Assembly: GCF_964204645.1 (NCBI RefSeq)
Contig: NC_134030.1
Location: 16,554,110-16,618,109 of the forward strand
Length of the DNA stretch: 64,000 nucleotides
Source: Tubulanus polymorphus
Taxonomy: Eukaryota; Animalia; Nemertea
Reading direction: 5' to 3'
Shown: piece after piece, positions 1 through 64,000 of the stretch
How the letters are laid out: each line of letters starts with the position of its first letter
Position numbering within the stretch: position 1 is the first letter of the stretch
Notes under the pieces: model-generated
What the model was told of the DNA's origin: nothing
Database searches by the model: none
The model's input: the letters and a program-made list of their open reading frames with translations, nothing else
Program-made: the position numbers and the translations under genes

Positions 1-848
1 GCATTGTCCATCCCAGCAAATTTTTAACAGCTTGAATAACAGATAAACGGTTTTCCAGCCAAAATGCATTGGTAAGGGGTGATAAATAAACATCTTGAGC
101 ATAAAAGTATTTTGTTGAACCAATGATAGGTAAATTCATAAAAGATGCAAAATCTGAAATATTCTGATAAGTGTTACCACTCAATACAATAGCAGCAGGG
201 AGAATAATATTTCCAATATGTTCTTAGTTTATTAATGGTTGTGAATCCCAGGAAAACTGACAAATTTCAGACGAATCATAGATCCGCTATTAATTCTTTT
301 TTCAAGCAACAATCGATTAGAATAATTACATTTATCGCACATTAGTAAACTACACATTTCCATTAACTGATTTTCAAATACAACAAACTTTTGTTGCTGG
401 AGATAGGTTTCACATACATCTTCATTGTCGCTTTCCTCTTCACTCTCTTCTACTGAAAATGATGGGTTAGCAGTATATTCAGTAAATGACAATGAAATTT
501 CTGATGGATTTTCATCAATACAACACGATTCCGTTCTTTGTTTTTTTGCCTTGCATTGGGAGACTGGCTTAATTGGCGTAGATGTTGTCATAGGTTCATT
601 ACTAGTAGGCCTTATTGTACGACAATAACTGTGATCCGTACTTAAAGACTGTACGTCGACATATCCGAGCCAAGGTGATGGGTGAGGATTTGAATACGGC
701 GATAACAGTTCGCACTGAATTCCGACGGATTTTGAAGAACGTTCATGTTTAATATCATCGATAGGCATATAATTCAAACATACAGAAGCACTGATCACTG
801 GCTCTGCTGAATTAGATTTCGATCCACGATTAGTCGACGTATGGCAAG
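1..848 (-). pseudogene. Fragment of a DNA-transposon-type protein (Kolobok/Mutator-like), cut at 849 by a Maverick-like terminus
   Basis: ORF 232-873 has KFVVFENQLMEMC..CDKC. After a frameshift it continues HIGNIILPAAIVLSGNTYQNISDFASFMNLP (about 220-120), a motif typical of animal transposase-derived proteins. The first 8 codons of the listed ORF lie inside the inserted element. Confidence 0.4.
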
Positions 849-1190
849 AGTAATAGGGAATATCTTGTTTCATACCACAGGTCGAAAGGTCGAGCTCATA
901 AAAAATGAAAAATATGAAAATAATAACAATTTCTACTTGAATTAGTCGCGAAATTCATAAAAAATGAAAAATAATTCTCACACACTCGAATTTATTTTTC
1001 ATTTTTACTCGCTAGAAAAAAGTGTGAGTAAAGTGTGAGTGAAATAAATTCGAGCGTGTGAGAATTATTTTTAATTTTTTATGAGTTTCACTCCTAATTC
1101 AAGTAGAAATTGTTATTATGTTCATATTTTTCATTTTTTACTCACTCGCCCCTTCAACCTTTGATATGAAACAACATATTCCCTATTACT
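849..1190. repeat. 342-bp fold-back (long inverted repeat) bounded by AGTAATAGGG...CCCTATTACT
   Basis: The arms pair over about 140 bp, e.g. aataacaatttctacttgaattag / ctaattcaagtagaaattgttatt. Confidence 0.9.
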
Positions 1191-1310
1191 CTTAAAATAT
1201 TCATATACATGAATAAAATATATATGAATAACATATAAATTGATAGATTATTCAATATAAAAGTGTGAGTGAAATAATTCATATTTAAAACATTGAATAT
1301 TTATATTTGA

Positions 1311-1953
1311 ATGAGTTTTAATAAAAATTTTGTTATAAAAATGAAGAAAGAAGAAGAACCCAACTTTAAAATCGAAATCAATGAAACCAATAAATCATTT
1401 TCACAGTTTAACATTAAAAATTATATTTCAGCAACAAATTTAGTGTCCGCAAGGTATTATAAAATTGAAAATATTACTGTAATTAATCAAATATTATCAA
1501 ATGAAACTAATTACTAAACTAGTAGATACTTTTGATAATGGTGTTAAAAATCCTAAAGTATTCAATACAGTTTTAAAATTATAAGGAATTTTAGATGAAA
1601 ACATAATAAATATTCTTAAAACTCCTTTCAATGAAAGAAATGATGATATAATACTTTCAAAAGATTACAATGATTTGATTAACTTAAGAATCGAATGAAG
1701 ACAATTATATTATTTCAATTTTGATAATAAACAAATTATCTATAATGAAAATTCATCAAATACTGGAATTCAATGTGAATTAGATAATGAAAAATCATTT
1801 AAAGATATTGCAGTTCAATGTAAATTAGATGATGAATTTAGAAAATTCAATCCTAATGAAAAAGTGCATTGTTATTGCGGAGGTAAATATTTAAAATCAC
1901 ATAAATCAAAGCATTATGAAACAATTAAACATAAAAACTGGTGTAAAGTGTAA
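1311..1953 (+). pseudogene. Disrupted viral-type ORF with C-terminal CxC..H..H zinc finger
   Basis: ORF 1311-1517 continues through stops to KVHCYCGGKYLKSHKSKHYETIKHKNWCKV*. Confidence 0.5.
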
Positions 1954-2004
1954 CAATTCTACATTATAATTATTGAATTGAGTTAAATGATTTAAATATC
2001 TAAT

Positions 2005-2612
2005 AGACTGTTAAAATGATAAATTGTTTGACAGTTGAAATGATAAATTGTTTGACAGTTGAAATGATAAATTGTTTGACAGTTGAAATGATAAGACAGT
2101 TGAAATGATAAATTGTTTGACAGTTGAAATGATAAATTGTTTGACAGTTGAAATGATAAATTGTTTGACTGTTGAAATGATAAATTGTTTGACAGTTAAA
2201 ATGATAAATTGTTTGACAGTTGAAATGATAAATTGTTTGACAGTTGAAATGATAAGACAGCTGAAATTATAAATTGTTTGACTGTTGAAATGTTAAATTG
2301 TTTGACAGTTGAAATGATAAATTGTTTGACAGTTAAAATGATAAATTGTTTGACAGTTGAAATGATAAATTGTTTGACAGTTGAAATGATAAATTGTTTG
2401 ACAGTTGAAATGATAAATTGTTTGACAGTTGAAATGTTAAATTGTTTGACAGTTGAAATGATAAATTGTTTGACAGTTGAAATGATAAATTGTTTGACAG
2501 TTGAAATGATAAATTGTTTGACAGTTGAAATGATAAATTGTTTGACAGTTGAAATGTTAAATTGTTCGACAGTTTTAATGTTAAATTATTTGGCAGTTGA
2601 AATGTTAAATTG
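2005..2612. repeat. 24-bp minisatellite (tgtttgacagttgaaatgataaat), about 25 copies
   Basis: Directly visible tandem array. It explains the spurious MINCLTVE ORF. Confidence 0.97.
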
Positions 2613-5600
2613 AATTTGTGATTTCTTCCATGAACGCTTTTTAAGCCTAAAATAATCGCTTACTTTTCCATCATAAATGCACCAAACTGCTGAAGAGTCG
2701 TTGAGAGCTGCCATGAATGTTAGTTTATTGGTCACGTCGTCACTGAGTAAAGATTTCTCATCAACATGAAACAGTCGAGTCAACATCTCACTCATATTAC
2801 TGGAATTTGTTTGCTCTGGACATGCTGCTTTTGGAGAAGGTCCTGCAAAATAGGGAAAATTTTTCTTCAAAACCGTTGGCATAAATAGTGCATGGCCCAA
2901 CCAAGGCCTACATAAGATTTTCTTGGTGTCAAAGAGGACTAAATAAAATGTTTTATACATGCATAATAAATAAGTTGTGTTATAATTTCTTAGTATAAAT
3001 AGTGAATAATTGCCACAACAATATTCTTCTTTGAAAAGAAAATCATAGAATAAAGAATAAAATACTTGGTACTCACCGTGACTGTGAATCTCGTCATCTC
3101 GGTTCTGGAAAAGTGAGGACTCTATGCATGGGTTCACAGCTGCAGTTGACTTGTAAAAAAAATCCCTCTTTCACAGATGTAGTGGGTGCTTCAGCATCGT
3201 TGGATTTCTCGGATTGAGCTTGCAGGCCTAGATGATCGGGTGGTAGATGGAGAACAATAAAACTATCCCTTGCATCTGGATTATTCTTAATTTTCCTCCA
3301 CTCTGCTTGTGCAATGGACACAATCTAAAAAGAGAAAGTGGGCGTACAGGGGTTAGGATAAAGACCACTTCACTTAATAGGCTAAATTACCAGAAATATT
3401 ACAATGGTCCCATAGGCCTTGAGACTCATTGCACTAAAATCAGATATAATTCCTTGGCCCTAAATTCTAATAAAAACCAGTACTATTTGGGCATGTTTTA
3501 TGGATTTTCCACTATCTTTGTACCAATTTCAAATTTTAATACTTTAAGTTTCACTTTCATACCTATTTGACTCGTAAATACAGCTAGTACATTGTGTCTC
3601 AATTTGTAAAAACTACCATAGTATAGTGCCTATAAAAAACACTAACTAGAAAGGAATCACACAAAAAATTTAATTGGGCCTACAGTCACAATATATTTTG
3701 TTTTGATTGAATTGGATATCAGTAAAAAAAGCATACCTGTTGCCTTGTTGATTGCCGGCTATTTGCGAATGTTTCTCCATTCTCCCACGCATGAATATAT
3801 GCTTCGATATATTTCTCGTAGGGAGTTGTCGGATTTGTGTAAACACACTGTAGTTTATGTCTTTTAACGGGACGGCCAAAAATATCAACCTGCACAGGCA
3901 TTTTTATACAGGCGATGAATAATATTCAATCACATCTGTGGAACTCCCATTGAGCTACGATAGCCTCTCAGTAAGCATGCGTACCTGGTTCTCGTTATTG
4001 GCAATGAATATACACTGATTTGTTTTACTTCCGCATTTGAAAAACAGCTGTGCGTTCGAATCCCGCTGATGAGTGGATTGTCACTTCCAATTAATCACAG
4101 TATTCGCGGTGAGCTTTTAACCCCCTCCCCCATTCCGCGGGTTATTCGAATAGGATGAAGTGTTGAATTTTTGAGACAGCCCCTTAGACAATATTTTCGG
4201 TTTAAGTTTGTTAATGTGTGCATAGTATTTTAGCACATCATCATTGATAAGTACAATGGTGCTGGTTTTGAGAGCTTTCCTGAAACTATCATATTTAGCT
4301 TTCATAGCCTTATCAAACAGCACAAAAGTACCATAGCTTGATTGTATGGCTCGCCAAGTATGGCCCTCTTCCTTTTTTTATAAAAAGCTTAACATGATGA
4401 TGTTCCATATGAATCGGTGTATATTGATCCTTGTCAACTGTTACTAGCTCCCCAGCATCAAGTTCACAATTACCACGGTTATCTCTCTCTGACTGCAATA
4501 CTTCAAGAGCAGCCGTCACATCGTCCCACTTTGGAGCTGTATCCCCATCATGAATTTTTGCTGCTACAGTGATACTATGAGTTTCATCTTTAATATCATT
4601 GTTATCAGCTTCAACGTCGTTGTTTACAAACTCATTATCACTGAAAAATTGTAAAAATATGACCATAAATCAGACTGTTTGAATGTATAGATTCAGTAAT
4701 TATGTATACTAATGTTGTATACTAATTATAATATCTATGTTATTATGTACACATTTGAGAAAATATATTCATATTCATATTTATATTCACTTAAATAAAC
4801 ACTAGCTGCCAGAATATGTTGTATGCAGATATGGGTCATAACCACTGGTCAGGTGCGATGGAATTAATTTATGATTTTCGCGACCAATTGATTTTCACAG
4901 GTTCTGTTATATTGTTGCAACGAATTCTACTTCAATTCGTTAAAAACATAGTATCCAAAGAAAAATAACGCCATTCAGTAAATCATTGCCGTGGCTTTTG
5001 CCGCTGCAGTTCCAACGCAACTGCTAAAAGTCTCTGAAGTGGGCTAAAAAGTTTGTGGAGTTAAGAAAGGCGGCCGGCTGGGCCAATTTCTAAGATCAGC
5101 AGACAGAGAAACCAGGTATAATTTTTAGCCTTACTGTACTACATGTCATTCTGAAAGAAGTAAATGAGTGACGAGGGCATCATGACAAAAAAATTCTTTA
5201 CTTGCTTATTTATTGGAATCACAAGATAAATCTTAAATTTTCCTTGATACGAATAATTTGCCTGATAACTTGATACCGTGAATTCCTCTTTGATGATCTT
5301 CTTGTGGTTATTATTGACAATGCAGAATCTGGTGAGTATTCAACATCATCGCCAGAACTAGAATATCTATAGAATTATGTAAAATTACGTCAGTCGATCT
5401 TATAATGGTCAAAAGAGATAGTCAAAACTTTAAAGATAGAAAGCAAAATAAATTAGAAAATACGTAGCAATATCATAGTAAAGAAAGTGTGGATTCCATT
5501 TTTATGGATCTAGGACAGAACATTTTCCACAAGTGGTGAAATAATTAGAACGTGTTAGGACAAGCGTTCAGACTGAATTCGATTATAGCTCTGGGTCAAA

Positions 5601-5835
5601 TCCCACAATTAACAAAAGTTACCGTTGACTTTTGTGCCGCAGTCAGCTTTACTAGATTCTGTCACCACCATTGGTAGTACAAAGTCTTCTCCCTCTCTAT
5701 AAACCACCACACAGGTAAATTTCTCCAGTTCAACTAACACCTCGTCTTCTTCTAGTCTGGCTCCACCTACTCGAAAATGGCCAGGATTGAAGCCAAGTTT
5801 AGCAACACCTACAACAATAACATTGCTTGGTTGAG

Positions 5836-5876
5836 CCATGGACGTATAAACTAGAATCTAGTTTATACGTCCATGG
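5836..5876. repeat. 41-bp perfect palindrome flanked by TTGAG direct repeats (minimal fold-back element)
   Basis: ccatggacgtataaactaga-a-tctagtttatacgtccatgg, with ttgag at 5831-5835 and 5877-5881. Confidence 0.85.
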
Positions 5877-6911
5877 TTGAGCTGATACATTTACAGATCA
5901 CAAAGGTTGCATCTGCACCCCCCTGCCCTAGCACGATTCTGAATCAGTATCATTGTATGGTGTATTATTGTCCTGGGATTGGTGTACTAGAGCCAGGCAG
6001 TGGGTGGTCACCAGAGGCGCAGATTCCAGGGGCCATGGCCCCCTATTTTTGATTGGGCTTACTGAGTAAGTTACTTCCTCGGAAGGAAGCATATGGGAAT
6101 GTTACTGTATTAATGACTGTGAGCATCATTTAATACTGCAGTAACAGTAACACTTAGTGTAGTAGGCCTACAATTGGGCCTGTATAGGGCCTAATCGAAA
6201 ACTTGAATTTTAATTCAAAAATAAACACTGACTTAGCCTAATACGTACATGTATTCTTTAGTTCTTCTATGGACTGTACAGAAACTAAATACGTCTCGGA
6301 GGTCACGCTGCTCGAAATACGCTGCAAAACCATGACTGCCACTTGACTTAAGAAGTTCTTCTGCTGTCTTGAAGGCGATGTTGCGCGCCACGTCAATGCA
6401 ATGTGAAAAGGTCAAAACTGCCGCCAAATAACAATGAATTTGAAAAAAACCTCTTGGTTGATGGCGCCACCATACAGTATTATGCGATCGGCAATTGGCA
6501 AACTTGAACGTTTGGCATCGACAATTAGCAATCGGCAATGAGCAATCGGCATGTCCCTCCAGGTATTCGGTACACTGAAACAAAGATTCTACCGAGTCAG
6601 GGCATTCAGCTAGCAATTCATCATCGCTTATCAAATAATCCCATCACATATTTTTGTCCAAATCAATCGTCGTTATGTCGGGTTGTTCTCCATCATATGG
6701 GTGACCCCTAGTGAAAATTAGTTACGCTTTTAGTACACTAATTATTGGCCTACTAATTATTGATGTTGAAATAAAATTGGATCATGAGGCCATGTCATGT
6801 ATTGAGACATGTGATGATTTTAAGTAAAGAAGATTGATTTCATTAAGAATATTCGATTAATACAGTTGCTTATAACAATTTTTTAGTGCATTCAGATTGT
6901 ATTTTGGCGCT

Positions 6912-6996
6912 AGTAATAGGGAAAGTGGGCTTTCAGATCAGAGGTCGAAGGTCGACCACTCATCACCACAAGTAATTTTTTTCCCTTATAAATGGG
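6912..6996 (+). repeat. Left terminal inverted repeat of Maverick A
   Basis: Reverse complement of 23201-23285. It ends in TATAAATGGG, which includes the ATG at 6992. Confidence 0.95.
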
Positions 6997-7318
6997 AGAT
7001 AGAAAAGCATTCTCAGCAACAATAAATAACAGATTAAAACCAGCAAAAAAACAATTTGAAATAAAAAAGTTAATTGATGTTACAAAAGAAATTGAACATA
7101 AAATATTGAAATTAGAAAAGATAAAAACTAAATATGGAGAGAAAGTATCAGCGAATTTAAGTTACCGTAATGTTAGTACATCGCGAGAATTTAAAGTATT
7201 TTTACCCGATAAATGGGTTTCATTGAGTACAGAGGAATTAAAAGATTTAGAAGGATTTAAAATAATCTATCATGGAAAAAATGGAGACGGTCATCATGAT
7301 TTAGAAATTGTTGATTAA
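6992..7318 (+). CDS. Hypothetical Maverick protein (108 aa)
   Basis: Intact ORF that starts inside the TIR at TATAAATG. Confidence 0.6.
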   Translation: MGDRKAFSATINNRLKPAKKQFEIKKLIDVTKEIEHKILKLEKIKTKYGEKVSANLSYRNVSTSREFKVFLPDKWVSLSTEELKDLEGFKIIYHGKNGDGHHDLEIVD

Positions 7319-7624
7319 ATAAAAAATAAAAATAATGAATATCTAAAAATGACCTTAGTCGTTTTACGAACAACTACAATCATACAGCCAAACATCTGTT
7401 ACATGTTATTATAAGAGAGTGCTTCATTTGAATAATGATCGATCAAACAGGTGTTGCAATTCAACGTTGTTGTTATATTGGATAGCTAGCAGTTATATAA
7501 TAAGCGCGCAGTACATACAACACACACAGGATACATTCTCTCTCTCGTGATTAAAAGGAATATTTCAGTGTTTTTAAGGTAAGTTTTAGCAAAATTGCCC
7601 TATCCTCGACCTACAGAGTTTTCA

Positions 7625-7805
7625 GGGGATAAGCATCCCATTATTGAAAGGCGCCACGGGACGCTTATCCCCAGTCATTTCTACTTACACCCCCGCGACC
7701 CACGTTACCCGGGATCTCCTTCAATGATTGGCAGAAATCACATTATATTAAAGGCGCCTAATGTAATTTCTACCAATCTCGAAATTCAAACCGAAGGAGA
7801 AACCC
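7625..7805. ncRNA. Candidate structured non-coding RNA: two hairpins sharing a loop
   Basis: Stems 7625-7641/7656-7672 and 7726-7745/7759-7778. Loops tattgaaaggcgcc and tattaaaggcgcc. Outer stem tctccttc/gaaggaga. Confidence 0.5.
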
Positions 7806-8349
7806 GGAGAGTGGACGAAGGTGCATTTTCAAAATGCCTCTGCTGGCCAGAGCTACTCCAGCGTTGGAATAAATTGCCTTATATACTTAGCTAAAACACC
7901 TAAGTAAATGTTGTTGGTGTTTACTAAAGAAATATGTGAAATTTGAAATTATAAATTATTCCGAATGAAAAGAATATAGGAATGAAAACTGATAAATGAA
8001 TTATGGATTTTTAACTTAATTATGATATAATTTCTAATCAAATTAGTAATCAATTACCATGTTAATTGATTAACAAATTCAAATTCAAATATTCATTTTA
8101 GCATCACACCCAGTGCTGCCATCTTTCAATTTAAGAAAAAACTAATAATAAGAAACGACTGTTATACAATATTCAAGTAAAAACTTCAAATTAAAAAACA
8201 GAATAAATTAATAAAAATAATGAATATCTAGAATCCGAAATGACTTATCTGGACAATTTAATTGCTCCGCATAGATGGTGCCATAAACGGCACCCACACA
8301 GTGATAGACAAAAGTAGTGAGATATTCAATTATTTTTTTTGCTTTTTTT

Positions 8350-8709
8350 CTAAATATTAATCCATTTTTTTATTATCAATTTTGGAATTTCAGAAGTATT
8401 TTCATTTTTGATAGCAGTTGTTTCAGAATTATTAATATCATGAATTTTATTTGATTTCTTATACCAATTACACCCAATCAAAATGAATACAATTACAAAT
8501 CCAACTGTAAAATATAGACATTTATCAAATATTCTATTATTAGAAGGAGTAGAAATAACAATATTTTCACTATTTTTATTAACATTTTTATTACTTATTT
8601 TTTCTTTTACAGCTTTTTTATATTCTTGTGATTTAATTCCTAATTGCCGAGACCATTCAATTTGTTTCTGTGATCTCGGTTTTTTCTTCACTTCTTCCAC
8701 CTTGTTCAT
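8350..8709 (-). CDS. Small basic protein with one transmembrane helix
   Basis: Hydrophobic CLYFTVGFVIVFILIG segment, TAAATG start, homologue at 31422-31819. Confidence 0.7.
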   Translation of the reverse strand: MNKVEEVKKKPRSQKQIEWSRQLGIKSQEYKKAVKEKISNKNVNKNSENIVISTPSNNRIFDKCLYFTVGFVIVFILIGCNWYKKSNKIHDINNSETTAIKNENTSEIPKLIIKKWINI

Positions 8710-9248
8710 TTATTATAGAAATATTTTTACTTTCAATATTTGAAAATGTTATAACCCCAGTTGATAATAATGTCATAAATCCGCCTAATTGAAATAAGAA
8801 ATATCCAATCCATTTATTTAATTTAGTCATAACTAAATAATCATTTTTCAAATCGGAATATAATCTATTGTCATCTTCAATTGGTAGTATATAATTACAT
8901 AATTTACTATAACCTTTTACTACATTTTCTGATATCGGGTCATTAATTCTAGCTGTTCTCGCGGTTTCATAAATCTCAAATAATCTAATAATTTCATCTG
9001 ATTTCATTGTATCTAATTCATTATAAGTTAAATTTTTACCGATAAAATTTTTACATTTTCCAGATGCTATTAATATTTCTAATTGATGTTTACAATAAAG
9101 ATAATATTCATAATTATTATTTGTTGTCACATTTTTTAAAGCACCATCATCTGGAGTTAATTTTGTTTCTGTTATTCCTAAATCATCTAAAGTTTTTTTC
9201 AATTGGAACATCACCATTTTTAGATTTTATTTTCTTTTCACCTCCCAT
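8657..9248 (-). pseudogene. Conserved hypothetical Maverick protein (frameshift near the 5' end)
   Basis: Homologous to 30827-31429 (YEYYLYCKH.LE.LIA.GK). The true start is probably TATATAAATG at 9248. Confidence 0.7.
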
Positions 9249-9437
9249 TTATATAACAAAAAAATTAGTTGTGATGTTGCAACTAGAATTTAACTAGAAT
9301 GTAACTAAAAATATACTAGATTAACAAGCTAGTTAAAATATTGTTGAATTTTATTTGATTTTTGTTTCAAATACCAATAACTAGAATTCAACTAGAATGT
9401 AACTAAATATGTAATAGATGAACAAACCTGTTGAATT

Positions 9438-10045
9438 TAAATAAATTCATATTTAAATGGGTGTTGTAATCTAAATAGTAATTTTGATCTTTTAATATTT
9501 TTCAACTTATCCATATATTCATTATGTAAATCATGTGGAATAATATAATTTTCCTCAAGTGCATTTTTCATCGATTTTCTATCTTTATTGTAGAATAAAA
9601 CTAGAAATCTAATGTTTTCTCTAAAGTCTTTAACAATTGAATTATATTTTTGATTTAAAACCCATGTTGTTATCCCAAAATGTCTACCAGAAAAAGCTAA
9701 ATAACATTACTCACTCTCTCTAATTTTTGAATCATGTAAATTTGCACAATCATCTATAATGAATAATGTATTTGATCCTTTATAAATATCTATTGATATT
9801 TTAATACAATTATCTAAATTTTCTTTTACTCTTCTAGGATCTAATATAATAAATTTATTATTTTTAGTAATATTTCTGTCATAAGTTTGATTAAATTCAT
9901 GTGTTGGACAAAATAATACTATATTATCAAAATAGTTTTTATAAACAGTTTCTAATAAATTTAATATAAAATAAGTTTTTCCACAATTTGTTACGCCAGA
10001 AATTAACATATTATAAGGCTCAAGTATAAATAATTCCTTATTCAT
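9438..10045 (-). pseudogene. A32/FtsK-like genome packaging ATPase
   Basis: Walker A ISGVTNCGKT and Walker B FIIDD. After a premature stop at 9707 it continues CYLAFSGRHFGITTWVLNQKY. Confidence 0.9.
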
Positions 10046-11100
10046 TTATATATTTTTAATTTTACTTGATAATATCCATTTATTGAATTTATCTGGCCAT
10101 CCAACCCATTTTACTAAAGAATATTTTTTTCTTTTAACAGTTTTTGTTTTTAATACTCTTTCAATTTTATATTCTTGTTCTAGATTTTCAGTAGTTAAAC
10201 TTAATTCTTCTTCGTAAAAGTAGCCATCAACTTCTTTACCATCTAAATCTTCTAATTTATAGACATATGGTTTTGTTGTTATTACCTTTTTTATTTTATA
10301 TATTTCTCTAGTAAAATTTCGATCGTATCCTTTGTCAAATATCTTTTTATACTTAGAAATTCTAACATTTTGACCAACTTTAAATTTAGGTTCGCCAAAA
10401 TCATCTACAAGAAATGCTCCATATAAATTATTCCAAACAATTTCAGCATTTTCAGGTTTTCTAGCATCAATAGGTTTCATTCCAATAGAAGAATGATAAG
10501 ATGATTATTATATCCTTCTATCAATTTTGGTAAAACATCAATCCATTTAAAAGTATTATTTGCTGTAAAATATTTCCACATTCTTGTTCTTAATGTTCTA
10601 TTAAATCGTTCAACAACTGCTGCTTTTTTATCCGATTTTGTTGAAAAATATTTAATATTATGATTGTCTAAGAGTTCATGAACAAGTGAATTATCAAATT
10701 CTTTTCCATCATCAAATTGTATTTTTTCTGGTTTTAGTTTATCATCCGAAAGAAATCTTCTTAAAACATTTGATGTTTTACAGCATCTTTTCTATAAAGT
10801 GGGAAGCTCCATACATAACGACTAAAAATATCAATTATATTCAATAACCACCAATAATCATCATTATCTTTCTTAATATTTTTCATATCAATTAAATCTC
10901 CTTGCCACTGTTGATCTTCATAACTTACCATAGTTTGATGAGTTTTATATTTTCTAACAATTTTTTTATGTGTTGTATATGTTGGTTGTTCTAACATAAA
11001 TTCATTTATATCTTTATATTAATTGTATTAATTGTAAAGATATCTTTATAAATTTCTTAAATATTGTTCTTTAGTATTATTAGTTTTTTTAACCGCCCAT
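10046..11100 (-). pseudogene. Retroviral-like (rve) integrase with C-terminal chromodomain
   Basis: QWQGDLIDM, IDIFSRY, QFDDGKEF, VERFNRTL, and chromodomain YKIERVL..LVKWVGWPDKFNKWI. Several frameshifts. Confidence 0.93.
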
Positions 11101-11147
11101 TTATATATCCTTAATTTTAACTTCATATTTCTAATATTGAATACTAT

Positions 11148-12363
11148 CTAATTTACAATATTTAATTGTGCGTCAGATATAATATAAATGTGCATTTTTA
11201 AATTTTTGATTCCTTTATTCTTTGTCATGAATAATTGTATTCGATCTTTAGTGTTCTGTAGTTTTTTTCCAGAACCATGTAATGAATTATCCTCTACTGT
11301 TCTAAAATCTAACCATAATGCATATTTATTACCGGTATGATAATCAATTTGATTAATATTACAATTTTCAGATGATTTTACTTTTTCATTCATATAATGT
11401 TTTCTAATTTCTGGCCATTGATCAATCATTCTCATTCCTTGACAAAATATTTTATTTGCTATTCCTTCGATAGTTATTTCTACTTTTGTTATTTCAGGAT
11501 TATAATAATTATCAACATTTATTGCACCATTAGTATATGTTGCAATGGTAAAAAATATTAATATACCTTTAATAGATCTTCTTGGGAAGTTAATAATCTC
11601 ATTGATTATTTCATCATTTGCATTAATAGTTACAGTTTTAAATTTATCAATATAATCATATAATAATGAAAATCCTTGATTGTATTGAGTTTGAATTGTG
11701 TTAGCAATATTTTCATTAGTTACTGTGTCATATTCTAAACATATATTCGATAATTTGTAACCCATATCTTTAGCAACGCTAGATAATACAAATTCATTTA
11801 CAGGAGCAAATGTTATCTCAAATATAATATCTTCTTGAATTACATATTTATATAAAGGTGCATTATTATTTATCAATTCAAAGTCTAATGGAATTTTATA
11901 TTTGCTTCCATAAATTTTTTTTATCTGCGGCACGAGTTACTATTGCGTCATTAGCTCCTGATCTTAATTTATTTTGGTTTTCCGATTGAATGCCTTGAAA
12001 TATCATATTATTTCTATTTTCTTTAGTTAACCATAAATCTTTATAATGCATAAATAAATTATAATCATCTAATGAGAAAACTGTTTCTGGACCAATCTTT
12101 ATAGTTAATTTTTTAATCAAATATCTCCCAACATTATCGACAACATAATTATTATCATAACCAGTTACTTTTATATCGGCTGATAAATAAATACTTTTTG
12201 GAACATAAAAAGTATTTTGTGTTAATCTAGGAATTCTAACATATAAAGTTTCATCGGGATTAATATTTGAAGGATTATGAGTAATTATATGATGTGATCT
12301 TTCTGCTTTAATAGCATTAGATATTCTGGAAATCTTAGAAGGACTTATATAACTCCCACTCAT
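11148..12363 (-). pseudogene. Major capsid protein (double jelly-roll, Polinton/adintovirus type)
   Basis: ORFs 11896-12363 and 11148-11933 are joined by a frameshift in an A-run. Motifs HNPSNINPDETLYVRIP and YALWLDFRT..DNSLHGSG, about 400 aa in total. Confidence 0.8.
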
Positions 12364-12419
12364 TTATTTAACAAAAAAATTAATTATTTATTTTTTATTA
12401 TTTTTTCTTGATATCTTTT

Positions 12420-13135
12420 TGATATCATATTCACTAACCAAAAAATAATAGAACTTACAACTGTGATTAAAAATAAAATAATATGTTCAGCAGCAAAGTT
12501 AAGAATATTACCTGCAGATTTCAATATAAAACCAACAATTGATGCAATAATTCCTGGTTAAGCTGCAGCAGATTTTTTAGATAGTTCCCATAAATATTTT
12601 GCTAATTTCTTTAAACCATCTTTAACTTTATCTTGTATAGAATTATTATCATTCGGGGGTTTATCCGGTTTATTGGGAGTAGGAGTAGATTTCAAAGAAT
12701 TTGATATTGCTAAACCAATTGTTGTAAATAACATAGTTACAGCTGTTAGAATTGAAAGAATTGTTATTCCTTCTAATTTAAATAATAACTTTATTCTATC
12801 TTTTAATGATATTTCAGAATTTGGTTTTATCAACAAATCTTTAAAAATAACTTTTAATCTATTAATATTATAATAATATGATTTTAATAATAATTTAATT
12901 TCTTCTTTCTGTACTTCTAAATTATCTTTTAAATTATTAATTTCTTTTTCTAATCGTAATTCCTTTTGCCTATATTCTATTTCATCAATTACTTGATGAT
13001 CTAAATCAGACTTTAATTGTTCTATTTCTTTATTTTTATCAGTTAATTCTTTTTCTAAAGTTCCAATTTTAATATCTCTTATACTTTTATTATGTGCAAT
13101 TTTATCAGCTTCATTTCTTATACTAATAATTTCTC
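12420..13135 (-). pseudogene. Coiled-coil plus hydrophobic C-terminal virion-associated protein remnant
   Basis: Heptad-rich EKELTDKNKEIEQLK.. followed by LFKLEGITILSILTAV and KKSAAA*PGIIASIVGFIL. Confidence 0.5.
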
Positions 13136-13445
13136 TAATTGGTTAAATTATAATTTTGATATCTTACAATGTTTTCTGGAATCGATCTATTTTTATCATT
13201 ATGAATGGAATCTTCAAATAATACTTTGAATTGTTTCTGCGCATCGAATGAAGTGTTATCATTTCCAATTATTGGGGATCTTGTTTCAACTTGCGCACCT
13301 AAAATACATAATAAATAAGCTCTAATTGATTGATTTATTCTTTGTATACCAGCTTTAGTAAAACCTTCACTATTTTCTAAAATGAAATTAACCCAACCAT
13401 TATTGTTTTGTTGTTGTATATTATTATAATATTTTGGTAATTCAT
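13135..13445 (-). pseudogene. Internal fragment of a conserved Maverick gene whose 5' part probably survives at 32977-33606
   Basis: GFTKAGIQRINQSIRAYLLCILGAQ. It is fused by deletion to the end of the upstream ORF. Confidence 0.55.
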
Positions 13446-13858
13446 TCCAATAATTTAACTTGTTCTTCAACTGTTATATGACCATTTAAACTTATTATAT
13501 TATCTAGTGTATTTTTTAATTTATTAATTTCTTTTATATTAGTTTTAATTTTTTCTTTATTATTTTTTATATTTAATTTTGAACTTATACCAGTTAAAAC
13601 ACTTGAACTTAATCCTAATACGCCAATTGATATAGCTAAAGGTGTTAATGGCGAAAATATTGATAATGTTATTACAGAACTAATTGTAACCGAACCACTT
13701 ATAATCAAATAATATATAATTTTAGATTTTAAATATTTTTTCTTTTTAACTTTTAAATCATTTTCAAATTCTAATATTTGTTTTTCTAAATATATTTTTA
13801 ATTTAGTTTTATTTATATCATGAGGAATAATATCAATATTATCAACTTTATCATCCAT
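13442..13858 (-). CDS. Hydrophobic-hairpin membrane protein
   Basis: Two hydrophobic segments between coiled coils. Near-identical copy at about 33630-34048. Confidence 0.6.
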   Translation of the reverse strand: MDDKVDNIDIIPHDINKTKLKIYLEKQILEFENDLKVKKKKYLKSKIIYYLIISGSVTISSVITLSIFSPLTPLAISIGVLGLSSSVLTGISSKLNIKNNKEKIKTNIKEINKLKNTLDNIISLNGHITVEEQVKLLE

Positions 13859-13877
13859 TTATTTAGAAAAAAAATTA

Positions 13878-14340
13878 CTAATTAGTAAATCTATATGCTA
13901 CAAATATAACAATAACAGTTCCACCTAAAATCCATATTATTTCATTTTCTGTTGTTCTTTACTTGGGGTATAATAATCTGATAATTTAGGTTTGTATAGA
14001 TGTAATTTTTCTTTATTGGTTACTGCGTTATATAAACTCATTGCATCATCGACTGATTGAAAATCTCTGTGTGAAATCTTCTGATCATATAATGCCTTGT
14101 TAATAATTATATTAATATATAGTTTTGCCTCTTTTCTCCATATTCTTCTGCTGCTTTATTGTATTTTTCTAATGCTAAGTTATGTCTTCTTTGTTCTCCT
14201 AATGAACTATTTTTATCAATATGCTTGAATAAATAACCACCACCAGTAAATGCTAAAGCGTTAACAATTGCCGATCCTATAATAGTTATAATTGCGTTAA
14301 CAATTGCCGATCCTATAATAGTTATAATTGCAGAAGCCAT
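13878..14340 (-). pseudogene. Small virion/membrane protein (intact copy at 34068-34490)
   Basis: Same sequence as 34068-34490 plus a 36-bp tandem duplication (IITIIGSAIVNA twice) and frameshifts. Confidence 0.7.
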
Positions 14341-14364
14341 TTATTTAGTAAAATAATTACGCAT

Positions 14365-14586
14365 TTATATGGGAGGAATATATTTTTGTTTTTCTAAATA
14401 ATCAATAGTTAAATTAGATAGAGTAACTGCTAATGTTAATTTTAAGATATCATTTATATCAAATCTATCAACATTAACACTTCCCATTTTGAATACTTTT
14501 TTTAATACCATTGAATAACCAACAGTTCCAACTGATAGTAATGCTCCATTATATAATCCAGTTATTATCCACTTATTATCACTCAT
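14365..14586 (-). CDS. Small hydrophobic Maverick protein (73 aa)
   Basis: TAAATG start. Copy with an internal stop at 34515-34736. Confidence 0.65.
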   Translation of the reverse strand: MSDNKWIITGLYNGALLSVGTVGYSMVLKKVFKMGSVNVDRFDINDILKLTLAVTLSNLTIDYLEKQKYIPPI

Positions 14587-14943
14587 TTATTTATCAAAAA
14601 AATTACTATCATCAAAATATTTAGTTAACTTATTTATGATTAAATCAATATTTATTTCATTACTAGTTTCATTTGTATATATTTCAATTATTATTTTTTT
14701 AATATCATCGATGATAAAATCTTCATCTAATTCATAAAATCTTAAAGATTCGCTAATTAAATTAGTAATCTTTTCTACATTTAAAGTTTCTTTATCTATT
14801 GTTGTTTCATACTCAAATGTTGTTTCATTAGAAAATGCAATATTTTTGATATGTATAATTACATCATTAATGTTAAATTTCATTTCTTTCTCACGTTTAA
14901 AATCAAACCCAAAACATATACTCGGTCCAACAGTTATATTCAT
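14587..14943 (-). CDS. Hypothetical acidic Maverick protein (118 aa)
   Basis: TAAATG start. Its TAA stop abuts the next ATG. Disrupted copy at 34737-35093. Confidence 0.6.
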   Translation of the reverse strand: MNITVGPSICFGFDFKREKEMKFNINDVIIHIKNIAFSNETTFEYETTIDKETLNVEKITNLISESLRFYELDEDFIIDDIKKIIIEIYTNETSNEINIDLIINKLTKYFDDSNFFDK

Positions 14944-14959
14944 TTATATAGTGAAAAAA

Positions 14960-15666
14960 TTACTCTTTACATCTTATAACTAATTCATTAATTACGGGAA
15001 AGTTATTCAAATCAATTAAATATCCATTATGATTTCTTATTTCTAATTGAAAATTATTAAATTGTGGTATACAAGGTTTAAAATCACATTCAGCTAAATT
15101 ATAATTTATTTGCGTTCCAAATTGTTTAACATTTTTTAATGGTAAAATATTTAGTATACTAGAATTACAAATTGTATCTTTAGTTGCTTCAAATGTTTTT
15201 GTAGGATCAATTAAATTGCAATAAATATAGAAATGTGTGTAAGGTATTAAATTTGAGCTACCCTCTGCGTTTCCAGTAACAATACGCGGTTTAATTCCTA
15301 ACATTTTAGCTACTGGTTTGTTTACCATAAATTTATTTAGTTCATTGGCTAACTTTATTTTAATTTTATCAGAACTATCACTTTTTATAAATCTAATTGA
15401 AAAATTATCTTCACTTCCAAGTTTTAATCGTGCTTTCCGATTAATGTCTTGGGCTAATGTTTCTAAATTATATAACCCTAGTTTTAAAAATAGATGAAAC
15501 CATTTATTTATATTCTAATATGAATTAAAAAGTCTCTATGTTCAAAAGTTTTAGCCGATATATTATAAAAAGAATTACATAAACTTATATTTACTAATTT
15601 TAAATCTACACAATTCTTAAATTCTCTATCTAATTGAACTAGTAAATTATGTGATTTAATTACCAT
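14960..15666 (-). pseudogene. Probable minor capsid (penton) protein
   Basis: Homologue of the intact 250-aa ORF 35110-35862. FYIYCNLI and LEIRNHNGYLIDLNNFPV resemble Polinton minor capsid C-termini. Confidence 0.65.
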
Positions 15667-15730
15667 TATTTATAACATAAAAAAATTACCGCTCATCACT
15701 AAAAATTAATTTTAATAAAATTTTTTCTAA

Positions 15731-17056
15731 ATGAATAGATGAGAAGATAGGATGTGAAATTTGTGGTGAACTTCTAAGAAAAAGTAATATGGCTCGACAT
15801 ATGAAAAAACATGAAGAAAATTATAAACCCCTAAAATAAACTGCCCAAAATGTAATAAATTATTCTCAAGAAATTATGTTAAAAAACATTCAGAGAAGTG
15901 TAAAATTAATGGCGCAACGGCTAATGTTGATAGTAATGAAAGTAATAGTAATTCTGTTGAAGTTGAATCTGAAGTTATTTGGAAAAGACCTTTCTTATTC
16001 TATGACAAGGATAATATAAAAGATTATTTCTGTGAGCATTGTCGATAAAATATAGACCTGAAAATATCGAAAATTGGGAGAAACATCAATTTCGTAAAGT
16101 ACATATACATAAAATTTCTAATAAATTTGAAACTGAATTCAATGAAAGAAAAAATAAAATATTAGAAAAAATGAAATATGAGAAAACGTTGCCAGATAAT
16201 AAAGAAACAGTTGAAAAGTTAGAAAAGCAATATAATGAATTAACAAGAAAAACATATTATTGTAAATATTGTAAATTGATTATTACAGCAAGTAATTCAA
16301 ATCTACATAATAGAACAATAAAACATAAAGAAAACGTAAGTAAATACCAAGAGCTTAATGAAGATCTATTACCAAGAAATTATAAACAAAAATGCCCAAA
16401 ATGTTTTTATGCGACCTTAAGACAAGAGGGTACTGAGATATTTTGTGTTGATTGTGGATGGCAAAGGAATTTATGGGTGAAGAAAAAACTAGAGATTTTC
16501 TCATAGAACCAAAATTAAATTATCTAGATGAAATTTTTAAAATATTTTCTATAGAAGATCATACACCAGAATATAAGCAATGGCTTGAAAAAATGAAAAT
16601 AATAGAAAATAAAAATGGTGAAATAACTAAAAAAGATATTATAAAAAGAATTATTCCATCAACATTTTAACACAAAACAAAAGAAAATGTATTTATATTT
16701 ATTATTTAACGATTATTATGAAAAACCTAAATTAACAGAAGAAGATATGGAAAATATAAAAAAAACATTCAAACAAATACTAATGTATCATTTGGAAAAT
16801 AGAATAACAGATTCAATTAATTATGAATTATTTCAAATAAGATTGTAAATTATTTAAACATCGATATTATAATTCCATTTGACGAATTAACAAACAAAAA
16901 GAAACGAAGAGAGCGATATGAAATGTGGTACAAGATAGAACTTTATTTAAATGAGAAAAATGAAATGGAAGAACCTAAACAAATTATACAAGAACAATTA
17001 AATGAAAATGAAGAAGCCAATAGTGATTTCGAGTATGATGATATTGATTTTCTGTT
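15731..17056 (+). pseudogene. Multi-zinc-finger protein(s), convergent with pPolB
   Basis: CEICG..HMKKH, CPKC, CKYC..HNRTIKH and CPKC..CVDC motifs across frameshifted ORFs. TAAATG start at 15731. Confidence 0.55.
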
Positions 17057-17512
17057 TTAATGGCCATAAGGTAATGTTTTTATACCATCATCTAAAATAT
17101 GCCTTTTATCATTGAATGGATTCAAACTAGTTTTTTCAACTTCATTAATGTACATCTCGTGATTAAACAATCTTAAACAATTCATTTTATGTTTCATTAC
17201 AATTGAGTTATATAAACACTTTATATAATCTTGAAATTCTATATGTTTATCAACCACATGTTTTGTTATTCCTTTTACCTTTTTAGCTTCATGATCTTTT
17301 GTTCTATAACTATACATTTTACTTCTTATCCCAACAAATTAAATCATTTCATCACCCCCTAATTCATCTTTAAACTTACTAGGAATCTTTTTATTATCAT
17401 TGCTAAATAGTTCATGATCTTTGGGATAATTGCTAAGATCAAAATGATGTTTTAATGTTTTTAAGTCTTTTGTTATGTCATTTGTCTTGATTTTTAGTAT
17501 GTAACTGTCAGT

Positions 17513-18555
17513 ATTGAAATCCACAGTTGAATGTGCCATCTTCAGTTGATATATCATAGACATAATCTGATGGGTTATATATTTCAAATAAATCTTTAAC
17601 TTCTTCAGTTAAATCTTTTTCTGCGTGGCTTAAATTAAAGCAATTTGGTTTAGATTTAATCAATCCAATATTCATATTGAAGCCTAATGAATTACATAAT
17701 ATATTTAACCCTGATATAGCAACTTTTCCTTTCTGTGCAAAGGCTATCTTTTTATCCTTTGTAAATTTTTTAGCACCATCTGCTGCGTAGAATCCAATGA
17801 AGAACCATTTTCTTAAATTGTTTTTTGCATTTAGTACATAATCAGGAACTATCTTTTCTTTAGTTGAAGTATTACTTTTCACTATTGCATGAATATAGAA
17901 TTCATCATTATATTTTATGGCAAAATCTTTAGGATTATTTACAAGTATTCTATAAACTGCTGATGATTTCATAACATCCATGATTTTAAATGTTTTATGT
18001 GAATAAACTTCTTCACAGAATTTCTTAATTCTTTCTAATAATTTCAAGTCTTGATTGCATAAATACCAACAATATTTATTACCCCAAACATAATTATACA
18101 CACCTGCTGAACCATCACCCATGAAAAATCCTTTGATAAAATATTCTTTTTCTTCTAATGTTTCAGGTTCTATATTTTAAATATTATCAATTATTTCATC
18201 AAATGACATATGATTCATTCTTTGGAAAAATCTCTTATGTAATAATTCTCCAATTTTTATATCAGTTGGTTTTATTTCATTACCATTTCGTTTAATCAAA
18301 CTATGATCTTCTGTAACATCTACAAACTCTAATTTAGTTCTAACTCTATAGATTTTCTAATTTGTTTAATGCCTAATGATATTCTTTAATTTTTTCCATC
18401 CATTTCTTGTCCAAACATCCATTAAACCATTTATTTGTATTAATTTCACCATATGAAATATAACATTCATTTTGTTTTGGAATTATTTCTGAAATTCTTC
18501 TTATCAATATTTTATCATTACATTTTAATAATATTGGGGTGTCAGCTGTTACAGA
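17513..18555 (-). mobile_element. Intein with LAGLIDADG homing endonuclease in pPolB motif C (decayed)
   Basis: YFD|SVTADTPILL (block A), VDVTEDHSL (block B), IKGFFMGDGS and FIGFYAADG (LAGLIDADG blocks), YVYDISTEDGTF (block F), and N|TDS at the C-terminal junction. Confidence 0.92.
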
Positions 18556-21540
18556 ATCAAAATATAATATTTCAATATGCTTTTCTCCAAAAAGTGGTTG
18601 TAAAACATTATAATAAAAATCATACATTAATAATTTTGATACTTCTAAAACAGTTGAACCAATGAATATAGGTTTATTAAATTTCATTGACGTTCTTTAT
18701 AATTTAACTGCTGTTAAATAATCTTCAAATCTTTTATTTCCTAAATGTCTAGGACTTGATTGTAAATGTCTTGATCGTTCAGAATTATTTACTAATTCAA
18801 TATCATTTCTATTTCTAATATTTTCACATGTTTTACCATAAAAACTATTATTCATTAATTTGAAGAAATCTTTTTCAAAATCTGTTTTTGATATTGTTCT
18901 CTGTTGAGTATTGAAATCTATATATTTTTCTAACCACTTCGATTGATTTAATTCAATATATCTATGTACTTTCTTTAATTTCATTCCTTGTTATAGATAA
19001 AATTCTAACATTCTATAATGAACGTCCTCGACATTGTAATTATTATTTTGAGTAAGTTTAATTTTTCTGTAAAAACATGATCTTTCGGTTTTATTTTCTT
19101 CTGGTATTCACTTAAATAACTATCATCTACGGTTAAATGTTCTGGGCAATAAGGTAAGTTTCTAGTTTTAAACTTTATATTTTCAGGATATTCTAAATCA
19201 ACTACAAAGAAATAACCAATTGGTGCTTCATCTTTTAAACTCATAATTGCGCTTTCCCAATCAGTTTTATCATCATTTTCAACTTCTGTTAATATAAAAT
19301 TTTTATATGGTTGAGGTTGCATCATTGCCCAACCATATAAATTATCGGCGTCAATATATAATAATTTATATTCATCATTTGCTTTAAAATATATATCTCC
19401 CATAACACCACTAATTCCACCTCTAATTGATTTTTCAAATAATAAAACCATGTCTGGTTCTTTTAATAAATCTAATTCTACATTTGTGTATTTTAAACCA
19501 CATTGCCAGGTTAAACCAGGACTAGAGTAGCAATAACAAGGATCAACATTAAAATGATTCAAATTAACTTCTCTAAATTTTTCAAATATGTCAGCCAATA
19601 TCATAACATCTGATTTTAAATATAAATCAACTAATTCACCATGATTTTTCATCTTAAAATAGTTCCAAATATTTAATGTTCTATTAAACACTTCATCTTT
19701 CACATACTCCTCTTTTAATTGATCATAAAATTGATCTTTTAATAATTCTGTTACATTAAAATCATTGTGTGTTTTATAAAATGAATAAGGAATTGCACCT
19801 TTATATCTCAATAATTTAAAATCTTGTTCATTTGGATAATAATATCGAGTTATAACAAAATCATTATCAACTAAACTTTTTGCTAAATTATCTAATGAAC
19901 TTGCTAGAAATCTATAAGAATCTAAAAATCTAATGCAACCAAATTGAAATGAAATATAATTTTCAGATGTTTTAGCTAATAGTTTAAAATCATATTTTCT
20001 TACATTTACACTATTCATAGCATTATATTCTTCTATTTCTTGATTAATTGCGCCCAATTTTCCCGATAATTGTTTTTAAATAGATGGGTATCATAGCCTG
20101 ATAAATTATGAAATAATATTGGTACGAAATTAACTTTCTTAGCTTGTAAATTGCAATCTTCATGAGCAGCTCCACGATATTTTGAATTTAAATGATCATG
20201 ATCTCTAACTTTTTTATCAAATGAATAAAAACGTTTTTCACAGTAACAACAATGAGTTGCGTAATTAAAATCAATTTCATCTTCTTTTGTCATAACTATT
20301 CTTTTATTTTTGTTTAATAATTTTGCAAAATCACTTTCTAATTCAATCATTTTGTCACAAAAATCATTAACTGCATTTTCACCTCTAAAAGAAATATATT
20401 GACTTTCATATAATTTAGGATAATTTGATTTTATATAAATTCCATAAGCAGCAGCTCTGTGATGAACTTTTTAAATTGTATTTATAATTGGTGGGTCTTG
20501 TGTTGTGTCTTCATTTTATTCATTTCCTTTATCCATTGATTTTAATAATTGCTTTTTGTTATATATTTCTTTTCTATCTTGATCGGTTAATTCTTTATTC
20601 AACGATTCAAAATCCCCATAAATTACAAATGGAACGATATTCTTAAATTTATGATTAGTACATTTCAATTTATAATCTTTTTCTGTTGGCATTATTAATT
20701 TACAAAAATCTTTATTATCACATAATTCTTTATGTTTTAATAATGTATTCTCAGTCATTAATTTAGATATTTTCTACATAGATAAATTTTATGATGATGA
20801 TCACTTTCTGTTCTAAAGAATAAATCAATTTGTTTTAACCACATATAATGTTCATTTTCATCTTTTTTGTAATATAACAAATCTATAGCATTTTCATCAT
20901 CATAATATTCTGTTAAATATAAAGCTTCCAATGTATAATCTTTAATATTTTCACCTTTTGTCTTTGGTAATTGCATTAATTCGAATATTTTTATTTTTAA
21001 ATTATTAACTTTTTCTATTTTAGGAATCATTTTTATAGTTACTGGATATTGATCAATTTTATATAATGTTTCATATTTCCGGTAATCTGTTATTCTACAA
21101 ACATTTTCCTGTGTTGGATGTAAGCAACTAATAATTGACCATAGAAAACATTTATTATCTTCATTTTGAATATTTATTACTGCTTTTGTTATAAATGGTA
21201 ATTTAATATAAGATGATGCTTTTATATCCTCCTTTTCTGTTGTAAAGTTTGAATCATTTTTAAACATTTTATTACTTTTTGATGTTTTATTTCTTTTTAA
21301 TCCAAAAATATAATTTCATTCAATGTTAAGCCAGAACCCTCAAAATATCTTTCTTCAATATGACGTTCAAATTCATTAAATATTTTTTCTAACTTCTCTT
21401 TTATTTGTGTTTTTGAAATTATTTCTTCAGAAAGTGTTTGAATATTATAATCCATTTTATCTTCTGACTTTAAAAAACTTACTTTCCCAGAGATACTAAT
21501 TTTTGGATATTCAACATCTGTTATCAAATCTAGTATTTTT

Positions 21541-22698
21541 TGACGCTTTATAAAACGTTACCATTATGAAACCTAAACAATGCTAACCATTCAGCGTCAT
21601 TTTACAAACGACAGCCGTAAATCGATGTGCAAAACGTCACAGGTTTATGTGTACACAAACAAGCTATCTGGCAAAATATTATTGACATAGATGTAGAATG
21701 GCTTCCTGTGATTATATAATGACCTATATTTGAACGTCGAAATGTTATATTGCATTGAATATCATTAGAACACGTATTGTAATAGTAAAGGATGTATGAT
21801 TATATCAGAAGCGGCAGGCATAAATAGAAATGATAAGTAAATCGGATTATTCGATTAAATGGCGGATGTATACACGATGCGGAAGTCCGATATAAAAGTC
21901 AGACCCTGACGTGGGCATGCCGGTGGAATGACGAAGCTATCTACGATGTGTGTAGGGCCGGCGTGAATTTCATCAGCGGCTACAAGCGGTCAATATGAAA
22001 ATGTGTAAACATATAATTTCAATATTCAATCGTTTGTGAAAATATGTTTGATATTAGGAGTATGCAAGTTTCGTGAGATTAGCAATTTATAAAAGCATAG
22101 CTGTCATATACGGCTCCGTGTCCTCTGATGGCATGTGTATTAGGTGACAATTCAATTCAATTCTTTATTGATCCTTATTACTTTGAAATTCCGGGATAAA
22201 ATTCCCAAATTCAATAAATACAAATTTTAAAATAAATTAATACAACATACATGACACACGGGTAATTCATACAGAACAACATAAGCATGTTATTTTAATG
22301 ACAATGTCTACTTCAACTCACCCAGACTCAAGACTCTAGGATATCGAGTGACAGCCAAACCCGTGGCCCGGGACCGGGCCGGCTGGCTAGGCCACACGAT
22401 ATGCTCGAAGTCATGATGAAGCAGACATCAGAAGAGCTCTTTCTTCATCCATGGAGGCAATGAAGTTGCAGACCAGCTTAGAGGCATAAGTAAATGAAGT
22501 CGGTCGCAAGTTCGCGATCAATTATTGAGAATTTTCAATAAAAAAATTTAAACCACTACCAGAGTCGAAGACCTGTATCATCTACCCAATCTCCAAATCT
22601 CATCATTCCCCAAATTTCTTAAAACTTCGATTTCAAATTTGCAATTGCACATTAGCTTAGCTTAGCCCAGAAATTCTACATTTTTTTCCCTGGCGTCA
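21541..22698. mobile_element. About 1.16-kb non-coding insertion into the pPolB 5' region
   Basis: Abrupt composition change. Inverted ends TGACGC...GCGTCA. Removing it joins FRKL-LKILDLITDVEYPK in frame. Confidence 0.6.
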
Positions 22699-23200
22699 AA
22701 TAATTTTCTAAAATTAATTATCTTGTTTCTATTATTTCATTAAATTTACTAAAATCTTCTATTGTTGTACCTTTAAAAAATCTTTTATTTCAAATGAATC
22801 AATATAATTTCTAACATTTTCCATGTAAGGTTTATTTGAAATGGATTTAGTTTTTGAAGTTGGTTTTTTTACTTGTTGAGGTTTATCATCAAAATAATCT
22901 TTTCCTAAAACATTATTACTCAAATTTTGATGGTGTTTTTGTGATTCGAGATGTCTATTATAATTCCTTTTGACTATAAATTCATTACAAACTTCATATT
23001 TTATTTCATCCACATTCATATTTTCTAATCGTTCTTTTCTTTCATTGGAATTTTCTGGAGTTTCAAAATCTATTACATTTTTTATATGATTTGCAGATTT
23101 TTCATGTGATTTTTGGGATTTATCGATGTGTTTTTTACAATATGAACAATAATATTGATTTTTATTAACATTATTATTTTCTGGCTGGTGTTCATTCTCC

Positions 23201-23285
23201 CCCATTTATAAGAGAAAAAAATTACTTGTGGTGATGAGTGGACGACCTTAAACCTCTGATCTGAAAGCCCACTTTTCCTATTACT
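23201..23285 (-). repeat. Right terminal inverted repeat of Maverick A
   Basis: Ends CCTATTACT followed by the TSD GGCGCT. Contains the ATG at 23205. Confidence 0.95.
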
Positions 23286-23899
23286 GGCGCTCAGATGCTA
23301 TCCCCTTAACAACCATTTCAACGGCACCCTAGCTGCTGTTGATAATTCACAGTGAGTAGGTTACTACGCAAGTGTTTTCGCAAATAAGGGTCGCTGTGTA
23401 AGCTGTGGGCGCAACAAAACTGCAATTTCCCACAATGACAGGAGTTGCCACGCGGATGACGAACTGTAGAAAGCCGTACGAGCTCGGATGCTACAAGGGA
23501 GATCATAGGCAGCGTTTATTGTTTCACGTCCCTTAGTTGAAGAGTCCATGGTTTTAGTAAGATGCAAACGTAGAGATCGCCTGCATTTTCTGTGAGAAAC
23601 TTTAAACATATAATTTCCTTATATATCATTCTTGTTCATATGCCGGGTTGCGTCTACTTATTGAAGAACTATCTTTCAGGAATGCGTGTTCTCACTTTGT
23701 TATTGTTATTTTTGGTTTCGATTTTGACTTAGGGCCTCTTTTTGGCGAACCGTAGGTTTCCCTGTGCAAACCGTCTGGAGAAGGAGTTTTCATTGAAAAT
23801 AAATAGAGTACCGGTGTGTCAACAAGGCACAAACATTGGCTATTGATAATAGTGTTGATTTTTGGTGTCATGGTTTGGCTTATAAGTTCTTGAGCCCAT

Positions 23900-25289
23900 C
23901 AAAATTTCATAGTGATCGAATTACTTTTTAGGGGACGTATGCTTGAAAAACACATGCTTTTTAAACAAAACACTCTACTACTCACGCAATCACAGAATTT
24001 ACAGGCTCTATACTACAAAATCTTGAAAAGGGGGATCACTCCATTGGCCTCTTTCTGGACTTATCTAAGGCTTTTGACTCCCTCGATATCAACAAATTAT
24101 TATTTGAATTATCCCACTATGCTATTCGAGGTCATGCCTATAATTGGTTCAAATCATATTTATGCAATCGTAAAATATTTGTTAAATTCAATAATGCCTA
24201 CTCTTCCTATAATACCGTTTCATTTGGTGTCCCACAGGGATCGGTCCTTGGGCCCTTACTTTTTCTTATTCATGTAAATGATCTTAATCACAACCTCTGC
24301 TACACTAAAGCTGTTTCCTTTGCAGATGATACTAACTTACTTATTTCCAACAAACAGATGAATTTACTATTGCATAATGCTAAAATTGATCTCAATATTA
24401 TCATTGACTGGTTTAACTCAAATAAACTCACTCTTAACATAGATAAGACAAAGTGTTTACTTTTTTCAAAAGATAAAACCATTGACAAATCATTATACAA
24501 AATAGTATTTGGAAAACACTCTCTTGAAATAGTAAACTCTACTAAATTTCTTGGTTTGCTAATTGATGATCGTCTAAATTGGGAACCTCATGTAAAACAA
24601 TTAATTAACAAATTAAACAAAAATTTATTTCTTTTAAGAAGCTTAAAAAATCTCATTCCCTGCTGGACTAAAAAAACTGTTATATATAAGCTATATCCAA
24701 AGTCACCTAACGTATGCACTTATTGCGTGGGGGCCATTGTTATCATCTAGTCAATCCAAAAGTCTCTTTACTATTCAGAAAAAAGCACTAAGACTCAGCG
24801 AAAACTCAGCTTATAACGCCCCAACAGGTCCTATTTTCAAAAAATATTAAATACTTAAATTCCATGATCTGATTCAACTGGAAATTATCAAATTAGGATT
24901 TCAATACACTCATAACTCCCTCCAATTCCACTGCTAAATTTATTTCATCATAATTTTAACTTCCACTCCCACAATACCAGACAGTTTAACTATGCGAGAG
25001 CTGCTTTCCATAAACCCAAATTGTACAGTAAATCCTTCTTAGCTCAGATGCCTAGTATTTGGCGAAATACTCCGAATGTTATCCGTTCATCCACCAGCAT
25101 AAATTCACTATCATTCCAATTTAAAAAACAAATATTACTGAAATACGCGTAATTATTCATCTCCCGTTGAGGAAAAACTTGGTATGTGTTTAGTCTTAAC
25201 TAAACTTGACTAGACTGCTATACTAGACTATCTATCTTTGTAATCATTATTATCTGTGGCATTTGCTTTCTCCATATTTGTAATCAATC

Positions 25290-25330
<41 letters not shown>

Positions 25331-25398
25331 TCAATCATTATTATTTCTATTATTATTATCATTATTATTATTATTATTACTATTATTATTATCATTAT
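23900..25398 (+). mobile_element. 5'-truncated LINE (CR1/L2-like) reverse-transcriptase remnant with (TTA)n tail
   Basis: DLSKAFD, GVPQGSVLGPLLF, FADDT, KFLGLLIDDRLNW. Microsatellite tail at about 25290-25398. Confidence 0.88.
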
Positions 25399-25399
25399 G

Positions 25400-27639
25400 A
25401 CGCTCCTTGATATGACCATACCGCAAGTAGCCAATGGACGAATGTTGGATTGCGATGATTTCATTCGTCACGTCTTCATTCCTATTTGTTCTGCATATGA
25501 AATCGATGACAAACTCATAACTAAAACTGAGAATTATTGTCCGGAACTGGGCCACGCGCACAGTTACTTAAACCAGGACCAGAACTTCAACGAGATCATA
25601 ATCGGCCGAAAAGCAATCCCGGGAGATGACGTCATGGCTAGTCTGATTCGCTATTTTGAGCCTGAAAAACGCGAATGTAAATGTCCATGCAATCAATGTG
25701 ATAGCGGTGAACACGATTGTAGGCCGCATTTACTTGCGAAGTACAGCCAAAAGGTACAAAAACTTCCAAAAACTTATATTGAACATGGCCAGATGCCAGA
25801 TTGATATCGCAAGTGGAGCTGTCTATAAAAATATGGACCCAATACAACTGTCTCCGGTCATTGATACGAGACGTTTCATCGCCGAATCAGCTGAACAGCC
25901 CTCATCATGTAGCTATTGGCTCTCAGCTGTACTGGTAAATCGTGGTGCGAGTGCAAATGACGGTCATTACGTTACGTACCGATTTAACAGGGACAGTACC
26001 ATAACCCTCTTCGATGACCATCTAAAGCAATTGGTCGATTTTGATGAAGCGGAGAGAGAAATTACCGACAATGGACAGTTATTTCTGTATACGATTGACC
26101 ATATTCAGCATGATGTTGCGGTGAAGCAACATCCTGTGACCAGAAACGAGACACCTGTCATTACGTCGCCAATTGAAATCCATTACAGCACGTGTTCCGA
26201 CGATTATGTCAGCAATGACACGCCGCCGGCTCAATTGTCTTCCGAGGTGGAGACTAATGACAACGAATGTGATGCGGATATCGCGACTATTGTGTTACCC
26301 ACCAGTCCTAAAAAACTAGAGAGCAAAACAAAAGAACGTCTAGCTGGGATAATACTACCTGACGGAGATTTCCATGCAGATTTACCGTCATGTGGAGAAT
26401 TCATCTTAGAAAAGATGGAATGGGACGTGCTAATAGAAAATAGCAAATTTTACAAAACTAAATACAGCTGGCTTACTTTGCCTTCGAACTGGGTAAATGT
26501 CATCCACAAACATGTACAAAAATTGAACCCATATTGTCCTATCCAGTACTCTAGGCACAGGGTGAAATTTCCGGATTTCCCTGGTTTAATGGTATTCGCC
26601 ATTTCAGCAGGGTAATGACACGAGTTTGCATTTTAAGTATTGCCGGCATTGAGACACGTACAGGAGAATCGGAAATGAGAAAGTTAAACGGGACATAGAA
26701 AGCGACAAATTGAATTGTGCAACAAGCGAACCAAATCACAGACAGTCAACCGAATTGCTAATGAAAATAAACAAGTACTTCATACCAACGATCCCGATTT
26801 GGTTAAACATGCTAACCGGTAATTTACAACGTCACTTCAAATCAGATGATCTCGCAATAAAATCGCTCCACAATGTTCCGAAAACTCAAGGTATCATGGA
26901 AGAATATTGGAAAGACATGAAAGGTGCAATGACTATACGTATGTGCGTTGGCGAAACGATGCTTTGGTTTTGCATGCCAAGGACTTTCACGTCAGCCGCT
27001 GCAAGAAATTTTTCATCCAAAATGCACAAAAATTGAGAAAGCGAAGGTGTCTGGGGAAAAAAGCGATCACTTTAGCGACTGAAAAATGGCAACACACACG
27101 TAAGGTGTTGGGGAGAGCGAGAACTGGCAATGGAAATGCAAAGAAAGGTCACTTTCTAAAAGCTCCTATAAAATCGCTGAATCTCACACCTGCAAGATGT
27201 AAAAAGAATACGAACGACGAAGCTAAAAGTGTTAAAAAGAAAGATCAGTTATCCCCTAACTGAAACCACGAAAAGGTCAAAACCATAATAGAATCTGATT
27301 GCGACGAAAACACTGGTAGTATTGATAAAAAACCGACACGCAAGCCATCTTACAGACGAGATCATCGACCGAGTCGCTGAAACTACTACTTGGTTACAAG
27401 ATGACCACATACAAGCTTTCGCAGAAGCCATGTTCGTAACAAAGACAACGGACTTTCTTCCAAGTTTTTTCATCACGTCACTCCTTTTGAACAGGAAAAA
27501 AACAGGTTGCAAGATATTTACAAGGCGAACTAGACCAGAATAGGTTCATGCTCGACCGTAAAAAGATTTTCATACCACACAATAAAGGTAACAACCACTG
27601 GGTATGCATAATTTTTGACGCTGGCAATAAAAAGATATA
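25400..27639 (+). pseudogene. Transposon-like remnant with USP (C19) and Ulp1 (C48) protease domains, possibly Mutator/NOF-like
   Basis: USP His box AVLVNRGASANDGHYVTY..LFDD. Ulp1-like WLQDDHIQAF and IFIPHNKGNNHWVCIIFD, cut by the element at 27640. Confidence 0.55.
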
Positions 27640-28042
27640 AGTAATAGGGGTAATAGGCTTTCAAATCAAAGGTCGAACGGTCGAGCTCATTAAAAAACAA
27701 AATATTAAAAGTAATTTAAAACTATAATATATTTTCATAACCGTGTGCATTTCGTATTATAACTAAATATTTATTCTAAGATATTAATAATTTTAATTTT
27801 AAAAGCATATTGTATTAAATCAATTGGTCGCTCCGCTTCGCTACCGCTCCGCGACCAATTGATTTATTACAATACACAAATTCATAATCAAATATATTTT
27901 AATAATAATAATTATTCTATTATTCAACTGAAATGCACACGGTTATGAAAATATATTATAGTTTTAAATTACTTTTAATATTTTGTTTTTAATGAACTTG
28001 ACCATTCAACCTTTAACCTGAAAGCCTATCACCCCTATTACT
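27640..28042. repeat. 403-bp fold-back with a nested central hairpin
   Basis: Arms 27640-27753 / 27930-28042. Inner aatcaattggtcgc / gcgaccaattgatt. Confidence 0.9.
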
Positions 28043-28275
28043 CTTAAAATATTCATATACATGAATAACATTTAAATTGACAGATTATTCAATATAAAGG
28101 TGTGAGCTCTTATAGAATAGATATATAGATATATTTTAAACATTATTTCAATATTCATATTTGTATGAGTTAGATTTTTAAACATTAAAAGTGTTAGTAA
28201 AGTGTGATTTAAATAATTCATATATAAATCATTGAACTTCTAAAATCAATTTAGTAAAAAAATATGTATAATAAA

Positions 28276-28943
28276 TCGAATCAGAACAACCACAAACTAT
28301 CAATATTACAAATAACACTGGCGTCATAAATATATACTACAAGAAGTGTTCTAAGTGTGAATTAGATAAATTAGCTTTAACAGAATTTAGTAAGCGTAAG
28401 ATTAGCAAAGATAGTTTTCAATATTGCTGTAAAACTTGTTTTAAACTATATACCAAACAATACCGAGAAGATAATATAGAAAATTATAATTATTATATGG
28501 CAGAATATATAAGAGATAAGATATAAAACAGATCTTAATTTTAGATTGAAACAATGTTTAAGATCTAGATTAACACAATTATTCAACAAAGAAACACATT
28601 CAGAAACACTATCTAATTTATTGGGTTGTTCAGATGAATTCTTAAAATCATGGATTTTTTTCAATTCGATGATGAAATGAATATAGATAATTATGGTGAA
28701 TACTTTCATATTGATCACGTGTTGCCGATTTCTAAATTTGACATGAGTGATGATTATAATAAGAAGCTAATCTGGAACTGGAGAAATTTAAGACCTTTAG
28801 AAAAGAAATAAAATATAATTAAATCTAACAAACTAGATATGAAATTATATTTAGATTAACTAGATTAAGCAAAGACATTTGTTGAATTATGGAATAGTAT
28901 TTCACAGAATCAACCGCATTCTGAGGTTTTAATCAGTGGTTAG
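28276..28943 (+). pseudogene. HNH endonuclease with N-terminal zinc ribbon
   Basis: KKCSKC..CKTC, LLGCS, HIDHVLPISKFD and WRNLRPL..N..KSNK. The start codon appears mutated (TAAATC) and there are frameshifts. Confidence 0.8.
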
Positions 28944-29309
28944 AAAGCTGGCAATTCTATTTGAGCTTTGTATGTCTATAATACATAGCTTTTGCTTACT
29001 ACTAAAACATATGTTGCCAAATATATCTTGTTTTCAATTCTAAAGAATTAATAAACTTCATCATAAAAAACATCTGTTACAATCCAGGCAAACATGCAGA
29101 AATAATTAGTTTAGTCGAACGTGCGCCACGTCGGCAGTTAGAAATCAACTTTCACATACATAGTACGTATTGGATATTCTCTCTCAAAACACAGTTTACA
29201 GTTCTAAATCCAAATGTAAGTACCGTTTTTTGTAGTTATTATGAAGTAGGGAAACCTTTAAACATATTTAAGTACAGTAATTCATTTTCACGGCATCTTT
29301 TAGATTAAA

Positions 29310-29776
29310 ATGGAATACAGAGATCGACCAGAAATTCCAAGTCAACCATCGGAAGAGGAACCAGAAACGATGGATAGTGAAACACAGGAATCAATAGAAA
29401 TGGAGGATGAAACTCTCGTAATTGACGAACAAACTTCACAAAATTACAAGAACATTTGGATTATCATCAAGAAATCGTGAAAATTCTGAGTGATGTAATA
29501 CATAATAAACAATTACCGCGCGAACTACAATTACCAAAATTACCAGCAACGCGACTTAAATTGCTGTTGGGACTCAAAGAATCGAAAACTAAGAAAATGA
29601 GTGGAGATATCAGTGCCGGCTTTGAAAGAAAACTGAGAAGAGTAGGTAGATTAATAAAATATGAAAAATTCAAAATATTAGGATTAGCATTTAGTGAAGT
29701 AGTCAGATATTTACCAGAAATTAAAGAAATGATTGGAAACAATCCAGTAATTAAAGAATTCTGGACAAAATTATAA
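29310..29776 (+). pseudogene. Cargo gene (about 155 aa, acidic N-terminus) with a putative 5'UTR intron at 29216-29303
   Basis: MEYRDRPEIPSQPSEEEPE.. is joined by one frameshift to ORF 29456-29776. gtaagt...tttag lies just upstream. Confidence 0.5.
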
Positions 29777-29877
29777 ATTATAACACTGAAGGTCTTTGTA
29801 ATATAGATATATCAAAAACATGTAATCTCGATTGTATATATCTGATTTAATATTGTATTGTTTACTGTAAACTAAGT

Positions 29878-30094
29878 ATTGCGCAATAACCGGTCCGATT
29901 GGACCGCTTTTCTATTGTTCTCCATTGTTCTATTATCGATCGTTGTTGACGGAAACAGCTGCTCAATATTGATTGGTTACAGTTCTATGTTTGAATGTTG
30001 TAGTTTACAGAATAAAAATATAACTGTGCATTGCGCAATAGCCGGTCCGATTGGACCGCTTTTCTATTGTTCTCCATTGTTCTATTATCGATCG
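29878..30094. promoter_or_regulatory. Duplicated 65-bp module with C/EBP-, CCAAT- and SOX-like sites
   Basis: 29878-29942 and 30030-30094 differ at one base. Each contains ATTGCGCAAT, cggtccgattggaccg and two ATTGTT. Confidence 0.45.
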
Positions 30095-30301
30095 CTAAAA
30101 TTTACATAATAAATATATGTGTTTATGGAATAATATTTCCACCAGTCGTTTCGTTGAATTGATTTTCAGTTGAGGATTTATTATCGAGGATCCGAAATGA
30201 CTTATCAAAAGCAGCGAGGAATGAAAAAGGATGACGTTAGTCGAAGAAATGGAAGAAGATTCTAAAATGTGAATCAATTTTAATAAAAATTTGATTTATA
30301 A

Positions 30302-30517
30302 ATGGAAAGGAATGATGAATACAATAAAAAACTTATTTGGAATCGGAAAAATTTAAGACCTCTTGAAAAGAAAGAAAATAAAAAAAAATCTTATAAACTA
30401 GATTTACAGTTATATTTAGAACAGTTAACAAAGGCAAAGAAATTTATTGATCAATGGAACAATGATCCAAAAAATGAACAATACGTTGAGGAATTTGATA
30501 TCAAGGATCCGAAATGA
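30302..30517 (+). CDS. Duplicated C-terminal part of the HNH protein
   Basis: YNKKLIWNRKNLRPLEKKEN matches about 28750-28900. It has its own TATAAATG start. Confidence 0.6.
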   Translation: MERNDEYNKKLIWNRKNLRPLEKKENKKKSYKLDLQLYLEQLTKAKKFIDQWNNDPKNEQYVEEFDIKDPK

Positions 30518-30826
30518 CATCTGGACAGTTATAATTACTGCTCCTAATAGATAAACAAAAGTAGTGAGATATCAAATAGAATTCAAAAAAAAAATATATT
30601 AAAAAAACAATAACTTCAACTAGCCATTATTTCTATTTTAATTTTTAATATTTTCTTTTACAATTCTTTTCAAAAGAGAATACTTTATATCGCAAATAAA
30701 AAATACTAAAAAACAATAACTAATACTAAAATTCTTTACCTTTAACTAAGCTAGTATCAATCTAAAGAGATACTGGTATCATTTTATAATACTTATATTT
30801 TTTTTTCACTTTTTTCTCTAATATAA

Positions 30827-31429
30827 ATGTCAAAGAAATCGAGTAAGAATAGTATTGATATTGAAAAGACATTACATGATTTGGGTATAAGTGATAATAA
30901 AGATACAGTTGTAACTAATTGTGCTCAAGTTAATTGTAATATTGATTATGAATACTATTTATATTGTAAACACCATCTTGAATTACTAATTGCTGGCGGG
31001 AAATCTAAGGATTTCTTGGGAAAAATAATAACTTTTCAAGAATTAGATGCTATGAAACCAGATAAAGTAATAGAATATTTTAAGATTTACGAAAAAGTTA
31101 GATTAGCTAGAATAAATTATTTTATTTCAGATGGTATTGTCAAATGTTACTCTAAGTTATGTAACCAGTTAATACCAATTGATGATGAAAATAAATTATA
31201 TAGTGATTTGAAAAATTACTACTTAGTTATGACTGAATTACAAAAATGGGTCGGATATGCTTCATTTCAATTAGGATCGGTTATGACATTAATTTCTACT
31301 GGTGTCATAACATTTCCGAACATCAAACCTATGGAATATAAATCAGGTAAGAACGAAACAGATGTACTACAACCAAACCGTGAAACAGAAAATGAATCAG
31401 AACAAAAATTAACTAAAATAAATGAGTGA
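30827..31429 (+). CDS. Conserved hypothetical Maverick protein (200 aa)
   Basis: Homologue of 8657-9248, with TAAATG start. Confidence 0.75.
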   Translation: MSKKSSKNSIDIEKTLHDLGISDNKDTVVTNCAQVNCNIDYEYYLYCKHHLELLIAGGKSKDFLGKIITFQELDAMKPDKVIEYFKIYEKVRLARINYFISDGIVKCYSKLCNQLIPIDDENKLYSDLKNYYLVMTELQKWVGYASFQLGSVMTLISTGVITFPNIKPMEYKSGKNETDVLQPNRETENESEQKLTKINE

Positions 31430-31819
31430 TGGAGTTAAGAAAAAGGCTAGATCCGAGAAACAAATTAAATGGGCAAGAGAATTAGGTAAAAGATCTTCAG
31501 AATTAAGAAAAAAGCTAAGAAAAAGAAATTAACTGATATAAATGAATCACAGAAATTATCTGATATTAATTCAAATAATAATCCATCTGATTTTTCTAAT
31601 AGTGGAAGAAATAATTACTTATATATTACAATTGGGTTAATCACAATTATTATATTCTCTGGTGTAATATATAAATCAAAATTCAAATCTGATGATAAAG
31701 ATGATTCCAATGATGATCGGAAACTTAGTTATCCGTGTACAGACAATAAACCTATTATACCAGAAAATAAGTCAAATCATAAAACCATTGAAACTAAATC
31801 TAAATTATTAATGGATTAA
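31422..31819 (+). pseudogene. Small TM protein homologous to 8350-8709
   Basis: MSDGVKKKARSEKQIKWARELG.., with a frameshift. Confidence 0.6.
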
Positions 31820-31825
31820 AATAAG

Positions 31826-32934
31826 ATGAAAAAAGAACAATATTTAAGAGATTTATATTACAACCCAGAAAGTGACGCATCATATTCTAACGTTTCAGAA
31901 TTATGGAATAAAATTAAATCTGATAATGAAAATGGTAATATAAAATATAGTGAACTAAGATTATGGTTAGAAAATCAACCAACATATCAAATTCACAAGA
32001 AAATGGATAAAACTTATTTAACAAGAAAAGTTATGGTTTCTTATATCGATCAGCAATGGCAAGCAGATTTAATCGACATGAAGAACTTAGAAGAATACAA
32101 CAAAGGATATTTCTGGATACTGAATGTTATAGACATATTCAGTAGATACGCATGGTCAATTCCAATCAAAAATAAAACTGGTATAGAAGTAACAAATGCT
32201 TTTAAATCTATATTTAAAGAAGCTATTGCAGATAAGATACAATTTGATGAAGGTAAAGAATTTTATAACAAACATTTTAAAAAACAATTATCTGATAACA
32301 ATGTAAACTATTTTTCAACACACTCAGATAAAAAGCATCTAATATAGAAAGATTTATTAAAACATTGAAAACTAGAATGTGGAAATATTTTACTGCTAAT
32401 GAAACATATAAATATATCGATGTGTTAGATGATTTAGTGAAAGGTTATAATAATTCTAAACATAGTTCTATAAATATGAAACCTATACAAGCTAGAAAAG
32501 AAGATAATTCAGAAATAGTTTGGAATAATTTATATGAAGCATTTCTTACACATGATTTTGGAGAACCTAAATTTAAAATAGGACAACATGTCAGAATATC
32601 TAAATATAGAAAAACATTTTATAAAGGTTATACTCCAAATTTTACTGAAGAAATATTCAAGATTAAAAAGATAATATTAACTAAACCATTTGTTTATAAA
32701 CTAGAAGATCTAAAAGATGAAGAAATATTAGGTTATTTCTATGAACAAGAATTATCACCAAATCCAGATGAAATAGAATACAAAATAGAAAAAGTATTGA
32801 AGACAAAAACTCTTAAAGGAAAAAAGTATTCTTTGGTGAAATATAAAGGATATGATGATAAATTTAATGAATGGATTTTATCTAGTAAAATTTTTCTTGT
32901 TTTAAATTATCATAAAATTTCGGTAATTTATTGA
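31826..32934 (+). pseudogene. rve integrase with chromodomain (one frameshift near 32340)
   Basis: YYNP, QWQADLIDM, IDIFSRYAW, QFDEGKEF, then LVKYKGYDDKFNEWI. Confidence 0.93.
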
Positions 32935-32976
32935 AATTTAATGTTTCTAAATCCTTTGTTTTTATTTTACCATAAC

Positions 32977-33606
32977 CTAATTTATTATTATAGATATTAT
33001 AAAAAAAATATTAGATGGTATGGGAAGTGCACAATATTCTGCAATCTTTTTAGGGCAAGGAAGTGATCTTATTGTTCCTATTTTTGTTCTAAAATCAGAA
33101 TTATTTATATCTATATTAAATTCATTACAAATTTTATAAAACTTTGATAAATTAATATTATTATCTAATTCTTTAAAATATCTAGATCCTGGGAAAGCGC
33201 ACTCTAATTCATTTAATATTATTCTGATTTGAAAGTATGTATGAAATCTAAATAAACTTTGAATTAATTTATATTTAGAATTATTCAAATGATCATTCCA
33301 ACTAATTCCACAACCTGTTGTTGCACAATAAACAGCAAAATTTAATTGGTTCTGCCAATACTTCATATTAGATTTTAATAACCATTGTTTTTCATCTTTC
33401 AATTTTTTAAAATTAATTAAATATACATGAAATATATTTTCCATCTTTGCATTAAAATTATAAGTTTCAGTAACATAAATTTTTTAATTAGTTAATGAAT
33501 CTAAAACTTCATTTCTATATGTAATATCTTTATTAAAATCTATTGCTGGAATATTATATTTAATTGATTTATTATATTGGAAAGCTTTTGAAAAACTATC
33601 TACCAT
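32977..33606 (-). pseudogene. Conserved Maverick protein, N-terminal part
   Basis: YWQNQLNFAVYCATTGCGIS. TAAATG start at 33606, one internal stop. Confidence 0.6.
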
Positions 33607-33629
33607 TTATATAATTAAAAAATTAATAA

Positions 33630-34048
33630 TTTATTAATTCTTTTAATAATTTATCTTGTTCTTCAACTGTTATATGGCCATTTAAACTTATTATATAATC
33701 TAGTGTATTTTTTGATTTATTAATTTCTTTTATATTAGTTTTAATTTTTTCTTAATTACTTTTTATATTTAATTTTGAACTTATACCAGTTAAAACACTT
33801 GAACTTAATCCTAATACACCAATTGATATAGCTTAAGGTGTTAATGGACTGAATATTGCTAGAGATGTTATTACAGAACTAATTGTAACCGAACCACTTA
33901 TAATCAAATAATATATAATTTTCCTTTTTAAATATTTTTTCTTTTTTATCTTTAAGTCACTTTCAAATTCTAATATTTGTTTTTCTAAAAATATTTTTAA
34001 TTTAGTTTTATTTATATCATGAGTAATAATATCAATATTATCATCCAT
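33630..34048 (-). pseudogene. Copy of the membrane protein 13442-13858
   Basis: Near-identical DNA with a premature stop. Confidence 0.7.
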
Positions 34049-34067
34049 TTATTTAGCAAAAAAATTA

Positions 34068-34490
34068 CTAATTAGTAAACTTATAAGCAACAAATATAAC
34101 AATAACAGTTCCACCTAAAATCCATATTATTTCATATTTCTGTTGTTCTTTACTTGGGGTATAATAATCTGATAATTTAGGTTTGTATAGATGTAATTTT
34201 TCTTTATTGGTTACCGCGTTATATAAACTCATTGCATCATCGACTGATTGAAAATCTCTATGTGAAATCTTCTGATCATATAATTCCTTGTTAATATAAT
34301 CCATATAGTTTTGCCTCTTTTCTCTGTATTCTTCTGCTGCTTTATTGTATTTTTCTAATGCTAAGTTATGTCTTCTTTGTTCTCCTAATGAACTATTTTT
34401 ATCAATATGCTTGAATAAATAACCACCACCAGTAAATGCTAAAGCGTTAACAATTGCCGATCCTATAATAGTTGTAATTGCAGAAGCCAT
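34068..34490 (-). CDS. Small virion/membrane protein (140 aa)
   Basis: Intact. Hydrophobic N-terminus, coiled coil, C-terminal TM. Confidence 0.7.
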   Translation of the reverse strand: MASAITTIIGSAIVNALAFTGGGYLFKHIDKNSSLGEQRRHNLALEKYNKAAEEYREKRQNYMDYINKELYDQKISHRDFQSVDDAMSLYNAVTNKEKLHLYKPKLSDYYTPSKEQQKYEIIWILGGTVIVIFVAYKFTN

Positions 34491-35109
34491 TTATTTAGTA
34501 AAATAATTTCGCATTTATATGGGAGGAATATATTTTTGTTTTTCTAAATAATCAATAGTTAAATTAGATAGAGTAACTGCTAATGTTAATTATAAGATAT
34601 CATTTATATCAAATCTATCAACATTAACACTTTCCATTTTGAATACTTTTTTTAATACCATTGAATAACCAACAGTTCCAACTGATAGTAATGCTCCATT
34701 ATATAATCCAGTTATTATCCACTTATTATCACTCATTTATTTATCAAAAAATTACTATCATCAAAATATTTAGTGAACTTATTTATGATTAAATCAACAT
34801 TTATTTCATTACTAGTTTCATTTGTATATATTTCAATTATTATATTTTTAATATCATTGATGATAAAATCTTCATCTTATTCATAAAATCTTAAAGATTC
34901 TCTAATTAAATTAGTAATCTTTTCTACATTTAAAGTTTCTTTATCTATTGTTGTTTCATACTCAAATGTTGTTTCATTAGAAAATTCAATATTTTTAATA
35001 TGTATAATTACATCATTTATGTTAAATTTCATTTCTTTCTCACGTTCTCAAGTCAAACCCAAAACATATACTCGGTCTAACAGTTATATTCATTTATATA
35101 GTGAAAAAA

Positions 35110-35862
35110 TTACTCTTTACATCTTATAACTAATTCATAAATTACAGGAAAGTTATTCAAATCAATTAAATATCCATTATGATTTCTTATTTCTAATTTA
35201 AGATTATTAAATTGAGGAATGCATGGTTTGAAATCACATTCTGTTAAATTATAATTTATTTGAGTTCCAAATTGTTTAACATTTTTTAATGGTAAAATAT
35301 TTAATATACTAGAATTACAAATATCTTTAGTTGCTTCAAATGTTTTTGTAGGATTAATTAAATTGCAATAAATATAAAAGTGTGTAAAAGTCATTACATT
35401 TCTATAAGTTTCGATACTTGAATAATGTCTATCCGGAAGAATTCCAAACAGTTTAGCTAAAGGTTTTCTTACTAGAAATCTATGTTGTTCATTAGTTAAC
35501 TTTATTCTTATTTTATTCGAACTATCACTTTTAATAAATTTAATTTCAAATCGAGCAGCTGAGCCCATTTTTAAACGAGCTCTTTTATTAATTTCTTGCG
35601 CTAATGTTTCTAAATTATATAATCCTGGTTTTAGATAAAGATGAAACCATTTATTCAAATTTCTAACATAAATTTTAAAAGCTAAATGATCAAGACTTTT
35701 ATTCGATATATTATGAAAAGAATTACATAAACTTATATTAACTAATTTTAAATCAACACAATTCTTAAATTCTCTATCTAATTGTACTAGTAAATTATGA
35801 GATTTATAATTTGTAAGTTTTCTTGAATCAACAAATATTCTGTATTCTTTTAATTCTACCAT
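35110..35862 (-). CDS. Probable minor capsid (penton) protein, 250 aa
   Basis: Intact ORF. PGLYNL, FYIYCNLI and IRNHNGYLIDLN motifs; size and position in the structural module fit. Confidence 0.7.
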   Translation of the reverse strand: MVELKEYRIFVDSRKLTNYKSHNLLVQLDREFKNCVDLKLVNISLCNSFHNISNKSLDHLAFKIYVRNLNKWFHLYLKPGLYNLETLAQEINKRARLKMGSAARFEIKFIKSDSSNKIRIKLTNEQHRFLVRKPLAKLFGILPDRHYSSIETYRNVMTFTHFYIYCNLINPTKTFEATKDICNSSILNILPLKNVKQFGTQINYNLTECDFKPCIPQFNNLKLEIRNHNGYLIDLNNFPVIYELVIRCKE

Positions 35863-35902
35863 TTATTTTACATATTTTATTCGAAATCTATTTCATGGTG
35901 CC

Positions 35903-37295
35903 CTTTTTTAGCTCCGCTGTGACCGAAGGTCAGCGGAGCTGATGGGTTAGGGGGTTCGTCGTCGTCGTCCGTCCGTCCGTCCGTCCGGTGTTCGGTGTCC
36001 GGCGTCAACTTTTTCTTTATATCCCTACTAGTCCTACAGTTCTGATGGGATCTTGATGAAACTTGGTATGAATGATCTATGGGGGAGTGCCTACAAAAGT
36101 CCAGAGCCATAATTTTGATTTTGCATAAATTATGCAAATTAGGGCTATTTTTAGATTTTCACTAAAATCGCTACTCCTCCATCGATTTTCAGCGGATTTC
36201 AATCAAACTTGGTATGAATGATCTATGGGGGAGTGCCTACAAAATTCCAGAGCCATAATTTTGATTTTCCATAAATTATGCAAATTAGGGCTATTTTTAG
36301 ATTTTCACTTAAATCGCTACTTCTACTTCAGTTTTCAGTAGATATCAACCAAACTTGGTACGAATGATGTATGGGGGAGTGCCTACAAAAGTATAGAGCC
36401 ATACTTTTGATTTTGCATAAATTATGCAAATTAGGGCTATTTTTAGATTTTCACTTAAATTGCTACTTCTACTCCAGTTTTCAGTAGATTTCAACCAAAC
36501 TTCATATGAATGATCTATTGGGGAGTGCCTACAAAAGTATAGAGCCATATTTTTGATTTTGCATAAATTATGCAAATTAGGCCTTTTTTAGATTTTCCTT
36601 TCAATCGCTACTCCTCCAATTTTCAGCGGATTTCAAACTTAGTATGAATGTTTTTATAGGGGATTGTCTAAACCAGTATAGAGCCATATTCTAGATTATG
36701 CATAAATTTTGCAAATTAGGGATAATTTTTTTAGATTTTCACTTAAATCGCTACACCTTCTTCAGTTTTTTTCAAATTTGAATTAAACTTTTTATGAATG
36801 ATCTATGGGATGATGCCTACATAAGTATAGAGGATGTTTTGCAAATTAGTTCTATTTATAGATTTATCTTGTCTTCAAATCGCTACTATTCCTACAATTT
36901 TAATCAGATCAATTCCAAATTTGGTATGAATGTTCTATGCACCAAGGCCTATAAAGTTACATAAGTCATTTTTTAGAATTGTCCCCCTAGGGGCGCCCTT
37001 AGGGTGGAGTTTCTATTTCTTCAAATCGCTACTAGTCCTACAGTTTTAATCAGATCAATTCCAAATTTGGTATGAATGTTCTATGGACCAAGGCCTATAA
37101 AGTTGCAGAGCCATTTTTTTTATTCTTCCCTCAGGGGCGCCCCTTGGGGTGGAGTTTCTATTTCTTCAGATCGCTACTAGTCCTATAGTTTTGATCAGAT
37201 CAAGTCCAAATTTGGTATGAATGGTGTTTCCAATACCTACAAAGTACTTTCTTGGCAACCTTTACTTATCTATACTTTCAGATCAACTCAGCGGA
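35903..37295. mobile_element. Non-autonomous Helentron/DINE-like element with an internal 146-bp tandem array
   Basis: T-run, then hairpin agctccgctg..cagcggagct, a (gtcc)n microsatellite and about 9 units starting at 36059, 36205, 36351, 36497 and onward. cagcgga recurs near 37290. Confidence 0.7.
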
Positions 37296-38527
37296 AAATA
37301 ACTGACGGATTCTTGCCTTCAAACGTATAGATTTCGTATCTTGGTATTTCTTCCTGAGTTGATGGTATATAACTGACTGTAGTAATAATTGTTGCCGAGT
37401 TCTCTTATGATTCCTCGCATTTTTAACGTCTGTTTTGCTTTGGAGCGTGGCGAGTTTAGTTGTTGTTGCTGGTTTTTTAAACGATGCCAACGTTTTTTAT
37501 ATCTTTCTTTGGCCCGCTCTTCTGCTTCGAGCTTTGACGTAAGGACATCAATTTTCCGATAAGCCGAACTCCGGTCACGCCTAACTCTACGCCTTCCACG
37601 GTCGGCAGGAGTCTGAGGGGTGATGGGAGGTGATGGAGGCTGAGCAACCTCAGCAATTATCCAGCGCTTTAACTGATCCCTCTATTCCATTTTCGTCTTA
37701 CTGCTCGCTTCTCTCTGCAAGATCTCTCACTAATAGGGATGTATGGATTTCTCTTACGTTTCGCTTCTTTTTCGCGGAACGAAGCATCATTTTTTTCTTT
37801 GCTCGATACTTCTTCGATCGTTCAGCCGCTGTTAAGGTCATTGGGCTACAAAAACAAGGAATTATCTTTGAATATGTATCTACACGGAGGCACTAAAAAG
37901 CCGGCTCCGTTGTAACCGGCTTTTTCGGAGCCTGTATTTTGAAAAGCGCGCATCTACACGATTGGATTCACAGCGAATATTTCCGTTACACAAACGTTGT
38001 AGTGTGGCGCTTTCGGTTACTCAAACGTTGTGGTGTGGTAACTGCACTCCCTTTTAACTTCTGGGTTAAAAATGTTAAAGAATCAGTTAATTAAAAGAAT
38101 TTCTAACTAAGTTGTCATAATAATGGAGCGTATGTCGCTTTGTATATAGATGCTGTTCCTTCAGGTTTTACGTAATCAACACCCGGAAATAAGGCGGTAT
38201 AGCTAAGAACGGCACCCCAATCAGTCGCTTGCCGGTTCAGACTGAATGGAAGATTGTATGAATGAACCGGAACCGAATTTCCCAATTATGTACTTCGATT
38301 TAAATTAAAAATTCTGTAAACTCGACCGGCGATCGCACAACTATTATCAGTTCTTCGATTTCCGATTTCAAAATCAAACCCCCTGTTTCGCTCCCGGCAG
38401 GTGTGGTGGGTTTGTAAGGGACACTCAATCAAAAAATCAAACGAAATTTACCAACTAAATAAATAACAGGGACAATCCCTATTTAAAAAAAGAACGGCGC
38501 TGCCATCTGTTCTAAACGGAGCCGCCT

Positions 38528-38668
38528 TTTCATGATCGTGCATCTACACGGGTGAAAAGCCGGCTTTTTTAAAAGCGGCTCCGTTGGGGCCTACTCGCGA
38601 GTAGGCCTAAACGGAGCCGCCTTTTCAAAAAGTCGGCTTTTCACCCGTGTAGATGCACGATCATGAAA
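38528..38668. repeat. 141-bp near-perfect palindrome (MITE-like)
   Basis: tttcatgatcgtgcatctacacgggtgaaaagcc... centred on ggcctactcgcgagtaggcc. Confidence 0.85.
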
Positions 38669-41600
38669 TTGTACAGTAATATATGATAGTTTGCCGGGTG
38701 ACTGGCAAATAATTATATTTTGGCAATTCATTTATGAAAGTTTGGCGGGTAAACTCGATCTTTATTTCAACTGTTTATCTACGTATGTAACAGTCCGTAG
38801 AGCTAATCTCGATTAAATTTTAAAATAATTCATTTATTAATCATTTAATTCATTTCCGTCACAAGATGGTTCATCTCCATCACGAAACCGAAATGCAAAA
38901 AATGTGACGGAGATGAACGTGACGGTGATGAATCACGAGACATGCACGGGCGACTACGTCTTTTATTGATTTTTTTAGCATGTAGCTAGTTGATTGATTT
39001 TAAGCGCGGTAATGGACTCATTTGACGAATGTATGTTTATTGATACAATGTATAGTATCCCTACTCTGCAGACCGTTTGGAGATGAATGAGGATAAACAT
39101 ACGCACCTGCCACGCGTTAAATTTTGATGCTTTTTTCTTCTCAAATACTCAGAAAACGAGCCGTGTGAAGTCGAGCGTTTGAAAATAGCGCCAAACGATA
39201 GGCGGCGCCACAGGTCGTCACGGATAACCAACTTTTCACTTACCAGTGGTGGCTTTACGTCAACCGTGACGGAGAGGAAAAAAAATTGGGGACACCCTCC
39301 CAAAAATAGAAAAGAATGGAATTATCGATATATCTTTAAGATAGAGGTTATTTTTATTGATTCATATTTTATATACAATATATGTCATTAGATAGGCACA
39401 AATTTTGCAACAGCCACTTCACTGATGTTGAATATTTTGAGTTAGAAAGGCGGACTAGTGTGTCGGGGACATATTTGGTATATATGTGGTATAAATATTT
39501 GGTATATAGTAATTTTATATGGATTAAAATAGCCGTTAGATATAGAAAATTTCTCAAAATTCTATTCAAACAATTAGTTTATTGCTGAAATTATTCATTC
39601 TGGGCAAAGATTATAAAAAATATCGATTTATACGGATTTTTGGAAAAATATCTGTCTGGGACAACAAAAGTGGCTACTCGTGAAGAATGACCCACACAGC
39701 GATTAATGGTATGTTGAAGGGCGCCTCCGTTCCTCCTCTGGTAGGTAGCTCGGGTGGCTCCGATTTTCTGTGCGCGGGCTAGAGAAAAAGGTGACTCCGA
39801 ATAACAGGTGACTCTCGATGTATCTGCTCGGGTTTTAATGATGAAAAAGATAACAAACGCTCGTTATTAGAAATTTTTAAACATCTATTTATTTTCTAGG
39901 CTGATGATAGACTGGTTGCCGGTCGACTTCATTGGACTGCCAGTGCATAATTGGACACAGTCAACCAGTCTTGGTTGATGCGGGACATCATTTTTGTAGT
40001 TAATTCATGACGTAAACGGATTTAACATCCTCATAATAGGATTCTTTATATCGCATAATTTCATAGTGTTGTACATGCCCAAATAAACTCGAAATATCAT
40101 AGACTGGTTGCCGGTCTCTCCCTTCAGTTAGAGACTAGACTGGTTGCCGATCTCTCTACCTTCAGTTAGAGACCGGTTGAACCCATCCTCCATTTTACAT
40201 TTTCGATGCATGTCAAACATGTCAGTATCGAGTTACTTCCGGGTTAAAATGGCGTCTCATCGAATAACCGAAACTAAGAGTAATATCAAAATCGCACTAG
40301 AATGATTGATTACAGTAAATCAGCTGATAATCTATGAATCATAAATGTAATCAGCAAACAAACGGAAATTTAAAGACCGAAGAAAAGGCATTAATTGCTG
40401 TGAGTATCGAATTAATCCGCTGATATTACTCGGAATTCAAATAGCCACTACTGAATTGATACTTACTAATTTTGTAGATAAGAAAAAGGGATCAGCTGTG
40501 ATAGTCATTCTGAGGGAACTTGGCTAAAGGGCGACATGGTTTCTTTGTCAACCTTATGTAAAATATATTCACTCAATTGTTGTGTTTCTGATGATGTGAA
40601 AATGACTAAAGTCTGAATAAAGTTTACAATAGTTGAACTCCTTGTCAGTTTTTTTTATATCTGATATTTGGATCCAACGCGGCATCTCTATATATATTCC
40701 TTATGATACAGACAGCAAGTTGGGATAGACCAGTTATTCAGATCAACTGGATATTTGCAATATTTTCCTCTCCTCATGGACCATACATGATTTTTGCTAG
40801 AAATTGAGTATAAAATCCATCACGACAAACTCTTTTTTACTGGCAATTCTATATTTATTGTCCACTTTCTAGTACAAAACCTTATTCAATATACAGACTG
40901 CCTGACAAGATGGTGACATACGTATTTTACGACATAGCAAATTGTGTGACAACAGAATGACACTGATATCTCGAATAACTCGAATCACAAAGACCAAGTT
41001 TTGACCAGAAAGTAGGCCTAAATCCAAACTCAATTCCAATTGCATGCTCGCTCGTGTAGTAATCTCTTTGATTCGTGATTGAGGTTACTTTCTGAAATTA
41101 AACTGATATACATATACGAACAATTAAACCGGGATTGAGTTTTCAATTCATGTTTCATCCGTTTTTCAAACTTACCATGATACAACAACAATTCATTCTG
41201 TGCATGTTGAGCTCATTCAATTTAATACGTATAACTTCTCATTCTTAAGAAAACCTGAGTTGTATCTCAGAAAATCAACATCAGAACACACACAATGACC
41301 TACAATAAACAATCAACAGAATATTTGTAAATAAGTATTCATTTACTGTTCACAAGTTTTAAAAGACATTGAAGTGAAGTAAGTGAAGTTACCTGTTGTG
41401 TATAGGCTAATATTTTCACCACACGGAATTGACTGCTAGGCCTAATATCTAGTGTCACATTCAGCATAATCAATCAGTCATCTTAAGTGAACAAACAAAT
41501 TGCCGGTGTCGTGGCCTCTGCTGCATGGCTGGTTCAGTTCAGTAAGTCAGTCAGTAGAAATTGGTTATTCCATCTCAAGTTCGTCGGTATTGTTGTCGAT

Positions 41601-43164
41601 TGGCGACCGTTCCTTTGAGCAGGGTAGATTTTGATGGTGCTGTAACGGAGACATACTGCCTTGTATGTCGATATCTTCGAGGCCACACGCAGTACAAGTT
41701 TCCGCAGAAGCGTAACCTGATTTGTGGTCTAGTTTCTTTCTGAGCTCAGACCACTATTCCAAAATCTTCTATATCCTATAGTAAAAACAAGAAATTCGAG
41801 AGTTTAGTTCATATATAAGCGCGTAAATTCAGGGAAAATCCTGCTTATGGCTCATAGGCCAGCATCTTAGCTACGCATTGAAGTGGTTTTCGCCCCACAT
41901 ACCCAACCTAACTTTTGAAATAATCAAACCTTTAGAAAGGAGGGGTATCCCAGTACAGGTATGCCAGTACATCCGAGCCAATTATCTAAGGGAATCCCCC
42001 ACCGTGTTTGGTACTCTTACTCCAAGCAAAAAAAGTCCAGGGAATCCCTTATTTCATCATCAATCGGTCTCTCAGGATCAATGGATTTCATACATATAAC
42101 CGAAATTCGTTACCTATCCCATTTGCAGAAATTATGGCAACATTTATGGGGGACCTCTTCTTCACTCTAGGTACTATTTTTGGGGTCCGGCCCTACGCAT
42201 CTTCGAGCTACTAACCTAATTTTGGTCTGATGCCTGATTAGTACCCAAACTTAAGAATAGCATTAGTTTTTGTACAGATTTAGAAAGAGTGGAGACACCC
42301 TAGTTATACAACGCAATACAATAGCTCTCGGCCAATTACACATGGAAATACATACTAATGCACAAATCGCGCGTATGCGACAAAATCCAAGTTTTCTATC
42401 AATATCATCTAAGTCAAACATTCATTTCAAAATATGAATAAAACAATTATACAGCATTTACTGAATACTTGATAGGTTTTTTCACTGATGGATATAAATA
42501 TATGGCTATGGATGAAAATCAGAAACACAATCTTAAAGCATTTTTTGAAAAAAATGCCATTTACATCATCGAATTGGCTGAAACCTTTAGATTTGGCGTT
42601 TTCTTGCCCAGAAGGCCTAATTCGAATGCACCCTACTGCGTCCACAGGCCTTTGGCCGGGACGAATTTTATATACCAAGCGTAGTTGTCACCAGTACTAG
42701 TTAGGAAAAATATCACAACTGGCCTCTGACAATGTCCTTTCGGTTGCCACGGTTTCAACGAAAATATGCATTTCCTCTACCCCTTAAATTCCTGACAGTA
42801 TCTGGCACCAAAAAGTCAGCCAAACTAGATAACTAAATCAAAGAAAGCTGAATTAATGTGATTATTCTGCATGGGCAAGGATGGCCTTTATGAATTAAGC
42901 TTATGATCCTAGACCGAGCCTCCTACGAGAAAATATCTTACGATTCATGCCTAAAAATTGACCGAAATCTGCGATTCTAGCCTTCTTCAAGCAAAAATAT
43001 TACCAAATCCTACCATGAAACTGATTAAAATCAGCACAATTGGGTCTCAATGAATGCCTCAAGACGACTTATATGTGCAAAAGATGTATAATATAAAATT
43101 ATTTGTGAAATTTCATCAAAACCTCAAAATTTGTCATTTTGGCTGTATTGGCTGTCAGAGTGTC

Positions 43165-43258
43165 ACCCTGATATAATTTGCATCTTTCATATAATCATAT
43201 AGATCTACAATGTCATATCGAACAGTTCATAATATTTCATAGCTCTCTTACATATTGA
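43165..43258 (+). repeat. Dispersed repeat of about 90 bp, second copy at 46381-46472
   Basis: caccctgatataatttgcat..gtcatatcgaacagttcataa in both places. Confidence 0.8.
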
Positions 43259-43539
43259 GTATAAGAAGTTATAGTTATTTGAGTTTGGGAGCATTACCAT
43301 GTAGTTGAGCAGTTTGATATATATCTCAAGTTTCGATTGTTCAATTCAAAGTATTTTTCTAGCTATACATTATTCATAATCAGTTTCATTTCGTTCTGTA
43401 CACTTACGTGGTATACACTTCAAAATATGAAGCGCATACATTGTAGTAAGGATGTTTGTCGCAAAGAAGCATCTCGATTATGGGTACCTGATATCAATGC
43501 GGTTGATATAAGCTTAGTTTCAGGGTTGAATCGGAATAT

Positions 43540-46517
43540 TATGTACTGCTAGATCAACGATAGAAAGATGTATCAAAAATCCCATATATAGTCATTCGGA
43601 TATAAACATTATTAGAGGAGTTTGTGGGGAAGCACATTCAGTAATTGGTAGAATTGATGTACCCATTTGCATTCAATCTCATGTATTAACACATAAGTTT
43701 TATGTATTCGATATGCTACATACAGATGTCATTCTAGGACTGGATTTTTTGAAGGAAAACAATGTAAACATTGACCTTGCATCAGGCACAATTGAATTTA
43801 AAGATGTTTCGATTCCATTAAAGATTCTTAGGAATAAACAAGAGCTGTTCAGAAATAATGCTAAAACGATTAACAGGATAGTTAATACACCAAATACTAA
43901 ACAAATAGTTCAAATAAGTGTCGATACGTTGGCGGAAGGTTCATTGGTTGTTTTCAGGGGCGGATCCAGGGGGATGGGTAGACAGTATTGGAAGGAAATT
44001 TAAGGGCACCTTTCTGATCTTAGGGCACACCCAGTATCCAGGTCAATGCGAGCGCCGAAGGTGCGAAGTCCTTAGAGGGGGGTCTGGGGGCGCACCCCCA
44101 TAAAATTTTGAAAATATGGTACCATTTAAAGGTTTTTAGAGGGCTTCTAGAGAGCAATCCAGAATAAATGAATTCGAGACAAGATTTCAACACATGCGGA
44201 TAAAAAATGAAGCTGGCGAACCCATGAAAGAATGGTTGTCGCCAACTTCGCCTAGTGCTCCTATAATCTTTAAAAGTGCCCATTAACAATTATACAGAAT
44301 ACGGCTAAGTGCCCCTTCATTGTTAACAATCGGCAAAAATTGCCTCGTCTTCACATTTATCCTTATGTCGTGTGCCATCTTCCAAACCAAAAGTGCCCCT
44401 AAAATTTTAAAAATTAGGCAAAAAAGTGCCCTTTTCTTCAACATTTTCCGCGTATAGTGCCCTCTTCTAAAGTACGAGTGCCCCTTTAGCCCTCCCTGAA
44501 AAGGCAAGGAAGGACAAGGTGCCCTCATCTAAAGCATGAGTGCCCCTTGCAAAAGGAAATTTCCCTTTTTAATTTATCATGATTAAAGGCTTTACAAATA
44601 TGATTATCTCTCCTCACTTTCTTGGCAGCAGTATATACCGATTAATTTTATAATTATGCCCGGATTACGGACACGGAATTAGCGGTTGCTGAAATAATGC
44701 CGTCAAAAATATTGCCAGTGAAATTTCGAAGGGCACTTAAAAATTCTAGACCGTATTGGGCAATACGGCTAATACGGTCTGGATCCGCCCCTGACTTCAC
44801 TTGTAGCTCTAGATATTCGGAAGAATCTGCTAAAATCATCTGCGAGGTATCGTGGAATTACATTCTCGACATAGTTTCTACATTTTTCTCTGTCTTCTCT
44901 TGTTCTAAAAAAGAAACAGAAACAAAACATATATTATTTATTGCACACATAACAATTTAAGGTCTTAGTGGTAAGCCTTTAATAGTCTGATGATGAAGCT
45001 AAAGTGGAAAAAATCTGATCGTAAAACTTCACAGCAAAGTGACGGTTACTAACTTCCTGGCTAATCTTACTGAATGGAATGAGCCTCTGTTGATGAGGCT
45101 GGTCTGGGAGGAGAAGGTGGTGTCTTGAAGACGATCATTGACATGTTAGAAGATTAGAACGCAAGAATTAGCTCGTAGACTAACATTACTTACACGGTAA
45201 TCAGCAAACAGTACATGCTTAATGTGTAGCCATTAACTTCCGTGTAGATGGCTTCCTCCATACATTCTTCCAACAATAGTGGGATGAACGATCGAAATAA
45301 TACCGCCTTGTCCACCGGGTCTGACTATTTCAGATGGCTGGGAGTCACCTTCATTTCGGTCTGCAAATTATACATTTAGACTTTACCTACGTACCTAAAA
45401 TGGCGGACGATTCAACTTCATCTTCCGATCTATCTTATTCTTGTCATGATTGTCATGATTTTATGGCGGTGTCAGCACTCATCAATGAACACGAATTGAA
45501 GTCAAGAACTAAGTGGTGCGTCTGGTGGAAGGAAAAGTTCTCTGAATATAGTGATGGTATGTTTATCTTTGTCTCTGACTCTAGTCTTGTTAATTGTTTT
45601 CTATCTATATAGGCCTATAGTACAGTATAATAACTTATAAGCTGATGAGTGTTGTGTTAAGAAAACACTTGTCGTGTTGACATATGGCCTCGCAAACAGC
45701 ATATATACACCAGTACGAATAAGCCTTCCTGTACTGTTTTTCGATACGATCGTATGCCTATAGGCTAATACATGCAGGCGCGTGTCACCGGAATTACAGA
45801 AATTATTGGGGCAAACCACTTCATTTCATTTCAGCGAAATCACAATATATAGCCTAATGGTGATCACTACAAAAATTTGGTCGTAACCAAAATTATTGGG
45901 GGCAGATGCTTCAACGCCCCCCCCCCCCCCCTATGATGCCGCTTTGATAAGCTGCCAGTTTTGCTTGGCCTAGCCTACTTAAACTATAATTTTCTGGTTA
46001 TAATTTTAATTTTATAAATGCTTGACTTGAATGGACTTAATACCAAAACATATTTTTGGTGGGGGTGCAACATGCTTTTTTCTCTTTCACTTACTGCTTT
46101 TTGACTTAATGTTTTTGTCTATACGCCTAGAGTTACTGGTATTCCTAAAGCCGAAAAGGTCATCCCAGTTCTTGAAGTTCCTAGGTCATTACGGTCGGAA
46201 ATATTGAAAGCTTACCACGATTCATTAGTGGGGGGTTGCCACCAGGGTCGAGATCGTCTTTATGGTGTTTTACGTAAAAAAAATTAATATCATTGGGATT
46301 CCATGTTGAAGACTGCGGGAAATATGTTTCTACTTGTGAGAATTGCCAACAGGTCAAACGGAATTATCATAGTCATCTATCACCCTGATATAATTTGCAT
46401 ATTTTGTAATCATATAGATCTACAAAGTCATATCGAACAGTTCATAACATTTCATAGCTCTACTACATATTAATAATAATAATAATATTAATAACAATAA
46501 TAATAATAATGATGATG

Positions 46518-46559
<42 letters not shown>

Positions 46560-47765
46560 GTATAATATAACTTATGACTATAGTGTCAATATGTGCTTTA
46601 AGGCCGTAATCAACATGTGACATTACTCAATATGTTTTCACAATAATTAGCTATAGTCAGTGCTCATCGATAATCAATTAATGTCTCTCAAACATGTCAC
46701 TTGGTGTTTGTTTGTGAGTCCTCATGTCTACAACTTATCTGACACCTAGTTCTAACATTACACTCATTATTGTTGTTCCTGATGGATGGAATCCTGTACC
46801 GCTGGTGTAAATGCTAGTTCCCCAGCCAGCCTGCCGATACAACAACCAGCCGGTTACAGATGGCGGAGAACCGGATTTACCTTCACAGATCGACGGTTAC
46901 ACATCCAACACCCTTACAACCATTACCAATTGAAGGCTTATTCTCCAGATGGCACATTAACTTCCTTTGCAATCTTCCGGAGACACCTGATGGTAATAAG
47001 CATATTCTACTCGTGGTAGATAGCTGGAGTAAATGGCCCGAGGCTTTTCCTCTCAAAACTCAGGAAACAACAGAGGTAGCAAAGGTTCTCTTTAAAGAGA
47101 TATTTTCGCGGTATGGTGCGCCTCATTCTTTAGTCTCTGATCGCGGTAAAACATTTATGTCTAAGTTAGTTGGAGCTCTCTGTGAATTGTTTCACGTGAA
47201 ACAACATTTCACCGCTCCGTACCATCGTCAATCAAACTCAGTTTGCGTGAGAACTAACCAGTACATTTGGCAGTCGCTTAGATCGTATTGTAACTAGGAT
47301 CAGACTAATTGGGATACACTAATGCCAAGTATAATGATGAGTTATAGGCATGTTCCCTCAACTGAAGGTTCAGGTTTTAGCCCTTACCACATGTTATTTG
47401 GTCAAGAAATGCGTCTACCAATAGACACGGCTTTAATTCCACGCCATTCGTTAGCTACTGATCATAAGGCATACTTATCACATATATTAAGGCAGCTGGT
47501 CATATCACGAAATATCGCTAACGAGAATATTAAAAGAGCTCAAAATAAGTATAAAACTCAGTTCGATAAAAAGGCATCAAAACCTCAGTTTCAGATTACT
47601 GATCGCGTTTGGCTAAAAGTCATGAAAGTTAAGAAAGGAAAATCACCAAAACTGTGTAAAAAATACGTAGGTCCCTATTTCATTCAGTCAATAGCTAGTA
47701 AAGGGGCTTATCAATTACGAAGAATCTCTGATAACGTTTTACTCCCATCGCATGTCAATGGGCAG
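43540..47765 (+). mobile_element. Fragmented Ty3/Gypsy pol (protease, integrase Zn finger, rve core, GPY/F) split by insertions
   Basis: VILGLDFL (about 43730), YHDSLVGGCHQG..CENCQ (46200-46350), LLVVDSWSKWPEAF, SDRG and YVGPY. Confidence 0.85.
43955..44793. mobile_element. Non-autonomous DNA element with 15-bp TIRs CAGGGGCGGATCCAG
   Basis: Perfect inverted repeats at 43955-43969 and 44779-44793. Internal aagtgccc/gggcac repeats. No clear TSD. Confidence 0.7.
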
Positions 47766-47949
47766 GGAGTCGAGGCCGCATTTTGATAAAAGTTGATACA
47801 TCAAACATCATCAGTCTCTAAACCAAACTTCTGTGTCACCTGTGTGCGAATAATTGAATTGGACAAAAAGAAATGACTTGAATACTAATTTAATGACTTA
47901 AGTAAAGTTACAAATGCATTAAAACTTTGTATGCAAGATAGAAGATATA

Positions 47950-48948
47950 CTACTCTCCAACCAATTGCAATCTTAAATCGTTTCTATACTGTTCTCCTTC
48001 ATGATCAGCACCTATGATCTCGGCACCATTATTTGCCTCCAGGCCATCGTCAACAACGTCAAGTAAATCTTCAAGATCATCTTCATCTGACATTGAACAG
48101 ATATTATGCAAGACAAATGCAGAGGTGATGATCATAATAATTTTTTTAATGGAATGGACATTGACATAATGGAGACGCCTAAATCGACCTTTAACTCTAC
48201 CAAACGCTCTTTCTATGACTGCTCTATTACTGGGAAACAAGTAATTAAATCGTCTACGAGCTCGAGTCATGTTGCCATCGTTACGATATGGCGTCACTAA
48301 CCATCTGCGACAGGGATAACCTCCATCGCCCAGAATATGTTTGTCACCAAATAAACCGAAATTATTCCACAAGTCACTGTTTTTTAATATTCTCGAATCA
48401 TTCACGCTTCCCGGCCAGCCGACATAAATATGGGTGAAGCGCATGTCGTCTTTACACACTGTCTGAACATTCATGGAATGATATGATTTCCGGTTCACAA
48501 ACACTTGTTTATCTGGCCTGCGTGGAGCTTTAATTTCTACGTGTGTGCAATCAATTGCCCCAATAATTCCAGGAAAACCATTACGTTGGTAAAATCTATC
48601 AGAAATCTCTTCCCGCTCTTCAACTGATGGCCATTTAATTATCTTTTTTTGTAAGTCCATTAGTTATAGCAGATAATACCGTTGTAATACACTTTAGAAC
48701 ACACGATTCAGTAACATCAAACCTGTCTGAGATTTTTCTAATTGTGTCCAATGTACCTAGATACCACAAAGTGGCAAGGATCTTTTTTTCTGCGTTAACT
48801 GCCTGTCGACCTCTGTTTATTACTGCAGTTTGCATCTCTGGTAATGGTTCGAGTAGATTACTCAGAGTTGCATATGTGCCTCGAGATAATCTAAATAAAC
48901 GCTTGAAATCTTCGTCCAAGTATTCACTTGCTATATTTTCTGTGTACA
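47950..48948 (-). pseudogene. PIF/Harbinger (HARBI1-like) DDE transposase
   Basis: FKRLFRLSR, GAIDCTH, GWPGSVND, LGDGGYP, IERAFGRVKGRFRRL and LHN. Frameshift near 48650. Confidence 0.92.
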
Positions 48949-49275
48949 TGTGATATAGAGGTCCTAACTCAGAAGTAAGAACTACGGTTAATAGTTGGAA
49001 AATGTAATTTTATTGTAGTACTCAAAGCGAGAGCTGAGTGTAAGTGACCACGAGTCAGAGAAAAGACAGAGAGCGACGTGTGTCTCTGGGTTTTATACCC
49101 ATGAGGACCACGTCATCAGGAGTGTTAAAACAATAGCCAGAAGGCTAGACATATTATCATTATTATCAGTACTGACCATATGACCAGCACACAGGACTTT
49201 GATTGATCAGGTCATGTGTCCTGAGCACTCGTTTTACGGAACAGTACTGCCTGTAAATAACATGTATTATTAACA
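48949..49275 (-). mobile_element. Solo LTR (327 bp)
   Basis: TG...CA ends. TACA duplication at 48945-48948 and 49276-49279. TATAAAA and AATAAA on the minus strand. Confidence 0.8.
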
Positions 49276-50304
49276 TACATTCTATATATCAGTTGCCCCC
49301 CCTTCAGGTGACTCGACCCCGAGGCACTAGAAAAAAATTCTTAGTCTAAACGTTGACGTTTCATCATCTAAAATAAAATAACCCGATAACCTAAAAATAG
49401 TCAGAAATAAGCTAATCGCAACAAAATTTAGATAGTAGCAAGCACGACGAACGATTCCGAAAGTAAATGTTGAAAATCACTTGAGCCTGTGAGGAATCGA
49501 ACCCCACCGTTGTAAGATTTGACATCCCAACGGTTGCCAGATCCAGGGACATAGCCAAACAAGAATAACGGACTGCCGTGTGGCTTGCAAAACAAAACTA
49601 AACTTGTTCCAACGGCCTTATCTTCACAGGTAGTATAAACCCATTTATGTAAAGCTCTAAACTAATATAGTTGTTAAATAAACATGTTTCCATTTCGTTA
49701 TCCAAATGTAAATACATAAATTCATACGTTGGTCACCACTGAGAAATAGATATAAACGATAAGATATACATATAAACTGGTCACTTGCTCTCTCTCCAGA
49801 AGCAAACAATAACATGATAGGAGTAAACAATAAAAATGTCGTGCAGGATAATACACTAGTTATAAGTTTTTTTTTGTTGTTTTTTTTTTTCATACAATAA
49901 GTCTAATTACGCACTACTTGAAAGCATCACTTTATTTCAGTCTAGTTACTTAGTTGGTCATTTATTAATTTTTTTCTCTAATACAATGATTAGAATTTGG
50001 TGTTAAGGAAAAACCAAATATGTCCTGAGAATGATGCAACGGCCCACCCTCTTTTTCTGTGGAGGGGAGAGGCGTGAACCCCTCAATAAATAAATATAAC
50101 TCACGCAGGCCAATTTTCTGTGTCTGGAGCCGGCCTTCTCCAGTGGGAAAGTAAAGAAGTAAGTGCACAAAATACCGAAACGATAATATCCCAGCGAGAC
50201 ACGCAACCCCAGAACCTGGAAACGGACACGGATGGAAGGTTAGCCTTATGTCTAGCCGCGGTACTGTACTGGGCGTTGAGTGTCGTCATCACCAGCCTGA
50301 TATG

Positions 50305-50430
50305 AGTTTGAAACAGATCATCATCGTTGAAATACGGTTTGAACGGACCATCATCGTTGAAATACGGTTTGAACGGACCATCATTGTTGAAATACGGTTT
50401 GAACGGACCATCATTGTTGAAATACGGTAG
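50305..50430. repeat. 30-bp tandem repeat, about 4 copies
   Basis: atcatcgttgaaatacggtttgaacggacc units. Confidence 0.9.
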
Positions 50431-51226
50431 GACGCCGGCCTCGCACCACCTTCATTGTGAGCATCATCATATTGACGGTTGATGCTTACGAACTTATTGC
50501 GTGTTCGTACAGTGTTGATTAATGGTGAGATTCGCGACATCCGGTCATCTCGATGCAGACCCTGTGTGGTATCGACTGTGGTTGACATCAGTAAGTCTCG
50601 TCGCCTCAGTCCACGTGGTAAATGACATCTTCAACATAAGGCTTACTACGTATCCGAGCCGCAACCAACCCGAAGTATGATGGCCGTCGCCAGGATAATA
50701 TATATGTATATATATATATATATACTGACATCATGGTAGATGCGGGCAGTCTATTTCAGACCGTCTAACGTGGTTTCATTTTAAGATGCCATTGTGCACT
50801 TTCTATATATGATCTACATATATGTCCCGTTTTGATATATGCCCCGTTCTGACGTACGTCCCAATAATAAACTGTTTCTTTTCTATTCTAGACTTCACTC
50901 GCACTAATAAAAAGCTTATTTTCCAATCTGAAGATCCTCATCCTGACTACCCATCATCATGATTTTTTTGCAATCAACAAACAACAACAACAACAAATTA
51001 TGATTTCTATTTCGATTTCATCTTTATTTTCGAGAAATGTTAACCTGGTTCGTCTAGACAATGTCTAATTAACAGCTCTTTTAATAACAAAGCTACTGAA
51101 ATATTACTACAAAAATATTTACTAGGCGACGATCATTCCGACAACTTGTACGATCATTTTACAAAAAAGAAAAATTAACATCTTTAAGCAGTTACCTTTC
51201 TACAAAATTATTTTATCGAATACTGA

Positions 51227-54200
51227 TTAGCAGTGCAATTTAGGAATTTTCTGTTTACCAGATTTCAAGTTATGCGCACGCGTTCGTACTTGTTGAACAG
51301 GTCTATTCAATAACCTGCTGACTTCCTTAATCATATTTGAAGACGGCATCTTCTTTTCATTTATTTCGGCTCCAAGTTTGCTGAAAAATACATCATCTTC
51401 TTTGGAACTCCATGGACGCTTACGTTGTTTAGCTGAAAGATATTAATATTTATTTAACAATCGATATGTATCATTCATATTTTTTAATCTGTAAGATTTT
51501 ATAATAAAAAAGTTTATATGATTTTAATTTTACGCGATTCTTATCATCAAGTTTTGTTTTATCCAGATGAGGATTAAGGGAGCAACGGCTTGAACAATCA
51601 AAAATGAACGAGGAACACCAAAAATAAATTACCTATAATGGTTCCCCAAAGAACCCTTTGTATGAAATGGTTCTTTAAAGAACCCTACAAAAAAGATTCT
51701 TTGAAGAACCTTTAGGGGTTCTCCCTGGGAGACAAGCCCAATGACCACTAAGGTTCTACGGTAGAACCCTTTGTTCTAAGAGTGCAGGATCGAGAGATTC
51801 GAACAATCACGAATTGAATGGTAGATTCACCTGTACCTGAGACACGGGTCTCATTGTTCATTGGCAGTTGACTGGTACTAGGAGACGGTTCTGCGTTGAC
51901 GTTTTCTAAATTACGAGAAATAAGTGTAGTACGTGTAGAGTCAATTGTAGACACGTTATCATTTTCGTCCGTTACTGGCACCTCATCCGAACCGCTTTTC
52001 CATACATCATCATAATCATAGGGCTCCGGAATATCTTGGGAATAAAAAGTTACACAAATGAGATGGGATGCAAAAATGGAAGCCAAGCCTAGAATAAAAC
52101 AGAAAAATGTAGATTGGAAGATAAATAATGGACGAAGGGGACTCACCATCAGCAGATATACCATCTAATTTCTTCCCTTTGAATTTGTTCACTGACCCAT
52201 TATCAATTGCTACCAATAGTTTAGCAACTTTCGACTTCTCTAGAATCGATGTCTGCAGGCGATAATGGTCGGCATGAATTTTCAAGTCATGGCCCATGTG
52301 ATCACACACCATTTTCATTTCATTTTCACTAAGATCAAGAAGCTGAAATTCAACACATAAAGTTATTAACTTAAAAGAAAACTGGATTCTATACTTTTAC
52401 ATTATCATAATGTAAAAGTATAGAAGCTAGTTTTGTTTATACGCGTTAAATCTACAGTGAGCCCCATTACAACGGACTTCAGTGGAACATGGATGTGTTC
52501 GTTAAATTCGATGGTTCGTTAGAACCAGTAATAAACGATTACAACTCATCAATTTGGGTCAAAATTCTTTATTGTTGACCAACCAATCGATACACGTGCA
52601 TCTAATGTCGTTAGTAAGAGATTGCACTGTAGTGCGGTTAACCTGAATCCATTTGATCCTTAGGATTTTTTTTTAAATTGGTCTATATTTGAGTTTAGAG
52701 CTGTGTTATTGAATGAACCATAAGTCTTCTCGAGTTGGCCCATTATTCAAGCTTTTGAGTTAATCCGTGCTTAACAGTACCATAAGAATGTCTAGGAATA
52801 TCCATGACTCGGTATTAATTGCTATCGATACATACGTCACAATAAAAAGTTGATTTTCCCATCAGTTCTACTACTTAAAAAGAATACAGCAAACTATGTT
52901 TCTCTTGAAAGTCATGTGATATATCAAGTTCATATTCAATTTTTTCTACCTGTGAAGTTGTAGCTAGATAACTCCTAACGAATGTACAACGGATGGATTC
53001 AGGTTTCTGTAATCCTGGACATTTTCTAGTCATTGATCTCATTGCCTCACATCCGTCCAGAGGAGTTGGTCCATATTTCCTGTCAATGTAAAATTCATCA
53101 ACATCATAAACATCATATGACTCCAATTAGGGGTTTAGTTAGCCAATGCCTACTTATGAAATTGATGTTATCTGAAATACTTGAAAACCTTGAGAATTTC
53201 AATATTCAACATATACAGATACCAATACCATTAAACTCACAACAACAGACGGGCGGATGAAAAGTGAACAGAACAGCTCGTTGCCTCAAGTGGGCTAAAA
53301 GGAAACCATTAAATTAGTAGAAGGATGACTCGGTTATTACGTACCTAGCAAAAACGTAGATGCTACTTTTGTTCGGTCGATTCGAGACGAGGTAGTTGAC
53401 AGCTGCGACCATTTCGGGTGATAATAAGATAAACACTCTCCTGATTCCCCTAGTGCTTTTTCCTCTGATCTCTAAAACTTTCATTCTAGAAAAAAATATT
53501 GTTCTGGATTATTAACGATAACTGTCTGATTTAAATGTCAATTTCTAATATACCGTACCTTTCTACCATTAACTTCTCGCAAAATGACAATGAATCCACT
53601 ATCTCCGAATCTTCTGAATTGTCAGTTGCTTTTATTCGTTCGTAATCAGAAACTTTCAACTCTTGAACTTCAGCTGGACGACGACGGTTGAAAATTAAGA
53701 TCCTCACCATAGTTACCTGTGCCGTATATTGCCACTGACTGGCATTTGGTTTATGAACTTTCAACAACTCTTTCAATTCACGTTGGAGGAATTCTCTCAA
53801 ACAAACAAGATCCTTCGTAAGAGGCAACGATTTTGGCTTATTGATTTTCCGCAAACGTTGTCTACGTAGAGCCACGCTTGCTACTTTACTGGTCCAGTGG
53901 CAATCGAATAAGTACTTGAAGTCTTTTGCACTTTTCCTCTCTTCCTGCTTACGTTCATCATCCATGTTTTTTGCTTCGATGACCAAGGAAATCTTGACAA
54001 GAATTAGGTGTTTGATGTAATGTCCTAATGTGATTGCAAGTTGCGGAGAATCTACTTGAACACTAAGATCCTTGACACTATCAACAACCATGGTAAAGTT
54101 TTCGCCACGTAAGAACTCATTTAGAGTAAGTTCACGAGGGGCAATCTTTAAATTTAGATGTCGCAGTAGTCTTCCGAGTGATCTAACTTTCGTTCTTGCG

Positions 54201-56073
54201 TTATCGAGATCTTTCATTCGCCTCTCACCTTTTGTACCTAATCTATCAAGCAGGGAAAGCGCAAAAGCTCTTATCAACTCATCGGCTTTACATACTCGTG
54301 GGAGGCCTGGGTTCGCAACTGTATCTTTCATTCCATCGAAAAACTCAGCCAGTCTTATATCAGTAGAATCCTCATCTGTCCTGATGATTGGTAATAGTAG
54401 TGATTGTCCATTCCGAACACAATTAGTACTTTTCGCTTTTTTGGGTTTGTGTCTGCACGTATTTACATGCTGATATAAGCTATCCTTAACATACATCGCA
54501 TAACAAAATTCACAGGGTAGATAATCTGCAGCAACATAATTACGACTAATAGGACGTCGGGCGACCACCAGCTCACCTTCACCAGACTGTATTACCTAAA
54601 ACGCGAAATAACATGTGATTCTGACTTCGATTTTGACATATATATTCAAGCTAGATTTACAGACTATTCCGTTTGGATACAAATTGTAATTCCATTGTGG
54701 TGCTTTCATGAATATTTAGTGTGATAGCAGTTCTATCTAATTCAACATAGAATTTATGAATTCATCGAAGAAATGACGAACCTGCATATTGTGACGGAAA
54801 TTGCCTTCATTTCTGAGAAGTTGTAGACATGTGTTCTTTTCGGTGGAGGGAGGCAACAGTAAGATTAACTGTACTCTAGGATTGTCATAATGGATATTTC
54901 TGTAGTGCTCTGATATTTTGCACTTAAACCTTCCATCACATAAAAGGCAGTAGTCAGCCTTTGAATAATTCCTGCCACCATCTGATCTTGGCTCATAATA
55001 CGGAATTGTCACTAGATAAGAAAATAGTAAATTGAGTTGATAACCTTGATTAGACACAAACTGAAACCAAATCAATTGGACTACTGCCTACCTTTTGATG
55101 TCTGTAGTTTGAGTTTTCTGAAGAAAGTGTTGCTTGCTATTGGTCGCTCATCATCATCATCACTCGATAAATTATTCTGCCCAGTAGATGTATTAACCTC
55201 TTCATAGCTGCCTTCTGTATCATCATTGCCCTCAAAATCAAGATCGGTCTCATCGCTGTCGGAGTTAACTTGACCTCGCTCATCTGGATTATAATCAGAA
55301 TCATTGTCTTGCCACGCAATTATATCGCTCTCTTTATCACTATCGTATATTTCTTCACCGACCTCAAAACAGCTCCCTTCATGATCAGCAACGTCCATTC
55401 CACTCCCTCTATCTTCACCGAATTCGACATAATGCCCTTCATCTATACTGACTTCTACTCTACTCTCTCCGTTTTCACTGACTATGAGACCACTCTCTCC
55501 ATCTTTCCCGACCTCTACTCCACTCTGTTCACCTTCAGCAACCGCTACGCTTTTTTTATCTTCACCGACTTTGTCATAACTCCCTCCACTTGTACTCACT
55601 TCTACACCATAGACTTCTACATTCACTACTACATCACCCCCTCTATCTCCACTAACCTCGAAACCATTTCGTCCCACCTCGGCAATGTCCATTCCACTCC
55701 CTCTATCTCTACTAACCTCGAAACCATTATTTCCCTCTTCAGCAACCTCTGCTTCGACCCCTCTATGTCCACTAACCTCGACACCACTCTGTCTCTCTTC
55801 GGCAACCTCCATTTCACTTCTTCTATCTTCACTTACCTCGAAACCATTCTTTCCCTCTTCAGCAACCTCTGCTTCGACCCCTTTATCTCCACTAACCTCG
55901 ACACCATTCTGTCCCTCTTTGGCAACCTCCATTACACTCCTATCTCCACTAACCACGACACCATTTTGTCCCACTTCGGCAACCTCCATTCCACTCCCTC
56001 TATTTCCACTATCCTCGGCACCACTCTGTCCAACGCCAGCAACCTCCATTCCACTATCTCCAGCTACCATCAC
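51227..56073 (-). CDS. Spliced tyrosine-recombinase-family gene (Crypton-like) with acidic repeat N-terminus, Zn-binding motifs and a C-terminal Myb/SANT-like segment
   Basis: In-phase GT-AG exons: about 56073-55092, 55011-54782, 54595-53559, 53485-53345, 53079-52950, 52342-52147, 52034-51831 and 51432-51227. Catalytic-type motifs FNRRRPAE, RGK, TFVRSYLAT and MGHDLKIHADHY. Confidence 0.8.
51625..51785 (-). mobile_element. Intronic fragment of a CACT-terminated (EnSpm-like) non-autonomous element
   Basis: The minus strand starts CACTCTTAGAACAAAGGGTTCT, with multiple gaaccc/ggttct subterminal repeats. Confidence 0.5.
52453..52631. mobile_element. Tc1/mariner-type MITE in an intron
   Basis: TA-CAGTG ... 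CACTG-TA ends. Confidence 0.55.
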
Positions 56074-56727
56074 ATCCTTCTTTCCAATCTGCGATAAAAT
56101 TTTGAAATTTGGTACTTAATAACCGAGATATGCCAAATCATTCGGATTGACATGATGGATCATAACCTAACGATAAGAAGAAATTTACACACCCAATCAG
56201 AAACGTCTCTTCCTTCAAGATAGACGTCTTCACGCTTGAACCTAAATATCACATTGAACAATAGTCAACTTTTTTATGACATGTCTAAAATTATTAGTTC
56301 AAACTGTTTATTAACAGAAGTAAAGGGGCAATAGATGTGTTGTTAGAGATTTGATAATCATATACACCTCATACCAAATCATTACTCTTAGATGTTTGAT
56401 AAAGCAATCAGTGAAATATATATATACATATATATATATATATATGGCTGTGGAGCAGCTATATTGACATGGTGACGAATCCGAAAACTTGAAGATAAAT
56501 AGTACTTTGAAGGGTACCTTGATTTTATTAAGATACGAGATTTAGTACAGAAATTCTCATGGTTTTCAAGTATTTCAGATTACATTCATTTCATAAGTAT
56601 ACATGGACTGATTTAGTACTTGTGTACAATTTCTTCATGAGCTCACCCTCTGAATGAAATCTAGTCTAACCTCCAAGTACTATCTATCTTTCAAGTTTCG
56701 CCGTATATATTTATAGATAATGTTGGA

Positions 56728-58220
56728 GGTTTGACGAAGCGGGCTGTGACACACACCTATATATATATAGAGTGCAATATGACTGTTTTAAGACAATATA
56801 TATACCAAATCATTACTGTGGGAAGTTTGATAAAGCGGGCTGTGATACATGTGGAGAGAGTGCAATATGACTGGTTAAGACAATATATATACCAAATCAT
56901 TACTGTGGGAAGTTTGATAAAGCGGGCTGTGATACATGTGGAGTGAGTGCAATATGACCGGTTTAAGACAATATATATACCAAATCATTACTGTGGGAAG
57001 TTTGATAAAGCGGGCTGTGATACATGTGGAGTGAGTGCAATATGACCGGTTTAAGACAATATATATACCAAATTATTACTGTGGGAAGTTTGATAAAGCG
57101 GGTTGTAATACATGTGGAGAGAGTGCAATATGACTGTCTTAAGACAATATATATACCAAATCATTACTGTGGGAAGTTTGATAAAGCGGGCTGTGATACA
57201 TGTGGAGTGAGTGCAATATGACTGGTTTAAGACAATATATATATACATACCAAATTATTACTGTGGGAAGTTTGATAAAGCGGGCTGTGATACATGTGGA
57301 GTGAGTGCAATATGACTGGTTAAGACAATATATATACCAAATCATTACTGTGGGAAGTTTGATAAAGCGGGCTGTGATACATGTGGAGTGAGTGCAATAT
57401 GACTGGTTTAAGACAATATATATATACATACCAAATTATTACTGTGGGAAGTTTGATAAAGCGGGTTGTAATACATGTGGAGAGAGTGCAATATGACTGT
57501 CTTAAGACAATATATATACCAAATCATTACTGTGGGAAGTTTGATAAAGCGGGCTGTGATACATGTGGAGTGAGTGCAATATGACTGGTTTAAGACAATA
57601 TATATATACATACCAAATTATTACTGTGGGAAGTTTGATAAAGCGGGCTGTGATACATGTGGAGTGAGTGCAATATGACTGGTTAAGACAATATATATAT
57701 ACATACCAAATTATTACTGTGGGAAGTTTGATAAAGCGGGTTGTAATACATGTGGAGAGAGTGCAATATGACTGTCTTAAGACAATATATATATATACCA
57801 AATTATTACTGTGGGAAGTTTGATAAAGCGGGCTGTGATACATGTGGAGTGAGTGCAATATGACTGGTTTAAGACAATATATATATATACCAAATCATTA
57901 CTGTGGGAAGCCTGATGAAGCGGGCTGTGATACATGTGGAGAGAGTGCAATATGACTGTTTTAAGACAATATATATATATATACCAAATCATTACTGTGG
58001 TAAGCCTGATGAAGCGGGCTGTGATACATGTGGAGAGAGTGCAATATGACTGGTTTAAGACAATATATATATACCAAATTATTACTGTGGGAAGTTTGAT
58101 TAAGCGGGCTGTGATACATGTGGAGTGAGTGCAATATGACTGGTTAAGACAATATATATATATATATATATATATATACCAAATTATTACTGTGGGAAGT
58201 TTGATGAAGTGGGCAGTTAC
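56728..58220. repeat. Minisatellite, about 87-95-bp unit with a variable (TA)n, about 17 copies
   Basis: gtttgataaagcgggctgtgatacatgtggag.. repeated. Confidence 0.97.
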
Positions 58221-59577
58221 ATATATGTATGCATCCAAATATATGGGATCTTTGAAAAAGCAGGCTAAGGTGGGCTTAGGTCAAGATGCAGACTAATTTT
58301 GATTGCCAAGCTATTCAGTAGCAATGCCGGTGAGCTTTCTCACGTAGTAGGATAACCTAATCCCACCTCCAGAGAGTGTGAGTTTATTGTTTTTAGACGA
58401 TACAGCATGCACAAAATTTAAAAATCAACGTTACCCTATTCAGATGCCACAAACAATAACATTTCCAATGGCTGCAGTAATATACGAAACCAGGCTGATG
58501 AAACACGTACAGGTCATGAAAATTGGTAACAAAAACTTGACGTAAATAATCAACTTCAATCTGTCTTACCACTCAACTGTATCATTTTTTGTTAATATTT
58601 CCGCAAACATCTGATCTTCGTTTACACTCAAAATCTTCCCCAATGGATATTCCCCCTTCCATACGTTAATACCAGTTGGCGGCAATATCCATTGGATAAA
58701 GTTACGCTTGGTTCTCTGAAAAATATCAATAGTGTCGAAAACGTACTTCATCTTGTATAAACAATAATTGACACCTGTGATCAACTTACCTTCTTCATAA
58801 TTCCATCATCAAAAAAGATGTGACGGCCTTTTAGGGCACAGGGGTACCAAAATCCCGAATATAGTCCGTATCCATATTCCATTCTAAATAAATATCAAAT
58901 TGGTCAAGTCACGCGCTCATGTACAGTTAAACTGATTCTAAATAAAAATGCTAAAAATCAGAAGTCAATCAACAAGATTTAAGGTTAGGCCTATTCGCTA
59001 AAAGAAATCATTAATATATAATTCATAATTAAAGCAAGGTTGAGAAGCAAACTCCCAATCATAGTAGCAACGAAAATGCTGCTTAAAGAATCAGGGTTCA
59101 CGCTAAACATTTGGAAACAATTTATTTTTATTGATATTTGAATTGATTTATCATCGAGCGATTTGTAGCTTAATCTATGTTAATTTCCTGTTAGATTAGA
59201 CGGTATAAATAACTGCATTCGGCTATTATCAAGCAAGGATGTACAGATAAATACATACTAACCCGTAAATTGGTATATTTAGTACGGCAAAATCAGTAGT
59301 GGAAAAACACGTGTCCCGTTCTCGTTGACGCGCCTGACTACACTCGATGACTGTTACCCACATCGACTACAAGGGCGCGCCACTGTGCAATTCTATATAT
59401 GTAATTTACGTTTCAGACGCGTAAACGCTGTAGAGCCACCAAAGGACACTACATGACTTCAAGAACAAGAATAGCCATTTTATACAAACGGGCTGTTTTA
59501 AACATCCCGTAACCAAATGGCATCCCGCAATATGGGTCTGAAACAGAAATCCGTCCCGCATCTTACCTCGTTTCTTA

Positions 59578-59695
<118 letters not shown>

Positions 59696-59974
59696 GAAAC
59701 TTGCAGCAACTCAACCTCTTAACGTACCCATAAGAATCAATGTTACTATAATTGTGTATGCAAAATTACCAAAATAATTATTAGTGATAATATTATTATC
59801 TATAAGTTATATACTTAGCGTGGAGTATTAAGCACAAACTAAAAAAAACCTAGAGGTAGCATTGTAGACATGGGCCGTCGCTGAAATCATTCGTTCTTTT
59901 ATGAAACGAAAGATATTAAGAGACCCTAAAATATAACATATAAATGCAATTTCTAGTATCACCGATTTTTGTTT

Positions 59975-61415
59975 TCAAACAGCACGTGATATGGGTACTG
60001 GTATCATCCTACCATCTGGGCACGCCAGGTATAGGTAGGTGTCAAAATTCGCGTTGATAATTTTCGAGACTCTAAAATTTTGGATCCACGAAATTCTCGC
60101 GGACCTATTTAGTTTTATCGCACGAAGTGTATTTGATCTGGCGGTCAACAGGTGGTGTTCATGCCATTCGGTAATCAGATAAGGAAACCAATTCGACTTG
60201 ACCATGATTAAAATTCTTTTGGGGACCTCATTGATAAAGTAGGCGTGAGGGCAATCTGGCAACTCACGTATTACTATATTAATGCAGTCGTCCAGTGATG
60301 ATAAATTTAAAACTAATGAACAACCCCTGCGTTGATTCCGTAGCAAGGATCTCATACTACTTAATGTGGATATAGCACATCGGATAAGAATGAACCCAAT
60401 TAAAACCAGGAGGATTAAGTGCGTATTTGATTGTACCTGTTCAGAGAATTCGTTGAAAAATAAAAGTGGATTGACCGGATCGGACGAGTTCACTGACGGA
60501 AGGCCAGCTCGTGATGGCGGTAAGAAATTAAATGATTCGTTTATGCTTATTCGGAAACCATGTGCAGTGGGCAAGGCGCTGGTAGCCACTGGAGTAAAAA
60601 GTGCAGTTCCTGCCCTTCTTGTCCAAAGCAAGTAACCGACACCAATGGTAGAAAGAATACTTAGGGAAAGTGACAGATAGCTAAGAAATTGGGATTGAGA
60701 GACACCAGGGATAAAGAAATCGGAGTTCGAGCTCAGCAGTGGGGCAGCCAGTGCATCCGCCTGGGTGGCGAAGAGTTCCACTTTCTTGTGCCCTCTTTCG
60801 GCAATCTTTTTGAAATCTGTCTGAAAGCCCCGGTCTGCGTGCGCTACGTTCTCCCATTTATCCCTGATGAGTTTGATTTCGGGGAGGACAACCTGGTGAA
60901 TTTTCGAGGAGTGCGTAGCAGGGTCCAAAAGTTTCCTCTTCCAGTCGAGGGTCATATGATTAAAGAACGATAATATTACTGGAAGATTAATTGGGTGCGA
61001 GTATATCGGTGTAGTGGTGGAATTATGGCAACTACTTATTTTGGCGGGAATTTTGAATGTGGCCGATGTGATTCCGCAACCGCACGGTAACCGTATCAGA
61101 CACATAGTGCAAGAAAGGATGGCTTGTGCAGGTTTACCAGGGCAGGCCATTGACCAAGAGGCCCTCTCGTCCACTTACCAAGTATGACCCGGAACCGAGG
61201 TCGAGAGCCCCCTCAAACAAGCCTGACTCCTGGTACCTAATGTCACAAAATTTCATTACGTGTTTATGATTATTAAAGAATAGTCCACTGGCACACGACG
61301 GCACGGCTCGTGAACGCAGTGATTGTGCAGTGGGGCAGACTTTAATTCCCTTTCCTTCACATTGTAAGAATTCTTTGGAATTAAATTCTGTACAAAAATC
61401 ACCGGAATGGGATAC
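59975..61415 (-). pseudogene. env: Env-like glycoprotein of the Gypsy element (5'-deleted, frameshift near 61170)
   Basis: Cys-rich ectodomain (CEGKGIKVC, CASGLF, CTMCLIRLPCGC), TM FLSYLSLSLSILSTIGVGYLLW, second hydrophobic segment. Lies downstream of pol. Confidence 0.65.
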
Positions 61416-63910
61416 ACCGAATCGTCGACCATGCAGGTAGGGCTTAAATTTCTTTATTCCCTCCATAATCGCAGCCATCTCACGCTGTGTCGTATCCCAA
61501 TTTCGCTCTCTAGGGAGGAAGTTGCGACCGCCATACGCTATGACTCGTTCCTCATTGTTGATGCGTTGGCAGAGAACGATGCCGATAGCTGTCGCGCTGG
61601 CGTCAGTGTGAAGTTCGAAGGGTATGCTAAAATTTGGGAATGTCAAAAGCGGAGGGCTAGTAAGTGCAGATTTAAGGGACTCAAAAGCTCGTGAACACTC
61701 GTCTGTCCATTCGAATTTAGCGTTTTTTCTGGTCAAAGCATATAGAGGCGCGCAAATTTCGCTAAATCTTGGGATGAATTTCCTGTAGTATGTAGCCAGG
61801 CCTACAAATGATCTGAGATCTTTTAACGTTCTTGGAGTTGGATATTCCACAATTGCCTTACATTTCCCAGGATCGGGTTCGACTCCCTTGGCACTGAGAA
61901 TATGCCCTAGGTATAGTATACTCTCCATGGCGAATCTGCATTTAGACGGTTTCAAGGTCAGTCCAGCCTCCCTTAGGCGTAGGAAAACTTGCTCCAAATG
62001 ATTCAAATGCTCGTCAAATGAATTGGAAAACACTACGATATCATGGAGGTAAATTAGACATATTTTCCAGCTAAGACCTCGTAGCACGTTTTCCATCAGT
62101 CGTTCAAAAGTGCTAGGCGCATTACATAAGCCGAAAGGTAAACGATTGAATTCAAATAGGCCACGACTACAGGTAAATGCGGTAATTGGTTTCGAATGTT
62201 CATCAACCTCTAATTGCCAATAGCCAGAGCGCAAATCCAATGAAGTAAAATACTTTGGTTGGGCACTGCCTAGACTATCAATTATGTCGTCACAACGAGG
62301 CATCGGGAATGAATCCTTCCGAGTTACCTCGTTACCTTTCGGTAGTCCACGCAGAACCGAGTCTGTCCATTTTTCTTTTTGACTAGCACGACCGGACTAC
62401 TCCATGGTGAGTTCGATTCTCGGATAATGCCGGCACGTGCCATCTTGTCGACCTCTATCTCCTCTACTTGTCTCATCTCTGGGGTCCTCCGATACGCGCT
62501 TTGTCTTATTGGTGGGTGTCCTTGAACATTTATAGTATGTTTAACTAAAGAGGTGTGGCCCAATTCATTATCATTGTTTGCAAAAACATCGCGATACTCC
62601 ATTAGCAAATCTGACAATCTAAGTTTTTCCTGATTACTTAGTTTCGAGCCCGTCAGATCGACATCTGGCGGATCCGCATGAAAATTGGGAGTAGATGTGA
62701 TGATATTGCATACCCCGGATTTGGTTGACCTTTCGGTTTTGACGATATCGTTCGTTACATTGAACGGTACAGTGGATAGATGACCTAGCGTGGTGTTTTT
62801 GTATAACCTAATGGCTTTGACAGTTGGATTGCATATGCGGAAAGGAACTGTCTGATCTTGTACTAAAGCAATTACTTTTGCCCCGACAAGATTCGTTTTA
62901 TGCAGCCTGGTATTTGGCTCTATTAGACATTCGGTGCCGTTTTGTACGTTTTTCATCACTTTAGCTGGTATGATAACTTCGGTAAAAGGGGGAATAATTT
63001 CGCTTTCCTGAACACAGACTCGAGCGTCATGGACTAAATCGAACTGTTTTTGCAATGATACAGGTTCGGTCCCTGGAAATTGCACAGTACCAGTTCCCAG
63101 ATCTAATATTGCACCATGAGGTGTCAGAAAGTCCATACCTAATATAACATCGTAAGCCAAATCGGCTGCGACTTGAGCTTGTATTTCAAATTTTCCTTGA
63201 CCGATCTCAAGTAGAAAGGTTGTGGTTCCTAGCATTCTGATAGGAGAGCCATTGGCCGAATGTACATTAGTACTAAATCCACTACATAACTCCTTATCTT
63301 TGAAATAGACCAAATTTTTAAATATAGAATGACTGATAACCGTAATCTCACTGCCACTATCAACAAGGACCGTGACGGTGTTTCCGCCTATCTTCCCATG
63401 AACGGAATTTGCCACTGAAGCCAGAATAGTTCGGGGAGTATCCCGTCCATTGATGACAGCCGATTCAAGTAAACTCTTCTTGACCCAGTTTACTAAGTTA
63501 TAAAAGAAATCGCGAGAAATGTCCCTAAGGCAGTAAATGTAATGTATGAGGCTCCACATAATTGATAAGCAAATAAAAGGTGTAATATCTATGAAAATAT
63601 TGAACAGTCGTTTTCCCGACAACCAGAAGTGTGCCAAGGTATCAGCACATTTCGATATAATGGAATAAAGTAGGGTAGTGAAAAAGATTATGTATGTTAA
63701 CACTTCTGAGAACACATCATAAGCCGATCGAGACACAGTCCGGGTTACATTTGTGAAATGAGCGTATTGACCAACTCCCCGTGGCTGGATAATAGTTTCA
63801 TCTTGTAACCCAGTTGGTTGGTGAAGTTGATGTGATATTGTAGGTTCTGATATGGTATGTTGTTGTGTAGGATGCGTGGGGTTTGTAATGTTGAGCCCGC
63901 TTATACCCAC
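61416..63910 (-). pseudogene. pol: Ty3/Gypsy pol: aspartic protease, RT, partial RNase H
   Basis: LVDSGS, ILGMDFL, SPWSSPVVLV, RFCVDYR, LDLRSGYWQ, PFGLCNAP, YLHD (degenerate YxDD) and TDAS. Frameshift near 62325. Confidence 0.93.
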
Positions 63911-64000
63911 CGTATGACGGGCTGAATCTAGTTTCCCTGATTCGGAGGCCTCTGGGCGGAAGTACTATGGTTATAGTTTCCGTAATTACGCGGCGATGCA

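Follow-up and report, generated by a model that had tools for sequence, protein, structure and literature searches.

A fixed-spacing TAAATG signal at the gene starts of a Maverick clade closely resembles the poxvirus late promoter

Introduction

Mavirus carries a DNA polymerase B of the protein-primed type (pPolB) as well as an RVE integrase and integrates, and the yeast elements pGKL1/2 are linear pPolB elements. Like Sputnik and the PLV virophage PgVV-14T, mavirus is a small capsid-encoding element with no RNA polymerase and one promoter type; the accessible text of the sources describes mimivirid motifs (TCTA, AAAATTGA), protist hosts and a known helper for this group (PMC6428243; 10.1101/2022.07.28.501842), as well as late promoters that Sputnik and mavirus have in common with their giant viruses (PMC6428243). 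The entomopoxvirus-associated PLVs, proposed as poxvirus hyperparasites in animals, are described as Polinton-like and encode a cysteine protease, the two pPolB members among them having no detectable integrase; the main text holds no promoter or motif analysis (Barth et al., PMC11296320). Polintoviricetes and adintoviruses are reported to combine pPolB, RVE integrase, A32 ATPase, double jelly-roll capsid, terminal inverted repeats and a 6-bp duplication, and the word promoter is absent from both main texts (PMC8502044; 10.64898/2026.06.19.733378). For pGKL1/2, the available text describes a pox-like TAAAN initiator, which yields 5' poly(A) leaders by slippage, and an RNA polymerase and capping enzyme of their own (PMC6211774). 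The vaccinia late consensus is given as T-N9-TAAATG (PMC11423596 Table 1; PMC11980589; PMC5294985, as far as their text is accessible).

The present analysis concerns the window, that is, the whole 64,000-nucleotide stretch of DNA that was analysed, and the Maverick clade represented in it. Like mavirus, Sputnik and PgVV-14T, members of this clade are small capsid-encoding elements with one promoter type and no RNA polymerase found, but they differ from those virophages in their pox-like motif, their probably animal host, the lack of a detected protease and a helper that is only postulated. They can be likened by description to the entomopoxvirus-associated PLVs, and they share the pox-like initiator of pGKL1/2 while apparently encoding neither RNA polymerase nor capping enzyme. 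No report of a TAAATG-type motif in Mavericks was found in the literature within view, subscription papers, figures and most supplements lying outside it.

Results

Element 1 (6912..23285) is a full-length, decayed Maverick/Polinton recognized by its inverted ends and a flanking 6-bp target duplication (6906-6911 and 23286-23291); at its left boundary reads stop before 6912 and the flanks are mixed. The terminal inverted repeats (6912..6999 on the plus strand and 23198..23285 on the minus strand) are 92% identical across 93 nt. Each holds a putative promoter and the start of a gene, on the left the gene at 6992 and on the right the DNA polymerase gene (23205).

The left terminal gene (6992..7318, plus strand, TAAATG start) encodes 108 aa with no assigned function and matches L003:125-469 at 69%. 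A later insertion that is missing in other copies follows (7321..8201, read joint 7320-8202). Five minus-strand genes with TAAATG starts come next: a gene of about 120 aa with a hydrophobic segment (8350..8709; 55% to L003:9951-10343), a frameshifted gene of about 200 aa whose low-confidence model is all helical (8657..9248), a broken A32-type packaging ATPase (9437..10045; PF04665, E 1.4e-7), a broken RVE integrase with a chromodomain (10046..11100; weak PF00665, and PF00385; from residue 41 onward, 54-80% to intact relatives) and a frameshifted major capsid protein (11148..12363; 75-78% to L003/L001). The capsid has an Atlas score of 0.97-0.98 to Capsid_N/DJR clusters, its family shows a weak PF16903 match in 13 of 38 relatives, and a PDB sequence search returned no match. 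Also on the minus strand are remnants of two core genes, from a 485-aa coiled-coil family and a 442-aa family, with deleted starts (12417..13449), a SLATT-like small membrane gene (13442..13858, TAAATG start; 76% to L003:2541-2975, where the SLATT matches are weak and below cut-off), three small genes (13884..14943; TAAATG starts at 14340, 14586 and 14943) and a gene of about 250 aa (14960..15666; 41% to L003:565-1329). Family and structure searches with the last of these gave no match; its size and place suggest a candidate minor capsid (penton) protein.

Divergent from the start at 15666 is a multi-zinc-finger gene with several breaks (15731..17060, plus strand, TAAATG start; PF06220), whose N-terminus matches L003:11054-11482 and whose reading frame breaks three codons after 15731. 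The broken protein-primed DNA polymerase B gene (17057..23205, minus strand, TAAATG start at 23205; PF03175) encodes N-terminal zinc fingers and is colinear with P0174 from residue 141. It contains a LAGLIDADG intein (approximately 17500..18550, minus strand; PF14528; 62% to the P0174 intein) and a later insertion of 1187 bp (21539..22725); the joint 21538-22726, seen in 234 reads, connects the polymerase N-terminus to the rest of the gene. Of the features by which a Maverick is recognized, element 1 has pPolB, RVE integrase and A32-like ATPase, a capsid protein of the double jelly-roll type, terminal inverted repeats and the 6-bp duplication, and it shares them with Polintoviricetes and adintoviruses. 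Unlike those viruses, it yielded no adenain-type protease: the adenovirus-type cysteine protease that marks group 1 Mavericks gave no Pfam match in element 1, which is partly deleted and has some genes with no assignment, or in L003, and little unmapped room is left.

Element 2 (27640..35880), whose genes stand in a different order, is only part of a Maverick and is cut on its right side by a host repeat. Its left end is a true terminus, with 1804 reads that have loose, mixed ends before 27640, and begins with a 400-bp palindrome (27640..28042; central hairpin z -6.6) that opens like the element 1 terminal repeat. On the plus strand are an HNH-like endonuclease remnant with a broken start codon (28275..28901; matching L001:5568-6083, weak PF01844) and, at 30827..32934, genes starting with TAAATG at 30827 and 31422 and an integrase starting with TAAGATG at 31826. 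Six genes on the minus strand (32977..35862) have TAAATG starts at 33606, 34048, 34490, 34736, 35093 and 35862. The TAAATG at 30302 was rejected as a true gene start: the open reading frame there aligns to residues 111-161 of the HNH protein, and 30302-30517 is a duplicated fragment of the remnant. Reads cover element 2 at a depth of 200-1700 and the flank at about 13, so that the window's own species has the element in many copies, and related capsids are present in a bivalve genome.

An earlier note on this DNA had listed 21 TAAATG positions in the window, and at all 21 of them the TAA directly abuts the ATG. The 21 do not count as separate observations: 6992 and 23205 lie in the two terminal-repeat copies, 34048, 34490, 34736 and 35093 sit in a 90% identical duplicate of 13858, 14340, 14586 and 14943, and 30827 and 31422 are orthologous to 9248 and 8709. 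The exception given for the integrase at 31826 holds, and a second one missing from that list is the start at 15666, which reads TAAAT-A-ATG. The proposed form AATTTTTT-N2-5-TAWATAAATG is exact at nine of the 21 sites and deviates at the other 12. The remark that TAA can be the stop of the upstream gene is correct at 10045 (the integrase stop) and 14586 but among relatives it applies to just 1 of 36 tandem cases. The central statement, that TAAATG precedes nearly all Maverick genes, was borne out by 12 of 13 surviving starts of element 1, compared with 28 of 564 other ATGs (Fisher p 3e-14). The bare hexamer shows no overall enrichment over element 1 (40 seen, 29-40 expected for Markov orders 1-4), and the extended pattern T5-N0-9-ATAAATG occurs eight times, where 0.7-0.9 would be expected (0 of 300 simulations per Markov order). 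ATGs in the flanks, which are repeats and not host genes, have no TAA excess (43/1554).

The signal extends across the clade, whose loci are intact metagenome relatives in the same capsid clade. TAAATG is carried by 55 of 64 complete open reading frame starts in 15 clade loci and by 89 of 2117 other ATGs; the split into 15 loci within and three outside the clade was drawn after the data had been seen, and the count for all 18 loci is 55/74. All 21 gene families of the clade have it, replication and capsid genes alike. AT richness fails as an explanation: the distant loci L015, L016 and L018, which are equally AT-rich, have TAAATG at 0 of 10 starts, while three GC-richer clade loci (56-64% AT) keep it at 9 of 11. 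The clade signal has two parts at a constant distance from each other and consists of A at -18 (44/55 start TAAATG versus 26/96 non-start), T at -12 (52/55 versus 29/96), TAAATG and a purine at +4 (54/55 versus 55/96); no conservation was found upstream of -18 at clade starts. The motif, its spacing and its clade-wide presence are direct observations, as is the gene content.

T occupies -3 in 88% of clade gene starts. A T at this position is a poor Kozak context, so a Kozak-like explanation fails. In five divergent gene pairs, TAAATG is found on both strands with a spacing of 19-30 bp, which together with T at -3 disfavours both Kozak context and ordinary Pol II promoters. TATA-like boxes are not in excess at -80..-20 (13 expected, seen at 10/54 starts), and only 2 of 54 clade starts have the NCLDV early motif.

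The likeness to the poxvirus late initiator that the earlier note had proposed lies in the TAAATG overlapping the start codon, the following purine, and an upstream T within a T-run at a set distance. The published vaccinia spacing, T-N9, fits 42/55 starts and 34/96 non-starts, whereas the clade peaks at T-N8 (52/55 versus 29/96); a published 'group I' pattern matches 17/55 starts and 1/96 non-starts. Judged by sequence, the clade signal closely resembles the architecture of the vaccinia late promoter, except that its T peak lies a single base nearer. It departs from that promoter in this T-N8 peak, in the additional conserved A at -18, in serving nearly every gene, those for polymerase and integrase among them, and in sitting on an element in which no RNA polymerase was found. 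The suggestion that the T-tract is the early terminator TTTTTNT is not supported, since the tract stands at the set position that the upstream T has in the late promoter. A terminator of this kind is expected downstream of early genes and should be kept out of their frames. Of the 21 window starts, however, 9 have TTTTTNT, each time within the promoter position and also where the start has no gene upstream, and it is found inside 8 of 31 intact open reading frames of three relatives. By its placement, the T-tract is a promoter element and not an early terminator.

Searches for transcription genes agreed with the claim that the element encodes no RNA polymerase, as no such match was found in window frames or relatives' proteins. 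A capping enzyme also gave no match, and the complete element has no unmapped room for large polymerase subunits; what stays unmapped in element 1 comprises both insertions, the zinc-finger gene, the polymerase N-terminus and three stretches of less than 300 nt. Neither TBP nor TFIIB core domains were matched by any of 41 frames from the window or of 32 proteins from relatives. The intein that was described earlier as NCLDV-style does exist, but outside Mavericks its closest kin sits in a Pol-delta-like polymerase and not in a poxvirus one.

Discussion

The best reading, and a reasonably probable one, is a virophage-like use of the late transcription of a cytoplasmic large DNA virus. Because searches of the element turned up no gene for an RNA polymerase, it is likely to be read by the RNA polymerase of a co-infecting large DNA virus. 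The fixed-spacing signal likely acts as a late-type viral promoter at nearly every clade gene. By analogy with vaccinia, transcription would start inside the AAA and leave next to no templated leader, and slippage would add a 5' poly(A) leader that places A at -3. Both terminal repeats would carry an inward-firing promoter, one of them directed into the DNA polymerase gene, and integrated copies may stay silent until a helper provides late factors.

That this helper is a poxvirus is possible but doubtful, since an iridovirus-like bin, G004, also uses TAAATG. In this best non-pox candidate, TAAATG is present at 11/26 starts with T at -12 in only 4/11, so G004 does not match the Maverick signal either. 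In the sampled parts of six large-virus records, 12-48% of starts carry TAAATG, and a fixed T at -12 was shown for none of the records. Pox-related and iridovirus-like helpers both fit. Adintovirus particles have been reported from insect cell lines bearing a recombinant expression system (PMC8502044, accessible text) and expression of coral polintovirus genes has been reported (PMC11131425, accessible text), so other Mavericks may need no NCLDV helper.

An unlikely alternative that needs no helper is transcription by host Pol II with an element-encoded factor, such as a divergent TBP, TFIIB or VLTF3-like protein, perhaps from the 15731 zinc-finger gene. Several small genes and this zinc-finger gene have no assigned role and leave room for such a factor, and TBP and VLTF3-like genes appear among those listed in related viruses in the accessible text of Starrett et al. 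A TFIIB zinc-ribbon match in the zinc-finger gene is weak (E 0.045, below cut-off), and a VLTF3 profile built from five sequences scores the gene at -30 bits, no better than shuffles. Apart from the lack of TBP and TFIIB core matches noted above, the sole TBP-sized uncharacterized protein gives an all-helical, low-confidence model and the 442-aa protein matches no known fold. A TATA-type box abutting the ATG would also set the Pol II start within the open reading frame, and the sequence upstream of -18 is unconserved.

Some protists have AT-rich initiators near the ATG, and the signal might be a host-type core promoter of such a short-leader eukaryote, an earlier or main host, read by its Pol II. 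The clade relatives are metagenome loci with no assigned host, and an animal host for the window is itself only probable, which leaves space for this quite improbable explanation. Against it stand the many copies in the window's own species, the related capsids in a bivalve genome, the flanking ATGs with no TAA excess (although those flanks are repeats), and the invariant T at -3 and purine at +4, which match the pox pattern.

It is very improbable that the motif acts after transcription, whether by coupling stop and start codons on a polycistronic RNA or as an AATAAA poly(A) signal that belongs to the gene upstream. AATAAA covers -5..+1 at 23/55 starts and TAA doubles as the upstream stop at two window sites, but the latter is rare in tandem relatives and AATAAA is no commoner at tandem starts (15/34) than at divergent ones (6/16). 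Moreover, 16 starts in divergent pairs have no same-strand upstream neighbour and carry T at -12 in 16/16, and both terminal-repeat genes bear the signal. Chance, through AT richness and picking of the first ATG after a stop, is refuted despite the near-Markov hexamer count in element 1, given the start versus non-start counts, the distant and GC-richer loci, and adjacent TAA at 89/1430 first ATGs of non-gene frames compared with 55/64 gene starts.

The late-transcription reading, with its near-universal promoter of fixed geometry, predicts 5' ends inside TAAAT, non-templated A's, and expression only with a large DNA virus; if it is true, the promoter would serve as a sequence tag for finding the missing helper. 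Tentatively, all Mavericks of this animal-integrated clade may be endogenous virophages whose helpers are poxviruses, or pox-related viruses, of invertebrates that await discovery; they would be silent in the chromosome until the late transcription apparatus of the helper activates them, and possibly serve animals as an inherited antiviral defence like mavirus in Cafeteria. If helper-dependent transcription is correct, the virophage lifestyle of protists, also suggested for moth PLVs, would extend to integrase-bearing Mavericks, and these probably animal-borne Mavericks would be parasites of viruses.

Probable promoter signal in the window and in metagenome relatives

All 21 TAAATG sites listed in the earlier note as gene starts carry TAA immediately 5' of the ATG. 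Counted over the whole of element 1, the complete but decayed Maverick at 6912-23285, the bare hexamer is not enriched (40 observed, 29-40 expected), whereas a T-run followed by ATAAATG occurs 8 times with an expectation of less than 1. Comparing ORF starts with other ATGs bears out the association, since TAAATG is present at 12 of the 13 surviving element 1 starts and at 28 of 564 other ATGs; the exception, at 15666, reads TAAAT-A-ATG. Because some window sites duplicate others, and the one at 30302 does not mark a genuine gene start, relatives of the elements provide the stronger test.

Using the capsid alignment as query, 25 metagenome loci (L001-L025) were collected, from which two near duplicates (L002, L014) and the decayed, distant loci without intact ORFs (L021-L025) were dropped. 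Searches of viral contigs with the capsid, intein, ATPase and polymerase, and of prokaryote genomes, returned no related loci. Across 15 loci, TAAATG is found at 55/64 complete ORF starts (at least 70 aa) versus 89/2117 other ATGs, and at 0/10 starts in three more distant loci with the same genes (L015, L016 and L018), where the T at -12 is absent too; this grouping of 15 loci in and three out was chosen post hoc, with the data already seen. Given these three loci, the promoter type varies inside the wider lineage. The capsid tree, built without L016 and L018, places L015 outside a clade that unites the window with every motif-bearing locus in the tree (support 100/98, long branches). Each of the 21 gene families has one or more members with the motif, and loci with only 56-64% AT still carry it at 9/11 starts. 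Four of the nine exceptions keep TAAAT a few bases from the ATG, and some others appear to be mis-called or broken starts. Several Bartonella assemblies include, on contigs shorter than 2 kb, a capsid of the same clade (P0008 and its cluster), which is probably carry-over from an animal sample.

Anatomy of the signal

Three positions distinguish the 55 TAAATG starts from 96 non-start TAAATG occurrences: T at -12 (52/55 versus 29/96), A at -18 (44/55 versus 26/96) and a purine at +4 (54/55 versus 55/96). No conservation extends upstream past -18. TATA-like boxes between -80 and -20 are not in excess (10/54, 13 expected). Only 2/54 starts have the NCLDV early motif. In five divergent gene pairs the signal is present on both strands with ATGs 19-30 bp apart. 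The TAA, which the earlier note described as sometimes being the stop of the upstream gene, serves as such in only 1/36 tandem cases in the relatives, and AATAAA is no more frequent at tandem starts than at divergent ones. A T at -3, as found here, makes a poor Kozak context. Taken together, the fixed T, A and purine positions, the lack of TATA excess, the close divergent pairs, the rare stop overlap and the T at -3 indicate a transcription initiator overlapping the start codon.

In architecture the signal matches the vaccinia late promoter, in which TAAAT(G) is accompanied by a conserved upstream T within a T-run (PMC11980589; PMC5294985), but the spacing of the T differs by one base: the vaccinia consensus given as T-N9-TAAATG (PMC11423596, Table 1) fits 42/55 starts and T-N8 fits 52/55. 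A longer published 'group I' pattern matches 17/55 starts versus 1/96 non-starts. At vaccinia late promoters, slippage produces poly(A) leaders (PMC6211774). The reading of the T-tract as the poxvirus early terminator TTTTTNT does not hold, as this pattern matches 9/21 window sites, lies at the promoter position and also occurs inside 8/31 intact ORFs.

Perfect or near-perfect 30-bp hairpins lie between convergent genes in two relatives (L001:3700-3849 and L008:3128-3277; z -9.5 and -8.1), and none was found in L005, the third relative examined. They are possible 3'-end signals and are nearer to the mimivirus hairpin rule than to poxvirus termination.

Structure and gene content of the elements

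Element 1 is bounded by terminal inverted repeats of ~90 bp at its 6912 and 23285 ends and by a perfect 6-bp target duplication, while the partial element 2 has its true terminus at 27640 and is broken off near 35880. Both are decayed copies with frameshifts and deletions, and same-species reads contain numerous diverged copies of the element. The same reads mark 7321-8201 and 21539-22725 as later insertions; because the latter is an insertion, 23205 is assigned as the DNA polymerase gene start. Pfam and domain matches identify a protein-primed PolB with a LAGLIDADG intein, an RVE integrase with a chromodomain and an A32 ATPase. The gene set also includes a double jelly-roll capsid protein, for which a relative at 40% identity is named from a bivalve, and small genes without assigned function that map one-to-one onto the intact metagenome relative L003.

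The structural blocks of the two elements (13427-15658 and 33624-35806) are 90% identical, and the integrase blocks (10058-11021 and 31936-32892) are 71-75% identical and inverted between the elements; these differing identities and the inversion are read as module exchange between families. The left terminus of element 2 is a 400-bp palindrome (27640-28042) whose start resembles the element 1 terminal repeat. Its read depth of ~1200-1700 is above that of the remainder of element 2, and it may also exist separately as a hairpin-type satellite. The close relative L003 has a deoxynucleoside kinase gene (PF01712; L003:10340-10981) that starts with this promoter as well; such a cargo would be fitting for DNA replication in the cytoplasm. 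The flanks contain remnants of a LINE reverse transcriptase, of LTR retroelements and of a DDE transposase (23965-24750, 46860-47786, 47950-48660, 59975-63559), as well as a UCH-like protease domain (25647-26615). Together with the bivalve capsid relative, the transposon remnants suggest an invertebrate animal as host. Tandem arrays (1915-2680, 36002-37245 and 56758-58227) are built from repeat units 24, 146 and ~90 bp long. An Rfam search of the window gave no matches.

Candidate helper viruses

The nearest kin of the intein are in two other Maverick-type polymerases, followed by a Pol-delta-like polymerase. At one and the same catalytic-motif site, this intein (window 17500-18550) is found in two protein-primed polymerases that differ widely and in a Pol-delta-like one (P0174, P0175, P0176), which suggests homing between elements sharing a compartment. 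A contig search with P0176, the nearest of the intein-bearing polymerases, did not recover its own contig and gave only L113, a 25% relative in which 3/25 starts have TAAATG.

A motif scan of viral contigs yielded 87 loci, 81 of which were long enough for scoring. Not one of the 81 is a Maverick whose genes mostly carry the motif, and enrichment is confined to a few giant-virus loci. No record among the finds is recognisable as a poxvirus, and a TAAATG preference is seen in some non-pox giant viruses. The helper-candidate records were sampled in part and were picked by the motif itself (by a polymerase query for G007); among them, the iridovirus-like bin G004 (L102, L124, L128) has TAAATG at 11/26 starts, with T at -12 in only 4/11, and five other large-virus records have it at 12-22% of starts (9 to 44 starts each). 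The nearest PDB entries to the G004 capsid are 6ojn/8hif (an iridovirus) and 7yjl (a marseillevirus). TAAATG is a candidate late initiator for the iridovirus-like group. The comparison of the capsid alignment profile with an iridovirus-like capsid was not significant. According to a supplement caption (PMC6401483), a motif sits at the start codon in an iridovirus-like genome, which may be relevant to the identity of the helper. A poxvirus in particular is counted against by the intein kin, the non-pox users of TAAATG and hairpins less like poxvirus termination than like the mimivirus rule.

Transcription of the element

In line with the earlier note, the element appears to encode no RNA polymerase: Pfam and NCBIfam searches gave no RNA polymerase, TBP or TFIIB core-domain match, and the complete element leaves no space for large RNA polymerase subunits. 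A conserved 442-aa core protein (L003:2996-4324; window 13150-13449 and 33061-33606) has 1372 relatives and a confident model (pLDDT 88) with no match in three structure libraries. The model of a 206-aa protein is helical and of low confidence, and an Atlas search with a 126-aa protein gave no usable match. A resemblance noted by eye between the C-terminus of the zinc-finger gene and VLTF3 found no support: the VLTF3 profile, which is small, did not recognise this decayed target.

An element that lacks a polymerase but has one promoter class in front of every gene bears the signature of a virophage (PMC6428243; 10.1101/2022.07.28.501842; PMC6401483), and poxvirus hyperparasites have been proposed in animals in an article whose main text presents no promoter analysis (PMC11296320). 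From this promoter signature, the missing polymerase gene and the proposed hyperparasites, transcription by the late machinery of a helper virus is the preferred reading and is rated moderately likely. One read run guessed to be RNA gave two partial contigs per stretch, which is evidence in neither direction.

Judged from sequence, the signal is a real, clade-wide, pox-late-like initiator, and a literature search found no report of the motif in Mavericks. It would be a form of the already known transcriptional parasitism of large DNA viruses, here in an integrase-bearing Maverick.

Follow-up and report, generated by a model that had tools for sequence, protein, structure and literature searches.

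Twin hairpins with a common GGCGCC loop in a Maverick element of Tubulanus polymorphus: a candidate Maverick-encoded structured RNA

A GC-rich island near one end of a Maverick/Polinton element in the nemertean Tubulanus polymorphus appears to be selected for a single-strand structure on its minus strand, a reading to which we give a probability of about 0.9 on the basis of pair-keeping changes between two subfamilies of copies. We propose that the island most probably encodes a viral non-coding RNA of a new kind, carried in an accessory cassette of the element. Mavericks have so far been described by their proteins; if the island is indeed a selected RNA gene, they invest in RNA-level interaction with the host as free viruses do, and the finding bears on whether Mavericks live as viruses. 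All coordinates refer to the window, the 64,000-nucleotide stretch of contig NC_134030.1 that was analyzed.

Results

The Maverick element and its genes

The Maverick (6912..23285, unstranded) has broken genes and is recognizable by its inverted ends, target-site duplication and Pfam matches. Its terminal inverted repeats (6907-6999 versus 23290-23198) match at 92% and are accompanied by a 6-bp target-site duplication at 6906-6911 and 23286-23291. ORF fragments matched pPolB, chromo and A32 ATPase families; matches to the integrase and the capsid N-terminus both fell below the cut-off, and no adenain-type protease was matched by Pfam among the 44 ORFs scanned, the genes being broken. A related metagenome locus, L001, carries an intact form of the same gene set. 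The Maverick context proposed in the initial annotation is thus borne out, as is its description of a GC-rich island in an AT-rich element (GC 0.46 in the island versus 0.25 in the Maverick). Most Maverick genes lie on the minus strand and are directed toward the island, which follows the last ORF on that strand (8350-8709) at a distance of 470-760 nt. These upstream genes have candidate poly(A) signals at 8369-8374 and 8257-8262.

Several other features of the element and its relatives were recorded. Small ORFs at 16171-16506 and 22759-23205 encode U1-type zinc fingers, possible RNA-binding partners. A second Maverick at 28000-35900 is partial and rearranged, with two 73-nt repeats at 29870 and 30022; its 33624-35806 region is 90% alike to 13427-15658. 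Gene order varies among L001, two further metagenome loci (L003 and L005) and the window Maverick, and an ORF at L001:10340-10981 resembles a deoxynucleoside kinase by eye.

Two hairpins in a larger predicted fold

On the minus strand, hairpin 1 (7625-7641/7656-7672) has 17 pairs and hairpin 2 (7726-7745/7759-7778) has 20, the two being separated by 53 nt. Loop 1 (7642-7655) and loop 2 (7746-7758) both carry GGCGCC at their 5' edge, and the minus strand is predicted to leave them open: P(unpaired) is 0.91-1.0 in loop 1 and exceeds 0.97 for the GGCGCC of loop 2. The hexamer is self-complementary, as are 64 of the 4096 possible hexamers. Both stems, the GGCGCC-containing loop common to them and an outer stem around hairpin 2 (7715-7722/7793-7800) are present as first annotated, and random loop pairs had a common 9-nt block in 7 of 50,000 draws. 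Likewise, the four A-C stem columns noted on the plus strand are indeed G-U on the minus strand. The stems had been described as unrelated, which holds in part but not wholly: in the minus-strand 3' arms, 8 of the 10 loop-proximal bases are common to both hairpins, a likeness reached in 515 of 100,000 shuffles. This partial likeness suggests that the two hairpins probably arose by an ancient duplication. The target-site duplication at 6906-6911 equals the loop hexamer but for one base, probably by coincidence.

The hairpins are parts of a larger predicted structure of ~260 nt (7591..7856, minus strand), whose ends we infer from a TATA-like box, a terminal stem and a run of four U residues. The predicted three-way junction joins the terminal stem P1 (7852-7838 with 7618-7605; lowest pair probability 0.53-0.93 by segment), hairpin 1 and a long irregular arm, P2-P6 (7676..7836), with 38 predicted pairs and lowest pair probabilities of 0.79-0.98. 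The outer stem belongs to this arm. From a second predicted junction on the arm branch a small hairpin and hairpin 2, the latter predicted to stack flush on the arm. Within the fold, 7688-7683 is the sole minus-strand GTAAGT in 6900-9000; it is unchanged in the second subfamily described below and may be a U1 site or a chance occurrence.

Folding of both strands, as the initial annotation had suggested, points to the minus strand and to stability beyond chance. Across 7580-7890, none of 100 shuffles folded as well on either strand, with z-scores of -8.5 (minus) and -4.2 (plus); for 7591..7856 on the minus strand, z was -8.56 and none of 200 shuffles was as stable. Over 7590-7862, the minus fold has 95 pairs including 16 G-U, relative to 71 pairs including 1 G-U for the plus fold. 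Under DNA parameters, too, both strands fold significantly (z -6.7 on minus and -5.2 on plus). Among 483 segments of 100 nt from both Mavericks, those of the island rank second and third by energy, and the segment at 7712 has the best z (-4.9) among the 25 most stable segments that were shuffled.

A second GC-rich (0.44), ORF-free stretch at 22250-22560 is predicted to fold into one long, irregular hairpin (z -4.5 on minus and -4.1 on plus), which makes it a candidate for a second structured RNA. The two folded islands occupy mirror positions, 679-971 and 724-1034 nt from the nearer Maverick end. They have no sequence likeness to each other, and 22250-22560 has no Rfam match. Non-coding sequence of raised GC also occurs at 21550-22150, upstream of the polymerase gene, where the segments tested fold no better than shuffles.

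Covariation between two subfamilies

The copies represented in genomic reads fall into two main subfamilies within this one species, of which subfamily B accounts for ~45% of reads; the comparison draws on read variant tables. Relative to the window, B has 28 differences over 7614-7776, all on one contig (X3 record 14) with 0 gaps, and the changes are therefore phased and the helix lengths kept. In the 37 core stem pairs, 14 changes are found, comprising four compensatory doubles and six singles. Together they leave 0 mismatches on the minus strand and 6 on the plus strand. The doubles are all in hairpin 2, at 7727/7777, 7731/7773, 7735/7769 and 7738/7766 (the last a transversion pair); the change at 7777 lies outside the aligned part, where it is given by the B contigs' loose end and by one X5 row, and without it there are three doubles. 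Hairpin 2 has one further single change, which gives G-U on the minus strand. Hairpin 1 has five singles, of which three give G-U on the minus strand and two turn G-U into Watson-Crick pairs, and the pair that extends it, 7623/7674, is a further compensatory double. Across the window and B, all 8 of the 8 non-Watson-Crick stem columns are G-U on the minus strand.

When the changes were permuted within stems in 200,000 trials, 37 trials left no minus-strand mismatch, 689 had four doubles and 25 had both. The permutation omitted linker changes and the minor or subfamily-A rows 7673, 7684, 7706, 7708 and 7732. Of these, 7732 retains its pair and 7673 creates an additional G-U, whereas 7684 and 7706 fall at unpaired positions; at 7708 the commoner subfamily-A letter breaks one terminal G-U of the arm. 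The search for covariation across copies that had been suggested at the outset was therefore favorable, and pair-keeping changes on the minus strand support the selection on structure that had been inferred from one copy.

The loops follow a different pattern. Loop 1 differs in B at 1 of 14 nt (7648, outside GGCGCC) and loop 2 at 0 of 13, in keeping with the selection on a loop motif that was first suggested; both GGCGCC hexamers are unchanged. This is 1 change in 27 loop nt relative to 14 in 74 stem nt (p 0.048), or to 27 in 127 nt of stems and linker (Fisher p 0.02). Within the stems, each arm of hairpin 2 is changed at 4-5 of 20 places and the 3' arm of hairpin 1 at 1 of 17 nt. The linker has five unpaired transversions, relative to only a compensated one in the stems. 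The long-range stems receive no covariation score because B diverges beyond alignment after 7776, though in the B loose ends the outer stem is, by eye, still possible.

Two features near the hairpins did not withstand the comparison. The island was said to be bounded by repeats; 12-nt direct repeats are present (7592-7603 and 7871-7882, plus strand, 11/12 identical) but are probably not functional, the left copy being replaced in B (loose ends before 7614, by eye). The linker also resembles hairpin 2 over 11 nt, which hinted at a switch, but this likeness is lost in B and the idea was rejected.

Candidate transcription signals

A TATATAA box on the minus strand (7879..7885), a candidate promoter, precedes the start of the terminal stem by 33 nt. 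A run of four U residues (7591..7594, minus), a candidate Pol III stop, follows this stem, and the corresponding A-run is kept in the B loose ends by eye. An internal U4 at 7834-7831 (minus) could stop Pol III early. By the usual A- and B-box consensus sequences, no exact B box occurs on either island strand, and none within one mismatch on the minus strand. Rfam gave 2 chance-level matches only for the left island (E 3.6 and 8.9). A tRNA-like head suggested by eye was dropped, ARAGORN finding 0 genes in the window. On balance, these signals lead us to favor the island as a transcript of its own, with moderate confidence.

The plus strand of the same region has signals of its own. A TATA-like box, a strong match to a splice donor at 7579, an acceptor-like site at ~8100 and AATAAA at 8202/8210 are distributed over 7493-7584 and 8088-8215, and a spliced non-coding transcript antisense to the island is possible. 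The promoter-intron arrangement is weakly similar to 29060-29310 of the second Maverick (7/500 and 16/500 shuffles).

Copies, cassette and distribution

Genomic read depth in X5 is 20-26 in the flank and 500-720 in the island, which corresponds to ~25-30 copies if the flank is single-copy. Depth is continuous between the island and its Maverick flanks, and the left loose ends enter the same Maverick-like flank, both of which argue against a separate host repeat, the identification that would have undone the initial proposal. Similarly, the island lacks the features of an independent SINE or MITE, with Maverick-like depth and flanks and no tRNA; rare copies outside the element are conceivable.

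The island is part of an accessory cassette (7318..8247, unstranded) flanked by ~40-bp direct repeats at 7318-7357 and 8202-8247. The cassette is skipped, with a joint from 7320 to 8202, in 44 X5 reads and one X1 contig. In run X1, Maverick flanks have roughly tenfold the depth of the cassette (contig depths being rough), which suggests that many family members there have no cassette or a diverged form. A 45-nt stretch at 8270-8316, which contains a small hairpin with arms resembling the loop hexamer, is missing from other copies (joint 8270 to 8316). An intergenic motif starting ATCCGAAAT is conserved at 8233, 30190, 30507 and L001:2454, that is, in both Mavericks and a relative, and is associated with cassette edges, duplications and deletions.

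The island-bearing element is known so far from one species. Six related metagenome loci (35,187 bases of partial elements, 52-67% protein identity) contain no GGCGCC, no 250-nt stretch of at least 40% GC and no blastn match to the island; in L001, L003 and L005, homologues of the upstream genes have other genes after them, without the island. No clear homologue was found in the second Maverick at 28000-35900, where 13/500 and 175/500 shuffles scored as high. Searches with twin-loop patterns returned 0 matches in viral contigs and prokaryote genomes, blastn of the island against 50,697 phage records gave no match, and 4 protein-led scans of viral contigs gave 0 loci.

Discussion

A proposed viral RNA

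The minus-strand structure probably acts as RNA rather than DNA. We propose that transcription would start from the TATA box at 7885, after upstream mRNAs end at the poly(A) signals near 8374 or 8262, and would yield a stand-alone minus-strand RNA of ~260 nt. Its wobble-containing helices of 17 and 20 pairs could serve as sequence-free mimics of dsRNA with a fixed length; stems that are free in sequence but keep their pairing and length fit helices that are read by shape. The two palindromic loops could pair, within or between molecules, and lock this shape, and the RNA could act, like adenovirus VA RNA, as a decoy for host proteins of dsRNA sensing or RNAi. The decoy role is tentative.

Pairing of the GGCGCC loops with each other has about an even chance. 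The island has a conserved GC palindrome exposed in a predicted loop, as kissing sites do, and within the RNA neither loop has a stronger partner than its counterpart (-11.7 to -13.3 kcal, versus -7.9 or weaker elsewhere). The hexamers are invariant and can therefore give no covariation signal for the contact. Hairpin 1, a 6-bp kiss and hairpin 2 would sum to 43-45 pairs, relative to 38-45 steps of the arm between the junctions, so that the geometry would allow a closed shape of two helices. The predicted flush stacking, on the other hand, would point hairpin 2 away from hairpin 1, which disfavors an intramolecular kiss and favors an intermolecular one.

A more elaborate model, which we regard as unlikely in its entirety, combines these elements in an RNA gene whose architecture has not been described before. 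Two paralogous struts with kissing palindromic loops would close into a compact particle of two helices, or join head to tail as multimers, and so mimic dsRNA without ends and block RNA sensing by the host. Such an RNA would have arisen independently of VA as its counterpart in integrating relatives of adenoviruses, and possibly as one of two such RNAs in the Maverick. The RNA is short and easily transcribed, and both kissing and decoy activity are directly testable.

Comparison with known systems

By analogy, an RNA from the island would most plausibly work like viral RNAs of the VA and EBER type. Adenovirus VA RNA I/II, as described in the sources cited, is likewise a non-coding GC-rich unit of a linear dsDNA virus with a protein-primed polymerase (PMC6599070, PMC7589676, PMC4378190). 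Similarly, the island is predicted to have paired ends, a U4 on the 3' side and a wobble-rich helix of ~20 pairs at a three-way junction. VA-I is reported to act through a helix of 20 bp or more that is rich in wobble pairs, and to inhibit PKR via a wobble-rich stack of 30 layers, just under activation length (PMC6599070); in the island, hairpin 2 and the stem next to it would stack to 31 pairs. The same source describes the conserved apical loop of VA-I as a promoter box at the DNA level rather than a contact made by the RNA (PMC6599070), and by that precedent the island loop could be a DNA-level promoter element. However, the island is longer than VA RNA (~260 versus ~160 nt), has an upstream TATA box and two paralogous hairpins with one common palindromic loop, and lacks a B box, a GGGU/ACCC tetrastem and an Rfam match; by eye, ACCC does not occur in its minus-strand sequence. 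The Epstein-Barr virus EBER1/2 RNAs are also viral structured RNAs that offer several stem-loops to one partner, L22 binding three stem-loops of EBER1 (PMC4378190), but the island has no sequence or Rfam match to them and belongs to another virus group.

The loops themselves recall retroviral dimer initiation sites of MPMV and HIV, which display a 6-nt GC palindrome in a hairpin loop (PMC3884649). The island differs in having two copies per unit and loops of 13-14 nt in which the palindrome directly adjoins the 5' strand of the stem, and in serving an element that packages no RNA genome. The MPMV primer-binding site likewise contains GGCGCC (PMC3884649), and pairing of the loop with a tRNA 3' end is therefore conceivable. 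Finally, foamy-virus dumbbell pri-miRNAs (PMC7693620) and the tRNA-pre-miRNA chimeras of MHV68 (PMC4378190) also place two hairpins in one short unit; relative to these, the island hairpins are 53 nt apart in a nested fold, the arms vary and the loops are fixed, and there is no tRNA. The main texts searched, mostly of papers available without subscription and including PMC6431247, PMC8502044 and PMC11071296, contain no report of a Maverick-encoded structured RNA.

Alternative explanations

The island could instead be a 3'-terminal cis element of read-through mRNAs that stabilizes messages, ends them or aids their translation. Its position downstream of the last minus-strand ORF, on the strand that folds, and the weakness of the Pol III signals fit this explanation, which we nevertheless consider rather unlikely: candidate poly(A) signals lie upstream of the island, the fold comes with paired ends and a separate TATA box, and the upstream-gene homologues in L001, L003 and L005 have no island after them. 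Capture of a host small-RNA gene or a retroposed structured repeat as cargo, with the fold selected before or after capture, would account for the contrast in GC, the optional cassette and 12-nt flanking repeats that resemble a target duplication. We judge it decidedly unlikely, given that neither Rfam nor the tRNA search matched the island, that B has lost the left repeat, that island and flanks are continuous in read depth, that loose ends are Maverick-like and that the compensation arose between Maverick subfamilies. A structure of the displaced minus strand in single-stranded DNA, serving replication, packaging or integration, is consistent with the significant DNA fold (z -6.7) and with a second folded island at mirror distance. 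It is improbable, as G-U pairs favor RNA over DNA and the 16 found here suit RNA better, and the two islands have no sequence in common; the relatives and deletion copies without the island further indicate that it is not a core cis signal.

A miRNA or siRNA-like precursor was among the functions first suggested, and two hairpins of 48-53 nt with related 3' arms, that of hairpin 1 having a single change, could suit a dumbbell-like precursor as in foamy viruses or MHV68. In the usual pre-miRNA pattern, the mature arm is conserved and the loop variable. The reverse is found here, the arms of hairpin 2 varying and the loops being fixed; in addition, the predicted fold has no regular lower stem, and no arm matches elsewhere in the window with up to four mismatches. 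We therefore hold this origin to be very improbable. Lastly, and with the least credence, the pattern could have arisen with no selection, template-switch repair of inverted repeats producing the doubles and strand-biased deamination the G-U bias. All 6 of the 6 single changes are the transitions expected from minus-strand deamination, but the explanation requires two unrelated processes, leaves the fixed loops and the nested 95-pair fold unexplained, and does not fit the contrast between unpaired transversions in the linker and only a compensated one in the stems.

Follow-up and report, generated by a model that had tools for sequence, protein, structure and literature searches.

The 64,000-nucleotide stretch of Tubulanus polymorphus DNA analysed here (the window) contains a broken LAGLIDADG intein, which interrupts motif C of the protein-primed DNA polymerase of family B (pPolB) of an integrated Maverick, likely in an animal genome. 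We hold it probable that the intein came from a giant-virus-type PolB, likely in one entry, and that it then likely spread among Mavericks by homing.

The insert occupies positions 18555 to 17513 on the minus strand and is exactly 1,043 bp long; in translation its Ser codon starts at 18555 and its Asn codon ends at 17513. Motif C is divided as YFD/S...N/TDS (slashes mark the junctions), the junction sequences being KHIEILYFD/SVTADTP (from 18555) and N/TDSYILKIKT (from 17515). The original prediction of an intein of about 1043 bp splitting motif C was therefore exact in extent, and all the motifs that it named were found, each on the minus strand. Block A (SVTADTP, 18535-18555) starts with the nucleophile Ser1, and its mimivirus counterpart begins SVTGDTP. 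Block B (VDVTEDHSL, 18297-18323) contains the TxxH motif, which is the same in 6 of the 6 intact Maverick inteins tabulated. The LAGLIDADG helices IKGFFMGDGS (18108-18137, matched by PF14528) and FIGFYAADG (17775-17801, conserved among relatives) both have acidic catalytic residues (GFFMGDG and GFYAADG), and block F (YVYDISTE, 17541-17564) was recognised from the sequence and by comparison with relatives. The class 1 residues Ser1, TEDH, final Asn and Thr+1 are all there. When the element was scanned with four motif patterns, themselves derived from the observed sequences, they gave 1, 1, 2 and 1 matches, against none in 100 base shuffles.

Profile searches with the main frame (X at the stops) gave 25.2 bits for LAGLIDADG_3 (PF14528), exceeding the cut-off of 22.5. 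Pfam Intein_splicing matched with E 1.1e-7 but its 32.3 bits did not reach the curated cut-off of 35.8, and the TIGR01445 profile matched neither of the two window pieces; of the Hint and LAGLIDADG matches looked for after the original prediction, only the latter thus passed its threshold. The extein flanks align on both sides to P0283-P0285, the nearest intein-free polymerases, with about 70% identity (KHIEIMYFD-TDSYILKIKT), and 58 reads skip the insert exactly, so the flanks do rejoin into pPolB motif C as had been proposed. A spliceosomal intron or a chance insertion was rejected by the protein motifs and the exact junctions, and a Hedgehog-type Hint domain by the internal position, the LAGLIDADG motifs and the kinship to PolB inteins.

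The window copy of the intein is broken at five points, by a frameshift at about 18445, by three in-frame stop codons (18368, 18359, 18179) and by a block-G deletion near 17516. The deletion had been predicted, and the other breaks add to it. About five codons are gone and the frame is changed directly before the Asn, where intact relatives have GFPLIxxN. The penultimate residue, deleted here, is His in P0013, P0026 and P0027, Lys in P0002 and mimivirus, and Ser in P0001. Being broken, the window copy can neither splice nor cut. Its sequence motifs and Pfam matches, its identity to the intact P0001 intein and the skipping reads confirm the insert at 17513-18555 as a real intein with a LAGLIDADG homing endonuclease, of the PolB motif-C (site III) family and now pseudogenised.

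The polymerase belongs to a Maverick/Polinton copy of 16,374 bp (6912-23285), which begins with AGTAATAG and ends with CTATTACT. Its terminal inverted repeats (TIRs) are 90 bp long and 92% alike, its GC content is 25% vs 38% in the flanks, and 515 reads diverge into unlike flanks at its left end, 6912. The copies of the target-site duplication (TSD), GGCGCT at 6906-6911 and at 23286-23291 (plus strand), are a perfect 6-bp match. TIRs, a 6-bp TSD and AGT/ACT ends are the marks of Mavericks (PMC8097293; here and below, papers are cited for the parts of them that were covered). The element is therefore chromosomally integrated, in agreement with the claim of a genome-integrated Maverick.

All of its recognisable genes (pPolB, integrase, packaging ATPase and major capsid protein) are broken. 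The N-extein of pPolB (18556-23166, minus strand) was identified by PF03175 (E 1e-11) and by tblastn of the intein-free P0285 across the region; the C-extein (17057-17512, minus strand), 70% identical to P0285, starts with TDSY and so supplies Thr+1. The same polymerase gene has a second nuclease insert, endonuclease-VII/HNH-like, at 20036-20470 (PF02945 E 0.0015, below the cut-off), and its 5' part holds a high-copy secondary insertion of 1,187 bp (21539-22726) that 232 reads skip and where depth rises to about 3,000. A piece of an A32-like packaging ATPase lies at 9707-10045 (PF04665 E 1.4e-7), a retroviral-type integrase with a chromodomain at 10046-11018 (rve E 2.2e-4, below the cut-off; Chromo E 1.4e-5), and a major capsid protein broken into two frames at 11148-12363 (Capsid_N E 0.0012, below the cut-off), all on the minus strand. 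The integrase and capsid matches stay under the Pfam cut-offs because these genes are in pieces; the integrase matches at 71% in DNA a second copy whose rve score exceeds the cut-off. The Atlas look-alikes of the capsid protein are viral clusters, mostly annotated Nucleocytoviricota and some with Capsid_NCLDV/Capsid_N members; the recognition score was low. No Pfam match to a cysteine protease or a minor capsid protein was found among the element ORFs scanned; the stretch 14960-15514 may resemble a minor capsid protein.

Further Maverick-related DNA was observed in the window. Reads skip about 880-1,120 bp at 7320-8230, which is likely a further secondary insertion near the left end of the element. 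A second, rearranged Maverick-like remnant occupies 27640-35862; its segment 33624-35806 is 90% identical to 13427-15658, and its integrase module (31936-32892), in the opposite orientation, is 71% identical to that of the first element. No match to pPolB or to the intein was found in this remnant. Short palindromic units at 849-1190 and 27640-28042, about 70-78% alike mutually, start and end with the same sequences as the Maverick termini and are possibly small non-autonomous derivatives. No Rfam family was found in the window.

Other Maverick copies of this species occur with and without the intein. In raw WGS run X5, from another sample and study than the four runs that contain the window stretch and each of which may be its source, 58 reads with about 39 start points jump exactly from 17513 to 18555. 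A further 52 X5 reads bridge the flanks with other codons that encode the same TDS, and one contig of run X1, from a second study, also bridges the empty site. Read depth was about 242 within the intein, 586 and 716 immediately outside it and about 11 in one flank bin. Together with the exactly skipping reads, these depths bear out the intein-plus and intein-minus alleles anticipated in the original prediction. They also suggest that empty copies outnumber intein-bearing ones, and as a rough estimate from that one flank bin, that there are about 20 intein-bearing copies. The intein-bearing share came to roughly 35-40% at 80% likeness and 60-80% at 85% likeness, an estimate in which the conserved motif draws reads from distant subfamilies and flank depth comes from a single bin. 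Most reads are 90-99% alike to the window copy. At its three stops, a different sequence stands in 218 of 228, 216 of 230 and 238 of 240 reads (94-99%), and 142 of 195 reads have an indel at its frameshift; its breaks are therefore mostly private. No read or contig spans the whole intein, and no intact copy was seen in the reads of this species.

Intact relatives were found elsewhere. Most matches to the intein query are RNA-primed PolBs; others are protein-primed polymerases with an insert at the same site. An intact intein is present in Maverick polymerases of four clusters of the same class as the window's (P0001, P0013, P0026 and P0027) and in one of a second, distant class (P0002), and P0324 is a truncated further case. 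P0002 is assigned to the other pPolB class because it gave no BLAST match to the main stretch of the window's polymerase and matched the window only around motif C. PF03175 scored 45-62 bits in the window's class vs 111 bits in P0002. Alpha adintovirus PolBs are of the pfam03175 type and Beta PolBs are more divergent (PMC8502044), and a comparison of these Pfam scores with that description suggests that the window's class is of the Beta type and P0002 of the Alpha type. The intein frame is open in all five, and the intact relatives retain Ser1, TxxH (TEDH), both LAGLIDADG aspartates, the last Asn and Thr+1. The same D/S...N/TD junctions could be parsed in 224 of 277 fetched proteins. The P0013 intein exceeds the PF14890 and TIGR01445 cut-offs and P0324 that of TIGR01445; P0001 and P0002 score slightly below the latter, and NCBIfam gave no match for P0026. 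Splicing by the standard route is predicted for the intact members.

The window intein is 62% identical to that of P0001 over 311 residues, 49% to that of P0013 and 45% to that of P0002; RNA-primed PolB inteins reach at most about 43%. Among themselves the Maverick inteins are 41-62% alike, and the mimivirus intein is 41% identical to the intact P0001 intein. A structural model of the P0013 intein (pLDDT 94) gave intein-homing-endonuclease structures in the top 14 PDB rows (E 1e-16 to 5e-9), with 2cw7, TliVMA, PI-PfuI, PI-SceI and I-DmoI among the fold matches. Its best fold matches in BFVD were PolBs of phycodnavirus, pandoravirus, megavirus and marseillevirus. The proposed kinship to giant-virus PolB motif-C inteins was thus upheld by the mimivirus identity and by these folds. 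A PDB sequence search with alignment A1 returned matches dominated by the polymerase exteins, not the intein. No relative of the locus was found in viral contigs or metagenome contigs, and no match in annotated phages. As a separate observation, residues 1178-1183 of P0001 give an N-flank of EIIYGD as in giant-virus PolBs, and its nearest empty relatives have ELLYQD or ELLYLD; YGD occurs at 2 of 111 empty pPolB sites, and in P0001 it is possibly a co-converted donor remnant.

In phylogenies the Maverick inteins fell among giant-virus-type PolB motif-C inteins, as the original prediction would have it, and formed one clade. The support for this clade was 98 in a FastTree of 214 rows, 100 in a mixture-model quick tree of 57 rows and 100/99 in a careful LG+G4 tree of 34 rows, where the P0002 intein was nested within it at 96/88. 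These trees, rooted at midpoint only, exclude 53 of the 277 proteins as having no parsable junctions (including the fragments P0162 and P0194 and the truncated P0324), 6 near-duplicates, P0258 and inteins outside 300-460 aa. A GFPL-type C-terminal signature occurs in all 6 intact Maverick inteins and in 28 of the other 207, one of these being named Mimiviridae sp. ChoanoV1. The sister of the Maverick clade changed from tree to tree, being a GFPL giant-virus group with SH 90 (57 rows) or P0237 at 93 (214 rows), and was unresolved with 34 rows; the donor can therefore be called only a likely GFPL-type giant virus.

The polymerases themselves carry the intein sporadically. Among 117 further pPolB hits (P0278-P0394), 111 have an empty site, one has an intein and five do not span the site; P0093 and P0112, which have a precomputed PF03175 label but are RNA-primed-PolB-like, were left out of the pPolB counts. 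The six intein-bearing rows among the 125 of the polymerase tree, which is without P0002 and counts as intein-free five rows that span the site poorly, require 6 changes, equal to the number for shuffled labels, and at least 5 are forced by starred branches. The Maverick inteins are patchily scattered over the polymerase tree, and the window and P0001 are neighbours in both trees.

The P0013 cluster has 136 members, on contigs as long as 1 Mb, of which 40 were read and 15 are listed; these 15 comprise 7 full alleles, 6 empty ones and 2 fragments. Compared with P0013, the 6 empty alleles have 13-19 differences in the 55 residues around the site and about 1-5% elsewhere, and the full alleles have 1-3 in these 55; the range from -10 to +45 was picked after the differences were seen, so that p-values for this comparison are inflated. 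The P0013 sequence HYMD/TDSFVLSVNTKDI finds a match in P0315, P0329 and P0358; elsewhere P0315 and P0329 show 73-75% likeness. The site-centred divergence fits co-conversion of flanking codons from a diverged donor, and it could equally reflect escape of the target site by empty alleles, which in this family have three different motifs (YFDTDA, YTDCDS and YGDTDA). Both readings would presuppose that the endonuclease was active at some time. Two further features were observed. In 26 of the 111 empty sites, chiefly from families close to P0013, the catalytic DTD reads DCD, which could be natural variation or endonuclease resistance. In full alleles compared with P0013, 5-14 of 346 intein residues differ and 7-17 of 1,191 extein residues, a drift about two to three times faster in the intein.

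We postulate that in an intact member an acyl shift at Ser1, attack by Thr+1 and cyclisation of the last Asn would splice out the intein and rejoin the catalytic YxD-TDS. Because splicing would restore the catalytic aspartates, the intein would cost the Maverick little and could be lost only precisely. Empty motif-C sites in other Maverick copies, or in co-infecting Mavericks, would be cleaved by the endonuclease, and repair off an intein-bearing copy would bring in the intein along with a few adjoining codons. A nucleus with many Maverick copies would offer both donor and target. The patchy distribution, the coexistence of full and empty alleles and the divergence centred on the site are indirect signs of such homing. 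The original jump may be explained by motif C, the one stretch closely common to RNA-primed and protein-primed family B polymerases. Since the closest relatives are other Maverick inteins in one clade, the jump between families was likely a single older event that was followed by spread from Maverick to Maverick.

It might instead be that the intein is ancestral in Maverick pPolBs and was inherited vertically with many losses, with no homing between Mavericks. An old origin agrees with a single clade whose members are only 41-62% alike, and the window and P0001 adjoin in the intein tree as in the polymerase tree. We nevertheless consider this reading distinctly unlikely: with 111 of the 117 pPolB hits empty, very many precise losses would be required, the P0002 intein nests among those of the other polymerase class, and full and empty alleles coexist at 99% polymerase identity with their divergence concentrated at the site. 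The original prediction had the intein moving into this polymerase probably from a co-infecting large DNA virus. A recent direct capture of this kind in this host lineage, perhaps independently in each host, would account for the same site and motifs as in giant-virus PolB inteins and for the G-F-P-L-type C-terminus common to all six Maverick inteins and 28 of 207 others, including that of Mimiviridae sp. ChoanoV1. However, the nearest relatives, at 62%, 49% and 45%, are all Maverick inteins in one strongly supported clade, and the identity of the window intein to RNA-primed PolB inteins goes no higher than about 43%. The giant-virus-type kinship therefore stands, and a direct move into this polymerase appears very improbable.

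We also considered that the intein is real but a non-mobile, non-splicing relic in this species, all copies being dead and multiplied only with the Maverick. The window intein does have five breaks, and the family is old, as judged by TIRs 92% alike and most reads only 90-99% alike to the window copy. Against this, the differences of 94-99% of reads at the three stops and the indel in 142 of 195 reads at the frameshift indicate that the breaks are mostly private, and intact relatives elsewhere retain Ser1, TxxH, the LAGLIDADG aspartates, the final Asn and Thr+1. This makes a dead family distinctly improbable in our judgement; it would in any case be compatible with past homing. Entry from a giant-virus-type PolB followed by homing is the reading that we retain.

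The host of the window's Maverick is likely an animal, because the transposons in its flanks have animal look-alikes and Mavericks are mostly animal elements. The flanks contain gypsy, Harbinger and LINE remnants, and for one flanking element ORF the top three Atlas clusters are all eukaryotic, with Arthropoda, Chordata and Arthropoda as the commonest taxa. Maverick-Polintons are found almost always in animal genomes (10.64898/2026.06.19.733378). A non-animal host, or a stretch that is a contaminant or chimera, is highly improbable in view of these look-alikes, the perfect TSD within transposon-rich DNA, and the coverage of both element and flank in an independent 2026 WGS run of the same species. 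One flanking gypsy-type element (59975-63964) encodes a protease, a reverse transcriptase and then a 399-aa ORF, which includes a hydrophobic stretch, lacks a Pfam match and is possibly an envelope-like gene.

The closest known system is the mimivirus PolB (R322) intein together with the site III inteins found in Nucleocytoviricota and in archaea (Ogata et al. 2005, PMC549080), which share the D/S...N/TD site, a length of about 350 aa, Ser1, Asn and Thr+1, TxxH and two LAGLIDADG motifs, and for which the splicing chemistry has been set out in the mimivirus case (PMC549080). Those inteins lie in the RNA-primed PolB of protist viruses and prokaryotes, whereas the polymerase that bears the present one is protein-primed and encoded by a 16-kb integrating Maverick of a nuclear genome, and the Maverick inteins have a clade of their own. 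Nuclease domains are likewise inserted in Polinton pPolBs as HNH and VSR endonucleases (Jeong et al. 2023, PMC10748475; Krupovic et al. 2024, PMC11161782), and the endonuclease-VII/HNH-like insert of the window's pPolB can be compared with the HNH insert of PMC10748475. The published statement that comes nearest is a single sentence of Krupovic et al. (PMC11161782), who suggest intein invasions as the source of the HNH/VSR inserts; the term LAGLIDADG occurs 0 times in the covered parts of that paper. In the parts covered, these inserts are fused nuclease domains with no splicing domain described; the window insert, in contrast, interrupts the catalytic motif and includes a complete Hint domain.

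Mavericks, Polintons and adintoviruses as described (Barreat and Katzourakis 2021, PMC8097293; Starrett et al. 2021, PMC8502044) likewise have pPolB, integrase, ATPase and capsid genes, TIRs ending in AGT...ACT and a 6-bp TSD. The word intein is absent from the main texts of Starrett et al. (PMC8502044) and of a coral polintovirus survey (PMC11131425), with 0 occurrences in each, and it occurs 0 times in Barreat and Katzourakis (PMC8097293) according to a search listing. Inteins of invertebrate iridoviruses, and those in nuclear genes and endogenous viral elements of protists, Anaeramoeba for example, also occur in animal viruses or eukaryotic nuclear genomes, with viruses as intein vectors (PMC549080, PMC10710043, PMC5784728). 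Unlike the window's Maverick, iridoviruses are non-integrating large viruses and Anaeramoeba is a protist. Inteins of endogenous viral elements in eukaryotic genomes were included in PMC10710043, the covered parts of which do not name Mavericks, and gene exchange between polinton-like viruses and entomopoxviruses has been reported (PMC11296320). The covered parts of PMC12220804, PMC3671162, PMC13768754, PMC5718144 and PMC11296320 hold nothing on Maverick inteins. In the full-text literature, a scope outside which lie most subscription journals, supplements and RepBase, we found no account of any Hint/LAGLIDADG intein that lies in a Maverick or a protein-primed polymerase.

Metazoan genomes have been stated to be without inteins (PMC5784728; PMC8529194). 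The present results place a whole intein clade in Mavericks, with roughly 20 copies in a single genome that is likely an animal's. Because the host gene is viral and not a gene of the cell, the statement on animal genes still holds but requires a qualifier. No prior description of an intein in a protein-primed polymerase was found in the full texts searched, and the finding indicates that an intein can cross between distantly related polymerase families via one shared catalytic motif. Because homing requires two copies per nucleus and recombination repair, the full and empty alleles offer a direct handle on the question whether Mavericks behave as viruses in replication and recombination and whether they encounter giant viruses. 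More tentatively, and with somewhat less than even confidence, the sequence comparisons may be read to mean that the intein is a gene drive among Mavericks in animal nuclei, which crossed by way of the common motif C from RNA-primed polymerases of giant viruses to protein-primed ones and also between the two Maverick polymerase classes, may still splice and home in families like that of P0013, and would drive the change of target codons in empty alleles, as in the YFDTDA, YTDCDS and YGDTDA of the 6 near-identical ones. If this is true, animal chromosomes would have their first active protein-splicing mobile element, and it would mark Mavericks and giant viruses as sharing cells.
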